From: Mobula hypostoma
Lineage: Eukaryota
Direction: 5' to 3'
Assembly: GCF_963921235.1 (NCBI RefSeq)
Contig: NC_086107.1
Location: 98,458,001 to 98,522,000 of the forward strand
Length of the DNA: 64,000 nucleotides
Shown here in pieces: positions 1-64,000 of the stretch. Each line of letters starts with the position of its first letter. Positions within the stretch are counted from its first letter, which is position 1. The notes under the pieces were generated by a model. The model was not told the DNA's origin. It did not search any database and saw only the letters and a program-made list of their open reading frames with translations. Made by a program: the position numbers and the translations under genes.

Positions 1-985
1 GCATGCTGGTGTCCCTCGATAACGAATACAACATCCTTATGTTCTAAAAACATGATCACTCTGCATTCTATCAGTGTTCCCATAATTTCCTCCACATTCA
101 CTGACCTTTTCTTCAATGTAATAATCCCTCATGTTCTCTGACCTTTCCCTCAATGTGTATTGAAGAATGTCACCAGTGATACCACCAATTACACTGTTAT
201 GTCCATGACCAAGTCTCTGGAAAAACTAGTGGATATGAAAGTCTATTCATCACTCGAAGCAGACATTCTAACCCTTTTAGCAGAGACTCCAAAACTCAAA
301 ATTCGTCAGGTTTTTATCTATTAAAATAAATGTTAATAGTCGGTGACTCAATACAATTTCAGTAATTACAATGACATCATTTACTTTAATATTTTGTGAC
401 ATTGAATTACACATTTACAGTGGGAGCACATTATAACTGACAAGGTACCTAAGGAGGTTCAAACAATTTTGCTGGAACAAGCTAATTCACACAGAGGATC
501 TAAAAGCTTGAGGACAGAGAACCCAGTTGTCAAGATTACGTTCCAATTATTGATAGATCAAATATACCTATGACCATGTTTGGTATGCAGAGGGACAAAA
601 TGTATTCTGGTCTGGCATCCCTCCTCGATCGCTGAAAGATGAGTGCAAAATAATTTAGCTGTAGGTGCCTTGCTGAATGCAGGCCAATTAACATAGCCCC
701 ATTGCCTTATGTTTGGCTGCTGCAGACAAAGATGGCTAGTGTTCACATCACTTTACAAACCATATCTTGAGCAGCTAGAGCATTGCAAAGGGCGAACAGC
801 CTGTGCTCTGTAGGTAGCTTTTCAGTTCAAAATCCATTATTGTTTTTACTTAACATTTCAGCAGCTTATTTTTGAAAACTGCTTGGTTCTTATTTGCGGT
901 GGCCCATATCTGACAATTCCCTAACAGGCACAAGAGGCATCTATTGTCTGTATCTGCTTTAACTGTTGTTTCTCTCTCATTTCAG

Positions 986-1129
986 CATTCAGATGAGGAG
1001 CCCAAATTGCTGGAACTTCAACATTACCCGGGGTTCAGCGCATTGCAGCCCACCCCTCTGCCCAATGAGACTTCACTGGACCAGATCCTGGATAATGTGC
1101 TAAAAGCTCGTGGTCATTTGAAGAAACAG
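986..1129 (+). CDS. FAM227A: FAM227A exon, HSDEEPKLLELQHYPGF...ARGHLKKQ (144 nt, phase 0-0)
   Basis: Pyrimidine tract ending ttcag at 985; donor CAG|gtcggt at 1130; YPGF..PTPLP motif of FAM227. Confidence 0.85.
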
Positions 1130-4100
1130 GTCGGTGTTATCTCGCTCAACAATTCCTCCTCAAGCAGGTCACATGCATTCTGGTCTGCATGGGCCGGAAC
1201 CAGGTTCTAGTTATAGTTGGGTTGATTAAAGTGTGGAAGTTGAGGCAAGGCAACAAAGTTTAGTGAAAGAGCGGGGATTTGAAGGCTCTACCCTCCTGCA
1301 GTGGAGGAGGAGGAATGTGGGGCAACGCCGTGCCCACAACTAGTAGAGCTTTTGCCTCACAGGGCCAGAGACTCAGGTTCAATACTGACCTCAGGTTCAA
1401 AGGTTCAAAGTACATTTATTATCAAAGTATGGATGCAGTATACAGCCCTGAGATTTGTCTTCCCACAGAAAGCCACAGGACCCATTCAAAGAAAAATATC
1501 AAAAGCCCCCACACGCAAATGGCAAAAAAAAGAGTGAAAAACACAGAATACAAAACACTAGTTCACAAAGTCATCAAAGGAGTCCCGGCATATTCAGTTC
1601 AGTTCAATCTAGCGCTGTGTCATTCATTAACTTCAAGCCACAGATCCAGCCGCCCCAATCAATATCACGCAAAAAAGCACCAAAAGAGGAGTGACCAGAA
1701 ACCAGAAACACATCATAACATGAACTACTGAGTCCAGTCCACAAATGCATCTATTAAAACTTGTCCAGGACCCAGACTCCCGCACTTTCTCCCTGCCAAG
1801 AGGGAGAGAGAAACCATTTGAACACGGGGAGCTTCCTCCGAGAGCAGCATACGAGAGGGTCAGAGAGACCGGACAAACGCAGACAACTTTCTCCAGGAAC
1901 CGCGAGCGAGAGAGAGAGAAGCCATTCGAACGCAGGTAGACGGCACTGAACACACACCCGCCTTCCGCTCTCGCCCTCGACGCTGAGATCGGCGAGAAAT
2001 GGTGTCAATCACGGGCTCACGCACCCCCATCTCCAAGCTTCTTAGCCTCGGGGCCAGTCACTGTGCTCGAAACCTTCCCGAGTCCTCTCAGAGACAGAAA
2101 GCAATTGGCCTGATAACACACCATCAAAGTGTAGGTCACAGGCTCCAACAGCAGCGGAACCACATTTGAAGATAAAAGAAGACATTAAAAAAAAATGAAA
2201 GAAGTTGTTTTTGTGAACTGTGCTGCATGAATGGAGTTTGCATCTTTTTCCTGTGACCTCATGAGTTTATCCTGAGTGATCCAGGTTCCTCCCACAACCC
2301 AAAGCCGTGGCTTGGTGGGTTAATTGGTCACTGTCTGTAAGTAAATGGTAGAATCTGGAGAAGTTTGGGGGAATATAGGGTGGAAAAAATGGTTTCAATG
2401 TAGGATTAATGAAAATGTGTGGTTGATGGTAACCTTGGACTCAATGGGTCGAAGGACCTATTTCCAGAAATCTCTCTATTATACTGACTAAATGGAAGAA
2501 TGAAGTCAAAAGTATAATTGGAGAGCTGGCACAGAACAAAGGAGGGTAAAGGGAGGGGTACCAGGAACAATAGTGAGTCAGATTTAATCAGGGACTGTTC
2601 AATTGAACATGAACACCAACTTTGGGAAGGATGCTAGGCTTTAGAAAGAGAGAGCATGGGATTAGACTGAAACTTCAGTATGGAAACTAGAGGTCAGGGT
2701 TGTGGAGAGCTTAAAAGGTTGGGGTGATCTCCAAAGCATCAAGGGGAGATGTGCTAGAGTCTAGTCAATTGAACTGGTTAGCATTGGAAAGGTCATGTTG
2801 AAGAACTTGAGACTGAAAGGTGGAGGATTTAAGCAGCAGTGGGATGTGGAGACATTGGTATCCAGCATCAGATGGACATGCCTAAGAGTGTGAATGAGAA
2901 AATCATGTGAAGATGTGTGTCTTCTAGTTATCAAAGTAATGGATACGGCCCTGTCCATCATATGTAAAGCCATCCCCAGCATTGAGCATATCTACATGAA
3001 ACACTGTCGCAGGAAAGCAGCATCCATCATCAGGGACCCCCACCACATGGACATGCTCTCTTCTTGCTGCTGTCATCAGGAAGAAGGTACAGGAGCCTCA
3101 GGACTCACACCACCAGGTTCAAAAACAGTTATTACCCCTCAGCCATCAGGGTCTTGAAGCAGAGGGGATAACTTCACTCAACTTCACTTAACCAGTCATT
3201 AAAATGTTCCCACAACCAATGGACTCACTTTCAAGGACACTTCATCTCATTTTCTCGATATTTATTACTTATTTATCAATTATTATTTTTCATTCTTTCT
3301 TGTATTTGCACAGTTTGGTGTCTTTTGCACACAATTTGAACGCCCAAGTTGGCGTGGTCTTTCATTGATTCCCTTATGGTTGTTATTCTATGGATTTATT
3401 GAGTATGCCTGCAAGAAAATGAATCTCAGGTTTGTATATGGTGACTGTGTACTTTGATAATAAATATACTTTGAAGTTTGAATAGCCTGCCTGTATAGAA
3501 TCTATCAATACATTAATGTTTTTGAAAGTCTCCAGTATATCTCCCCTTTAATGTTTTATTCTCTAAGGAGATCAAGCCCAAACTCTCCAGCCCCTCCACA
3601 TGACTAACTTCTAATATCCATAATATCCCGTTCTCTTTCTGAAGTCTAACATCTTTCTAAAGTTAGTATTCCAGATTATTCAGATTGGTTAAAGCTACTG
3701 TATGTTTGAAAGATATAGTAAAGGAGGGAACAAAGATGGAGGGATTGAAAGAACAAACAAGAGAAAATTTGCAGACGCTGGAAATCTGAGCAACACACAC
3801 AAAATGCTGGAGGAACTCAGCAGGCCAGGCAGCATCTATGGAAAAGAGTACAATCAACATTTCGGGCCGAGACCCTTCATCAGGACTGGAGAAAAACGAT
3901 GAGAAGGCGGGGGGAGGGGTGGAAAAACCACAAGGCTCTGTCCGCCAGAGAAAGCAGGATCTCCCAGTGGCCACACATTTTAACTCCACGTCCTATTCCC
4001 ATTCTGATATGTCTATCCACGGCCTCCTCTACTGTCAAGATGAAGCCACACTCAGGTTGGAGGAACAACACCTTATATTCCGTCTGGGTAGCCTCCAACC

Positions 4101-7100
4101 TGATGGCATGAACATTGACTTCTCTAACTTCTGTTAATGCCCCACCTCCTCTCTGTACCCCATCCGTTGTTTATTTATTATATATATATATACTCTTTTT
4201 CTCTCTCTCCTTTTTCTCCCTCTGTCCCTCTCACTATACTCCTTGCCCATCCTCTGGGCTTCCCCCCTCCCCCGTTCTTTCTCCCTAGGCCTCCCATCCC
4301 ATGATCCTCTCATATCCCTTTTGCCAATCACCTGTCCAGCTCTTGGCTCCATCCCTCCCCCTCCTGTCTTCTCCTATCATTTTGGATCTCCCCCTCCCAC
4401 TCCCACTTTCTAATCTCTTACTAGCTCTTCTTTCAGTTAGTCCTGATGAAGGGTCTCGGCCTGAAACGTCGACTGTACCTCTTCCTAGAGATGCTGCCTG
4501 GCCTGCTGTGTTCACCAGCAACTTTCATGTGCGTCGCTTGAAATTCCAGCATTTGCGGATTTCCTCGTGTTTGCGAGGTGAAAGGCGAAACTGGGAGGGG
4601 GGAGGGGTGACGCTGGGAAGTTAATTGGTGAGAGAGATACAAGGCTGGATACAAGGGGAACCCCCCCCTTTCTTCCGTGGCCTTCTGTCCTCTTCTGTCA
4701 GTTTCCCCCGATGGGTGTATCCTGTCTTTATTTCAGGTTTCCGGCAACTATAGTTTTTGTTTGTTTCTTTGGGAGAGTCTTGGGCCTAGAGGAGAGGGAA
4801 TGACATGAATCTGGATGCACTTCCCCACAACCTTCCTCCGTGAGTTCCTGTACTCACCACGTTAATCCTTCTTTTCTGTATTCCTACATGCCTCAAAGGT
4901 CCTATTAATACTGCCTTCTGCGGCTACCCACAATGACTTCCCACACCCCAGGGTTCCAACTACTCCAGCTATGCCTCCATTTGCCCTCCCGTGGGTGCTT
5001 CTGGATGCTTATAATCCCCACCTCTTGTGGATTCCGGTTTCAGCCCCACTGTCTCCCCCTGCCCCCAGCAATCTGCCTGAGTTACTCACAGGCAAATGTG
5101 AAATATGGCAGGAGAGAGGGCCAATAACACCTCCAGCTAACAAAGACACTGATGTTCATGAAGCTCTGACCATGTCTGGGATTCACTATGGGCTCCGACA
5201 CTGGTCAGACCCAGGCTAGGGTTCCAGGTCAGAGTCAGAATTGGGTTGTAGGACCAGGGTCTGGGCTCCAGATTGAACCCACTGTGAAAGCCAGACTTAA
5301 ATTGCAGTTCTGATGTAACTGAGCTCAGTTTGCCTCCTTGAAGCAGGACAAGTGAAGAGGACATCGGGCCAGGAATCACGAGGGTTCAGAAAGTAAATGA
5401 TATCCTGCATTAGCACACTTGAATTTTATAGTAATCTTTCCTATTCATCTGTCAGATGTGGATGGTTAAAACTGCATTCTGTTTTCCATTAATATTAGCC
5501 CTTGCCTGCACTTTTCTTGCTGCCTGCCCCAGTTCCCTGACTGGTTTCCCCCGATGCTTAATTCTTAAACTCACTCTGGCTAACACCAACTGTTGTCTCC
5601 AATGCAGACCGGCTATATTGCTGACTTTCAGCAGATGCTCAGCTCCCCAGTGGTGCAGGACATCCTTCTAGACAGCTTCTGGTGGTTTTTCCTGCATGAG
5701 CAGAAGGTGAGATTGTGCTGTAGCGAACGTTGGGTTATTTTTTTTACACTGCGTGCTGCTCACACCATTCATCCATACAGTACGGTGCACAAGGTACATA
5801 TATAGCTGGGGTGCCTAAGACTTTTGCACAGTACTGTATTTGTCAACGTGGAACAGAGAGTAAGTTTGTAAATCTGGTGGGAGCAAAGGATGTTGGGAGT
5901 GGCAAGGGTAGAGTGCCGTGGGAGGGGTGTTTGAGCAGGTGGCAGAGAAGGAGTGCCAGGGGGCGGGGTGTGGCGCTGGTGTAGTCACACCCAGTCCTGA
6001 GACACCAGGCAAGGTCATTTAATTCCAAACAATCGGTTTATTGATCATTACAGAATGTCTCTATATTGCTTCCCTCTCCCTTCCCCTTTTCCCAACCATG
6101 ATTCCCCTCTCCCTGCCCCCTTCCCACTCTCAGTCCACAATCGAGACCCATATCAGAATCTGATTTATCATCACTCACAGATGTCATGAAATTGTTTTTT
6201 TGCGGAGCAGTACAGTGCAAAACAAAACATAAAGTTACAACAGTACTATGGAAAAGTCTTAGGCACCCTAGCTATCTCTATCTATCTATATATCTATAGT
6301 TACTACATATCTGTAGTTACTGTGAAGGTTTTACACAATGCTGCAGGGAATCTGACTATGCTGTTTCTCTGATGCAATGCAACAGATTCAGGATTGTTTT
6401 TAATGTCATTCTCAGTACACAAGTGTAAAAGAGAATAACATAATTGTACTCCAGATCTGATGAAGCACAATATGATAAAGAACTCAATAATTACAAAAAC
6501 ACTATAGCTACAAATACATAAGATAGCTTATGTACATTGATTGCATGTACAAAAAGTGACACGCATTTCATCAGGACTGAAAGGGTCTCGGCCTGAAACG
6601 TCTACTGTTTACTCTTTTCCATAGATGCAGCCTGACCTGCTGAGTTCCTCCAGCATTTTGTGTGTTACTCTGGATTTCCAGCATCTGCAGAATCTCTTGT
6701 GTCATTGAATGATCCATTATCTTTTGCCACTGCACCAAATTTTATTCCATAATTCCCCTTTCCTCTGAGCCCCACATCCTTTTAACTTTTCGACCAGCCT
6801 GCTGCTATGTGTCATCAAGTTGTACCCTCACAGAGTCTCCTGGTTTTGTCTTTAAAATTCACTTACTCATAAGATTCGGCCTTCTCTGTGCTGAGTGCCC
6901 TTGAGTAACCTCTGCCTCTAAATGTGGATTTCTGATCCCTTCAGGATGACTCCAACAATTGTCCTCCCACCACCCACCACCACCACTCTCAGATTGGTCT
7001 GTACCCTGACAATCTCTTTCACTGATTTCTTACCAGCAAACTCTTAGTCGTCCAGTGCCAACAAACATTGGAATGGTAGTGAGAGCCTGTGAATTTTCCT

Positions 7101-10100
7101 CAGAGTCTGGGGTGCATTTCATCTGAACCCACTTTCAGAAGTATCAGACCCTGCAAGTATACACACAGTGGCCACTTTATTAGGCACAGGAGCGGGAGTG
7201 GTCTCATAAAGTGGCCTTCTGCTTTATGTGGTCTTCTGCTGCTGTAGCCCATCTCCTTCAAAGTTCAACGTGTTCTGCATTCACCAAAGCTCTTCTAGAC
7301 ACCACGGTTGTAATGCACGGTTATTTGAGTTACTGTTGTTTTCCTGTCAGCTTGAACCAGTCATGCCATTCTCTTCTGGCCTTTCTCGTTAACAAAGCAT
7401 TTTCACCCACAGAAAGCCGCTCACTGGATTTTTTTTTTTTGTTTCTCACACCATTCTCTGTAAACTCCAGATACTGTTGTGTGTGAAAATCCCAGCAGTT
7501 TCTGAGATACTCAAACCACCCCATCTGGCACCAGCAATCATTCCCCTGTCAAAGTAACTTGGATCATATTTCTTCCCAATTCTGATTTTTGGTCTGGACA
7601 ATACTTAACTAAATCTACAATAACAAAACCTCTTGCTTTTATGCTTTGAGTTGCTGCCACATGATTGGCTGATTAGATATTTGTATTAACAGGCAGGTGT
7701 ACAGGTGTTTCTACTAAAATGGCCACTGAGTGTTGTTGGAGAATTAAGGGCCAGTGAAATTATAGAACAAGTTACAAATAAAAAGGAAGAAAGATTAGTG
7801 GGCTTAAAGATGGATAAATCCTGAAGGTCTGATGTGATGTATAGTACAGTGCAAAAGTCCTGGGCACATTTATATAGCTACAGTGCCAAAGGTTTTTGCA
7901 CAGTACTGTAGTAGTTTCATGTATTGCACTGTACTGCTGCAAAAAAAAACAAATTACATGACATGTGAGTGATGATGAACCTGATTCTGATATGGGTGTC
8001 TATTGTGGACTGAGAGTGGGAAGGGGGCAGGGAGAGGGGAATCATGGTTGGGAAAAAGGGGAAGGGAGACAGGAAGGAGTGGGAAGCACCAGAGAGGCAT
8101 TCTGTGATGTGCAGAAAACCAATCGTTTGGAATCAAATGACCTTTCCCCGGTGTCTCAGGACTGGGTGTGTCTGCACCAGCACTGTCCCCACCCCCGGCA
8201 TTCCTTCTCTGCCACCTAGTCCGCACCCCTCCCACAGCGCTCCACCCTCACCATTCCTAATGTCCTTTGCTCCTGCCAGATTTACAAAGGTCAGTGCTGG
8301 GGTAGTTTTTTTTGGGGAAATTTCTGATAGACAGGACTAGTTTACGTTCAGAAAAGCAGGATTAATCACAGATAGGCCATCACTCTCCTCCAAAAGGACC
8401 ACAAACTTGTCATTTAATTTGGAGGCTTGCGTGCGTCAATGACCCGGACAGCTGTGCTGGCTGGAGTCAGGACCTTGTGCTTTGGCTCTTAGTAAGGTCA
8501 CCTGTGCCAAACAGGTCAAAGGACAGAGGCCAGACTAAGAGTGGTCCACCAGTCCTCCAGGTTTGGGGGTTCAGCTCAGGTAAAACAAAATTGTTACGAA
8601 AACAACAATGAAGAATCCTTCTACATCTGAGTGCGACGGTATTCCTGAGATTCCTCCCGGGGCTTGCATGACTGACAGGAATGAAAACCGAGAGGAAGCT
8701 ATTGACATGAAGGAAACCCTGAACCCCACCAGAGATGGAGGACCTTCATTGCTGCCGTAAACGCCAGCGGCGTAGTGGGCAGTAGGTAGTAAGTAAGGCC
8801 ATCGCTCTCTGAGAGTGAAGTATATGAGTGGGGTCTGTCACACAGCATGAACAATGAAAACCACCATCCATTTGCCATGAAATGCAACCCCATGGAAGTC
8901 CATGAAGTTGTATTTCAGATTACAGACAAAAAATATCGTCTAATCCGCCAATATCCACCTTACTGTTGCTTAAAGCCTTGCATCTTGATTCTGTTTAGTA
9001 AGCTGGCTCTGAATTCAAGATTATTTCTGATCAAACATCACAGGATACTATGAAACCAGGAGGCAATTGATCTTCTTCAGTGCTTAAAGGCATTTCTGCT
9101 TAACAGTGTGACCTGTGTACATTGGATACATAAGTGGAAAATGAAATCACGGTGAGTGGTCCCCCCATCCTGGGAATAGTGATTGCAAATTGAGATCTGT
9201 CACTCACTATGAGGAGTGATGGTTTGCAGGTCTTGATGAATAGTGAGCAGGAGTGATAGTGTGTCACTCGTGAGTACAAGTCATGATCTGCCAATTATTG
9301 TGAATAGTGAACAGGTTTTTCACACACGTTGAGCACAGATCATGGTCTCATTCATTGAATGGTGAGTGTAATTCAAGGGCTGCCACTCACTGAAAATTGT
9401 GACCACAAGTGATTGTGAGGTGATAACTCTCTGAGGCTAGTGCGATGAGTGACGCTCTGTCACCAGTGTGTTGGATTCCTGCAACATTGGACCTCATGAA
9501 TCTTATTCCCTTTCAGACGCACAGTTCTGTGCAGTGCCGACTGTTTGATCGGATATCCAAGAATTACGTGCAGCTGATCATGGAAGGCTGGAGCTGGTCC
9601 TTCGGTGACCGTTTCCTTCAGGTTAGTTCGGACAGCCCTCCGCCATGAGCTGTGTCCATTATCAGTTTCCTGTTCATACACTAACCTAGCTGCCGCTCTG
9701 CACAATTTCCCCTAGTGTGTGATGGATGGGATAAAGTTAGAATCACCCTTCACTGCCGAAGAGGCTGCAGACTGTGTGCCCCCACACCCGCATGCCCTCC
9801 ACAAACCCTTTCTTTCACTCTTCCACAGTTCCACACCTGATTCCATGTGCGTCCCTAACTCCTCTCTAATCTGCATTGAGTCCTGGGGTCATAGAACATA
9901 AAACATAGAAATCTACAGCACATTACAGGCCCTTCGGCCCACAATGTTGTCCAGACGACGTAACCTACTCTACAGACTGCCTAGAATTTCCCGACCGCAT
10001 AGCCCTCTATTTTTTTAAGCTCCATGTACCTATCTAAGGGTCTTATAAAAGATCCTATTGTACCTGCTTCCACTACCGCCACCGGCAGTGCATTCCACAC

Positions 10101-13100
10101 ACCCACCACTCTCTGTGTGAAAAGCTTACCTCTGTCATCCCCATTGTACCTACTTCCAAGCACCTTAAATCTATGCCCCTTCATGTTAGCCATTTCAGCC
10201 CTGGGAAAAAGCCTCTGGCTATCCACAGGATCAATGACCCTCATCATCTTATACACCTCTATCAGGTCACCTCTCATCCTCCGTCGCTCCAAAGAGAAAA
10301 GGCCAAGTTCACGCAACCTATTTTCATAAGGCATGCTCCCCAATCCAGGCAACATCCTTGTAAATCTCCTCTGCACTCTCTATATAGTATCCACATCCTT
10401 CCTGTAGTGAGGTGACCAGAACTGAACACAGTTCTCCAAGTAGGGTCTAACTAAGGTCTTAGATAGCTGTAACAGGCAATAATTCCCACAGAGTTTAGCT
10501 GTGAGACTGGCACTTGTAGTGACTAGACTAGATAATGTTGACCTCTTCCACTGTCAGTCTAGTCTGTGTGCACCATATGCTTCAACCATCACTCTGCCCG
10601 TTCACCCCAAAGCACCAACTGCTCCGTCCCACCTTCATCGTCCATCCCACAGTCTGCCACCATCCATCCTGCTCTCTGAAACCCACTATCCCAACCCAGA
10701 GAGCACAGTCTGCCACCATCCATCCTGCTCTCTGAAACCCACTATCCCAACCCAGAGAGCACAGTCTGCCACCATCCATCCTGCTCTCTGAAACCCACTA
10801 TCCCAACCCAGAGAGCACAGTCTGCCACCATCCATCCTGCTCTCTGAAACCCACTATCCCAACCCAGAGAGCACAGTCTGCCACCATCCATCCTGCTCTC
10901 TGAAACCCACTATCCCAACCCAGAGAGCACAGTCTGCCACCATCTATCTGCTCCCTGGTGCTGTCCTTCCAGACCTGGAGAATCATCAATTCTGTTGCAG
11001 GCACAGTTGCCAACGGTGATGTTGTCATTTGGAGAGTCTGAAGTAGATTGATCTGAGGCTCTAAACATCCTCCCTTGAGGATGCTCAAAGGAACAATGGT
11101 GAGGCTCAACTAATTGATTTTATAACTGACAGGTTGCTGGAATCTGGATTTGACCCTTCGGATAGAGGGAAGCTTAAGCAAGCTAACATAAAAACAGAAC
11201 CAGAATATTACAGGCCCACAATCATAACCAATTCTAGTGAAGTTGCTAAAAGGAGCCATTGGATGCACTCTGTGTGTTACTAAAAATACTCAGATGGTCT
11301 AGTGGTCAGAGGCAGTTCACCAGTTACTTATCCAGGAACTTCCATTGAGTCATAGAGTCATAAGGTTATCGATCATGGGAAAAGGCCTTTTGGCCCAACT
11401 CATTCATGGCACCTACCTGAGCTAATGCCATCGTCTCACTACCTCACTATTTTTTATTGCTCCCTTTTTTGCACTAATTATTTAATTTTACTCTCCTCCC
11501 ATCCGATAGGCGCTACAGGAGCCTCCGCTCCCGTACCAGCAGGCTCGAGAAGAGCTTCTTCCCTGAGGCTGTGACCCTCACATCACAGTGCTAAGCAGTA
11601 TTGCACCCATATTGGACTGTCTCAGTACTTTTATATTTGTATGCTATAGCACTTACTTTTTATATGCAGTTATTTTGTAAATAATACTATTCTTTTGCAC
11701 TTCTGGTCAGATGCTAACTGCATTTCTTTGGCTTTGTATCTGTACTCGGCACAATGACAATAAAGTTGAATCTAATCTAATCTATATTTTATATGTGTGT
11801 GTGTATATACCCGTACTATTGTAATTTATAGTTTTCTTTATTCTGTACAACACTGTACTGCTGCCGCAAATTAACGATTTTCACAACATATGCCTGTCAT
11901 ATTGAACCTGGCTTGCCTGTACAAGGCCTATATCCCTCTAATTCTTCCTGTCCAAGAACATGTCCAAATGTCTTGTATGCATTGTAATTGTACCTGCCTT
12001 TACCACTTCCTCTGGCAACTCATTCCACATACCTGTCACCATCTGTGTGAAAAACTTGACCCTCAGGTTGCCTTTGATGCCCTGTAATTTTAGATTTCCC
12101 TGCCTTGGGAAAAAAAGCCTGTATCCTGGTTCTGGTGATCTTATAAACCTCTTCAACATTACCTGTCAGCATCCTTCGCTCCAAGGAAAGCAGTCACAGA
12201 CTTATCCGCCTGAGTCTGGAATAGTCAGCATGCCTTTGTGCTTGTCTCACCGATGTCCTAGAGCTCTCCTGAGATCATAATGAAGGCTGGTGAGGGAAAG
12301 GTAGTGGATGTTGTTTACATGGACTTCAGCAAGGCCTTTGACAAAGTTGTGCAAGTGGGGCAGGGTCCAGAAGGTTCAGTCACTTGGCGTTCGGGATAAA
12401 GTAGGAAACTGGCTTCGGCATTGGCCGAGTGGGAGAAGACAGAGCAGTTGATCTTGTCTCTGACTGGAGGTCTGTGACGAGTGGTGTGTCGCAGGGATCG
12501 GTGCTGGCTCCATTGTTGATCATCTAAGTTAATGATTTAAATGAGGACGTGGTAAACTGGATCAGAAAATTTACGGATGACACCCGGGAGGGGGGAGAAG
12601 ATGGCGGCGCGACGGCAGCGCGCGCGACCACTTCGGTGATGATATCTGTTATCTGTCAAGTAGGGGACCGTGCACAATTCTGATTTGATGGAGATAAACG
12701 CAAGGGCATGAAGGAACATCTGGAAAATTTCTGAAATGCCTGCTTCGCTGTCGCTGCTACTGTGTGGTAACCGGAATCTCCGGAGCAGAAGGCTCCGAAA
12801 TCCTCGGCTTTGCGTGTTTCAGCGGCCGGGGAGAGGTCGAAGGCGCTCGGCAGAGGATGGCGCTCGGGAGGCTGTATCGGAAAGGCTGGTCAGAAGATTG
12901 AAGTTTTCGGACGGATGGATTCAGTGTCGGCTGTGGTTGGCTGCTTCCAAGGCATCGGCAAGTTGACGGTGCCTGGAGGTTTATGGCAGGGAGTTTCTCC
13001 CTTTTGCCGCCTGCTATCGGGGACTCGGGAGTCGATCGACTCGGGACTTTGAGACTTTTTTTTTACTGTGCCCATGGTCTGTTCTTCATCAAATTATGGT

Positions 13101-16100
13101 ATTGTTTTGCACTGCTGTAACTATATGTTATAATTATGTGGTTCTGTCAGTGTTAGTCTTTGGTCTAACCTGTTTTCTGTGATATCACTCTGGAGAAACA
13201 TTGTATCATTTCTTAATGCATGTATGCATTTCTAAATGACAATAAAAGAGGACTGAGTGTTCTCATAACCTAATCTAATCTAAGATTGGGGTGTAGTGGA
13301 CAACGAGGAAGGCTATGAAAGCCTGTAGCAATATCTGGCCCATTTGAAAAAAAAATGGCTAAAAAATGGCAGATGGAATTTAATGCAGACAAATGTAAGG
13401 TGTTGCATTTTGGGAGGACAAACCAGGGTAGGACTTACACAGTGAATGGAAGGGCATTGAGGTGTGTGTTAGAACAAAGGGATTTTGGAATTAATTCATT
13501 CATTACGTGCCATGTCATATGACGTGGGCAGTCATGGTCTTGACCATGACTGTTCTTGGCAAATTTTTCCGCAGAAGTGGTTTGCATTGCCTTCTTCCGG
13601 ACAGTGTCTTTACACGATGGGTGACCCCAGTCATTATCAATACTCTTCAGAGATTGTCCGCCTTGCATCAGCGGTCGCATAACCAGGACTTGTGATATGC
13701 ACCGGCTGCTCATACGACCATCCACCATCTGTTCCGATGGCTTCATATGACCCCGATCGGGGGCTAAGCAAGTGCTACACCTTGCCCAAGAGTGACCTGC
13801 AGGCTAGCGGAGGGAAGGAGCGCTTTACACTTCCTTTGGTAGAGACATATCTCCACTCCGCCACCCAGATTTGGAAATACAGATCCATAATTTCTTCAAA
13901 GTACCAGCTCTCATAAAGAGAGCTTTTGGCACATAGGCCTTCATAAATCAGAGCACTGACTACAAGGGCTAGCATGTTATGTGGAAGACATTGGTGAGGC
14001 CAAATTTGGAGTATTTGCTACAGTTTTAGTCACCTACCTACAGGAAAGATATCAATAAGATTGAAAGAGTACAACAGGACATTGCCGGGACTTGAGGATC
14101 TGAATTATAGCGAAGGGTTGAATGGTTTAGGAATTTATTCCCTAGAGAAAAAGGGTGAATGGCAGGGGTATGGTCCAGGTGTGGAGAGGTGGGGTGAGGC
14201 AGGAAAACAGGTTGGCACAAACTAGATGGGCAGAAGGGCCTGTTCCTGTGCTACAGTACCCTATGACTACCTAGTCTCTCTTTATAATTCAAGCCCTCCA
14301 ATCCCTCCAATCCCATCAATATTCGTGTGAAACATTTCCACACCCTCTCCAGCTTAATCATATCTTCCCTATGGTAGGATGGCAATCACTCAAGTCATGT
14401 ATGATGTTCTCCAAAAGGGTTGTCTATTGATGGGTCCTCCGGTGGCTGCAGAGGCCGAGCTGGGATCTGCGTAACTCGGTGCTAGGGTGCATTCCCTTAA
14501 TGCCCGAACGTGACTTTGTTTAACATTGGGAGGCTGATGCGCGGTCAGCCACCACACCATCCTTGACAAGTTGAGGTCAGAGTCCAAGACGTGGGGACCC
14601 TTCACTGCTGCAGCCGCCTTCTGCTTTTATTTCCGAAGTGATGTGGCATCACCTTTTGCCAGCTCTACCATTGATGATGAAGAAGAAGAAGAAGAAGAAG
14701 AAAGCCCTTAACTCCGAGTGGAGTCATCGGGACGTCATCATGACGGCGTTTTTTTAGCAGGCTTTCTTATTTTTACGAGGCCGAGTTGCTAGCTCAACGC
14801 TCAACCCAGCATGGATGGAAAGCGTGCAAGGGAGCCGGCTGGATTCGAACTTGGCAGCCTTCACTCCGAAGTCGGGCTCTGATGCCGCTACGCCACCAGC
14901 CGTCAAGCTCTACCATTGAGGTCTTGGTTAAATCACTCTTAGTCTCGAGCCTCCCTTTGAACTTACAGGATCTCAGGAACTCACAACCCTCTCTACCATG
15001 ATTAGGTGAAAATCCTCGGAGAAGAACAAGGATCGATCTACAGTATGACAACCAGAATTGAGTACAATGTTCTAGTATGATTTCACCAACTTTTTGTAAA
15101 GTTGTAACATGAAGCCTCAATTTTTATACTCAGTGTTCATCACAACAAAGACAAGTCTGTCATATACCTTCACCATCTAGTCTACTTTTGCCACCACTTT
15201 CAGGAACTATGTACTTGCACATCAAGGTACCTGCGTTCTATAACATTCCCCAGGGGCACGGTGTACATCCTGCCCTGGTTTAACATCCCAAAATACATCA
15301 CTTTGCACATGTCTGAGTTAAATTCCACCTGTCATTTGTTTGCCCAGATTCCCAGTTGATCCAGATCCTGTTATAACTTGAGACACTGTTCTTCACTGTT
15401 CCCACACGAACAATGTTGGTGTCATCTGCAAACCTGTTAACCATGCCTTGTACATTCTCATCAAAGTTGTTGATATGGATGACAAGCAACAATGGGCCCA
15501 GCACCAGCCCCTGAGGCACACCACTAGTCATGCCATCTGTGTTCTCAATCAAATCCATAATATACACGACAAACAACAGTGGGCCAGCCTCAATCCCTGC
15601 GGCACACCTCTGGCTGTGGATCACCAATCTGGAAAAATAACTTCTTGTTACCACCTCTGACTACTTCCACCAAGCTAATTTTTTACTCAGTTGGCTAGCT
15701 CACCCTGAGTTCCATGTGATCTTGCCTTCCGGACCAGCCTACTATATTTCACCTTGTCAAAAGCTTTGCTAAAGTCTATGTAGACAATGCTTTTCATCCT
15801 GCCTTCATCAATCTTCTTGATCTCCTCTTCAAAGTTCTCAATGAGGTTCATGAGACACAACTTCCCTCACAGAATATCATTTTGACTATGCTTAATCTAG
15901 CTGTCTTGATTAATTAATTAATCTGTCTCTCAGTACCCTCTTCAGTGACTTTCCCACCACTAATGTTAGGCTCATTGGTCTGGAGTTCCCTGGCTTGTTC
16001 TTGCTCCTTCTTAAATAAAGGCACATGAACCACCTTACAATATTCCAGTACCCCACCCTTGGCCAATAATGATGTAAGTACTTCTGCCAAGGCCCCAGCA

Positions 16101-19100
16101 ATTTCTTCTCTTAGTTCCCACAATGTAGTGGAATACACTTGGTCAGGCCCAGGGGATTTATCCACCTTTTCGCATCTCAAGACCATCTACACTTCCCCTT
16201 TCATAATATAGATTCCAGTAGCCTTAGCTGACATATTCTGTCTCCATTTTCCCAATTAGGGCTTCAGTATCGCTCATCAACCAGGGTTCCTTAAGCCTCA
16301 ACCTTGCCCTTCACTTTAAAAGGAATACGAGATGATTTCACTGTTGTCTGAGCCTTCTGCTTCAAGGGTATAGTTGCTCACCTTTGTGAGGATTTACATC
16401 CATTGCATATCTGCTTTCCCTGCAGCCTCTTCTATATTTAATCTGAAAGCACAGGTATCATTTATCATACATACACAGGTAACGTGCATCTCTACATCCC
16501 CACTAACCAGTCACCCCCTTCATGGTCTCTAAATTGATGGTATTGGATGAACAGAGTTTTTCTCTAAGCATCAGGAAGACACAAAGCCATTGTCTCTGCC
16601 CTCAGTTACTGAATCCATCCTGCTTCAGACGCCCATCCAAAATGGAACGAGACTGATTACAGCCTCCATGTAATTATTTTGCCTGAGGTCATCACATCTG
16701 TACCACCTCCAAGACTCCCAAATGTGTAACGTTGTCCAGCTCCACCAGCTCTTCTCCCCTGACACTGAAGCCCTTGCCCTTATTCTGTCTGGTTTAATTA
16801 TGTCTTTGCACCTTTGACCAAACAGCTTCATTTGCCCTCCATAAACATGCAGTCAAAGTCCTATTCAAAAATTGTTTGCCAATCTACATCTGCCTGCCAG
16901 TTAATCATGCCTCCATTTTAAGATGTGCAGGCTTGTTTTCATTTCCCCTCCTATCCCTGCTAATTCCAGTAGCCTGTCTGCCCATCTCCAAATTTCATTC
17001 CTCTACCATTGGCAGCTGCGCCAACAACCTCCACAGCCCTAAGCTTTAGCATTTATTTTCTTAAGCGTCACATCCTTCTTCAAAGTGCTCATGAGAAACT
17101 ACATCTTTGACCAAGCTTTTGGTCATCTGCCATGATACAACTGCATGTCTAAATTTGTTTGATAGCAGTTCTGTGAAAGGCTTTAGGGTGTTTTAGCACA
17201 CAAAAGTCATTGAATGCATAAATAATTGATGTCCTGTCATCAGCCATTCCTGCACATAAATGCTTTCAGGGTATATTTTTCTCCTAAGCCTGTCTGTAGA
17301 CTGCCCAAGCCTGCCACAAGTATGGCATCTGATAATGCGTTAGGTATGTAATTCTGAAAGTACTTGAAGCATTTAGCAGATTGGAGACACGAAACTTTAA
17401 CTGTTTCCTTTTCTCAGATGCTGCCTGACCTGCTGAGTGTTCCTAGCATTTTGTTTTTATTTCGGGTTTTCTGCATCTGCATTTTTTCCCACAGGTGTAC
17501 AGTATATCAACCTGCCCCACAATCCCTTCAGGCTGGTGGAGATAGGATAGGAAAGTGGTGATGTGCTGCATCAGAAAGGATAAATAATAGCTGGATGATC
17601 CATCCCCTTGCTTGTGGCTGGTGGATTCAAAGGAACCTTTTGCTGATTCTAAACACAAGGGATTCTGCAGATCTTGAGCAACACACACAAAATGCTGGAG
17701 GAACTCAGCAAGTCGGGCAGCATCTATGGAGGGGAGTAAACAGTTGATGTTTTGAACCAGGACCCTTCATCGGGACTGCTTGGGCTGGTTCGTTGCTTGT
17801 GGGAGGAATGTGCTGCCAGATCTCAGTATTACTGTTGTGCTTCTCACTGTTGCCCTCATTTCCCCCAGGAGTTTTCCAGCACTCTCAGTCAAGCTGTGTA
17901 CACCAGTTTCTGCTGCAGTTTCCCCCAGTCCTGGATTCAGTTCCACAACAATGATTTCAAAGCTAAAGTGTGCGACATTGTCTACCGTTGGTTTGGAGGT
18001 AAAGGACTCTGAGTAATACAATACGAATGGATCTGCACAAGGTTTGATACAGACAGAGAGTAAGATGGGGTCCAGGATGGGTGGGGAGGGGAGTTGGATT
18101 TGGTGCTGATGGTATGGACTTGTGGGAAGGTGGGATTGTGGTAAACAGGGGGTTCCGGCTGTGTATGGACAGCACAGTGTAGAGAGAAGGGTGGTAGAAA
18201 TCTTCAGGTAGTTGGTGGAGTATGGATTTCAGTCAAGAGTAGACAAGAGATTGTAGCACTGTGAACCATTAGCCATTATATGATAGCTGGAGTGACTGTT
18301 TTATGATACAGTACGTGTGCACAGATAATAGTCAACGGGGTAGTTCACTGATTTGCAGAAGAATAGGTGGCCTGTGTACAGTCGAACTACTGATGAATTG
18401 GAAGTGGAGAAGAGCGAAAGATCAGTGATAGATGGTCGCAAGAAGGAGGTGTGACCATTATAATTTTGTAAATAAAGTTTTGTAACTAAAATTTTGTAAA
18501 TAACTGACCCCAGTCAGTTTGGATTGGCAACAACATCTCCTCTACAATCTCCATCAGCACAGGTACACCACAAGGTTGCATGCATAGTCTCCCTGCTCCG
18601 CTTGCTTTACATTTACGATTGTGTGGCTAAACACTGTTCCAATGCCGTATTTAAGTTTGCTGACAACACCTCTATCGTTGGCCAAATCAAAGGTGGTCAC
18701 AAATCAGCATATAGGAGGGAGACTGAAAATCTAGTTGAGTGGTGCCACAACAACAACCTGTCCCTCAATGTCAGTGAGATGAAGGAGCTGATTATTGACT
18801 TCAGGAGGAGGAAACTGGGGGTCTGTGAGTCAGTCCTCATCGGGGGATCAGAGGTGGAGAGGGTCAGCAATGTTAAATTTCTCTGTGTTGAAAGAGGACC
18901 TGTCCTGGCACATAAATGCAAATACAAAGAAAACACGGCAGCACCTCTACTTCCATAGAAGTTTGCGAAGATTTAGCATGATATCTAATACTTTAACAAA
19001 CTTCTATAGCTGTGTGGTGAAAAGTGTATTGACTGTTTGATTCACAGCCTGATATGGAAACGAGATATTAAAAACAGGAGTGAATACAGCCCAGGCCATC

Positions 19101-22100
19101 ACGGGTATAACACTCCCCCACCATTGAGCACATCTACATGAAACGCTGTCACAGGAAAGTAGCATCCATCACTAGGACCTCCCACCACCCAGGACATGCT
19201 GTCTCTTCACTGCTGCCGGCAGGAACAAAGTACCGGGGGGGCGGGGGGGCGGGGGGGGGGAGGGCTCAGCACACATACTACCAGGCACAGGAACAATTAT
19301 CACCCCACAACCATCAGGCTGTTGAACCAGTGGGGCTAACTTCACTTGCCCTATCACTGAACCGTTCCCACGTCCTATGGACTCACTTTCATCTCGTGCT
19401 GAATATTTATTGCTTTTTTTCCTTCTTTCATATATGCAGTTTGTTGTCTTTCCTTGATTCTGTTATGGTTCTTAGATTTACTGAGTATGCCCACAAGAAA
19501 TTGAATATCAAGGTTGTACGTGGTGACATATATGTACCTCGGTAATCAATTCATTTTGAACTTTAAAACAAGTGTATGAGACTTGAGCTTACAGGAATGT
19601 TGTTCCTGTAGTGTGTAATATCTTTCATGCTGTGATAGACAAGCCAGCAACAGAGAATTCTTTTTTCAAACTGCACTTTTTGTTCTCAGTTCATTTCTCT
19701 CTAAGCACTCCTTCCCAACTCAGATATCTCCCTCCTCATCTAAGAGAGTGAGGCAAAAAGCAATAGAAGCAATAGCAGAACATTTAAGCTTTTAAGCCAG
19801 CTCTGCCATTTATTGAAACCACAGCTAAACTTATATCTCAGTGTCACCTTCCTGCACAATCACTATACAGCATTCCTTAATATCTAGAAATCTACTAATC
19901 CCTGTTCTGGATGAACTCCATGAATGAGCATCCAGAGCCTTTGGGTTAGAGAATGCTAAAGATTCGCCAGTGAAGATATTTCTCCACGTCTCAGACTTAC
20001 TAAACTTGCTCCCTTACTCAGAGACTGTGTCCTCTGGTCCAAGACTCCTAAACCAGTGGAAATCTCCTCCTGAACCTAGCCTTTCAAGATATGTAAAATA
20101 ATTTGTGGGTTTGAATGAGATCACTTCTCAGTTTTTCTAAACTTTAAAAAGTTAAGGATAAGTCAGTCTCATCTCTCTTCCTGTCGTAATAGGAACCTGT
20201 GTTGTGCTTCCTCTGGTCAGTAGGTTCATTTTTACTTAAATAAATGAAAACTGCGCAAGATGCCAATACCCCACATATTTACACTAAGATATCTTTGCTC
20301 CTGTTTTTAAGTCCTAGCCTAACAAAGACCAATGTATGATTTACTGCATTAATTGCTTGCTGTGTCGGCAGAGTAGAGTTTATAAGGACACCCAACACTC
20401 TTTAACATCAATACTCCCTGATCTCTCACAATTTAACACAAACGCTGCTTTTCTGTGTTTTTTTCCACATTATATTCCATTTGCCATGAATTCATTCACT
20501 CAGCCTCTCTGTATTTCAGTGAAGGCTCTTTATATCTGTCTTCTTCCTCACAACATCACCAGCAAACTCAGAAAAGTAGAATCTTGTCCTCTTGGCAAAA
20601 AGGTTCGGTTGCAAATACCAAATACCAATTCCTATGGTACCCCGCAGGTCACAGTTCATCTCCTGACTCCCCTTTCTGTCAGATAACCAATCCTCAGTCC
20701 AGTATATTACCTCCTAATGCACTCTGATGTGCTGTAATCTTGCCGACTAACCTCCTGCGTAGGAAATCATCAAAAGGCTTCAGGGATAAGATGGATAAAC
20801 ATGGTCACTTTCCCAGGATAGCAGAATCTAAAACTAGAGAGTGCAAGGTTAAGTTGATTGAGGAAAGGTTTAAAGGGAAAAGTTTTCGTACAGCGAGTGG
20901 TGATTACGTGGAAGGAGCTGTCAAGGGAACTGGTAGAGGTGGGTACAATTACAATATTTAAAAGACGTTTTAACAAATTCATGGATTGGAAAGTTTTAGA
21001 GGTCTACAGGCCAAATGCAGGCAAATGGAACCAGCTCAGGAAGGCACGTTGGTCATCATGGACAAGGTGAGCTGAAGATCCTTTTTTACATGATGAATAA
21101 CCCTTTGATAGCTCCAGTACAGACCTAATGGGCTGAATGGCCTCCTTCAATTCTATGAATTTCACAGATAGCATCAGAATGACTGACAATGCTGCTTCAA
21201 CAGTAACTCCTCGGCCTGGGTTTCCCATCCTCAACTGCACTCCTCCAATCTGTTAGAGGCTCGTGAACTCCTTACCAGAAAACTAAATAATTCTTTGTTT
21301 TGTTGCTATACCCTATGCCCAATGTCCAGGATTGGGGATGACACAAAATTAGGAGGTGTCGTTGATAGTGAAACTGGTTATTGTAGATTACAAGGAGATC
21401 TTGATCAGATAGGGAAGTGGGGATAATGAGGAATGGCAAATCAATTTCAAAACAGATAAGTATGAAGTGATGCATTTTGGAAAGTCAAACCAGCATAAGA
21501 CTTACTATGAATAGCAGGACACTACAAACTGTAATGGAACTGAGGGACCTCAGAGCAGAAGGGCTCCCACCCCTGCATGCAGACTATCAACACACAAACA
21601 TATATATCTGACCCAGTGTGGGGATTAGAATTACAGTAAAATGATTGGCCACCTGGAAATCTTGCTTGTTGTAGATGGAGCGAAGGTACTTGACAAAGTT
21701 GTCCCTAATTTATGTTGCCTCTCACCAGTGTAGAAGAGGCCACATCAGGAGTACCCCCAAAACACTCGCAGGTAAAGTGTTATCTCACCTGGAAGGACTG
21801 TTTGAGTCCCTGGATGGAGGTGAGGGAAGAGGTGAATGGCAGGTGTTGTACTTCTTCCACTTACAGGGGTAAGTGCCAGGAGAGAGATTAGTGGGGGACG
21901 ACAGATGGACAAGGGAATCACAGAGAGTGCAGTCCCTGTGGAAAGCAGAGGGTGGGAGTGGAGGTAAAGATGTGTTTGGTGGTAGGGGTCCCATTGAAGG
22001 TTGTATGTGTTACACTGGATTTCCAGCATCTGCATACTCTCTTGTGTTCGTACCATGCTAGATCTCGTTCCTTCTTTCCAGGCATTCGTCCAGCTCCAAA

Positions 22101-25100
22101 AATATTTAAGAACTGGAACTGTGATGCTTTACTGTCGCAGGAAGTTAAAGACGCAATGTCACGCACAGCGCACGATGGAGAGCAAAATAAGAAAGGTAAT
22201 TGGCAGGGGAAGAGACCTTACTGTGGGGAGAGAGAGGGGGTTCTGGTTGGGAGGGGGAGAGGATGTTGGGAAGATAGTGGGGTGGAGTTAAAAGGGGAGG
22301 TGGAAAGAAATGTAGGGCTGTTGAGAAAAGTTGGTGCAGGGGATGGGCAGGATTAATACAGGGGAGAGAATTAATGGAAGAGGGTTGGAGATTGATGGGG
22401 TGAAGGAAAGAGGATTGATAGGAGAAGGAACAAGAGGGAGGGGGTCCATAGTGAATGGAATGGTGACATGGTGCATAGTAGGTGTAAACTGGACAGGAAG
22501 GTTTGAATGATTGAAACGAGGAAGGAAAGGACAGGAAGAGAAGGGTAAGAGGGGTGAGTTAGGTGGAGGGAGGGAGAGTGTTAAGGAAAGGGAAGAAGTT
22601 GAAGAGGGAGTGAATGATGGGGACGGAAATTGGCAGAGGGACGTTGGGGAGTAGGTAATAGTGATGGGTGGAGAGGGGGTAAATGGAACAGGAGGGGTGG
22701 AGAAATGGGAAAGGTTAGCAGCGATCGGAGGGATAGATGGGAGGAGAAAATATGGGATATGTAAATTACATTGTCTTCATCAATATATGTAACAGCGCCT
22801 TAAATAAGGCCGGCGAGGTTATTCAGAGGATCTCTCACCAACAGATTCCTTGTTGATATCCCCGATGAATCCCTACCTTTCCAAATGCAGACTAATCCTA
22901 CCCTTCACAACTTTATCAACAAATTTCCATGCCACTAATATTCTACTGTATCATAATATTACTCAGCTTATCACTTTTGTCCTTGAATAAAGGTAGCACA
23001 TTTGTTGTCTTCCAGTCATCTAGCACCTCATCTGTGACCAACAAAGATTTAACTATCTCTGTCAAGGCCCCAGTAACCTCCTCTCTTCCTGCTTTTGCAG
23101 TTGGGGATGCATCTTTTCAGACCCCAAGGATTCAGCTACCTTGATGCCTATAAAGACTTTAAATGCCTCCTTTTTAATTTCAACATGATTAATTGCATGC
23201 TTAATGTATTGTACAGAAGGAATAGGGAATTACCTCCACTGTTAAATAAAACTTGCAATACTCAAAAACTGGAAATACTCAGCAGGTTTGGCTGCATAGA
23301 AAGAGAACCAGACTCATGCAGATCATAAGGTGCGAGCAGAATTTGAGCATATAGGTCTGGCATGGCTAACACGAGCAGCATAGTTTTAAAATACTTGGAA
23401 GCAGGTACAGGGGAATGTCAGAGGTACGTTTTTCACACAGAGTGGTGGGTGCATGGAATGCACTGTCAGTGATAGTGGTAGAGGGTCTTTTATGAGACTC
23501 TTAGATAGGTACATAAAGGCATCTGTTAATCTTGTGAGACCATGGATCTGCACCTGGAAAGTCTTCACTCTCCAGGGCACAGGCCTGGGCAAGGTTGTAT
23601 GGAAGACCGGCAGTTGCCCATGCTGCAAGTCTCCCCTCTCCACGACACCGATGTTGTCCAAGGGAAGAGCAAGGGCCGATACAGTGTCGTCGCAGAGCAA
23701 TGTGTGGTTAAGTGCCTTGCTCAAGGACACAACACACTGCCTCAGCTGGGGATTGAACTCACAACCTTCAGATCACTAGTCCAATGCCTTCACCACTTGG
23801 CCATGTGCCCACACAGATAGGTACATGGAGCTTCGAAAAATAGAGGGCAATGCGGTAGGAAAATTCTAGGCAGTTTCTGGAGTAGGTTACATGGTCAGCA
23901 CAACATTGTGGGCCAAAGGGCCTGTATTGTGCTGTATATTTGAATGTTGTATGTTCATACAGCACATCAAGTCAGCTCTGGTTTTTTTCGACTGGATTCT
24001 CCCTCCTTCTCTCCATTACCCTTAACTCCCTTACCAATGAAGAATCTGCTCATCTCTGCCTTAAATACACCCAGTTGGCCTCCATAGTCCCCTTGGCAAC
24101 ACATTCCACAGTTTCACTACTCTCTTAGCTTTTGGAATCCCTCATTTCAGTTTTAAAGGGTCGTCCCTTTATTCTGAGACTGTGCCCTTAGATCCAAGAC
24201 GCTCCTGGTAATGGAGACATCTTCTCCACATCCATTCTATCCAGGCCTTTCAGTGTCCAGCAGGTTTCAGTGAGAGTCAGCCCCGTCCTTCTGAACTCCA
24301 TCAACTATAGGCTTGGAAGTATCAAACTCTCCTCTTATCAAGCCTTTCATTCCTGTGAACTTCCCCTCGTTCCTCTCCAGAACCAGCATATTCTTCCTTA
24401 GTTGCTCACAATATCCCAAATGAGCTCATTCCAACGTCTTTTAAAGCCTCAGCGGTGCATCATGGTTTTTACCTTCTTATTCCTCTTGAAATGAATGCTA
24501 ATGTTGCATTTACGTTCTTTACTACCGACTCAACATGTAAGCTAATCTTGAGGAAATCCCAGACTAGGACTCTCAAGTCCCTTTGCACCACTGATTTCTG
24601 AATTCGCTCCCCATTTAGAAAATAGTCTACTTTTGTATACTTCCTACAAAAGTGCATCACGCCATACTTCCCCGGACTGTATTCCATCTTCCACTTCATT
24701 GCCCACTCGCCTAACCTGTCCAAGTCCTCCTGCAGACGTCCTACCAGTATCTTGTATGGTTTGCAGACACAGCCACATTACCATCAGTTCCATGATCCAG
24801 ATCATTAATGTATAAAGTTAAATGTTGTGGTCCCAAAACTGACCCATACAGAATCCCACTAGTCACTGCACAAAATACTGTGCAGATGCTGGGGTCAAAG
24901 CAACACTCACAACACGCTGGAGGAACTCAGCAGGTCGGACTTTATCCGTGGAAACGATCAGTCAACGTTTCAGGCCAGAACCCTTCGTCAGGACTGAAGA
25001 GGGAAGGGGCAGAGGCCCTATAAAGAAGGTGGGGGAGGGTGGGAAGGAGAAGGCTGGTAGGTTCCAGGTGAAAAACCAGTAAGGGGAAAGATAAAGGGGT

Positions 25101-28100
25101 GGGGGAGGGGAACCTTACTGGTTTTTCACCTGGAACCTACCAGCCTTCTTCCCACCCTCCCCCAACCTTCTTTATAGGGCCTCTGCCCCTTCCCTCTACA
25201 GTCCTGACGAAGGGTTCCGGCCCGAAACGTTGACTGATCATTTCCACAGATGCTGCCCGACCTGCTGGGTTCCTCCAGCGTGTTGTGAGTCCCACTAGTC
25301 ACTGTACTCGCAAAAGGACCCCCTTATCCCCACTCTCTGCCTTCTGCTGGTCAGCTAATCTTCTGTCCATTTTCATTACTTACCTCAAACACCATGGTAT
25401 CTTTCATGTTTAACATGATAAGAGGTTTGTGTAGAGGGCATGATCATTAATTTGCAATGTTAACCTGGTTCCTCTGTTATGAGGCGCTCCCAACCATGCC
25501 TGCTTCTGGGATTCAGACGGTCTAACTCTCCAGAGTATGGATATCTGGCACAGCCCCTTTAAGGGCTCAGGATGGTCCCACAAATTGGCAGTCGTGTTTT
25601 GGGCACCAGGAACTGAGTATTTAAAGAGCACCTGAACTGAGGTTTGGTGCTCAATTGTAAGCCTGCTAGTGATATTGTCTAGCATTTGTTTTGTGCTCAG
25701 TTCTCGATCCAATTTGATACCGTGTCTCAATCCTTGCTTTGGATACTCCAGCATCTGGGTCCTAACCATCCCTGCCATCTGCTGAGTATATACAGCATTT
25801 TTCTATTTTTTGTTTCTGGCTTCATTGAAGACTTCTCCTTGACAAAGTTCTTATCATAACCAAGACCCTGTTTGCCAGTGAGTACTTGTACTGGAACATT
25901 TTGACCAGAGACATGGTAAGCTCTAGGGTGCAGATCTTCAGTACTGCACCTGCAGTATCACATGCAGAATTCGGTCTCAAATTCACCAACTTCAGATAAC
26001 TCTTTCTTTCTGGATCAGAACTAGTTATTTCTGCATGTCATCATTTTATTTTTTATTCGTATCATCTGGTCTGCTGGGAAAATCCCACTATTTATCCTTA
26101 CACAATCCATAAACAAAGGACCATAAGCTGCCACATTTTGTCATTTGGTCTGATCTGAGGAGTTCCCTTTGCTCTACACAACTCTCTCCCACCCACACTG
26201 TTGCAGAAATTTTATCTCTTCCGAATTCTGAAGAAGGGTGCAGGACTTGAAACGTCCACTGTCTCTTTTCGCTAGATACTGCCTGACCTGCTGAGTGATT
26301 CCAATGTTTTCTGTTTTTATTTCAGATATCCAGCATCTGCAGGTTTTTTTTTTGTTTGATTTTCGTTGTTGAGAACATGATTTGCCCCAACAGGAATGAG
26401 GATGGAGACGTTTGGAGCTTATTTGTCTCATGAGCATTTTAATTGTCCACCACCTTTCACCTCTGGTTGTGGTAGGACTGCAGAGCTTTTGGTTGTGGAA
26501 TCCTCTAGCTTGTGCTACCTCACATTGTGATCTCTGTTCAGCATTTGCATGTTACAGCATCACTGGGCTCGCAGCTCATCATTTTTAGGTATTGCTGGTG
26601 TTGTTGCCAGTGTGATCTCCGTCACCATACATTAAACCATCACCTTCTGCTTCTGACCATAAAGCCCACTTGTATCCACTTAGCCACGTAGCTCCTCCTG
26701 GATCCCGTACTGTTTCACCTTCCAGACTTGCCTTCCATCTGGGACCTTGTCAAAGACCTTGCTCAGTCCAAATAGAAACCAAGCAAGGGCTTTTCTCTTT
26801 GGAGTGAAAAAGGATGTGAGGAGACTTGATATAGATGTACAAGATCAATAGAGTGGATAGCAGACACCTTAATCCGAAGGGAGAAATGGCTAATGCAAGA
26901 GGGCATATTTTTAAGATGATGTTGGAAGCCATTTTTTTTTAGTAATCCTTTTTATAAGATTGGTACTTTTTAACAAACTCATGTGTTTTTCACTGTATGT
27001 AGTGGTTCATCCCCACTCACTGGCAGAAAATGGTATAGCAGCTAAACTAACGGGTTTTTCACCTTTCTCATTTTTCATTGGCTAATTACCAGCACATTGC
27101 CCATGTGGTGTAACTGTTTTAATTATATAGCCTATTAACTAGTTTATTCTCTATCTAAGGAATCTCCCTTATTTTATCTATAAAAGTGAAGGATTTTTCA
27201 GAGGCACCATTTTAGCTTCGTTGTTCCTTTGTCTTCACGTCCATATACCTCTTAGCGTCGTTTCTTGGCTCTTTAGTTAAGTTGCTTAGTGTTTGCATAT
27301 TGTTTGTACTCTAAACTGAAATCGTGGAATTAAGACTCATCATTCCTGACTCCGAGAAGAACCCTAAGGATCAGAAAATAAATGGAGATCCAACAGTGAT
27401 GAGGAGAAAGTATGGGGGTGTATCGGAGGTAGGTTATTTTACACAGAGAGTGGTAAGTGTGTGGAATACACTGCCTGGGCTGGTGGTAGAGGCTGATACA
27501 TTAGGGGGATTTAGGAGACTTTTAGATAGGCACATGGATGAAAGGAAAAATGGAGGCCCATGTGGGAGGGGAGTGTTAGATTGATCTTGGAATCAGTTAA
27601 CATGTCGACACAATATTGTGGGCCAAAGGGCCTGTAGTGTGTTTGCTGTTCTGTGTTCTCAGATGCCCATCATCCTGCCCTTGTCAATTGTGTTCAAAAC
27701 AAAATATCCATATGGACCAGACTGGCTAAGGTTGGCAGACTTCCTTGCCCGATAGGCTTTTAATTAACCAGAAAGGTTTTTAAATGACTATGAGTCATAG
27801 CATGGTCATCGCTGCTGTGAGTACAGGCAGTCCTCGTCTTAACCTTGTTTATTCATTATTGTTTCACTCACCACTATTTCCTCATCATTGCCTAAACTGA
27901 ATCCATCAGCACTCACCTTGCCGAGTATTGAAGAGCAGTGGTGTCATCTATTCAGTCATTGCCCTGCGTGTAGAGCAACCCCAATCCTGAGCACCGCAAA
28001 GGTAAGTGCTTTATTCACCCTCTATACCTCATCCAAACCACAGCTCTCTGAGTCACTCATCTATCCCCTCCTCCCCACCCCACACCGCCGCCCTTCACTG

Positions 28101-31100
28101 CCACTTCCTAGCACTTGCCTGTCTCTTGGCTTGACCTTCAGCCTAGGAAAGGGATTCACTTGATGTTGTTCCAATTCATGTCACCCTTTCTGAGAATGAA
28201 ATTCAGTGTTAAGATTAATTCTTAGGTAATGGATTATTAACTTGACAGGGAGAAGCAGCGGGTAATGGCAAGCGGCAGCGAGGAGATGGAGAAGGCTGTA
28301 GTAAGGAGAGAGGGTGGGGTGGAAGGGAGGGGCAGACTGGGGAGAAAGTGATGAGAAGGAGTATGATGAGGTGGTGTGTGCAGGCAGTTTTCAGGGTGGG
28401 GGGGTTCAACAGAGCATTGGTGTGGGAACGGACTGTGACGAGAAACTTGGGCGAGGATGGTAAGGACCTAAGTACTGGAGTACCCGAGACACAAACTCAA
28501 GACTAAGATGAGAACAAGGTACTCGACCAGATGCTAGACGAGAATCCAAACGAGACAGAAATCCTAAACGCAATCGCAGCCCGAACCAACGCTGAGCTGA
28601 TGATTCAGCACCAAACCTGAGTTCAGGTGCTCTTAAAATATCCAAATCTTGGCACCAAAACATGGCCGCCATTTAGCAGAGTGGGCCAGAATCTTTGAAG
28701 GGACTACGCCAGCTATCCTTACTCCAGGGGATCGGAGTGTCTGAACCCCAGAGGCTGGCGTGGTTGGGTGTGTACCATACAGTCAACAGGAAGTTATAAC
28801 AGAGCGAATGGAAGACTGGGTGAAATCCCAGTATGAAGTGTCTTGTACGAATTTTGGGTTGCTTTTCGACCCCCTACTTCTTTAATACCAGGTTGTATGG
28901 TTGGGCTGTTTGAACTGGTGTGGGTGTACGGTATGTGGGTCATCCGGAGAGAGGCACAGTAGCTTCAGTGAATGGATTTATCTATTTCGTAGGGATAAAA
29001 AAATTCCTTTTCAACTTAAATCAATCCTCCGGACCAAGCCCACTCACAGCAACCTCAAAATCTAAGAGGGCCGCATCCATGTCAAGAAGCAACAAGGTGA
29101 GTAAAGAGCAGAGAACGACGGCTTGACATTGTAATACATTCTAAAGGGTTTCGCCAAGTTGTTAGCAATAATGTGGAAAATGCAAAGTCCTTCATTCTGG
29201 TAACAGAACTAAGAAGGCAAAGTGTTCTTTAAATAGTGAGAAGCTGAGAGACTTGGATGTTCAGAGAGACCTGGGTGACCTTGTACATTGAAAGCAAATG
29301 CAAAGCTAGAGCAAATAGTTAGTAATGCAAATGGTATATTTGGTCTTTATTGCAAGAGGATTTGAGTACTAGAGTAAAGGGGCCTTGCTGAAAGTGCACA
29401 GGGCCTTGGTGTGACTGCTTCTGCAATAGTGTAGGCACCACACACAAAACACTGGAGGAACTCAGCAGGCCGGGCAGCATCAATGGAAGCGAATAAACAG
29501 TCGACATATCAGGGCGGATATTGTGTGCGGCTCTGGCCACCCTACCCCAGGGAGGATTTGTGTCTGATAACAAGACAGCAGGGGGAATTTACCATGTCAG
29601 TTCGAAAGATGGTGGGTTTGTCACACAAGGAGAAATCAGAATCAGGTTTAATATCACTGGCATATGTCGTGAAATTTGTTAACTTTGTGGCATCACTGCA
29701 ATGCTATGCATGATAACAGAGAAAAAGAAGACTGTGAGTTACAGTATATGTTTATATATTTCAATAATTAAATTAACTAAGTAATGCAAAAATAGGAAAT
29801 AAAAAAGCAGTGAGGTAGCGTTCATGGGTTCAATATCCATTCAAAAATCGGATGTCAGACGGGAAGAAGCTGTTCCTGAATAGCTGAGTGTGTGCCTTCA
29901 GGCTCCTGTATTTCCTTCCTGATGGTAGCAATGTGAAGAGAGCAGGTGCTGGGTGCACACTGAGCCTAGATGTTTCAGAATTTAGAAGAATGGCAGATGA
30001 TCTCATTGAAACATACACTATAGGACATGCACTCAGTGGCCACTTTATTAGGTACACCTGTACACCTCGTTAATGCAAATATCTAATCAGCCAATCATGT
30101 GGCAGCAACTCAATACATACAACCATGCAGCCATGGTCAAGAGGTTCAGTTGTTGTTCAGATCAAATATCAGAACGGGTAAAAATTGTGAGCTAAGTGAC
30201 TTTGACTGTGGAATAATTGTTGGTTCCAGATCAGCAGTTTCTAAGATACATAAACCACGGTGGCTTGTGGATCTCAGAAACTGCTGATCTCCTGAGGTTT
30301 CCATGCACAACGGTCTCTAGAGTTTACAGAGACTGGTGCAGAAAACAACAAAAAAAAACATCTGTGGGTGAAAATGTCTTGTTAGTGGGAGATCAAAGGA
30401 GAATGGCCAGCTGACAGGAAGGCGACAATAACTCAAATATCCACACGTTACAACAGTGGTGTGCAGAATAGCATCTCTGGATGCACGTATCCAGTCTTGA
30501 AGTGGGTGAGCTGCAGCAGCAGAACACCACGAACATACATTCAGTGTCCACTTTATCAGGTACCTACTATACCCAATAAAATGACCATTGAGTGTATATT
30601 GGATGATGCCTCTCCTGGCTTGGGAAAATAAGAGCCACTGTCTCAACACAAGAGGTCGAACGTTTCGGGAAAAGGTAGAAGTAATTTCATCTCCCAGAAA
30701 ATGATGACTCTTTGGAATTCTCTACACTACAGAGCTGTGGAGGACCAGTTGTCGGAGTATATTTGGGTCGCAGATCGATAAATATTTGGGTATTCAGGGA
30801 ATCTAAGGACACAGGAAAATTACATTAAATGCTGAAGGGGTCAAGTGGTTTATTCCTATCCCTGTTTATGATTTATGTTCTAAGTTGAAACCTAGCTATG
30901 TGTAAAAACGTAAGTAATGAGGAGCTTGGTACAGTGAAGTTTTAATATCATCCTTTTTGCTGTCTCCACTCCCACCTTCTCCTCTCCCCACCTGTCTCCC
31001 AGCAATATCCTCCCCCCTTCCTGATTCAATCCTTCACCCTTCCTTGGTCCCTCTCCTCTTTAAACTGGCTATCTTCCCTCTCTACACCCAATCCTCTCAC

Positions 31101-34100
31101 GGGGTTTCGACCCAAAATATTAAGCATTCCTCCTCCCCCAACAGATGCTGCTCAACACACTGGGTTCCTCCAGTGGGTTGTTTGCTGCATCTTCTCAGAT
31201 AGAGTGTCGCAGATTCTAAACACGGTCTGCATGAAAAATATTTTCCGCAGATTCTGCACCCCCCCCCCACCCCAAATGCTCTAACTTGTCATCTTGGACC
31301 TGTGCCCTCTGGTTTTAGACAGTGCATGAGGGAAATTTTCTCATTATCTACCCTATCTATGCCTTTTTTGTGTGCATTGCTTGAATTTCCAGCATCTTGC
31401 ACATTTCCTCGTGTCTGCCATCAGGTTCACAAATAGTTATTACTCCTCAACTATCAGGCTCTTCAACCAGAGGCGATATCTTCACTTGCCCCATTGCTGA
31501 ACTGTTCCCATAACCTATTAACTCACTTTAAAAGACTCTGCATCTCATGTTCTCAATGTTTTTTTTCTCAGTTCAAGCTGGTAATACCTGAAGTACGGGC
31601 ATAGCCAAGCAGACACGCATTTCTCAACTGCTAGGAACTTCTGGACGATTCTAATGGTGTTTAGTATTGCAGCTTCTGAAGATTTACATAGATATTGCCG
31701 TGTAGCCCTAATTGTTTAATACTATTGTGTAGTGTCTTTGAGATGATAACAGCTGTAGATATTACGATTGGGACAATGTAAACCCTATTCATGTTCTATA
31801 GTCTTTCAATTTATTATTATTATTATTTCTTTTTTCCCTCTTTCTTTATGTATTTGCACAGTTTGATCTTTTGTTCTTGCATATTGGCCGTACTCCATCC
31901 TACTGAGTACAGTCTTTCCTCGATTCTATTATATTTCTTGTATTTACTGTGATTGCTCACAAGAAAATGAATCTCAGGGTTGTACATGGTGACATACACA
32001 GTATGTACTTTGGTAATAAATTTACTTTGAACAAGGTCCCTGAAAGGTGGGGATGTAAAAGGGCAGTTATTGTATCTTCTGCAATTGCATGGAAAGTGCC
32101 ATGAGAAGGGTTGTGTTTGCTGGAAGTGGAAGAGCTTTGGAGGTTGACGGCTTTGCAAAGGGAATGGTCTCTCTCTACTGACACCCTTGTGGTTCTCTGC
32201 AACTACAAGTTTTTCTGGTATCTCACCTCCACATTAAGTTTGAATATATTACAAGAGACAGAAGAGTGGGGTGCTTTGGGATCCTTTGGACTGGATGCTC
32301 AAGGTAGAAACATTTCATTTAAAGAGGATGTTTGAGGGTGAAGGGACCAGGGCAAAACTAGTTACGTTTTGAATATTGCTTTCAATTCCACTTAACAATT
32401 AATGCTGATTTTCTGCTTTCAGCCTTCTACAGAAAGGAAAGAAAACACCTTATCAAGACTGCCACCAGATTCACCATCCAAACTGAAGAGTTCAGAAAGC
32501 CAACAGGAATCCATTACAGATCTGCTGGAAACCGAGACCTGCCAAAAGGACGAAGAGCCAGCCAGGTCCCCTGGTGAGAATGGAGCCATGTGTATGAATG
32601 ATGAGCAAAACATTATCAAATGCTGTGAATGAAATTCAGTGGATTCCTGTTAATTAGAACACCAATGGGACCAGTACGTTTTGGGCCAATTAAGCAGTTG
32701 CCCTAAATAGCTGAATATTCATGGAAATAGTCAAAAAGGTATAAAAAAGATGAACAACACACATAAAAGTTGCTGGTGAACGCAGCAGGCCAGGCAGCAT
32801 CTCTAGGAAGAGGTATAGTCGACATTTTGGGCCGAGACCCTTCGTCAGGACTAACTGAAAGAAGAGCTAGTAAGAGATTTGAAAGTGGGGGGGGGGGGAG
32901 ACCCAAAATGATAGGAGAAGACAGGAGGGGGAGGGATGGAGCCAAGAGCTGGACAGTTGATTGGCAAAAGGGATATGAGAGGATCATGGGATAGGAGGCC
33001 CAGGGAGAAAGAAAGGGGGAGGAGGGAAGCCCAGAGGATAGGCAAGGAGTATAGTGAGAGAGACAGAGGGAGAAAAAGGAGAGAGAGAAAAAGAGATATA
33101 TAATAAATAACGGATGGGGTACGAGGGGGAGGTGGGGCATCAATGGAAGTTAGAGAAGTCAATGTTCATGCCATCAGGTTGGAGGCTACCCTTTTTTTAT
33201 CGAAAAAGACGAATTATCATTTAACTGAGTAACATGTTGTGTCTTTAAATGAAATACGGGACAAGTTAGAACACTACCTTTGCTACTACAGTACTATAAA
33301 ACTGTGTATTAGTTCCTAATAGTTATTGATGGAGGAATTCATCTGGTATATGGTGCTGTGTTATTTTGATTGTCTGCAAATGAACACAATCAGCACAAAC
33401 ACCTAGTGCAGATAATGGACTGCCTTCATACAATGTTTTAGACGACTGCATCCTCCAAATCTTCATTTTCATTGTAACATTCAGGATGATTGTTGATACC
33501 TTCAAATTCTTCATAGTTCCACTTGTTGAAGTAGTGAAGTTGATTCATTTTCACCCCCGGCTGTCTCTGGCACCTCCAAGCATGAATGCTTGAAACTGCA
33601 GTGAACAAAACGGTTTGGAATTTCCTTTTGCAAACAAGAGAAAATCTGCAGATGCTGGAAATCTAAGAAACACACACTAAGTGCTGGAGGAACTCGGCAG
33701 GCCAGGCAGCATCTATGGAAAAAAGTACAGTTGACGTTTCAGGCCAAAAGCCTGGCCCAAAACATCGACAATTTACTCTTTTCGCTAGATGCTGCCTGGC
33801 CTGTTGAGTTCCTCCAGCATTTTGTGTGTGTTTTCTGAATTTCCTTACTGCTTATTTCTCACCAACTATCAGTGATGGTAGGGGTATGGAGGGCTATGAT
33901 CTGGGTGCAAGTCAATGGGAGTAGGCAGTTTAAATAGTTTGGCACGGACTAGACGTGCCAAAGTGTTTCTGCACTGTGCTTTTCTATGATTCCATGATGA
34001 CTCTATAACAAAAATTACTGCTTTTAAAACACAAACACATGCAGCTGATGATATTTAAAGACATTTCTGTCCATGCATGATGTAGTGTCTAATGGTCACA

Positions 34101-37100
34101 CAAGTGCACATGATTGACACTAGTTAGAAACTGTTCGGCAAGTCTCCTGCCCCAATTAAGTGGCATTGTGTCCCAAATAAATGAAGGGAATCCCCCCCCC
34201 CCCGGCTATTTTTTCGATTTGTTTTTGTCTTTTAAGAGTTGTCCCAAATAAGCAGCTTCCCCGACTAACCAATGGTCCAATTAACCGGAATCCACTGTAT
34301 TTGCATTTCGTTCTGAGGGTGGTTCATGTTGCAAAAAGGAATGCATCGAGTGTGCTTTCCATCGGGGTGAGATTGGGTTGCATTGGTGCTCTGTGAAAAA
34401 ACCCCATGCACAAAAGTACAAACGTCCTCTGTGTATGAAAGAGAGTAAATGCAGTCTCATGGTATCAGGTATAAAAGAGCAGTGTGATAATTGTAGAAGA
34501 CTAATCTTCATTGACTGGCCGCTGGTGGAGTGACATCAGCACTGGACTTTGAGGTGGCTGGTCCTGAGTTCAAATCCAGCCAGGTCAGAAGAAAATCCTG
34601 GCAATTTACTCTGTGTCATGAAAAACCCCACAGACAACTTCAGTAACCATAGGATCGCAATGAGTCAACGGCACTCAACAACAATCTTCACTTGATTGAT
34701 CTGTAGCCTGCAATTTTCCTCACCATTAACAACACCACCACCTTCTGTGTCATCAGCAAGAATATTAATCTTACTTTCGACATTCATATCCAAATTGTTA
34801 TTATATATGCGTATAGTAAGCAGAGAGGATTCCAGCACAGATGCCAGGTTATACAGTCCTTGAAACTTACAGAGTTATGGTCACTATTTCAAAATGCTCT
34901 CGCTCTCACACTTCAATCACTTGCCTGGTTACTTTCCCTCTACTATTGCCCCTTCTCCATTGGACTATCTCCAAAAGGCTCCAGTGAATATTCCCTTTAA
35001 ACCTTTTATAGTTTGGCCATGTCAGTTAATATTGAGGCAGTTAGAAGTCCTTGATATTTTAATTCAAATACTCATATACCTCCCTGTAATTTGTTTGTGC
35101 ATCTACTCATCACCGACTTGTATTGTGATACCAGCTCCTCACTCACAATTCCCTGGTCCTCGTTTACTTGGACATCCTAAATCTTAGAATATTGGGTTAC
35201 CAGTCCTGCCTTTCTTTCAATCATACCTCTGTGGCAGGAAAAGTATCATATTCATGTGCTGATCAGGGCTCTCAGTTTAACATTTTTACCAGTCAGACCC
35301 TTGCATTAAAATAGATGCAATTTCACCTTCCGTTGCTCCTGTGTGATTTATTACACCTCCATCTGCTTTGTACATTGAGCTGCCTCCTTTCTTTATTTCA
35401 ATGTATCCATCCCACAAAGGGACACATATTTTGTGCCCCATCCCCTGTTGTTAGACTAGACCACTAGATATTGGAGCAGAATGAGGCCACTCGGCCCATT
35501 GAATCTGCTCTTCTATTCCATCTTGGCTGATTTACTATCCCTCTCAACCCCCATTCTCATGCCTTCTCCCTCTAACCTTTGATGCCCTTACTAATCAAGA
35601 ACTTATCAACCCCCGCTTTAAATATATCCAGAGATTTGTCCTCCACAGCCATCTATGGCAATGAATTCCACAGATTCACCATCTGGCTAAAGAAATTTGT
35701 CCTCACTCCATGAACATCCTCTCCACGAACACTCTGTCTAGGCCTTTCAATATTTGATAGGTTTCAATAAGTTTCCCCTCCGCCCCACCCCCATTCTTTG
35801 AAACTCCAGTGAGTACATGCCCAGAGCCATCAAACGCTTCTCATACATTAACCCTTCCACTTCCAGGATCATTCTCATGAACTTCCCCTGGACCTTCTCC
35901 ACTGCTAGCACATGCAGTGTGTTCTTAGATAAGGAGCCCAAAACTGCTCACAATACTCCAAGTTTAAACCCTCCCCAACAGTGAAAGTGAACCTCTGTGC
36001 AAGGAAATTGGATCATTCCAGGTCTGATGCAACCTTTCCAACTTGTACAGGTTCCACCTTCCCCAAAGACAACCCCAGGGATCTAGATATCTAAACCCTT
36101 CCCTCTAGCTATATATCTGACCTATAATTCTTTCAGAAGCATTGACATTGGAACTAATCCAGAGATTACGACTTTAATATCCCATTCTTCAATCTACTAC
36201 TTATCTCCCAAGTGGCCAAGTGGTTAAGGTGTTCGTCTAGTGATCTGAAAGTCGCTAGTTTGAGCCTTGGCTGAGGCAGTGTGTTGTGTCCTTAGGCAAG
36301 GCACATAACCACACATTGCTCTGCGACAACACCGGTGCCAAGCTGTTTGGGTCCTAATGCCCTTCCCTTGGACAACATCGGTGGCGTGGAGAGGGGAGAC
36401 TTGCAGCATGGGCAACTGCCGGTCTTCCATACAACCTTGCCCAGGCCTGCGCCCTGGAAACCTTCCAAGGCGCAAATCCATGGTATCACGAGACTAATGG
36501 ATGCCTATATAATCTCCCTAAATTTGTGTTGCAGGGACCTCAACCACTTTTTAGCTTTGCCACTGTACCATTGTAGACCATAACATCTTCCCCTTCAGAG
36601 TGAACTGTATCTATTTTGTGCTATCATTGACCTTAATACAAGGGAAGTAACTCATCATTCTAGATTTGTGCCATAGCACCAAAGTACCCGTCTATTACCC
36701 TCACTATCAAATCCTCAGCGATACAACTCACTCAACCTTTTTCCAGCTTGGTGTAACAGTTTTAGAGTGAGATGCAGTCCCTGCCTGCCTCCCATCCTCT
36801 ACCTGGATGTCACCTACTTCTTCTCTGAATGCCTTTCCTTAAAATGCCAGATGACCACATCCAAAAATATGCTATCCTTGTAATTTAACCCTTGCAAACT
36901 CCACAAAACCAGTGCTTAAAAGTGGCTCAGCTGGAGACATTTTCCACTGATATGTTGAATGGGATTGATCACCAACATAAAAGACAGCTCAGAACTAGGT
37001 GCTCATTAGAATCTGTGCACCATCCGCAGCAGCAGAAATGTACACCACAACATTTTATAACCTCGTGCCTGGCATATCCTTGTTCAACCATCATATCAAA

Positions 37101-40100
37101 CCAGAACCTATGGGAAGCACAGAAGACCAGGAGCAGTATTGAGTCTGTGAAAATGAGCTCTGAAAGTGAAGCTGAAATCAGGACAATAACTGACAGAGAT
37201 AGGTGATCTCATAACAATTAGATCAGCTTGAACCTCGCAAATGACTGTACTGCTAGATCCATCTCTAACCACATCATTAAGTTCACCGATGACACAACAG
37301 TGGATGGCCTCATAAGCAACAATGGTGAGTCGACATCCAGAGAGGAGGTAGAACAACTTGTGGACTGATGCGAACACAACAACTTGAGTCTCAACATGGA
37401 CAAGACCAAACAGATCATTGTGGACCTCAGGAAGTTGCAGGCGAATCACTCCCTATCGCACATCAACTGCTCCTCTATGGAGAGAGCCAGGAACACCAAG
37501 TTTCTTGGCATGCTCATCACGGTTGATCTCACTTGGTCCTTCAACACCACCTCTTTAGTCAAGAAAGCACAGCAGCGCCTCCATTTCTTGAGGAGATTGA
37601 GGCAAACAAGGCTTCCTGCCTCCATTCTACCAGAGTACCATTGAGAATGTCCTGACCAGCTATGTCACCATCTGCTAATGAAATTGCAAGGCATCTGACT
37701 GCAAGGGCCTGAAACAGATTGTGACATCCCACTGACTGGGGTCTCTCTTCCCCACTCCACCTCACCCCACCCCAATATACCAGTGTTTGCAGAGCCCTCA
37801 GCATTGTCAAGGACCCCTTCCATCAGCCCCACAGTCTCTTCGATCCCCAACCATCTGGCAGAAGGTATCACAGTAGAAGAACAAGGACTACTACACTGGG
37901 TAACAGCGATTTTCCCCAGACTGTGAAACTTCTGAGCACCCTTCTAACACCTAGTATGCATTATTAATGGAAATGCCATTAGCATTATACTGTTGTATAT
38001 CTAACTTTGGCCACTTTATTAGGTACCTCCTGAGTGTGTGTACGTACGTATCTGCTGTTGTGGCCCATCTGCTTCCAGGGTCAATGTGCTATGTGTTCAG
38101 AGACGCTCTATTGCACACACTGTTGTAACGCGTGCTTATTTGAGTTATTATCACCTCCCTATCAACTTGAATCAGTCTGGCCACTCTCCTCTGACCTCTC
38201 TCATTATCAAGGTGTTTTCATCCACAGATCTGCCATGCTTTTTTTTGTTGTTCATACTATTCTTTAAACTCTAGAGACAGTTGAGCATAAAATATGCCAG
38301 GAGATCAGCTATTTGTGCAATACACAAACCATCTCATCTAGCACCAACAATCATTCCACAGTCAAAATCACTTAGATCACATTTCTTCCCCATTCTCTTG
38401 TTTGGTCTGAACAACTGAACCTCTTGACCATGTCTGCATGCTTTTTTTGCATTGAGTTGCTGCCACATGATTGGACGATTAGATATTTGCATTAACGAGC
38501 AGGTGCACAGGTGTACCTAATAAAGTGGCTACTGAGCGTATATGGTGCAGAAATGTTTACAATGCTGTGGAAGAGGGGCTTGTGATAGTAGAAAGTTAGC
38601 ATGGGCTGAATGGCTTCCTGCTGTGCTGTGACCGCTCTACAATTCTGTGATTCAATCCTCGTAGACTCTGAGCCATCGGTAAGCAGAGTGATTGTGAGAA
38701 ACTCCGGAATCAGCCACATCCCCCTTCAGAAAGAGGTGAGCCACGTGCATACGTTCCCACTACCAGCCCACCACACCACACCAGAAGCATTTTCATGTTC
38801 CTGTCCCAGCCAGACTGGAAGTGCAAAACTGAGAAGATGTTATGAACATCTGAACATCCAACATGCCATTCCTTCACCATTTACTTATCCTCTTACCACA
38901 TCCCAGAGTTTTTCAACCATCTACTCTTCCAACCTTCTGGTCTTCCAGTCCCACTCTTCATGCTCTCTTGCTATGACTCAAATCCAGCTCTCAATCCCAG
39001 TCTCCCATCGTCTCTCCATATCCCTCAAACCTACCATCTCACCAATCAAGCTTACCTACACATTTCCATTCCTCCCATAGATCTCAAACACACAACCCCA
39101 CTATTCACCATATCACTCAATGTCACCAGTCCACCTTCTCAGATCATTCCTTAAATCAAGCTAATCACCTGTCGCCTGATGAAGGGTCTCGGCCCAAGAC
39201 GTCGACTGTTTACTCTTTTCCATAGATGCTGCCCGGCCCGCTGACAGACTCCAGCATCTGTGTGTATTGCTTCAGATTTCCAGCATCTTCAGATTTTCTC
39301 GTGTCTCCGTCACCCTTCACCATGTTGCCCAAACCAACCCACCACAATAACTAATCTGTTAAATTCACCCCAACAATGAAACCTGCTAATCCTGCAGCTA
39401 AGGACATGCCTCGTTTATCTATCTACCTGCTCCCCAAATCGCTCAGTTCTGTATCCTGTCATTGTGTGAGTTAACCCTGAACAGTGACCATCAAAGCCCT
39501 CAGCCACACAAGTTCATCTCATTATATCTAGTAACACTACCAAACCAGCTACTAAATAACATTCCACCAAACCTAGCCCTTTATCTCTCAATTCTTTTCA
39601 TACCTTCAATCTGTTTTTCCATCTCTCCACAGTATCCTTTTATCATGATCTTTATCCTACTCCTTACCTATCCATCAGGCTAATCTCCCACCCATCCCTG
39701 CCTCACCATAGCTCTGACTTCTCCCTCTCCCAGTCCTCTCAATCTTCCCTCAACCCCCAAATATCTCCACTATCGGGTCTGGGGATTTTTCAATCCACGG
39801 GCTCTTTTAGGAGTCCAAGGACGAGTCAAAAACCCGTTGCTTTACGATTGTTTATTTGAAGTTTGAAACTAAAGGAAAGAACATAATGAAAAGACAAAGA
39901 CAAGACGATATTTGCAGTATCTGACATTTTCATACTGGGATAAAGCCACATTCCTGAGATAAGTGAAGAGCCAATGAGGAGAATGAAATATGATAAATCA
40001 TTATGAAACTAAAGGAAAGAACCTGATAAAAAGACAAAAACAAGATACTAAAACAAGAACAAAGACAAGATGGCAAATTTTGCAGAAACTGGTACTTTTA

Positions 40101-41744
40101 TACTGAGCTGAAGCCACATTTTTAAAACAGTGAAGGGCTAATTAAAACACTTTAGCCAATGAAAAATAAAAGATGATAAACCGTTATGTAACTGTTATAT
40201 TGCGTTGCCACCAGTAGGTGGAGTCTAACACCAGTTATTGTGAAAAATACAAGTTAAAACTACACACACAAAATACTGATGGAACACAGCAGGCCAGACA
40301 GCATCCATAGGAAGAAGCACACCTTACAACAACCCCCCCCCTTCTTTCCGCAGGGATCGCTCCCTACGCGACTCCCTTGTCCATTCGTTCCCCCCCCCCA
40401 TCTCTCCCCACTGATCTCCCTCCAGGCACTTATCCTTGTAAGCAGAACAAGTGCTACACATGCCCTTACACTTCCTCCCTCACCGCCATTCAGGGCCCCA
40501 GACAGTCCTTCCAGGTGAGGCGACACTTCACCTGTGAGTTGACTGGGGTGACATACTGCGTCCGGTGCTCCCGATGTGGCCTTCTATATATTGGCGAGAC
40601 CCGACACAGACTGGGAGACCGTTTTGCTGAACACCTACACTCTGTCCACCAGAGAAAGCAGGATCTCCCAGTGGCCACACATTTTAATTCCACGTCCCAT
40701 TCCCATTCTGATATGTCTATCCATGGCCTCCTGTACTGTAAAGATGAAGCCACACTCAGGTTGGAGGAACAACACCTTATATTCTGTCTGGGTAGCCTCA
40801 AACCTGATGGCATGAACATTGACTTCTCTAACTTCCGTTAATGCCCCTCCTCCTGTTCTTACCCCATCCCTTTTTTTTATTATTTTTTATTTTTTCCTTT
40901 TTTTCTCTCTCTCTTTTTTCTCTCTGTGTCCCTCTCACAATTACTCCTTGCCTGCCCTCCATCTTCCTCTGGCACTCCCATCCCCCTTTCTTTCTCCCTA
41001 GGCCTCCCATCGCATGATCCTCTCCCTTCTTCAGCCTCGTATCCCTTTTGCCAAACAACTTTCCAGCTCTTGGCTCCATCCCTCCCCCTCCTGTCTTCTC
41101 CTATCATTTCGGATCTCCCCCTCCCACTTTCAAATCTCTTACTATCTCTTCTATCAGTTAGGCCTGACGAAGGGTCTCGGCCCGAAACGTCGACTGTGCT
41201 TCTTCCTATGGATGCTGTCTGGCCTGCTGCGTTCCACCAGTATTTTGTGTGTGTTGCTTGGATTTCCAGCATCTGCAGATTTCCTCGTGTGTCCAAGTTA
41301 AAAGCTCCATAATTGATTATGGTTTGATCAAAATCTGGAGACATCTACATCCTAATGACAAAGATTATTCCTTTTATTCTCATGTTCACAAAAGATATTC
41401 GAGAACCGATTATCTTATACCTGATTTCCGATTTTCATCCAAAGTCCAGAAATGTGAATATGACGCTATCGTTGTTTCGGATCATGCGCCTTTAAGCTTA
41501 GCTTTTGAATTGCCTTGGCGTTTTCCAGAAAATTTATTACAAAGTTCGGACTTTGTCAAATTTATTGAGACTCAGATAAAAGATTTTTTTTCTTTTTAAC
41601 AATACGGGAGATGCGTTGAAATTGATTATATGAGATACATTTACAGACATCCCACCTCTCCCAGAAGTTCCGGGAGTCTCCTGCATATTGATAGTGGCTC
41701 CCGATGCCCGGAAATTATATACAATATCTCACAAATCGATTTTT

Positions 41745-41794
<50 letters not shown>

Positions 41795-44700
41795 CGAGCA
41801 TCCTGATTGGTCTCTCTTCGTGCTAAGTAGACCTATCAGTTTTCTCTGTGGGCGGGCTTTACAGTCGACCTCAAATATAATGACAGAGTTGCTCGCTGCA
41901 CTGTTTGCAACAGTGACTTTTCTATTGCCCGTGGTGGGTTAAAATGTAAAAGACATGTTGAGGTGAGTTTAACAGGTGTCATTCGTTCATTAGCATAGCA
42001 AACGTTATTTAAACTAGCTGTCTAGCTGCTAAGGAGCTACTCTATTGATGTCCTATGTGATGACGCCAAACTCCCTGTAGACTTGCTTAAAGTTGTAATA
42101 GAATAAACATAATAATATATGTACATATTTTAATGTCACATTTTCTGCATATACCGAACTTGGTTTACAGATTAGACAAAATCACTAAACAAAGTATTAC
42201 ATACGCCCTTGGAGGTCGACGGGGTGGGGGGGGGATATGGGGTTGCGGGAGGCGGGGCTGCTACCTCCCTGAAATGAGTTTTTGTAGGGTGGGATGTCTG
42301 CATTTAAAGCATATTTGTGAGATCAGATAATCTCCTATTTAGCTAAGCTTAAGAAACAGACAGAAAATAGAGTTAGATAAGATTTCAAAACAAATTAAAG
42401 ACTTCGATAATATTTATGCAATCTCTCCTAACATTGATTTATTTAAACAAAGGGTTGAACTTCAATCACAATATAATTTACTATTAACTTATCCTATTGA
42501 AAGAAATTTGCTTAAATTGAAAAGTCAATTTTATGTGTTTGGAGATAAAAGCAATAAGCTATTATTATCCCAATTAAAGGCAGCTAGAGCTAAAAGACAA
42601 ATTTTAAAAATTCGTAAGGCAGACGGTAGTTTAGCTTGTAATTATGAAGACATTAATAAAATTTTTCAAGACTTTTACAGTGAACTTTATAAATCTCAGT
42701 TTCCAGCTGATCCTTCTAAAATGAATGCCTTTTTACAAAAGATTGATTTTCCTAGATCAACAAACTCTTGATACTCCTATTACTGAAAAAGAAATTCAGA
42801 AAGCTATTCTTCCAATGCAATCTGGTAAAGCTCCTGGATTGGATGGTTTTTCCATAGGATTTTATAAAAAATTTGAAAAATTGCTTTCTCCATGTATGTT
42901 AGAAACACTTAAAGATTTTTTTTTTGTTAGGAGAGTTACCTCCCACATTTTATGAAGCTTCTATTTCTTTAATTCTTAAGAAAGATAAAGACCCTACAGA
43001 TTGTGTTTCATATAGATCTATTTCATTATTAAATGTGGATGCTAAAATTCATTCAAAAATAATGGCTAATTGACTGGAGAATATTCTAGCTAAAATTATT
43101 TCTCAAGACCCAACAGGTTTTATAAAAGGCCGTTATTCCTTCCCTAATACTTGGAGACTGTTAAATGTTATATACTCATCCCTTTCTAAGACTCCCCAAT
43201 GTGTTGTTTGTCTTGATGCTGAAAAGGCGTTTGATAGAGTTGAATGGAAATACTTATTTAACGTTTTAGAGAAATTCAACTTTGGTACTAATTTTAATAA
43301 GTGGAATGATATATAAAAGCCCTGTTGCTACAGTTATTACTAATAATTGCAGATCTTCTTTTCGACTTTCGTGGGGTACGAGACAAAGATGTCCATTAAG
43401 TCCCCTGTTATTTAATTTGGTGTTGGAACCCTTGGCCATTGCACTTCGTGAAGCAAAAGATATCCGTGGAATTTTCATAAATGGGACTATTCATAAGATC
43501 TCCCTTTATGCTGATGATCTCTTAGTTTATGTTTCAAATCCTGAAGAATCCATTCCTAGTTTATTGAAATTATTAAATGAATTTGGAAAGTTTTCGGGAT
43601 ATAAACTAAACCTTTATAAAAGTGAATTATTTCCTCTAAATGATTCTGCTTCTATATATGATGACATTCCTTTTAAAGTTACGGACTCTTTTAAATATTT
43701 AGGTATTATCATCACTAAAAATTACAGAGACCTTTATAGAGCTAATTTGGTTCCTTTAGTGGATTTTATGAAGCAATTATTTTATAGATGGAATCCACTT
43801 ACACTTTCGTTAGCTGGCCGAATTCATGCAGTTAAAATGATGATTTTACCAAAAATTTTATATGTATTTCAAAATATTCCTATTTTTTAAACTAAGAAGT
43901 TTTTGATCAGGTTGATTCTATTATTTCACCTTTTGTTTGGTATAGTGAAAGACCAAGAAATGGAAAATATCATTTACAAAAATTAAAAAAGGATGGAGGT
44001 CTTGCTCTGCCTAATTTAAGAATGTATTATTGGGCTGTTAATATACGTTATGTATGTTCTTGGTTATATTGGACTGATAAAAATGAACGACCACCTTGGG
44101 TTGATTGGAATTGAAAGCTGTGAAACAATTTTACTTAACTTCGTTATTAGGAGCTTCTTTACCTGTACAACTGGCCAAAATTTCTAATCTAAATTTATAT
44201 CCTGATTAAGCAGTCATTATGAATTTGGTACCAGTTTCATAATTTTTTTAATCTCAAAAAATTTAACCTTCTTAATTTAATTTATCAAAATTATTTATTT
44301 AAACCTTCACCAAGTGATCCTACCTTTTTCTTTGGAGGAATAAAGGAGTCTCTTCCTTCATGGATCTGTTTCAAGAAGGCTGATTGATGTCCTTTGAGAA
44401 ATTAGTAACTAAATACTCTCTCTCGTACTCACATTTCTTGCAATATCTTCAGGTCAGATGTTTCTTACAAGAATATTTAAGTAATTTTCCATATATACAA
44501 GATTCTGACCTGTTAGACATTATTTTAAAAATGAATCCTTAAGTGAAGGTTTTATTGGGAAAATTTATAATTTACTATTACAACAGTACAATTATCCTTT
44601 ACTTAAGATTAAGCTAAATTGGGAAGAGAGCTTAACATGACCTTGATAACAGAGGATTGGTTGCGAATTTTGAAATTGGTTAACTCTTCTTCGATTTGTG

Positions 44701-47700
44701 CCAGTCACTCTTTAATTCAATTTAAAATTGTACATCGTTACTATTTGACAAAGGAGAGACTGTCTAAAATATTTCCTAATGTTGATAGTCAGTGTGATAG
44801 ATGTAAAACTGAGACAGCTACATTGACACATATGTTTTGGTTGTGTTCTGTATTGAAATAGTTTTGGAAACCTATTTTCTCTACAATTTCTAAAGCTTTA
44901 AAAACTAATTTACAACCTAGTAACTTGACAGTTTTGTTCAGTGTAATTCCTCAATATATTCATGGTATTTCTATATCACACCAACATGTAATTGCATTTG
45001 TTACATTATTGGCCAGAAGGGCTATTTTATTGAAATGGAAAGATGCCTCTGCTCCCACTTTGATACAATGGTTCTCTCAGGTGATGTTATGTCTTAGTTT
45101 GGAGAAAATCAGAAGTCGAATTTTTGATCCTCGATTTGATTTTGAGAAAAGGTGGGGTCATTTTGCCCGCAGTATCATTTGATCTGAGTTAATTAAGATG
45201 GTTCCCTCTGATTCTTGTTTAAATGGATTTGAGTTGGTGGATTGATGTTTTTCTTTTATGGAAGTTTGTATGGCGTATAGCTCCAGGGTTGTGCTCCCAA
45301 TGGGGTTTTTTTCTTTTTTTTTTGTTAATAGGGTTTTTTTTTTGTTTTAGTTAGTAGGGGTTCTTTTTTCCTTCTTTCTTTTTTTCAAAAAAATAGTTTT
45401 AACATTTTATTTTTTCTTATCATTATTGATATCTTGTTTAGCTTTGTTAATCAGTTATTTGATAATTTAATTTCTCATTGTACATATTGACATGTTGACA
45501 TGATTACTTTTATGTATTTTTGTTGGTCTTCAATAATAATTGATAAAAAAGATTTTAAAATGAAAATGAAAACTGCATGTTATATGTTAGTAAAACAACA
45601 ATTTTACTCTTGCTAAAAACTTACTAAAGGCATAAAAAACAGCCGATTCCAACACCACATAACATACTTTCTTACCGTTTCCCTCCATCCTATCTTCTCC
45701 CATCTGTGATACCATTTTTCGATCTTCCTATCATGTACCACAATCGTGCTTTTTCAGCTCATCCCTCAATTCTATTAGAGTCAAAGAGCCATACAGCACA
45801 AAAACAAGTTCTTCAGCCCACCATGACATGTTGAACACCAAGTACCAATCTGATCTAAATCCATTTGACAGCACTTGATCCGTAGCCGTCTCTGCCATGG
45901 CAAATCACGTACTCATCTTCTACTTCTTAGCTGTTGTGAGAATCTCTGCCTTCCACTACACATTAGGCATTCCGTTCCAGAATTCAGCTACCTGGGTGAA
46001 AAGATTGTTCTATGGATCCTGTCAAAACCTTTTACACCTCAGCTTAACCCCTGCCCTCTTGTTTCAGATAGCTCTGTTAAGGGGAAATCTATGTCGTTCA
46101 AGTTTGCGAACCTCTTTCGGTTCTTCTCTCTCCTTCTCTCCTTCTTTGCTCCAAGGAAAACAATCCAATCTCTCCTCATAACTAAACCCTCTATTCTATG
46201 AAACATCCCATGAACCTCCACTGTACCGTCTCCAGCATAATCCTATCCTTCCTCTCGTGTGGTGACCAGAATTGTGCACAGTACTCCATCTGTGGCCAAA
46301 ACAAAACTTTATAGAGTTATATGATGCCCTCCCTGCATTTGTATTCTGTGCTCTGGCTATTGAAGGCAAGTATCTCGTATGACTTATTCACCACCTTATC
46401 TACCTGCTTAGCCATCTTCAGGGATCCTTAGAATTGTACACTGAGGTCCCTCTGTTCCTCACTACTCTCTATAGACCGAACATTCATCCTGTATATTCTA
46501 TTCTGATTAACTCTCTCAAAGTGCACCACCTTGCACTTATCAGGATTAATTTCCATTCTCCACTTCTCAGCTCACCCCGCCAACTAATCAATATAATCTT
46601 GTAAATTATGACTAACAACGTCAACACCATTTTTGTATTGACTGTAAACTACCTCCTACATTCATATTCAAATTGCTCATATACATGACAAACCGTGGGG
46701 TTCCAGTAATGATCCATGTGGTACACCTCTTACCGCAGTCTTCCAATTGCCAAAGCAACTCTCTATCTCCACCTTCTGACTCCTGCTTTGAGTCCCATGT
46801 CCTCGAACCTTTGGATCAGTTACCTATGTTCGATCGTTCAAGTTAATACGAGAGAATGTACACAGTATGCAACCTGAAATTTTTATTCTTCACAGACATC
46901 CACGAAACAGAAAAAAACCCCAAAGAATGAATGATAGAAACATCAGAACCCAAAACCCACCCCGCTTCCAGCAGCAAAAGCATCAGCCTACGTGGGCCCG
47001 TACTGAGGTTCATGTAAACTACATCGATTCTGCTGCCCTCTTTGATACATGTAGTTATCTTTACAAAAAAATTCAATTCAAATCAATAATTTTTTTTAAT
47101 ATTTATCCAAATTCTCAAACTTTGGACTCTATCTACCAACTGCCAACACTTCATGGTGTCTGTAATCTTATCAATCCTACATTCTCATTCAACTCATCAA
47201 CTTTACAGCCTCCTCTCAAGTCATTTATGTGTACTGTTCCAGCGATGGGACCGGGAACACTGAATAAGCCAGAAAATGGGATTGAGAACATTGCCAGACC
47301 CATGGTGTTTTCTTCTCTTCTGTCCCTCAGCCTCCGGTAGCCAGACAAGGGCCAAACTTCGTTAGGAATTTATTCAATTTGTATGGCCTCAGTCCTCTCG
47401 TTCTGAACTTCCTTCAATGTCTGAATCTGGAACCAAGAGCTGGAGAAAACATCTTTGTGACAAGAACCGAGATCCAGCGTCTTCTGCCATATCCTTTTAC
47501 TGTTTTCTTTCCTCAACAATCGCGTTGGTACCTGATCATTTTGCTCTTACTCTGGCTGTGGTTGACGTGTGTAGCTGTGGCTTCCCTCCCCTGTGTTCTG
47601 AGACAGGCTCAGAGTCACCATGTGTAGATGAGATCAAGCCTTCACACAGCAGTCCATACACAGGGGAATCCAAGCTGTACATTGAGCTGAAAGGAGAGAA

Positions 47701-49857
47701 ACAAACTGGGTTCACTTCAATACATAATTCCAGAAGACGTAGGGAGAGCACTGTGAAGTGCTGCTGTAAGATTAATTCATCATAATATCCTGGCTTGGGG
47801 TACTTATCTATATATTTAGAAAGCAGCTCAAGTACTCTCTTTTGGATTAAATTGTGAAGTAGGATGGAATGAGCTATACTGTTGAGGACATACCATCAGG
47901 TATCCATCTCATTGAAACACAGAACAGTGGCACTGCTGCCTGATGGTGTCCTTTCCCAGAAAAGGCCGATTCCCTTACAATGAAGCGAAGAGGGGAGGAC
48001 CGCTGCCATGTCTGATGATGGTTGAGGGTGGTGGGTGTTCCCGCACTGCCTGTGCTGCTATCTTAACCACTGACGTGAATGTGCTCTGGCAACCTCTGGG
48101 GCTGTTGCTGAACAGGGTGGGTATTTGGGGTTCTACAATCCCAAGGTTTGCGCCAAGTGACACACACAAAATGCTGGAGGAACTCAGCAGGTCAGGCAGC
48201 ATCCATGGAAATGAACAAACAGACGGCAGTTCGGGCCGAGACTCTTCTTCAGGACTGGAAAGGAAAGGGGAAGGTGCCTGAATAAGAAGGTGGGAGGTGG
48301 GGAAGGAGGCTAGCTGGAAGGTGAGAGGTGAAGTCAGGTGGGTGGGAAAGGTCAAGGGCAGGAGAAGGAATATGATGGGGAAGAAAGCGGACAACAGGAG
48401 AAAGGGAAGGAGGAGGGGACCAGGGGTAGTAATAGTGTAATAGGCAAGTGAGAAAAAGGGAAAAGGGGAATAGAGGAGCGGGGGAGGATCTGTTCACCAG
48501 AAGCAGAAATCAATACTCATGCTACCATGTTGAAGGGTGCCCAGATGGAATACAAGGTGGTGCTCCTCCACCCTGAGGGTGGCCTCATCCTTTCTTACAT
48601 TGAGAGAGAGAGAGAGAGAACAACCCACACTGCCATTAATGCTCCATCCAGTCTTGAGTTTTTGACCATTGATAATGGGACTTATGATCATAAGCATGTA
48701 ACAAAGAGAAATCGCGCTTCGGACCTCACACACCAGAGCAGGCATCCAGTGAGACACTGGCAGGTCCTGTGCCTTTTCTTTGCTGTGTGATCCCCATTCC
48801 TTCAGCTTCCTTCAGTGCCCGCTGACCTGTCAGTCTCAGCCTAGGATACACTCAACAACTGTGACAATAGAAAATTATTTATTTAGAGATACAGTGCTGA
48901 AGGGGCCCTTTCATCCCAACGATCCATGCCATCCAGCAGCCCGTCTATTTAACCCAAGCCTAATCACGGGACAACTTACAATGACTAATTCACCTACTAA
49001 CTGGTACGTCTTTGGACTGTGGGGGGTGGGACTGGAGCACCCGGAGGAAACCCACATATCATGCAGAGAACAAACTCCTTACAGACGGCGTCGGAATTGA
49101 ACTCAAGAACGCCCCGAGCTGTAATCGCTTCACGCCAACCGCTATGTTGCTGTGGCGCCCCACCGTAATTCTTCTCATCTCAGTTCTCCTTGGCTGGCCC
49201 CTTAGTCAGAGACTATGTCCTTTGTTCTATATTCTCACTCTGAATAAATATTGTACTATCCTTTCATACCCTTGCAGAAGCTGATATATTTGGAGGTAAC
49301 TTCAGGCTAAAACCAATTTACCACCCCCCCCCCACCATCATCTGTTATTGAGCCCTGCTGTTGAGAGAGGATTTGTGCTAGAACAAGATGTACCCTCCAA
49401 TAACTGATATTACGACTTCTCCACATACTGTGCTGATAATAAATGTGGTTTGCCCATGAGCTGACCTCTTTTCTGGAGCTACTCTGATCAGTGACCCTAC
49501 ACAGTGTCTCTCTCCCTTCCACAATCCTTTTCCCATGGGCTGGTTTGAGCCACTCTTGACCTATTGACTTGACAATTGATTTTGAAATCCAGCCCATTAG
49601 GGACAGTAAAGAATCAGGCCATTTACTAAAAACAAGCTTATTATCTCTGCACTATTCTCCTGGCTGGAGAGACAGCCTTGCTATGTCAAGAATCAATCAT
49701 TTGAAATGTCATCCTCCCTGCTTTTTCTCTTAACGCTGGATTTACAGATGATGCTCCCACGTATCGTGATGCGATTGAAGCGGGATATCAGAACTTGCTG
49801 AAGCTGAAGGAGAAGAAGAAGAAACTGCTGCGGCAACACAGAAAGTTAGTGAAGTAA
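986..49857 (+). CDS. FAM227A: FAM227A-like gene (FWWh domain), 5'-partial, 10 coding exons: 986-1129, 5608-5706, 9517-9621, 17869-17998, 22082-22195, 28993-29096, 32423-32573, 38665-38735, 47331-47488, 49746-49844(/49857)
   Basis: The spliced translation is open, with intron phases 0,0,0,1,1,0,1,0,2. It contains DSFWWFFLH, LFDRISKNY, LSQAVYTSFCCSFPQSW, FNLYGLSPLV and PTYRDAI, which match my recollection of vertebrate FAM227A (AVYTSFCCCFPQSW type) rather than FAM227B. Confidence 0.88.
2935..3482 (+). mobile_element. Rex/Babar-type LINE 3' fragment
   Basis: PSIEHIY..CRRKAASIIRDPHH C-terminal motif; aataaa...tttgaa tail. Confidence 0.7.
3753..4574. mobile_element. Penelope-like element (PLE) composite: inverted pseudo-LTR (3753-~3935, -) plus sense GIY-YIG C-terminus, 3'UTR and pLTR (3936-4574, +)
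   Basis: ORF 3838-4137 ends LPVATHFNS...LEEQHLIFRLGSLQPDGMNIDF, nearly identical to the end of 40377-40841. Confidence 0.82.
4439..4474 (+). ncRNA. Minimal type I hammerhead ribozyme motif in PLE pseudo-LTR
   Basis: AGTC CTGATGA A GGGT-CTCG-GCCT GAAAC GTC GACT; complete core, stems I and II, palindromic ACGT in place of stem III. Confidence 0.78.
5608..5706 (+). CDS. FAM227A: FAM227A exon, TGYIADFQQMLSSPVVQDILLDSFWWFFLHEQK (99 nt, phase 0-0)
   Basis: Acceptor tgcag ends at 5607; donor AAG|gtgaga; carries the FWWh signature. Confidence 0.93.
5776..6275. mobile_element. Non-autonomous Tc1/mariner-like composite repeat; related copy at ~7843-8290, fragment at ~59740-59880
   Basis: Inverted cagtactgtgcaaaagtcttaggcac-type termini; shared internal sequence between copies. 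Confidence 0.5.
7162..7732. mobile_element. Non-autonomous Tc1-like DNA transposon (MITE)
   Basis: Terminal inverted repeats (TIRs) cagtggccactttattagg ... ctactaaaatggccactgagtg; same family at 30030-30594 and 38008-38538. Confidence 0.72.
8388..8795 (+). mobile_element. Short non-autonomous RTE-like retroposon
   Basis: Flanked by a ggccatc(a/g)ctctc direct repeat; (gtaa)n-like tail; RTE-like body. Confidence 0.55.
9517..9621 (+). CDS. FAM227A: FAM227A exon, THSSVQCRLFDRISKNYVQLIMEGWSWSFGDRFLQ (105 nt, phase 0-0)
   Basis: Acceptor cttattccctttcag; donor CAG|gttagt; LFDRI..Y motif. Confidence 0.92.
9891..10473 (-). mobile_element. CR1/HER1 LINE 3' end
   Basis: ORF 9981-10376 QRRFTRMLPGL...LGLFSLERRRMRGDLIEVYK; tatgttctat tail. 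Confidence 0.9.
10648..10953. repeat. Minisatellite, 56-bp unit, 5 full copies plus a partial sixth
   Basis: cacagtctgccaccatccatcctgctctctgaaacccactatcccaacccagagag starting at 10648, 10704, 10760, 10816, 10872, 10928. Confidence 0.95.
12585..13281 (+). mobile_element. Young CpG-rich non-autonomous retroposon with (ctaat)n tail, inserted in CR1
   Basis: Splits CR1 gatgacac|aagatt; starts ggggggagaagatggcggcg; ends aataaaa...ctaatctaatct. Confidence 0.65.
13495..13866 (-). mobile_element. RTE/BovB-related SINE inserted in CR1
   Basis: gaagaaggcaatg-caaaccacttctg...ttgccaagaac segment; (aatg)n tail; gatt(t)tggaa-like flanks. Confidence 0.6.
14675..14905 (-). mobile_element. tRNA-derived SINE with (ttc)n tail
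   Basis: 14-bp TSD agctctaccattga (14661-14674, 14906-14919); B-box gttcgaatcc on the minus strand. Confidence 0.75.
15000..16200 (-). mobile_element. Old CR1 RT fragment
   Basis: KSPGPDQ, PLFKK, SGVPQGLVLGPLL, FADDT motifs. Confidence 0.8.
17869..17998 (+). CDS. FAM227A: FAM227A exon, EFSSTLSQAVYTSFCCSFPQSW...YRWFG(G) (130 nt, phase 0-1)
   Basis: Acceptor tttcccccag; donor GAG|gtaaag; conserved AVYTSFCC.FPQSW. Confidence 0.93.
18505..19566 (+). mobile_element. Rex/Babar-type LINE, 5'-truncated and degenerate
   Basis: KFADNTSIVGQI, WCHNNNLSLNVSEMKELIIDFRR; KVASITRTSHHPGH; tttgaacttt tail. Confidence 0.85.
21560..21990 (-). mobile_element. Degenerate PLE GIY-YIG fragment
   Basis: AFHRDCTLCDSLVH...PGTYPCKWKKYNTC, homologous to the region around 40377-40841. 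Confidence 0.7.
22082..22195 (+). CDS. FAM227A: FAM227A exon, (G)IRPAPKIFKNWNCDALL...EQNKK(G) (114 nt, phase 1-1)
   Basis: Acceptor ttccttctttccag; donor AAG|gtaatt; G..P.P.....W motif; phase matches the previous exon. Confidence 0.87.
23515..23814 (-). mobile_element. tRNA-derived SINE inserted in a CR1 3' end
   Basis: 12-bp TSD agataggtacat (23503-23514, 23815-23826); A-box tggccaagtgg and B-box gttcaatcc; second copy at ~36210-36510 (+). Confidence 0.8.
24959..24996 (-). ncRNA. Minimal hammerhead ribozyme motif (minus strand)
   Basis: Reverse complement reads CAGTC CTGACGA AGGGTTCTGGCCT GAAAC GTT GACTG. Confidence 0.7.
25199..25236 (+). ncRNA. Minimal hammerhead ribozyme motif
   Basis: CAGTC CTGACGA A GGGT-TCCG-GCCC GAAAC GTT GACTG; 5-bp stem I; GUU cleavage triplet. 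Confidence 0.75.
28993..29096 (+). CDS. FAM227A: Probable FAM227A exon, (G)IKKFLFNLNQSSGPSPLTATSKSKRAASMSRSNK (104 nt, phase 1-0)
   Basis: Acceptor tctatttcgtag; strong donor AAG|gtgagt; phase bridges the flanking exons; non-repeat sequence. Confidence 0.72.
30030..30594. mobile_element. Tc1-like MITE inserted in CR1
   Basis: TIRs cactcagtggccactttatt ... aataaaatgaccattgagtg, followed by ta. Confidence 0.72.
32423..32573 (+). CDS. FAM227A: Probable FAM227A exon, PSTERKENTLSRLPPDSPSK...EEPARSP (151 nt, phase 0-1)
   Basis: Acceptor ttttctgctttcag; donor CTG|gtgaga; open, S/E/P-rich linker. Confidence 0.72.
32753..33191 (-). mobile_element. PLE 3' end/pLTR, inverted relative to the 3936-4574 and 40330-41293 copies
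   Basis: Near-identical reverse complement of ~4088-4530; hammerhead core mutated (GAAA to AAAA). Confidence 0.85.
33630..33832. mobile_element. Short fold-back PLE pLTR derivative
   Basis: Inverted arms acacacac..gctggaggaactc / gagttcctccagcattttgtgtgtgt; gaatttcctt direct repeat at 33618-33627 and 33837-33846. Confidence 0.72.
36210..36510 (+). mobile_element. tRNA-derived SINE (same family as 23515-23814)
   Basis: tggccaagtggttaagg head; body is the reverse complement of the 23.5-kb copy. Confidence 0.78.
37215..37950 (+). mobile_element. Rex/Babar-type LINE RT fragment
   Basis: IIKFTDDTTV, NNLSLNMDKTKQIIVDLRK, KKAQQRLHFLRRLR. Confidence 0.82.
38008..38538. mobile_element. Tc1-like MITE
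   Basis: tggccactttattaggtac ... gtacctaataaagtggctactgag. Confidence 0.7.
38665..38735 (+). CDS. FAM227A: Probable FAM227A exon, (D)SEPSVSRVIVRNSGISHIPLQKE (71 nt, phase 1-0)
   Basis: Acceptor aatcctcgtag; donor GAG|gtgagc; restores the phase 0 needed by the 47331 exon. Confidence 0.68.
40260..41293 (+). mobile_element. 5'-truncated Penelope-like retroelement: short inverted pLTR, GIY-YIG endonuclease domain (ORF 40377-40841), 3' pLTR
   Basis: CKQNKCYTC...VTYCVRCSRCGLLYIGETRHRLGDRFAEH (GIY-YIG with Zn-finger linker); direct repeat caagttaaaa at 40250-40259 and 41294-41303. Confidence 0.9.
41160..41195 (+). ncRNA. Minimal hammerhead ribozyme motif in PLE pLTR
   Basis: AGGC CTGACGA A GGGT-CTCG-GCCC GAAAC GTC GACT; core intact, one stem I mismatch. 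Confidence 0.68.
41305..45570 (+). mobile_element. 5'-truncated L1-clade LINE, ORF2 pseudogenised (APE endonuclease, RT, CCHC)
   Basis: YSFYSHVH..YSRTDY..SDHAPL; SGKAPGLDG; GTRQRCPLSPLLF; LYADD; CDRC..ATLTHMFWLC; T-rich 3'UTR with A-rich tail; many stops and frameshifts. Confidence 0.92.
41644..42300 (+). mobile_element. Non-autonomous hAT-like DNA transposon inserted in L1
   Basis: 13-bp perfect TIR cagacatcccacc; TSD cattta (41638-41643, 42301-42306); BED-finger-like remnant ARCTVCNSDFSIARGG; internal (GA)n. Confidence 0.8.
45780..46830 (-). mobile_element. Old CR1 3' fragment
   Basis: CR1 tail (catacagcac...cttcagccc) and degenerate RT C-terminus. Confidence 0.65.
47331..47488 (+). CDS. 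FAM227A: FAM227A exon, PPVARQGPNFVRNLFNLYGLSPLVLNFL...TRTEIQRLL(P) (158 nt, phase 0-2)
   Basis: Acceptor ttctcttctgtccctcag; FN.YG.SPL motif; ends at the U12 donor ATATCCTTT. Confidence 0.88.
48160..48598 (-). mobile_element. Degenerate PLE 3' fragment inside the U12 intron
   Basis: KDEATLRVEEHHLVFHLGTLQ on the minus strand, plus pLTR. Confidence 0.72.
48875..49165 (-). mobile_element. HE1/V-SINE-like element; related copies at ~53575-53820 and ~56880-57115
   Basis: ctggagcacccggaggaaacccac V-domain-like segment; CR1-like tail. Confidence 0.6.
49746..49844 (+). CDS. FAM227A: FAM227A exon, (P)DDAPTYRDAIEAGYQNLLKLKEKKKKLLRQHR(K); ends at donor AA|gttagt (49845) or reads on to TAA at 49855-49857
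   Basis: PTY.D.I motif followed by a coiled-coil-like segment; in frame only with the AC acceptor. Confidence 0.82.
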
Positions 49858-49934
49858 CACACTCACCCCAGGGGCTAATCCCAGGACAGCCTTGGCACTT
49901 CCAGCTATGCTTGTTGCTAACAGAGTAATTGTGA

Positions 49935-50440
49935 ACAGTTTCGGGCTCCTCGTCTAAGAAAAGATGTGCTGGCATCGGAGAGGGTTCAGAGGAGGTTCAC
50001 AAGGATGATTCTGGGCGATCGTAGGAGGAACATGTGATGGCTCTGGGCCTGCACTTGCTGGCATTTAGAATGATGGGGGAGATCTTATTGAAACCTTTTG
50101 AATGTTGAAAGGACCTAGACAGAGGAGATGTGGAAAGGATGTTTCCCATGGTGGGGGAGTCTAGGACAAGAGGGCACAGCCTCAGGATAGAGGGGTGTCC
50201 ATTTAAAACAGAGATGGAGAGAGATTTATTTAGCCAGGTGAGAGGGCGTAAGTTCAAAGGAGATGCAAGGGGCAGTTTTTTGTTTACACAGCGTGGTAGG
50301 TTCCTGGACTGTGCTGCCTGGTGTGGTGGCAGAGGCAGATGTAGTAGAGACTTTTAAGGGGTGTTTAGATAGGCAGATGAATGTGAGGGAAGCATATGGA
50401 CATTTCTAGGCAGAAAAGATTAGTTAGACAATTGATGACT
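49935..50440 (+). mobile_element. CR1 3' fragments
   Basis: ERVQRRFTRMI; ERMFPMVGESRTRGHSLRI. Confidence 0.78.
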
Positions 50441-50749
50441 GATTTAACCAGTGCACCGAGACCACTCTGAGAAATCACTAATCCCAGTTTGTTATTGGTC
50501 TCCCCCACATTCCTGTCAACTCTCGTGATTCCAGCACTCATGTACGCAACCAGGGCAATGTATAGCGGCTAACCCACTTGGGTTTGGGAGGAGAATGGGG
50601 CACCACCTGGTCACAAGGAAGACATGCAAACTCCACAAGGCATTGGAGGGCAAGACTGAATCTGGTTCACCGGAGATTTGAGGCAATAACTGATCCAACT
50701 AATTTTGAGACTGAGTCCTATGGGCAACAGCGAGCAGACTGAGTGTGAA

Positions 50750-51422
50750 ATTACTCCTCTCTTCCCTTTCCTCCCCCTGCAGCCCTTTACCTCTTCCACC
50801 TATCACCTCCCAGCTTCTTACTTACCCCCCTCCCCCACCCACACAATTTTCCCCTCACCCAGCCTTACCTATCAGAAAAAACGGGATCTCCCAGTGCACA
50901 TCCATCTTAATTCCACTTCCCGTTTCCATTCAACATGTCCATCCATGGCCTCCTCTACTGTCATGATGAGGCCACACTCAGGTTGGAGAAGCAACGCCTT
51001 ATATTCCTTCTGGGTAGCCTCCAACCTGATGGCATGAATATTGACTTCTCGAACATCCGGTAATGGCCCCACCCTCCTTCTCTATTTCCCATCCCCTTTC
51101 CCTCTTTCACCTATCTTACCCATCACCTCCCTCTGGTGCTCCTCCCTCTTTTTCTTTCCTCCATGGCCTTCAGTCCTCTCCTATTAGATTTCCTCCTTCT
51201 CCAGCCCTGTATCTCTCTCACCAATCAACTTCCCAGCTCTTTACTTCACCCCTCCCCTTCCAGGTTTCACCTGTCTCCTTGTGTTTCTTCCTCCCCTCCC
51301 CCCACCTTCTCACTCTGACTCCTCATCTTTTTTTCTCCCGTCCTGCCGAAGGGTCTTGGCCCGAAACGACAACTGTACTCTCTTCTATAGGTGCTACCTG
51401 GCCTGCTGAGTTCCTCCAGCAA

Positions 51423-51466
<44 letters not shown>

Positions 51467-51660
51467 CTATAACCTGCCAGCTTGCCCACCTTCCTTTCCC
51501 CTCCACCTTCTCATTCTGCCTTCTGCCACCATTTTTTCCAGTCCAATTGAAGTGTTTTGGCCCACCATGTGAACTGCTTATTTCCTTGCATCGATGGTGC
51601 CTGACTTGCTGAGTTCCTCCAGCGTGTGTTTGTTGCATCTGCAGAACCTCCTGTGTCTCT
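50750..51660 (+). mobile_element. PLE 3' fragments with tandem pLTR remnants and (GT)n at 51426-51462
   Basis: Degenerate GIY-YIG C-terminus; mutated hammerhead ctgccga...gaaacgac near 51340-51375. Confidence 0.72.
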
Positions 51661-52335
51661 GAGTGTGAACTGTGCAGCCACGTGGGGGATCTAATTTAAA
51701 GTGTTAAAGTGCCCATGTGATGTACTTCAAGCCGAGCAACGTGACAGAGAGTTCCACCTTCACAATTCTAATCTGAGAGATACAGAAGCAAACTTGAGAA
51801 AACGTACACAAATACTTGAAGGTCACTGAAAGTACAAAGTTTCGCGCATTCTGCTGGGTCTGGGCTGGAGCGTTGTCTCCGTTTCTGGATGCCACAAACT
51901 GGACATCCATTCGTGCAGGGAGAAGCGCACACCCGGATACGGGCCTGGGTGAGCAGAGTCATTTTGCTGGACAACACTCCAAGGAGGGGAGCACGGACAG
52001 GGCATTGCCCCTCGTGACCTGACACAGGAATCTCTTTTCATTATCGCAGTTGCATTTCACAACAAGCCCTGTGGTATCAAAGGCAGAATTCATTCCAGAA
52101 ATGGTTACAATCACGCTCCACTCCGGTTATAACTGTTTTCACAAACGGTGCTGCGCCCAACCATTCCTCAGCCCACGCTGACGATGGATGTCGAGGATGT
52201 GGAGTGGGTGGACAGAAGGAGATTCTCAATCACGGCCAGTGATGAGATATTGGTGGCACCAAAGTTCAAAGTACATTTATTATTGAAGTATGTATACATT
52301 ATACAACCTTGTGATTCATCTCCTTACAGGCAGCC

Positions 52336-52949
52336 TGTTGTGATGGAAATGAAACAGATTCTTTGGGTCTCAAAGGCAAGGATTCTGGACACACAGTTTT
52401 AACAATAAGGAGTTTATTTTTAAGGGGAGAAGAGCTTGGGGACAACACAAGCGGCTACGATATTCGCACAAATGTGCTTAGAATAGATGAGCATGGGAAA
52501 AGTCGGGTTGGCGGTACAGTACACGGAAAACGGTGTGGGGACAGAGTACAGGGACATATACAAGTAAGGGAAGAGTAACTACGATACCTGCCTCCCTTGA
52601 CTGTGGGCAGGCATGGCTCTCTGCTACAGGGACAACAATAAACGCTCCCAAAACCCTATTCAACGCACAACTCACTAACAGCAGGGTGGTCCCTCGGAGA
52701 CAGAAAAAAAGAGAGCGAGCCAAGCGCATGTAGCACCCTTTATAGGTCAGGGGGCTGGAGGGTCCAGCCCACGTGATTTACCGTGGGGCAAACGGCTTGG
52801 TGTTAGGTGGGTTAATTCAGTTAAGGTGGCCAATGGTTACGTGTGCATTGATTAGTTGGGAGGGGTGAAATGTTGACTGGGATGTAGTGTGCCTTCCAAC
52901 CAGGTAGAGGGCAGTGCTGAGCTATGACAGGCATGGCTCTCTGGATACA
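52336..52949 (-). mobile_element. Probable solo LTR inserted in a Rex-tailed repeat
   Basis: TG...CA termini; 5-bp TSD cagcc/cggcc; minus-strand TATAAA (~52745) and AATAAA (~52418). Confidence 0.55.
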
Positions 52950-54362
52950 CGGCCACAAAACAAAGAATCCAAATAGAACCTATTAAAAAGGAGGCCGTCA
53001 AACACCAAATGTGCAAAAAAAAAGTCGTGCAAACAATAAAAAGTAAGCAAATAACGTTAAGAACTAAATTTCACAGAAGTAAATTCACAACCATGAAGCC
53101 AGTTACAGCCGATCCAGGAGCCTGTTAGTTGCAGGCCACAGCCTCAGTTCAGAGCCAAAATGAGTAAACCTCGCCAAGCAGTGAGCTGAACTCCAACCCA
53201 TCCCTCTCCACCGGCCCCAAAACCATGACCTCTTCAATCTTGCCCTGCGCCTAAATCAGCCAAACCTCAGCTTGTTCCTCAATCTCACACACAGGCCCTG
53301 CCACTTCAATATGCTCTCGGGCCTGGGCCCTGCCGCCTGGATTCAGTCCATACCCGACCTTCCCAATACGGCCCGGTGCTTAAATCGGTCAGAAACCGGC
53401 TCGTTCCTCGCTCTCAGGCACGGGCCCCAGCACCTCGACTCTGATTCACAGAGCCTGGGTGGCTAAAGGGAGAAGCATCATGCAAGAGAGGTTGCAACAA
53501 GTAGGGCAAAAATGGTGTCACCCGAAGTAGTTTGGCCACCAAATCTAAAATCAGTAGCAATAAGTCAGGTGGGAAATTTATTTATTTATTGAGATACACT
53601 CAGAATAGACTCTTCCAATCCTTCAAGCTGCACTGCACAGCAACCCCTGATTTAATCCTAGCCTAATCACAGGACAATTTACAACGACCAATTAACCTAC
53701 CAACCAGCACGTCCTTCGACTGTGGGAGTAAACTGGAGCGCCCTGACGAAACCCACGCAGTGATGGGGAGATTCTTACAACAGCGTGAACTGAGCCCAGG
53801 TCGCTGGGACTAACGCCCCAGACTCAATAGATTAATTCACACAGATGCGTGGTCATGGTCGGGAAGCATGTGGGATATATTCCATAGGAGGTCTCAGAAA
53901 GCATTTGGACGTATTTGAACACTCAAATTTTCCAGGTGATAGGGGGAGAGCTGTGCAGAGGGACGATATTGATCTCTTTTTTTGGAGAGCTAGGATTGGC
54001 ATGGCTGGCCAAATGGCCTCAAAGTGATGTGAGCTGTGTTGTAACTCAGTTCCGGCCACAGAACCCCCACGTTGCTCATTCATTTTCAGTTGCTTTCTGA
54101 TCTCCTGTTGACTTTTCTCCTTTTTAAGGCTTTCCCCTGAATGGAGGAGTAGCAGTGTCTTCTGCCTGATGGGAGAAGGGAGAATATCTGGGGCGGGTGG
54201 GGGTGTACGATTATGCCAGCTGCATTACTGAGGCAGTGAAAAGTGTAGACAGAGTCCTTGAGTTCCATGATTACCGAGCTGTGTCTACAACTCTTGCAGT
54301 GTGTGTCCCCAATCCCGAAATGTCTCACCTCCCTTGAAAGTAATTTCTACTTTTTCTTCCAG

Positions 54363-54419
54363 GAAACAACATCTGGGACAGACAAAATAAACACCAGGGC
54401 AGGCTCCTGTTCCACCAGG
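54363..54419 (+). other. Candidate downstream exon (57 nt), frame uncertain
   Basis: Strong acceptor ctactttttcttccag and donor AGG|gtgagt in non-repeat sequence. If joined in phase 2 it gives KKQHLGQTK* (TAA 54388-54390). Confidence 0.4.
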
Positions 54420-56109
54420 GTGAGTAAGGCTTTGCTCTGGAATAACCAGCATTCTGGGAAAATGTTATGGACAGAGTGCAGGGCATTGGATAAGTATTAC
54501 AATGAGCATTGAGGACTGAAGGTAAATGTTATCCTAAAGGCCTCCTTGCCCACCCAGTGCTTGGGTTAAGGACTACTCAGAGCCAAAGAGGGCTTTGGGG
54601 TGGGGCTCAATGTAAATAGGACAAAGAGGGATGTTTTACTGAAGGAGTCCAAGTTTAAAAGAAAACCACAAAGATAATAGTCGTTAAACCAAGTAGTTTA
54701 GGGCTGGGATGGGGTTCAAGGTTTCTGGTGAGGGCTGAAGAAAAGGAAAAAGTGAGGTAGTAAAATGGTGTCAGGAAGGAACAGAGCATACAGACGTAAT
54801 AGTAAAACTACAGTGAGAAATAAAGTTCCATTATAACTTATCTGTGATTAACTTAAACAGATGATCTTAAATAAAAAAGCATATTTTGAACAAATGTGGC
54901 AGTGGATCAGAAGACTAGATGGAATTTTTAAAGAGCGAAGAACGGCTAAATGATTATTATGCAAGGAGAAATGAGGGTCTGAGAGAAATGCCTGAAAGTA
55001 TGAGTACATTTGGGAAACATTTCTATAAATATTTTTAAAAAGAGAAATTAACAGAGTGAGCCTTTAGAAAATGAGCCGAGGGAATTCATCATGGAAGACT
55101 AGGAGATAGCAGATGAATTCAAAGTATTTTGCACCAGGCTTCACTGCAGGGAATAGAAACTGCAGAGTTGTGAACACAGCACAGCAAATCACGGAAACCA
55201 GCCTCCCCTCCAGGGACCTCTCACTGCCTCAGTAAAGCAACCAGCATAAACATAGACCCCACCCATCCCGGACATTCTCCCTCCTCCTCCCTCCCATCAG
55301 GCAGAAGACACAAATCACATACTACTAGGCTCAAGGACAGCTTCTATTCCACTGTTTTAAGACCATTGAATGGTTCCATACTACGATAAGATTGACTATT
55401 GACATCACAGTCTACCTTGTTATGGCCTTACACCTTATGTCTGGTTCCACTGCACTTTCCTGGGAGTCCTGAGAATGAAAGGGTTAATGCTGGGGAGCAT
55501 TTGATGGCTCTGGGCCTGCTCTCACTGGAGTTTAGAGAAAATGGAGGAGGGGATCTCATTGAAACTACGAATATTGAAAGGCCTAGATAGAATGGATGTA
55601 GAGGGCATGTTTCCAACAGTGGGAGCATTTAGGACAAGAAGCAATAGCCTCAGAATAAGAGGATGTTCCTTTTACAGTGTTGGGGAGGAATTTCTGTAGC
55701 CAGAGGCTGGTGAATCTGTGGAAATTTTGCCACAGACAGCTGCTGAGGTCAACTCATTGTGCATATTTAAAGCAAAGCGTGATAGGTTCTTGATTAGGAA
55801 GGGCATAAAAGTTTATGGGGAGAAGGAGGAAAATGAAGATGAGAGGGAAAATAAATCATCCATGATCAAATGGCAGAGGGGATTCAATGGTCCGAATGGC
55901 CTAATTCTGCTCTTCTCTGAACCTGTAACACACTATTCTGCATTCTGCTATTGCTTTAACCCGGACCGCTTCAGTACAGTTGTAATGAAACGATCCATAT
56001 GAATGGCATGCAATAGAATGATTTTTTATTCTACCTCAGGACATGTGACAGTAATAAACCAACTTACCAACATCTCAGAAATGGCTGCAAATCTAAATTT
56101 GGGAGAGAG

Positions 56110-56575
56110 GTTACAAATCTAGGCAGCTCGATCTTGGGCACTCGCCTACAAAGTACCCAGGACATCTTTAGGGAGCGGTGTCTCAGAAAGGCAGCATCCA
56201 TTATTAAGGACCTCCAGCACCCAGGGCATGCCCTTTTCTCACTGTTACCATCAGGAAGGAGATACAGAAGCCTGAAGGCACACGCTCAGCGATTCAGGAA
56301 CAGCCTCTTCCCCTCTGCCATCCGATTCCTAAAAGGACTTTGAAGCTTTGGACACTACCTCACTTTTTTTAATACACTGTGCAGTATTTCTGTTTTTGCA
56401 CATTTTTAAATAATCTATTCAATATATGTAATTGATTTACTTGTTTATTTATAATTATGTTTTATTTTATTTATTTTTTTCTCTCTCTGATAGATTATGT
56501 ATTGCATTGAACTGCTGCTGCTAAGTTAACAAATTTCATGTCACATGCTGGTGATAATAAACCTGATTCTGATTT
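56110..56575 (+). mobile_element. Rex/Babar-type LINE 3' end
   Basis: CLRKAASIIKDLQHPGHALFSLLPSGRRYRSL...FPSAIR; aataaacctgattctgatt tail. Confidence 0.85.
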
Positions 56576-58453
56576 CAGGAACATTACAATCAATAGGACA
56601 AGTTCAGGCTGAAGTATCTCAGGGTCCTATTCAGCATCTTCTGAGGGTCTTAAAAGTAGCCAATGAGATGGTTGATGTGTTGGTTTTAATCCATTTCATT
56701 AGATTGGTTGCATCCTGACATTGGTTACACGTTTGTTCGGGTTATTAGAGTTCCTTGAAAAAGAAACGCGTTCTGTGGGTAAAAGGTTCATTGAATGAAG
56801 TTCATTGTGGAAAATGAAGTTCATGATGTGATGGAAGATTGTCTGGCTTTCTGGAAACAGTAGACAAAACAGATTTTTAAAATCTACCTAGAGATACAGT
56901 GCTGAGCAGACCGTTCCGAGTCACAGCACCCAGCAACCCCCGACAACCGTGATTCAACCCTAAACTAACCACAGGGCAGGTAACCCACCTGATTAATTGC
57001 ACCTGGAGAAGAGCCACGCATTCCGCAGGAAGGAAGTACAGATCCTTTAGAGAGGACACTAGGATTGACCTCCCGAATTCCGGCACCCCGAGCCAACCGC
57101 TACGCTACCGTGGCATCCTATTTTATTGCTTGGCAAAATGTAATGAGTGTTGTGTAATGGGATTAGTGCTTTAAATTTTATAACTAGATATGTAATTTAT
57201 TTATAATTCAATTATGGTCGCTAAATGTGTTCATGATGCAAAGATAGAGACATACAGCATGAAAACAGACCCTTCAGTCCAACTCGTCCATTCTGGCCAA
57301 GATGCCCACTTAAGCTAGTGGCATTTCCCCATATGCCTCTGAACCCTTCATATCCATTTACCTGTCCAAACATTTTTAAATACTGCTATTGTATCTGCCT
57401 CAACCACTTTCTCTGACAGCTTGTTGCATTTACGCACTCCCCTCTGAGTGAAGAAGTTGGACAGCAGGTCCTTTTTAAATCTTTCCTCTCTCACGCTAAA
57501 TTGATGTCAGAAAACAAGTTGTGAAGAGGACATGAGGTTACAGGGAGATATAGTTAAGTTAATACTTTATATTTTATTGTCGCCAAACAATTGATGTTAG
57601 AACATACAATCATCACAGCGATATTTGATTCTGCGCTTCGCGCTCCCAGGAGTACAAATCAATAGCAAATATTAAAAATTTAAATTATAAATCATAAATA
57701 GAAAATAGAAAAGGGAAAGTAAGGTAGTGCAAAAACCTTACTACCTCAGTACATGTGACAATAATAAACCAATTTACCAACATCTCAGAAACGGCTGAGG
57801 CAGGTCTGGCCCAGATCTGGGTCAGGATCCGTTCAGCAGTCTTATCACAGTTGGAAAGAAGCTGTTCCCAAATCTGGCCGTACGAGTCTTTAAGCTCCTG
57901 AGCCTTCTCCCGGAGGGAAGAGGGACGAAAAGTGTGTTGGCTGAGTGGGAGAGTGGTTAAGGAAGAGTAGGCAAAGATATAGCGAGAAGGCAAGTGTATG
58001 GGGTTGAGTGGGATCTGGGATCAGACTCGATGGGCTGAATGGCCTAATTCTGCTCCTATGTCTTATGGTCTTATATAGCAAATGGAGTATGGTATGGGCA
58101 GGGAACAAGGAAACATACTGTATTATCTAAACATTGAGAGGCTGCAGAGCTGTGAGTTACAGAGGTGTAAAAACTGTCAGAGGAAGTCAGCAGGTCAGAC
58201 ATTCTCTGCAGAGATACCAATCCCAACGCAGGGTTTTGATGTGAACCCGTGAAGGCTACCTCTACTCCTTTACAGTGCACTATCTATTTTGTAGTTTATA
58301 GCTTTTTTAGGTCTGTGCACTGTACTCCTGCTACAAGACAAGAAATTTCACTTCGTACACTATGTCAGTGATAATAAATTTGATTCTGATTTTGATTCTG
58401 GCCATCCTAGAGCCTCATGAATGTTTTAACTGTATTCCCCTCCTCTACTCTTC

Positions 58454-58970
58454 CTGCTGGTACATTCCAGTTACCCGTCACTCCCCCCTGCTGGCACATT
58501 CCAGGTACCTGTCACTCTCCCTGCTGGCACATTCCAGGTACCTGTCACTCTCCCTGCTGGCACATTCCAGGTACCTGTCACTCTCCCTGCTGGCACATTC
58601 CAGGTACCTGTCACTCCCCCCTGCTGGCACATTCCAGGTACCCACCACCCGCCTGCTGGCACATTCTGGGTACTCATCACTCCCCCTGCTGGCACATTCC
58701 AGTCACCCGTCACTCCCCTGCTGGCACATTCTGGGTACCCATCACTCCCCTGCTGGCACATTCCGGGTACCCATCACTCCCCCTGCTGGCACATTCTGGG
58801 TACCCATCACTCCCCTGCTGGCACATTCCGGGTACCCATCACTCCCCTGCTGGCACATTCTGGGTACCCATCACTCCCCTGCTGGCACATTCCAGGTACC
58901 CATCACTCCCCTGCTGGCACATTCTGGGTACCCATCACTCCCCTGCTGGCACATTCTGGGTACCCATCAC
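58454..58970. repeat. Minisatellite, 32-34-bp unit, about 16 copies, expanded from within a minus-strand CR1
   Basis: ctgctggcacattc(c/t)(a/g)ggtacc(tg/ca)tcactc(t/c)cc; runs directly into CR1 sequence at ~58970-59290. Confidence 0.92.
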
Positions 58971-60463
58971 TTTCTGGGTGAAAAAAAACTTGTCTCTTAC
59001 ATCTCCTTTAAATTTATCCCCTCTCACCTTAAATGCATACCCTCTGGTATTGAACATTTCGACCCTGGGGAAAGATTCTGACTGTCTATCTATTCCTCTC
59101 ATAATCTTATAAACCTCATCAGATCTCCCTTCAGACTCTGCCACTCCAGAGAAAACAACCCAATTTTGTCCAACCTCTCCTTGTAGCACAAGCACCGTAT
59201 TCCTGGGTAGATCTCTTCTGCACTCTCTCTAAAGACTGCACATCTTTCCTGTAATGGTGGCTATCAGAATTAAATGCGACAAGATGTGGCCTTACTAAAC
59301 TCTTACTGAGGCAACATTTTTGTACTGAGGATCATGAGTCTTTGGAACTCTCTACCTCACAAGACGGCGGAAAGAGTCTTTGAGTATTTTTATGGCAGAA
59401 GTAGATAAGTTCCTGATGAATGAAGGAGAGAGAATTACCGCAGTAAAACTGGAATGCAGATGCTACCACCCATGACCTTATTAAATGTCAGACCAGGCCT
59501 GAGGTGCCAAACCCTGCTCATAATTCATATGTTTGAATGTTTGTACTTCTTAAAAGGGAGGCTGGGCGACAGGGCAAGTAATTACTGGTTGCCTCACCAC
59601 TGCTAATGAGAAAATTGTTGGAAAAATATAGACTGGAGTTACAAATCAACATTGAGAAAGGCACGCGTCTATCAAGGTCACACAGCCTGCACTGGATTAC
59701 AGAAAGTTACGCCTGATGAAATGAAGCAGAGAGCGGGTTTGTCAACCTGCCAGTAGCAAAGGATGTTGGGACTGCCGAGGGAGGAGCGTCCTGGGAGGGG
59801 TGTGGGACAGGTGGCAGAGAAGGTGTGCTGGGATGGGGTGGTGGGGGATTGGGTTGGTGCGGGTGCAGACACACCCAGCCCTGTCCCACATGCAGACTCA
59901 TCTGTAAGGTTAATAACCAAGGTTAACGTAAGGGAAAATGGTAAGGCAGGTCCACAGCTGTTTTAATGGAAAGAAGCATAAGATAATTGTCAAACAGTGT
60001 CAGTCATTGAATGGCTGATGTACAGGGTTTCCCAGGGCTTGGATAACAGATGGAAGAATTATGGCTGGGTTGAGAAATGGCTTTACTACACAAATTCTGG
60101 TGACATTGAACACACTGTCTGAAAGGATGGCATTATGGCCTTCAACACATTTCAAATTCACAGAGAAATAACTGAAGTGCAGGAACTTACAAGTCTGCAG
60201 GCCAAATGGGATTAGTCCAGGTTGTTGTTCTGAGGCCTGCGTAGATGCAGAAGCAGCTAATGGTGTCTATAGATGCATTCTTCCAAATCTCTGCTCTCGT
60301 TCTCGCTCCCCATGGAGCCTGTGTTTGTCTGCCGTCCCCAGAATCACCCATGGCAGTTCAGCTGATTCTCAGCTGAAACCATCGGGAGAAGGACCAGCAT
60401 TCAAATTATCACGGGTTATCAGCCGAAACCCTGGCAGCACAAGCTCACCACGATGGCCTGAGA

Positions 60464-60750
60464 GTGGCACAGTGCCGCAGGCGGGTCAAGCCGCCACATC
60501 ACAGCGGCAGAGGCCTGGGTTCAATCCTGACTTCTGACGCTGTCTGTGTGGAGTTGGATGGCACGGGCCTCCTCCCACATGTCAAAGAGCTGCGGGTTAG
60601 CTGCGGCCATTGTGAGTTGCCCCCAAGTGTGTGGCTGAGTGGTAGAATTGGGGAGGAGTTTATGACTATGTTGAGAGAAGAGGAAAACGAGATTAATATA
60701 GGATTCATGTAAATAGGTGGCTGGTAATCAGAATGGACTTTACAGGCTGA
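60464..60750 (+). mobile_element. HE1-like tRNA-derived SINE
   Basis: gtggcacagtg...cctgggttcaatcctgac...gctgtctgtgtggagtt head. Confidence 0.68.
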
Positions 60751-60849
60751 AGGTATTCCTATTCATTTATCATTGTCACCCGTACCAAGATACAGCGAGA
60801 AGCTTGTCTTGCATACTTTTATACCACCTCCACTCCATCTGCCAAAAGT

Positions 60850-61365
60850 GGAAAATCGCAGTGGCCCATTCTTATTTATTCTTATTACCATTCCAACATG
60901 TCAGTCCATGGCCTCTTCTTCTGCCATAATGAGGCCACCCTCAGGGTGGAGGAGCAACACCTTATATTCCATCCGGGTAGCCTCCAACCTGATTGCATCA
61001 ATATTGATTTCTCCTTCCAGTAAAAGAAATTTTCCCTCCCCTGCTTCCTTCTTTTTCTATTCCCCACTGTGGCTTCTTACCTGCTCTCTACCTGTCCATC
61101 ACCTCTCCCTGGTATCCCTCCTCCTTCCCTTTCTCCTAAGTCTACTCTCCTCTCCTATTAGATTCCTTCCTCTCCAGCACTTTCCCTCCCACCTGGCTTC
61201 ACCTATCACCTTACCCTCATTCCACCCCCCGCCCCGCCTTTTTATTCTGGCATCTTCCCCTTTCCTTTCCAGTCCTGAAGAAGGGTCTTGGCCCAAAACT
61301 TCGACTGTTCATTTCCATGGATGCTGCCTGACCTGCAGAGTTCCAGCAGCATTTTGTGTCTGATT
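60850..61365 (+). mobile_element. Degenerate PLE 3' fragment
   Basis: GIY-YIG C-terminal remnant plus pLTR with mutated hammerhead (ctgaaga...aaaacttc) at ~61270-61306. Confidence 0.7.
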
Positions 61366-64000
61366 CTTGCACACAGATCTATTCATTACTCAGTCACTCA
61401 GGAAGAACAAAGTGAAACAAAAACAATGCAGAATAATGTGTAACAGCTACAGAGGAAGTGTGGTGGAGGTAAACAATAAGCTGCAAGCTCATGAGGTAGA
61501 TTGTGTGGTCAAGAGGCTATCTTATTGCACGAGGGAACCATTCAATTGTTCTATAATAGTCGGGTAGAAGCTGTCCTTGAGCCTGGTGGTATGTGTTTTC
61601 AGGGTTTTGTATCTTCTGCCTGATGGTCTTTGATTATGCTGACTGTTTTGCTGAGGCAGTGAGAAGTCCAGACAGATACTTCTCTTCATTCTGGATACTT
61701 ACCTTAATTAGCCGGATCGTGGAACCTACCAGCATGGCGTTGTGAGTTCAGTGTCACAACTTATAACCGTATATAACCATGTAACAATTATAGCATGGAA
61801 ACAGGCCATCTCGGCCCTTCTAGTCCATGCCAAACTCTTACTCTCATCTAGACCCACCAAACTGCACTCAGCCCATAACCTTCCATTCCTTTCCTGTCCG
61901 TATAGCTGTCCAGTTTAACTTTAAACGACAACATCGAACCTGCCTCAACCACTTCTGCTACAACTGGAGTTTTGTGAAGAGTTCTGGTTTCTGCGTCGTA
62001 GAGAAAATGTGATGTCAATGGTAAATGGATTTATATCGTTACACACTGTATACTGAGGTACAGTGAAACACTGCCTTTGCATGCCATCCATACAGATCAG
62101 TTCATTGCATCAGCGTATTGAGGTGGTACAAGAGGAAAACAGTAGCAGGGTGCAGAATAAAGAGTTGCAGAGGAAGTGGGGGCAGACAGTAGGTTGCAAG
62201 GCCACAGTGAGGTAGATTGTCAGGTTAAGAGTCCATCTCATCCAACTAGGTGCAAAGGCGATTCACCAGAACAGTGCCAGGACTGGGCGCTGACCAGATA
62301 GGTTGGATTTGTTTTCCTTCCTTCAAATGGTGGAGGCTGATAGAGGTATACAAAATCATGACAGGCACAGAGAGCGTAGAAAGCAAGAAACGTTGAAGTT
62401 GAAGTATAGGAGGTTTAGAGGGCACCCAAAGAATATTTGGATTTGATCAGCAGGGCTTGGTGAGTATGGGGGCTACGTAACATTTGTTTTGTGGGAGGTG
62501 AGATGAAGACTTCATCCTATTGTCTTTATTTTTCAAAGTTGTTGAAATCTGAGTGATACCTTTCCTTCACACTGTTCCCTCTGAACCTCGTTGGAACCAG
62601 GAGCCACACAGGTGCAGAAATGGCACCAGGCATGGATGATGACGGACATGAAAGTTGAAGAAGCTTCCTGCGGCCCGCTGTTGCCCACTGTGTACTTTTG
62701 GTGATTCATAATTAAACAATTTAGTGATGACCTGCTGTTTCCAGCCCCGTCTTGGCAATAACTGACTGTGTGAGTATTTCTGTGATGGTATTGGGTTCCC
62801 AGTCTGCAAAGTCCTAAACTCAAAAGCCCTGTCAGATTTATGGCATCTATGGATACCCTCACCATAGGGAGGTTATACTGTATCCACATACACTTAAAGA
62901 ACTAGCTTACATCCCTGTCTCGTCTCTATGCAGAGATCTAGCTGCCAATACTCACTGCTTGTGTGGTTGGACTCCGTCCTTACCAAGAAGGAGATACTTC
63001 AGCTAATAAAGTAGTTTAAACACAGTTTATTTTATTTTTAATGATACATGTTTAAATTTTGACAACCAGCTCTTAACACATATGTAACACTCACAGAGGA
63101 TTAGATTTTTGAATTACATAAGATTTATAAACTACATGGGATTTCCAAACACAGGTACAAAGCTTACTAACGAAGAATATACAGTACCAACAAGTAGCAG
63201 ACAAATGAGTCATCCATCTCAGAAACTGAAGGTTGAGAAATGAATTCTAGTTTTTTTTTCTGTTACCCCATCTGTCATTTTCTTTGGCTTTTCTAACAAC
63301 CCCCAATGTTTCTGATACTTTTGCTATTTTCTAATAGATAACATCATTGCATGTGATATTTTCTGGATACTTTTGCTAGGACAAAGTTACTCACACAGAT
63401 GGTCTTAAAAGCATCTGGTGACAGAGATCCCAAGCACCCACAATTAATGCTGTGAGGGCTGACCCTCAGAGTACACAAACATCCCAACCTGCAACCATGT
63501 TCGATGTGCAAGGTGACATAACCCCCATTGTCTTGCATTTGAAGTCACTTCACATTGCAAACCAGACCCTTCTACAGGACTGGAGTAAAAAGTTAGGAAT
63601 CAAAAGGTTGAGCATGATGTGTCAAGTGGTCTGAGTTGCATATATCTCAATGCAAGAAGTATCGTAGGGAAGGTGGAAATATCCCGGACCCTGGCACCTG
63701 GGTGACAACACACTCTCCGGGAATCTCATTCTTGCCTGTGAATCCCCTATCAACACTTCTGCCCCCTTTCCTTCTCAGAGATCCAACCACCGTGATTTTC
63801 CTCTGTTAGGTCATTCCCCCCCAACAGTATCCAAAATGATATACCTGTTGTCGAGGGGGATGGCCACAGGGGTACTCTGCACTGGCTCTTTAACCCCTTT
63901 CCCCTTCACGACTGTCACCCAGTTTCCTGTGTCCTGCACCTTGTGTGTAACCACCTCTCCCTATGTCCTATCACCCCCTCAGCCTCCCGAATGATCCAGA

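What the first reader, a model, noticed from the sequence alone, without database searches (positions are those of the whole stretch)
4439..41195. Family of minimal hammerhead ribozymes in the introns, three with intact cores in the pre-mRNA sense
Seen: the motif stemI-CTGANGA-A-stemII(GGGT/GCCY)-GAAAC-GTH-stemI' has intact cores on + at 4439-4474, 25199-25236 and 41160-41195, and on - at 24959-24996. Decayed copies occur at ~3851-3888(-), ~17741-17778(-), ~32817-32852(-), ~39175-39207(+), ~48225-48258(-), ~51340-51375(+) and ~61270-61306(+). Stem III is reduced to the loopless palindrome ACGT, and there is an extra A between A9 and G10.1. Known: Penelope-like element pseudo-LTRs carry minimal type I hammerheads thought to cleave as dimers. 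Inference: several sense copies in one FAM227A pre-mRNA could dimerise in cis and cut the nascent transcript or release intronic RNAs.
Basis: partly seen in the sequence, partly recalled or inferred. Interest (0 to 1): 0.7.

Follow-up and report, generated by a model that had tools for sequence, protein, structure and literature searches.

The report
Penelope retroelement hammerheads in ray introns
The repeated motif is real, but it is the known minimal hammerhead ribozyme motif that Penelope-like jumping genes carry in their end-repeats, left as decaying copies in the introns of a ray gene, and it is unlikely to cut that gene's RNA.

Summary
Observation confirmed: all 11 listed copies are there, and about ten more fragments. 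They are pseudo-LTR ends of 5'-truncated Neptune-type Penelope-like elements (GIY-YIG tail upstream, target-site duplications, inverted partner copies, 37-nt 'tail'), inserted on both strands of a devil-ray FAM227A-like gene. This minimal hammerhead, with its extra nucleotide after A9, was described in 2014, and this scan has noted the same family many times on other DNA.

The cis-dimer idea is not supported. There is no strand bias and no covariation among the window's copies, and decay is CpG-heavy. No same-intron pair is viable. The copies at 4438 and 25199 are predicted to be buried in duplexes with their own upstream antisense partners, and 41159 has a stem I mismatch. The gene has an intact full-length frame. 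The one PLE hammerhead tested with its protein needed that protein to cut.

Side result: about 20 nt past the predicted cut the repeat carries a pyrimidine tract and AG|ATG. Predicted RefSeq models of four ray genes enter the repeat at exactly that point, so sense copies may matter more as cryptic splice acceptors than as ribozymes. No RNA reads were examined.

The parts
986..54390 (+). FAM227A-like host gene, last 11 coding exons (986-1129, 5608-5706, 9517-9621, 17869-17998, 22082-22195, 28993-29096, 32423-32573, 38665-38735, 47331-47488, 49746-49844, 54363-54390); introns numbered 1-10 within the window
   Evidence: Pfam FWWh PF14922 on two exons; 400 of 400 residues equal to the C-terminal part of RefSeq model P0023, Mobula hypostoma FAM227A-like
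4438..4475 (+). minimal hammerhead motif, intron 1; core intact, G10.1-U11.1; 301 nt after the stop of a GIY-YIG tail
   Evidence: predicted paired with 3851-3888 in the pre-mRNA
3851..3888 (-). inverted partner copy of the same composite insertion (about 3750-4575); invariant core intact, C15.2>T and C17>T
3936..4139 (+). 3' tail of a PLE GIY-YIG endonuclease frame, 5'-truncated
   Evidence: tblastn to ray PLE proteins P0010, P0013, P0014; 85% identical to 40640-41304 over the whole tail and UTR
17741..17778 (-). decayed motif (U4>C, G12>A); a 10-nt direct repeat bounds 17618-17792
24869..25289 (.). one inverted-repeat PLE insertion bounded by a 15-nt target-site duplication; arms 92% identical over 181 nt; the two ends differ by 37 nt
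24959..24996 (-). motif on the antisense arm; core intact, G10.1-U11.1, GUU triplet
25199..25236 (+). motif on the sense arm, intron 5; core and both stems intact, GUU triplet
   Evidence: 36 of 38 nt predicted paired with 24959-24996
32816..32853 (-). decayed motif (G12>A, C15.2>T) at the end of a minus-strand PLE tail 32755-33191
33628..33836 (.). short inverted pLTR pair bounded by a 10-nt duplication; both halves break inside stem II or its loop; ends differ by 37 nt
39171..39208 (+). decayed motif (G12>A, A14>G), intron 8
39205..39228 (+). pyrimidine tract and AG|ATG of the pLTR; the point where the Hypanus sabinus FAM227A-like X1 model continues after exon 8
   Evidence: P0002 residues 428-493 align to 39226-39429, 66% identity, running into unique flank
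40260..41293 (.). largest insertion: inverted 60-nt pLTR piece (40262-40321, 97% identical to 41195-41254), truncated PLE frame, 3' UTR and pLTR; 10-nt duplication; ends differ by 37 nt
40322..40843 (+). PLE linker (C-X4-C-X2-C) and GIY-YIG endonuclease with CCHH residues, no RT
   Evidence: Pfam GIY-YIG E=6e-4, below the curated cut-off; 75-89% identity to ray proteins that continue into an RT
41159..41196 (+). motif in intron 8; core and stem II intact, G-A mismatch at the second pair of stem I
48220..48257 (-). decayed motif (A15.1>C, U16.1>C)
51338..51375 (+). decayed motif (A6>C, U16.1>A), intron 10, after a GIY-YIG tail at 50873-51063
51538..51575 (+). heavily decayed copy (13 departures) about 200 nt after 51338; the only close same-strand tandem pair
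61270..61307 (+). decayed motif (G12>A, G16.2>T) beyond the stop codon, after a GIY-YIG tail at 60825-61013

Best explanation
The motifs are the minimal type I hammerheads in the pseudo-LTRs of a very abundant Neptune-type Penelope-like retroelement of rays. Shown here: the motif sits 250-318 nt after the stop of a GIY-YIG tail, in insertions with target-site duplications, inverted partner copies and two alternative 3' ends 37 nt apart. Inferred from the literature: in the active element the tandem transcript is bound by the element's RT-endonuclease, reverse transcription starts inside the RNA some tens of nt past the hammerhead, and the hammerhead (a dimer-type or protein-assisted ribozyme) serves the element's own RNA processing. 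Most inserted copies span the cut site, so the template was uncut or re-ligated there. After insertion the copies decay, fastest at CpG. In the FAM227A pre-mRNA they are passengers that are spliced out and are most likely silent as ribozymes.
For: PLE context. Duplications and 37-nt tail in 3 of 3 duplication-bounded inverted insertions: (a repeat of 10 nt or more arises in 2.1% of random box pairs, 15 nt or more in 0.15%); 30-40 bp tail and inverted copies are PLE hallmarks (PMC8557442, PMC11167929). Module kept between subfamilies while the upstream UTR diverges: 28 of 308 non-CpG motif cells differ against 147 of 400 upstream. Decay after insertion: 55 of 177 CpG cells against 52 of 478 non-CpG cells differ, p=4e-9, and G12 is lost in 7 of 19 copies. 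No strand bias, no excess of intact sense copies. The same architecture in 73 distinct metagenome motifs with covarying stem I (28 of 73 with 4 or more Watson-Crick pairs; shuffled mean 4.4, maximum 11 in 2000), and 34 of 37 loci with a PLE protein hit have the motif downstream on the same strand. Minimal motifs show no monomer activity and low dimer activity in vitro (PMC4209133); the anole PLE hammerhead does not cut without its protein (PMC11167929).
Against: No cleavage assay and no RNA reads. Folding is a nearest-neighbour prediction that ignores the core's non-canonical pairs and bound proteins. The metagenome pattern was made from the window's motif and its hits fall into related families, so they are not independent. 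No full-length element lies in the window, so the clade rests on one linker motif. The inverted piece 40262-40321 stops 3 nt past the predicted cut, which could record a cut RNA (one case). The 25199 copy in isolation folds both stems with high probability. One of nine Xenopus retrozyme dimers did cut very well in vitro (10.64898/2026.07.22.740005).
Confidence: 0.9

Rival explanations
1. One reading: sense copies dimerise in cis in the FAM227A pre-mRNA and cut the nascent transcript or release intronic RNAs.
For: 6 of 30 ordered pairs among six sense copies have a complete core, five stem I pairs and a 4-bp helix III on paper; 4438 and 25199 are reciprocal. GUU still obeys the NUH rule (PMC3138052, passages). 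Intronic hammerheads of amniotes are proposed to act in mRNA biogenesis (PMC6155905, passages).
Against: All passing pairs are 14-37 kb apart in different introns; 0 of 4 same-intron ordered pairs pass. Both possible enzyme strands are predicted buried in duplexes of -59.8 and -68.5 kcal/mol with antisense arms transcribed earlier, stem probabilities 0.00. The double-hammerhead fold (-9.0 to -15.4 kcal/mol for the three mixed pairs) is weaker than the two monomer folds (-21.0 to -24.7). No covariation, no strand bias. A full-length frame is intact and annotated.
Confidence: 0.03
2. Sense copies affect host transcripts as cryptic 3' splice sites, not as ribozymes: the pyrimidine tract and AG|ATG about 20 nt past the cut give alternative terminal or cassette exons.
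For: 8 of 10 sense copies in the gene that cover the site keep the AG, with pyrimidine tracts (0.69-0.88) like the gene's own acceptors (0.62-0.94). RefSeq models enter the repeat peptide at exactly this codon in four genes: FAM227A-like X1 of Hypanus after the exon-8 end (P0002), CBFA2T1 X6 of Hemitrygon (P0026), arfaptin-1-like of M. hypostoma as an in-frame insert absent from arfaptin-2 (P0027, P0028), and HPCAL1 in both Mobula species in place of the normal C-terminus (P0031, P0037).
Against: These are predicted models, their read support was not seen, and they may be annotation artefacts in a repeat-rich genome. The peptide query began at that codon, so the shared start is partly set by the search. 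The FAM227A model that matches this window does not use the site. One hit, P0029, seems to read through from upstream repeat sequence without a splice. This rival does not exclude the best explanation; it adds to it.
Confidence: 0.35
3. Intronic copies are cut in trans: abundant transcripts of active elements, or the element's protein, supply the partner or the chaperone.
For: The anole PLE hammerhead is protein-assisted (PMC11167929). 39171 and 41159 keep a good substrate half (GUC and the 3' strand of stem I) and have no local antisense arm over the core.
Against: Only 9 bp would hold a trans partner. The protein-binding stretch in the anole element lies in the first 172 nt of the frame, and these copies end 40-85 nt past the ATG. 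No RNA ends at the cut were found in anole RNA-seq (PMC11167929).
Confidence: 0.04
4. The motif is not a ribozyme at all: chance likeness, or a hairpin with another role.
For: No Rfam hammerhead match. The monomer's lowest-energy fold for 4438 and 25199 is a rod in which G5-A6-N7-G8 pairs with positions 15.2-17. No covariation inside the window.
Against: All 11 invariant core positions, G10.1-C11.1, the extra nucleotide and the palindromic helix III match the published minimal motif; stem I covaries across distant relatives; core mutants abolish cleavage in the anole element (PMC11167929).
Confidence: 0.03

Closest known systems
Minimal hammerheads (min-HHR) in pLTRs of metazoan Penelope-like elements, including Xena, Poseidon and Neptune of fishes (Cervera and De la Pena 2014, PMC4209133; parts 1-2 of 4 read)
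   Same: Type I topology, 4-5 bp helix I, no helix III loop, palindromic 15.2-16.2, extra nucleotide between 9 and 10.1, G10.1-C11.1, dispersed single copies from truncated PLEs, and pairs 100-700 bp apart on opposite strands.
   Different: Helix II is 4 bp, shorter than the 7-8 bp of Schistosoma. Cartilaginous fishes are not named in the text read; the supplement was not read and may list them.
Poseidon element PAc of Anolis carolinensis (Frangieh et al. 2024, PMC11167929; parts 1-2 of 4 read)
   Same: Hammerhead in the pLTR close to an ATG; two internal RT start sites that give a 30-40 bp tail (37 nt here); uncut RNA is the main template.
   Different: PAc is Poseidon, and its frame starts at stem II. 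Here the linker is of Neptune type and the conserved ATG lies 19-23 nt after the cut. Protein assistance was not tested here.
Neptune-clade EN+ PLEs (Craig et al. 2021, PMC8557442; passages read)
   Same: C-terminal GIY-YIG with CCHH, CX2-5CxxC linker, inverted 5'-truncated copies, tail at one end.
   Different: The linker is shared with Nematis; no RT tree was built, so the clade is not proven.
Non-LTR retrozymes (PMC7229834, passages; 10.64898/2026.07.22.740005, parts 1-3 of 5)
   Same: Type I hammerhead, PLE-derived, dimer-dependent in vertebrates.
   Different: Retrozymes are head-to-tail arrays of 50-1000 nt units. No tandem array here holds the motif.
Conserved intronic hammerheads of amniotes (RECK, DTNB; PMC6155905, passages)
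   Same: Type I hammerhead inside an intron, sense strand.
   Different: Those are single, strongly conserved, full motifs with tertiary contacts. These are many decaying repeat copies on both strands.

Membership tests
PLE min-HHR | Core C3U4G5A6-N-G8A9, G12A13A14, A15.1-U16.1, H17 | tested here: met
   Majority state at all positions; complete in 6 of 14 copies that cover the motif
PLE min-HHR | Helix I of 4-5 bp and helix II closed by G10.1-C11.1 | tested here: met
   86.7% of cells paired against 15.6-45.6% for slid controls (the structure was drawn from these sequences); C11.1 in 13 of 19
PLE min-HHR | Extra nucleotide between 9 and 10.1; loopless palindromic helix III | tested here: met
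   A in 16 of 16; ACGT majority
PLE min-HHR | Location in the pLTR of a PLE | tested here: met
   250-318 nt after a GIY-YIG tail in 4 copies checked
PLE min-HHR | Compensatory changes in the stems | tested here: inconclusive
   Not seen among 13 window copies (score 0.152 against shuffled 0.161); clear in stem I of 73 distant motifs; no genome-wide set of ray copies was available
PLE min-HHR | Self-cleavage as a dimer or with protein | not testable with these tools
   Needs an assay
EN+ Penelope-like element | C-terminal GIY-YIG with CCHH, joined to a PLE RT | tested here: met
   Pfam GIY-YIG below cut-off at E=6e-4; 75-89% identity to ray proteins whose sequences continue upstream into RT motifs; no PLE RT next to these copies in the window
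EN+ Penelope-like element | Inverted truncated copies, target-site duplication, 30-40 bp tail at one end | tested here: met
   3 inverted insertions with 10-15 nt duplications, each with ends 37 nt apart; of 14 hand-set elements searched, 6 gave no repeat of 8 nt or more, 4 gave 8-9 nt (not trusted) and 4 gave 10-15 nt
Neptune clade | CX2-5CxxC linker before the endonuclease | tested here: met
   C-X4-C-X2-C in the frame 40311-40841 against PMC8557442; shared with Nematis
Neptune clade | RT phylogeny | not tested
   No reference PLE set at hand
Rfam hammerhead families | Covariance-model score at the family threshold | tested here: not met
   No hammerhead family among matches with E<=10
Non-LTR retrozyme | Head-to-tail array with a complete hammerhead in at least two consecutive units | tested here: not met
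   None of 14 tandem-repeat rows covers a motif; the only close same-strand pair, 51338 and 51538, is decayed
Domesticated intronic hammerhead | Orthologous copy conserved across species under selection | tested here: inconclusive
   Only 39171 could be traced to another family (Hypanus model P0002) and its core is dead here; orthologues of the three 'intact' copies were not seen

The most novel reading that the evidence does not exclude
The ray pLTR is a joint hammerhead and 3' splice-site module: the CUGA of the core doubles as branch point (A6 lies 42-46 nt before the AG), the linker is the pyrimidine tract, and AG|ATG opens the element's frame. Hammerhead folding or cutting and splicing would then compete, and the many sense intronic copies would seed repeated new exons in ray genes, some kept between species (HPCAL1 in two Mobula species).
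Probability: 0.1. Interest if true: 0.6.

Novelty: new member of a known kind. Interest (0 to 1): 0.2.

Why it matters
As found, little: it extends a known PLE motif to a ray at high density (14 motif-covering copies in 64 kb). What PLE hammerheads do in vivo is still open, and this family offers many natural variants and exact insertion ends for testing it. The splice-acceptor side result, if RNA confirms it, would show how such a repeat actually touches host transcripts, much as Alu exonisation does in primates (recalled comparison).

Tried and rejected
Whole genome: none held, so no genome-wide copy count, covariation or strand test. Rfam: no hammerhead match; the miRNA-like hits at 24982-25201 only reflect the long inverted repeat. 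A strict ray-type pattern found nothing in metagenome contigs, and a looser one nothing in viral contigs. Sequencing runs: no RNA holder listed; no reads were laid on the window, so expression, RNA ends and presence in a sister species remain open. Similarity look-up in earlier findings by sequence gave nothing, nor did a word search for the splice-acceptor idea. Paper searches for the motif in cartilaginous fishes or rays and for PLE exonisation or a pLTR acceptor listed no paper on this family; judged from listings only. No paper read gave rates for G10.1-U11.1 or GUU; that both lower activity is recalled. Rejected: snoRNA or miRNA readings (scores far below threshold); retrozyme array; coding function of the two other frames past the AG (stops in many copies). 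Clustering of 5' ends at the cut: fragment starts near the motif lie at -40 to +3 and only one is within 5 nt of the cut, so no claim is made. Left out of counts: two minus-strand fragments at E about 0.005 (23297, 58205); sense copies 6565 and 51538 in the pair test; one row of alignment A1 (51538) is shifted at its 3' end.
Full report
1. The observation. A pattern made from them gives 4 exact and 9 near matches, and none in 100 shuffles. A profile built from the 11 copies finds 21 fragments at E<=1e-3, 12 on + and 9 on -; 14 cover at least 33 of the 38 motif positions. The invariant core is complete in 6 of these 14: 4438, 25199, 26223 and 41159 on +, 3851 and 24959 on -. None equals the majority sequence. 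4438 has G10.1-U11.1, 25199 has a GUU triplet, and 41159 has a G-A mismatch in stem I. Rfam reports no hammerhead; I take this to mean its models do not cover the loopless form (inference).

2. The host. Eleven coding exons on + give 400 of 400 residues of the RefSeq model of Mobula hypostoma FAM227A-like. The three 'intact' sense copies lie in introns 1, 5 and 8 of the window, 20.8 and 16.0 kb apart, with four and three exons between them. 61270 lies past the stop.

3. The carrier. Four copies checked follow the stop of a GIY-YIG tail by 250-318 nt. The longest tail (40322-40843) hits Pfam GIY-YIG weakly and is 75-89% identical to ray proteins that continue into an RT. Its C-X4-C-X2-C linker marks Neptune or Nematis elements (PMC8557442, passages). 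Three insertions are inverted pairs bounded by 10-15 nt duplications: 24869-25289, 33628-33836 and 40260-41293. In each, the two ends lie 37 nt apart in the element (40 and 77, 48 and 85, 45 and 82 nt after a shared ATG). This is the 30-40 bp PLE tail, which in the anole element arises from two internal RT start sites (PMC11167929, parts 1-2 of 4). Of 14 elements searched, 6 gave no duplication and 4 gave only 8-9 nt matches that I do not trust.

4. Selection on the element, decay in the host. Between subfamilies the motif is kept (28 of 308 non-CpG cells differ) while the upstream UTR drifts (147 of 400; alignment there is poorer). Within copies, CpG positions differ in 55 of 177 cells against 52 of 478 elsewhere, p=4e-9; the general base G12 is lost in 7 of 19. 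There is no covariation among 13 window copies (0.152 against shuffled 0.161). Stem I, left free in the pattern, has 4 or more Watson-Crick pairs in 28 of 73 (shuffled partners: mean 4.4, maximum 11 in 2000) with C-G, G-C, A-U and U-A exchanges. 37 of 121 loci hit the ray PLE proteins (0 with shuffled proteins), and in 34 of 37 the motif lies downstream on the same strand. These motifs form related families and are not independent, but they show the structure is real and tied to PLEs widely.

5. The cis-dimer idea. Strand ratio in the gene is 11:8 (p=0.65), and core-intact copies are 4 of 8 sense and 2 of 5 antisense. Among six sense copies, 6 of 30 ordered enzyme-substrate pairs pass on paper. 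All are 14-37 kb apart, all use 4438 or 25199 as enzyme, and 0 of 4 same-intron pairs pass (6565 and 51538 left out as broken). 4438 and 25199 each have an antisense partner upstream in the same insertion, transcribed first; folding puts 35 and 36 of their 38 nt outside the motif's own stems, nearly all in that duplex, with stem probabilities of 0.00. The double-hammerhead fold is weaker than the two monomer folds for every pair (the model does not score the core). In the literature, single minimal motifs did not cut and tandem ones cut weakly (PMC4209133, parts 1-2 of 4); the anole hammerhead needed its protein and left no RNA-seq ends at the cut (PMC11167929); 1 of 9 Xenopus retrozyme dimers cut well (10.64898/2026.07.22.740005, parts 1-3 of 5). 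Against my reading: 25199 alone folds both stems well, and one inverted piece ends 3 nt past the cut. No RNA data were examined.

6. A side result. The Hypanus FAM227A-like X1 model leaves exon 8 and continues at the codon that matches 39226, right after a pyrimidine tract and AG, 23 nt past the cut of copy 39171, then runs into unique flank. So that insertion appears shared with stingrays, and the repeat can be annotated as a splice acceptor. 8 of 10 sense copies keep the AG. A profile search with the downstream peptide gave 7 proteins at E<=10 among 2325 candidates. Four of them, in three genes, join known host sequence directly to that codon: CBFA2T1 (junction judged from recalled sequence), arfaptin-1-like (two isoforms; an insert absent from arfaptin-2) and HPCAL1 (replaces the C-terminus; also in M. 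birostris). One (P0029) seems to read through without a splice, and two are of unknown genes. All are predicted models, and the query itself began at that codon. A6 of the core lies 42-46 nt before the AG in a branch-point-like word (consensus recalled). PLEs are known to carry a 5' UTR intron in the pLTR (PMC8557442, PMC4209133), so this may be the element's own acceptor. I found no paper on it in searches (listings only).

7. Comparison and verdict. The architecture, the extra nucleotide, the dispersed copies and the opposite-strand pairs are all in PMC4209133. Cartilaginous fishes are not named in the parts read; its supplement and the preprint's tables, not seen, may cover them. Earlier notes of this scan report the same family on this and other genomes; I stated my reading before seeing them and did not check their copy numbers. 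Verdict: a new member of a known kind, most likely inert in this gene. Interest 0.2.

Noticed in passing
window 47489-49745 (+): Intron 9 of the gene has AT-AC ends with an ATATCCTT donor and a U12-like branch word; splicing it this way gives the exact RefSeq frame. The Hemitrygon model P0024 reads through this donor. U12 label from recalled consensus.
   Followed up: partly
window 39205-39429 (+): pLTR acceptor AG|ATG used in predicted models of several ray genes; insertion apparently shared with Hypanus.
   Followed up: partly
window 40262-40321 (-): Inverted pLTR piece stops 3 nt past the predicted hammerhead cut, as if copied from a cleaved RNA; one case.
   Followed up: partly
window 6565-6600: The 5' half of the motif is locally inverted in front of the rest of the copy; the junction falls at the start of stem I.
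   Followed up: no
window 25199-25236, 4438-4475: The monomer's lowest-energy fold is a rod in which core positions 5-8 pair with 15.2-17; a possible built-in off state.
   Followed up: partly
window about 41294-45300 (+): Decayed L1-like ORF2 (Pfam RVT_1 at 43270-43887) directly after the PLE insertion 40260-41293.
   Followed up: no
window 10648-10957 and 58453-58971: Minisatellites of 56 nt (5.6 copies, 98% matches) and 32 nt (15.9 copies).
   Followed up: no
window 21637-22047: A diverged minus-strand PLE linker and GIY-YIG piece and a plus-strand pLTR tail end about 35 nt before the exon-5 acceptor.
   Followed up: no
window 23743-23805 (-): tRNA-like stretch just under the Rfam threshold (27.5 bits against 29), possibly a SINE head.
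   Followed up: no
L020, L023, L064, L072: Metagenome loci with two minimal hammerhead motifs on opposite strands close together, the same inverted arrangement as in the window.
   Followed up: no

Follow-up and report, generated by a model that had tools for sequence, protein, structure and literature searches.

The intron at positions 47489-49745 (+ strand, 2257 nt) of the analysed stretch of Mobula hypostoma DNA, 64,000 nucleotides long and referred to below as the window, is assigned with high confidence to the U12-type AT-AC class, as the penultimate intron of a FAM227A orthologue. Its limits were established from the sequence, from contigs found in all of four public runs, and from an analysis of the cuts compatible with the joined product. 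The presence of an AT-AC intron in FAM227A is already known, the gene being catalogued for its minor introns in both human and mouse.

To judge from its sequence, the gene is the orthologue of FAM227A, which encodes an FWWh-domain protein. A search of the species' own 3.48-Gb assembly for the FWWh family (PF14922) located three exons within the window, at 5605-5700, 9511-9627 and 17857-18003, and a second set on another contig, C52. PF14922 was present in 46 of the 47 profile-search matches, most of them bearing the FAM227A name. The peptide encoded by the exon at 47331-47488 was compared with the NCBI proteins labelled "FAM227A-like" and found matches in rays and sharks, the closest being the "FAM227A-like" protein of Mobula birostris, with 100% identity across 98% of the exon; it is on this match, together with the FWWh exons, that the gene name given in the original prediction stands. 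Few residue differences separate the window from the M. birostris protein, such as L for P just before the junction, and the NCBI model of that species already contains the 47488/49746 junction. Protein P0003, aligned exon by exon with TBLASTN, showed identities between 71 and 100% with the exons of the window. The two short exon peptides flanking the AT-AC intron matched none of the Pfam families.

By combining TBLASTN alignments with the reading of splice sites, eleven coding exons were placed on the + strand, from 986 to 54390. Eight of them, for which the FWWh matches were also used, lie upstream of the exon that precedes the AT-AC intron, at 986-1129, 5608-5706, 9517-9621, 17869-17998, 22082-22195, 28993-29096, 32423-32573 and 38665-38735. 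They are followed by the two exons flanking the AT-AC intron, at 47331-47488 and 49746-49844, by an ordinary GT-AG intron of 4518 nt (+ strand, 49845-54362, from the reading of its splice sites) and by the last coding exon, which extends from 54363 to the TAA stop ending at 54390. Nine of the ten window introns of FAM227A are of the GT-AG type, with ordinary donors; only 47489-49745 is AT-AC.

Repeated sequences are found within and near the gene. In intron 8, the stretch 42343-45182 contains long open frames, one of them at 43270-43890 (206 aa), whose text resembles reverse transcriptase; they suggest a LINE-type retroelement. In introns 9 and 10, four stretches (47956-48219, 50068-50331, 50860-51123 and 53500-53763) reach a contig word depth, summed over four runs, of up to about 96,000, and are covered by many short contigs with 95-99% identity, indicating that these introns hold fragments of high-copy repeats transcribed somewhere in the genome. 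Downstream of FAM227A, at 58311-59112, all three + frames stay open for about 700-770 nt and encode repeating peptides (AGTFQVP..., LLAHSRY..., CWHIPGT...), which indicates a probable tandem repeat.

The sequence around the two ends of the AT-AC intron was read directly. The upstream coding exon (47331-47488, + strand, 158 nt) starts in phase 0 and ends after the second base of a proline codon, its last letters being ...CTGCC, that is ...CTTCTGCC, at 47488. The sequence ATATCCTTTT, at 47489-47498, directly abuts the exon end, and its first nine letters, ATATCCTTT (47489-47497, + strand), constitute the 5' splice site, identified from the sequence and from the duplex energies described below. 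The U12-type consensus at this position is [A/G]TATCCTT at the exon end, and the ray site agrees with it. U12-type branch sites are of the TCCTTAAC type, and some 10-15 nt separate them from the 3' splice site. Here, a branch-point motif, TTCTCTTAAC, is found at 49725-49734 (+ strand), as the sole exact copy within the window; the CTCTTAAC contained in it fits the branch consensus at 6 of 8 positions, and its presumed branch adenosine, at 49733, would lie 12 nt from the intron end at 49745. The 11 nt between the motif and the intron end, GCTGGATTTAC, are not rich in pyrimidines, and no polypyrimidine tract precedes the 3' splice site, as is typical of U12-type introns. The intron terminates in AC at 49744-49745, as read in the sequence and supported by the contigs and by the cut analysis. 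The downstream coding exon (49746-49844, + strand, 99 nt), defined by translation, TBLASTN and contigs, begins with AGATGAT and encodes DDAPTY.... The letters and positions that had been proposed for the 5' site, the branch motif and the AC end were all found as described, and the proposed assignment to the U12-type AT-AC class is upheld by the ATATCCTTT site, the CTTAAC-type branch motif 12 nt from the AC end and the lack of a pyrimidine tract.

By themselves, the splice motifs are no rarer than chance. RTATCCTTT occurs twice in the window, counting both strands, against 1.47 occurrences expected, and the branch motif, allowing for at most one mismatch, occurs 6 times, once exactly, against 5.84 expected. 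What carries the case, therefore, is position together with the RNA evidence: a conserved coding exon ends precisely where the 5' motif begins, and the branch adenosine lies 12 nt from the start of an in-frame exon. A further sequence of this kind, GTATCCTTT at 39632-39640 (+ strand), was discarded as a splice site, as it lies within intron 8, away from any exon boundary, and belongs to a motif found at chance level. An Rfam scan of the region 47000-50200 found no hosted RNA.

The possible products were translated, and the alternatives were joined by a script. Upstream of the intron the frame reads ...TRTEIQRLL followed by the incomplete codon CC, and downstream of it DDAPTYRDAIEAGY.... The AT-AC join produces ...RLLP/DDAPTY..., where the slash marks the junction, within one open frame that runs up to the TAA at 54388-54390. 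Use of the AG at 49746-49747 as acceptor would give CCA TGA, an immediate stop, and retention of the intron would add 46 unrelated residues before a stop at 47628. Both the in-frame join at AC and the stop reached through the AG two bases further on had been predicted, and translation and scripted joining agree on them. Within about 60 nt of the AT-AC sites (47430-47560 and 49690-49800) there are also 7 GT/GC-AG combinations that keep the frame, such as the GT at 47479 or that at 47524 paired with the AG at 49746-49747.

Transcript evidence was obtained from public runs found by means of the exon 47331-47488. The search returned 11 rows, none recorded as RNA, their kind being guessed or unknown. 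Four runs (X1 to X4), corresponding to four samples of one study and containing all of the sampled words, were aligned to 46900-54800; they consist of assembled contigs, recorded as "RNA? (a guess)", and are silent on levels, retention and rare isoforms, so that stretches of the intron lacking contig cover speak neither for nor against its removal. In each of the four, one contig joins 47488 to 49746: the pieces 47329-47487 and 49745-49844 are adjacent, with no letters between them and no differences, and the exon 47331-47488 is likewise matched without differences by the contigs of all four runs. None of the four uses a GT-AG alternative, so that the linking transcripts called for in the original prediction are found, and found on the AT-AC sites. 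Record 8 of X2 goes on into 54363-54514, also skipping the GT-AG intron that follows and running past the stop as 3' UTR up to 54514; the X2 contig has, in addition, 116 further letters upstream. The aligner places the cut one base to the left of the proposed junction because a C stands on both sides of it. A script established that only CA..TA, AT..AC or TA..CA cuts yield the mRNA of the contigs, and among these AT..AC is the sole known splice class. Both DNA and protein searches found the exon 47331-47488 in a single copy in the 3.48-Gb assembly; the intron-less form is thus not a retrocopy in this assembly.

The genome contains genes for the minor-spliceosome RNAs, with scores above the Rfam cut-off: U12 (147 bits) at 98951136-98951286 of C45, the contig to which the window belongs; U11 (123 bits) at C36:151692208-151692340; and U6atac (136 bits) at C50:6417780-6417906. 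Duplex energies were computed with the 5' parts of these U11, U12 and U6atac genes. The AT-AC donor gave -8.2 kcal/mol with U11 and -8.1 kcal/mol with U6atac, the best values among the 10 donors, while the nine other FAM227A donors reached at best -5.6 (U11) and -3.5 (U6atac) kcal/mol; among 5000 random 12-mers taken from the window, 1.4% gave a U11 energy equally low. When U12 was paired with the final 40 nt of the intron, the plain duplexfold energy proved non-discriminating, with 14% of random 40-mers equally low; this measure is uninformative because U2-type introns, through their pyrimidine tracts, also pair with the purine-rich segment of U12. The best U12 gene lies about 429 kb past the window end. 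RNU12 and FAM227A are both on human chromosome 22q13, and the linkage between the U12 gene and FAM227A may be an old synteny.

According to established knowledge of U12-type splicing, removal of the intron 47489-49745 would depend on the minor spliceosome and proceed as follows. The U11 snRNP would recognise the ATATCCTTT 5' site, and the U11/U12 di-snRNP would engage the 5' and branch sites together. Pairing of the U12 snRNA with the CTTAAC branch motif would leave the branch adenosine bulged, 12 nt short of the 3' end, and U6atac would take over from U11 at the 5' site. The adenosine at 49733 would then attack 47489, and cleavage after the AC would join 47488 to 49746, preserving the frame.

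Since the class of an intron is not fixed by its terminal dinucleotides alone, and the plain U12 duplex score does not discriminate, it may be asked whether this AT-AC intron is instead removed by the major (U2-type) spliceosome, as a member of a very rare class for which the minor spliceosome would not be needed. We consider this very improbable: the ATATCCTTT 5' site differs from the U1-like form that U2-type AT-AC introns have, the CTTAAC branch motif lies 12 nt from an end devoid of a pyrimidine tract, the AT-AC donor shows the best pairing with both U11 and U6atac among the 10 donors, and in human and mouse FAM227A has been placed among the minor-intron genes by PWM.

Two further explanations concern the joined product itself, and the U12-type AT-AC reading is preferred to both. 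That the contigs owe their form to a processed retrocopy, to DNA contamination or to assembly error, rather than to splicing at the locus, is hardly credible. The RNA nature of the runs is a guess, and they are made of contigs and come from a single study; against this, DNA and protein searches find the exon once in the assembly, the same junction recurs with no differences in four separately assembled runs, one contig covers three exons across two introns, and the gene models of 7 elasmobranch species have the same junction. A main mRNA produced through a nearby in-frame cryptic GT-AG pair, with the AT-AC form as a minor isoform, would be compatible with the 7 in-frame GT/GC-AG combinations found within about 60 nt, and some public models of other species (P0018, P0012) resemble such products. 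It is nevertheless extremely unlikely, as none of the four contigs uses a cryptic GT-AG pair and the alternatives remove or replace conserved residues; moreover, contigs drop rare variants, so that the assembled AT-AC form is the commoner one.

At the junction, 28 public FAM227A models were compared. Seventeen have the correct junction. Seven, from six species, read into the intron as P-Y-P..., Y-P being what (A)TATCC(T) encodes; they belong to Rhinoraja (2 isoforms), Leucoraja, Heterodontus, Acipenser, Amia and Talpa. One more, from Pristis, dodges the intron via a spurious exon, and three (P0015, P0027 and P0048) have no clear reading at the junction. The suspicion that automated models may err here was thus justified for 8 of the 28, while the model of the nearest species is correct. 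The cryptic GT/GC-AG pairs look like the source of the distorted models in other species.

Minor introns of FAM227A had been recorded earlier, in the supplementary tables published by Olthof et al. in 2019 (BMC Genomics, PMC6717393), of which S1 and S2 underlie the MIDB list. Table S2 reports Fam227a/FAM227A as a minor-intron gene in mouse and human, with the AT-type 5' site CCC/ATATCCTTG in mouse and the 5' site CCT/GTATCCTTC in human, and FAM227B as "HumanOnly", with one minor intron and the 5' site ACC/ATATCCTTT (PMC6717393). Table S1, described in the paper as listing all minor introns, has two for FAM227A in each species: a 5'-proximal one of 4381 nt and a 3'-proximal one of 2407 nt in human, and of 805 and 2599 nt, respectively, in mouse (PMC6717393). 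The pairing of each 5' site in these tables with one of the two introns is our own inference. No main text was found to link FAM227A with minor introns, the FAM227A listing being seen in supplements alone. The text supplements of Moyer et al. (2020) have no FAM227 entry; those of PMC11347168 and PMC12956336 may list the intron. The sole text match for "FAM227" together with "U12" was an unrelated paper, and was set aside.

The ray AT-AC intron is probably the counterpart of the catalogued mammalian 3' minor intron. The grounds for orthology are protein alignment, codon context and similar length, rather than genome alignment. At 2257 nt, the ray intron is 3'-proximal, as are the listed human (2407 nt) and mouse (2599 nt) introns of similar size, and the CCC exon end listed for mouse splits a proline codon after its second base, as in the ray (PMC6717393). 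When 19 vertebrate FAM227A proteins are aligned, the junction proves to be conserved from sharks to mammals as P/[DE]xxPTYxD.I; the murid proteins read ...VIP/DSAMTY, which fits a mouse exon ending in ...ATC CC. In the comparison with other vertebrates proposed at the outset, the P/[DE]xxPTY motif is thus seen to be kept across this range, and FAM227A is present in the minor-intron list (PMC6717393, supplementary tables).

A second, very probable minor intron is found just upstream of the window. Directly after the first FAM227A coding exon, whose last base is C45:98440014, comes GTATCCTTC, a 9-mer identical to the 5' site listed for human FAM227A in Table S2 (PMC6717393). The intron, at C45:98440015-98445025 (5011 nt), ends in AG, being of the GT-AG subtype, and contains a branch-like TTCTTTGAC whose A and the AG are 14 nt apart. 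On these sequence features it corresponds to the 5'-proximal of the two minor introns catalogued in human and mouse FAM227A, and the ray FAM227A very probably carries both minor introns.

The paralogue was analysed through the second set of FWWh exons. The search with the C52 FWWh exon led to proteins of Chiloscyllium and Lepisosteus that their sources name FAM227B, and these contain ...RTEIxxLPP/xxPTYQ.... By using a FAM227B protein, a FAM227B-like exon was located on the minus strand at C52:74153669-74153829; it is homologous to the FAM227A exon 47331-47488 (BLASTP E value 9e-7, 14 of 31 residues identical), starts in phase 0, measures 161 nt against 158 nt, and likewise breaks off two bases into a codon. 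It is directly followed by ATATCCTTTT (C52:74153668 downwards, minus strand), a site comparable to the ACC/ATATCCTTT listed in Table S2 for the minor intron of human FAM227B (PMC6717393). The FAM227A exon peptide alone, used as query, found nothing on C52, and the 3' end of the FAM227B intron had no match on the same contig. Downstream of the FAM227B FWWh exons, a scan of 200 kb revealed 11 U12-like sites, none at a FAM227-like exon; the FAM227B-like exon is placed just beyond the scanned 200 kb. Since the homologous FAM227B exon ends at ATATCCTTTT, the AT-type U12 site would predate the split between FAM227A and FAM227B. Both FAM227A minor introns are likely to date back to the jawed-vertebrate ancestor, the AT-AC intron pre-dating the A/B duplication. 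It may be speculated that the double dependence serves as a conserved post-transcriptional gate, in which retention of a minor intron brings about a premature stop and expression is thereby adjusted in testis or in ciliated tissue. The joint proposal, of two U12-type introns kept since the jawed-vertebrate ancestor, of an AT-AC intron older than the A/B duplication and of a conserved expression gate, is regarded as unlikely.

The value of these results lies chiefly in annotation quality, as the AT-AC intron makes gene finders biased towards GT-AG truncate or distort FAM227A, and genome projects should permit AT-AC junctions at this site. They also provide a cartilaginous-fish data point, consistent with an ancient origin of both FAM227A minor introns and of the AT-type site shared with FAM227B. 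FAM227A being already a listed minor-intron gene, no new question is opened; the additions consist of the probable U12-type GT-AG intron upstream, the FAM227B ATATCCTTTT site and the 8 affected models out of 28.

As regards known systems, the ray intron has its terminal dinucleotides in common with U2-type AT-AC introns. The latter are without the U12-type 5' and branch consensus; the ray intron, in contrast, has both. Its counterparts are the textbook AT-AC U12-type introns, such as that of SMYD2 tabulated by Moyer et al. (2020, PMC7367187), with which it shares a 5' site of the ATATCCTTT type, a TCCTTRAC-like branch site near the AC end and the lack of a pyrimidine tract. The ray branch motif, CTCTTAAC, departs from the consensus at two positions; otherwise, the intron is of the same kind as that of SMYD2.
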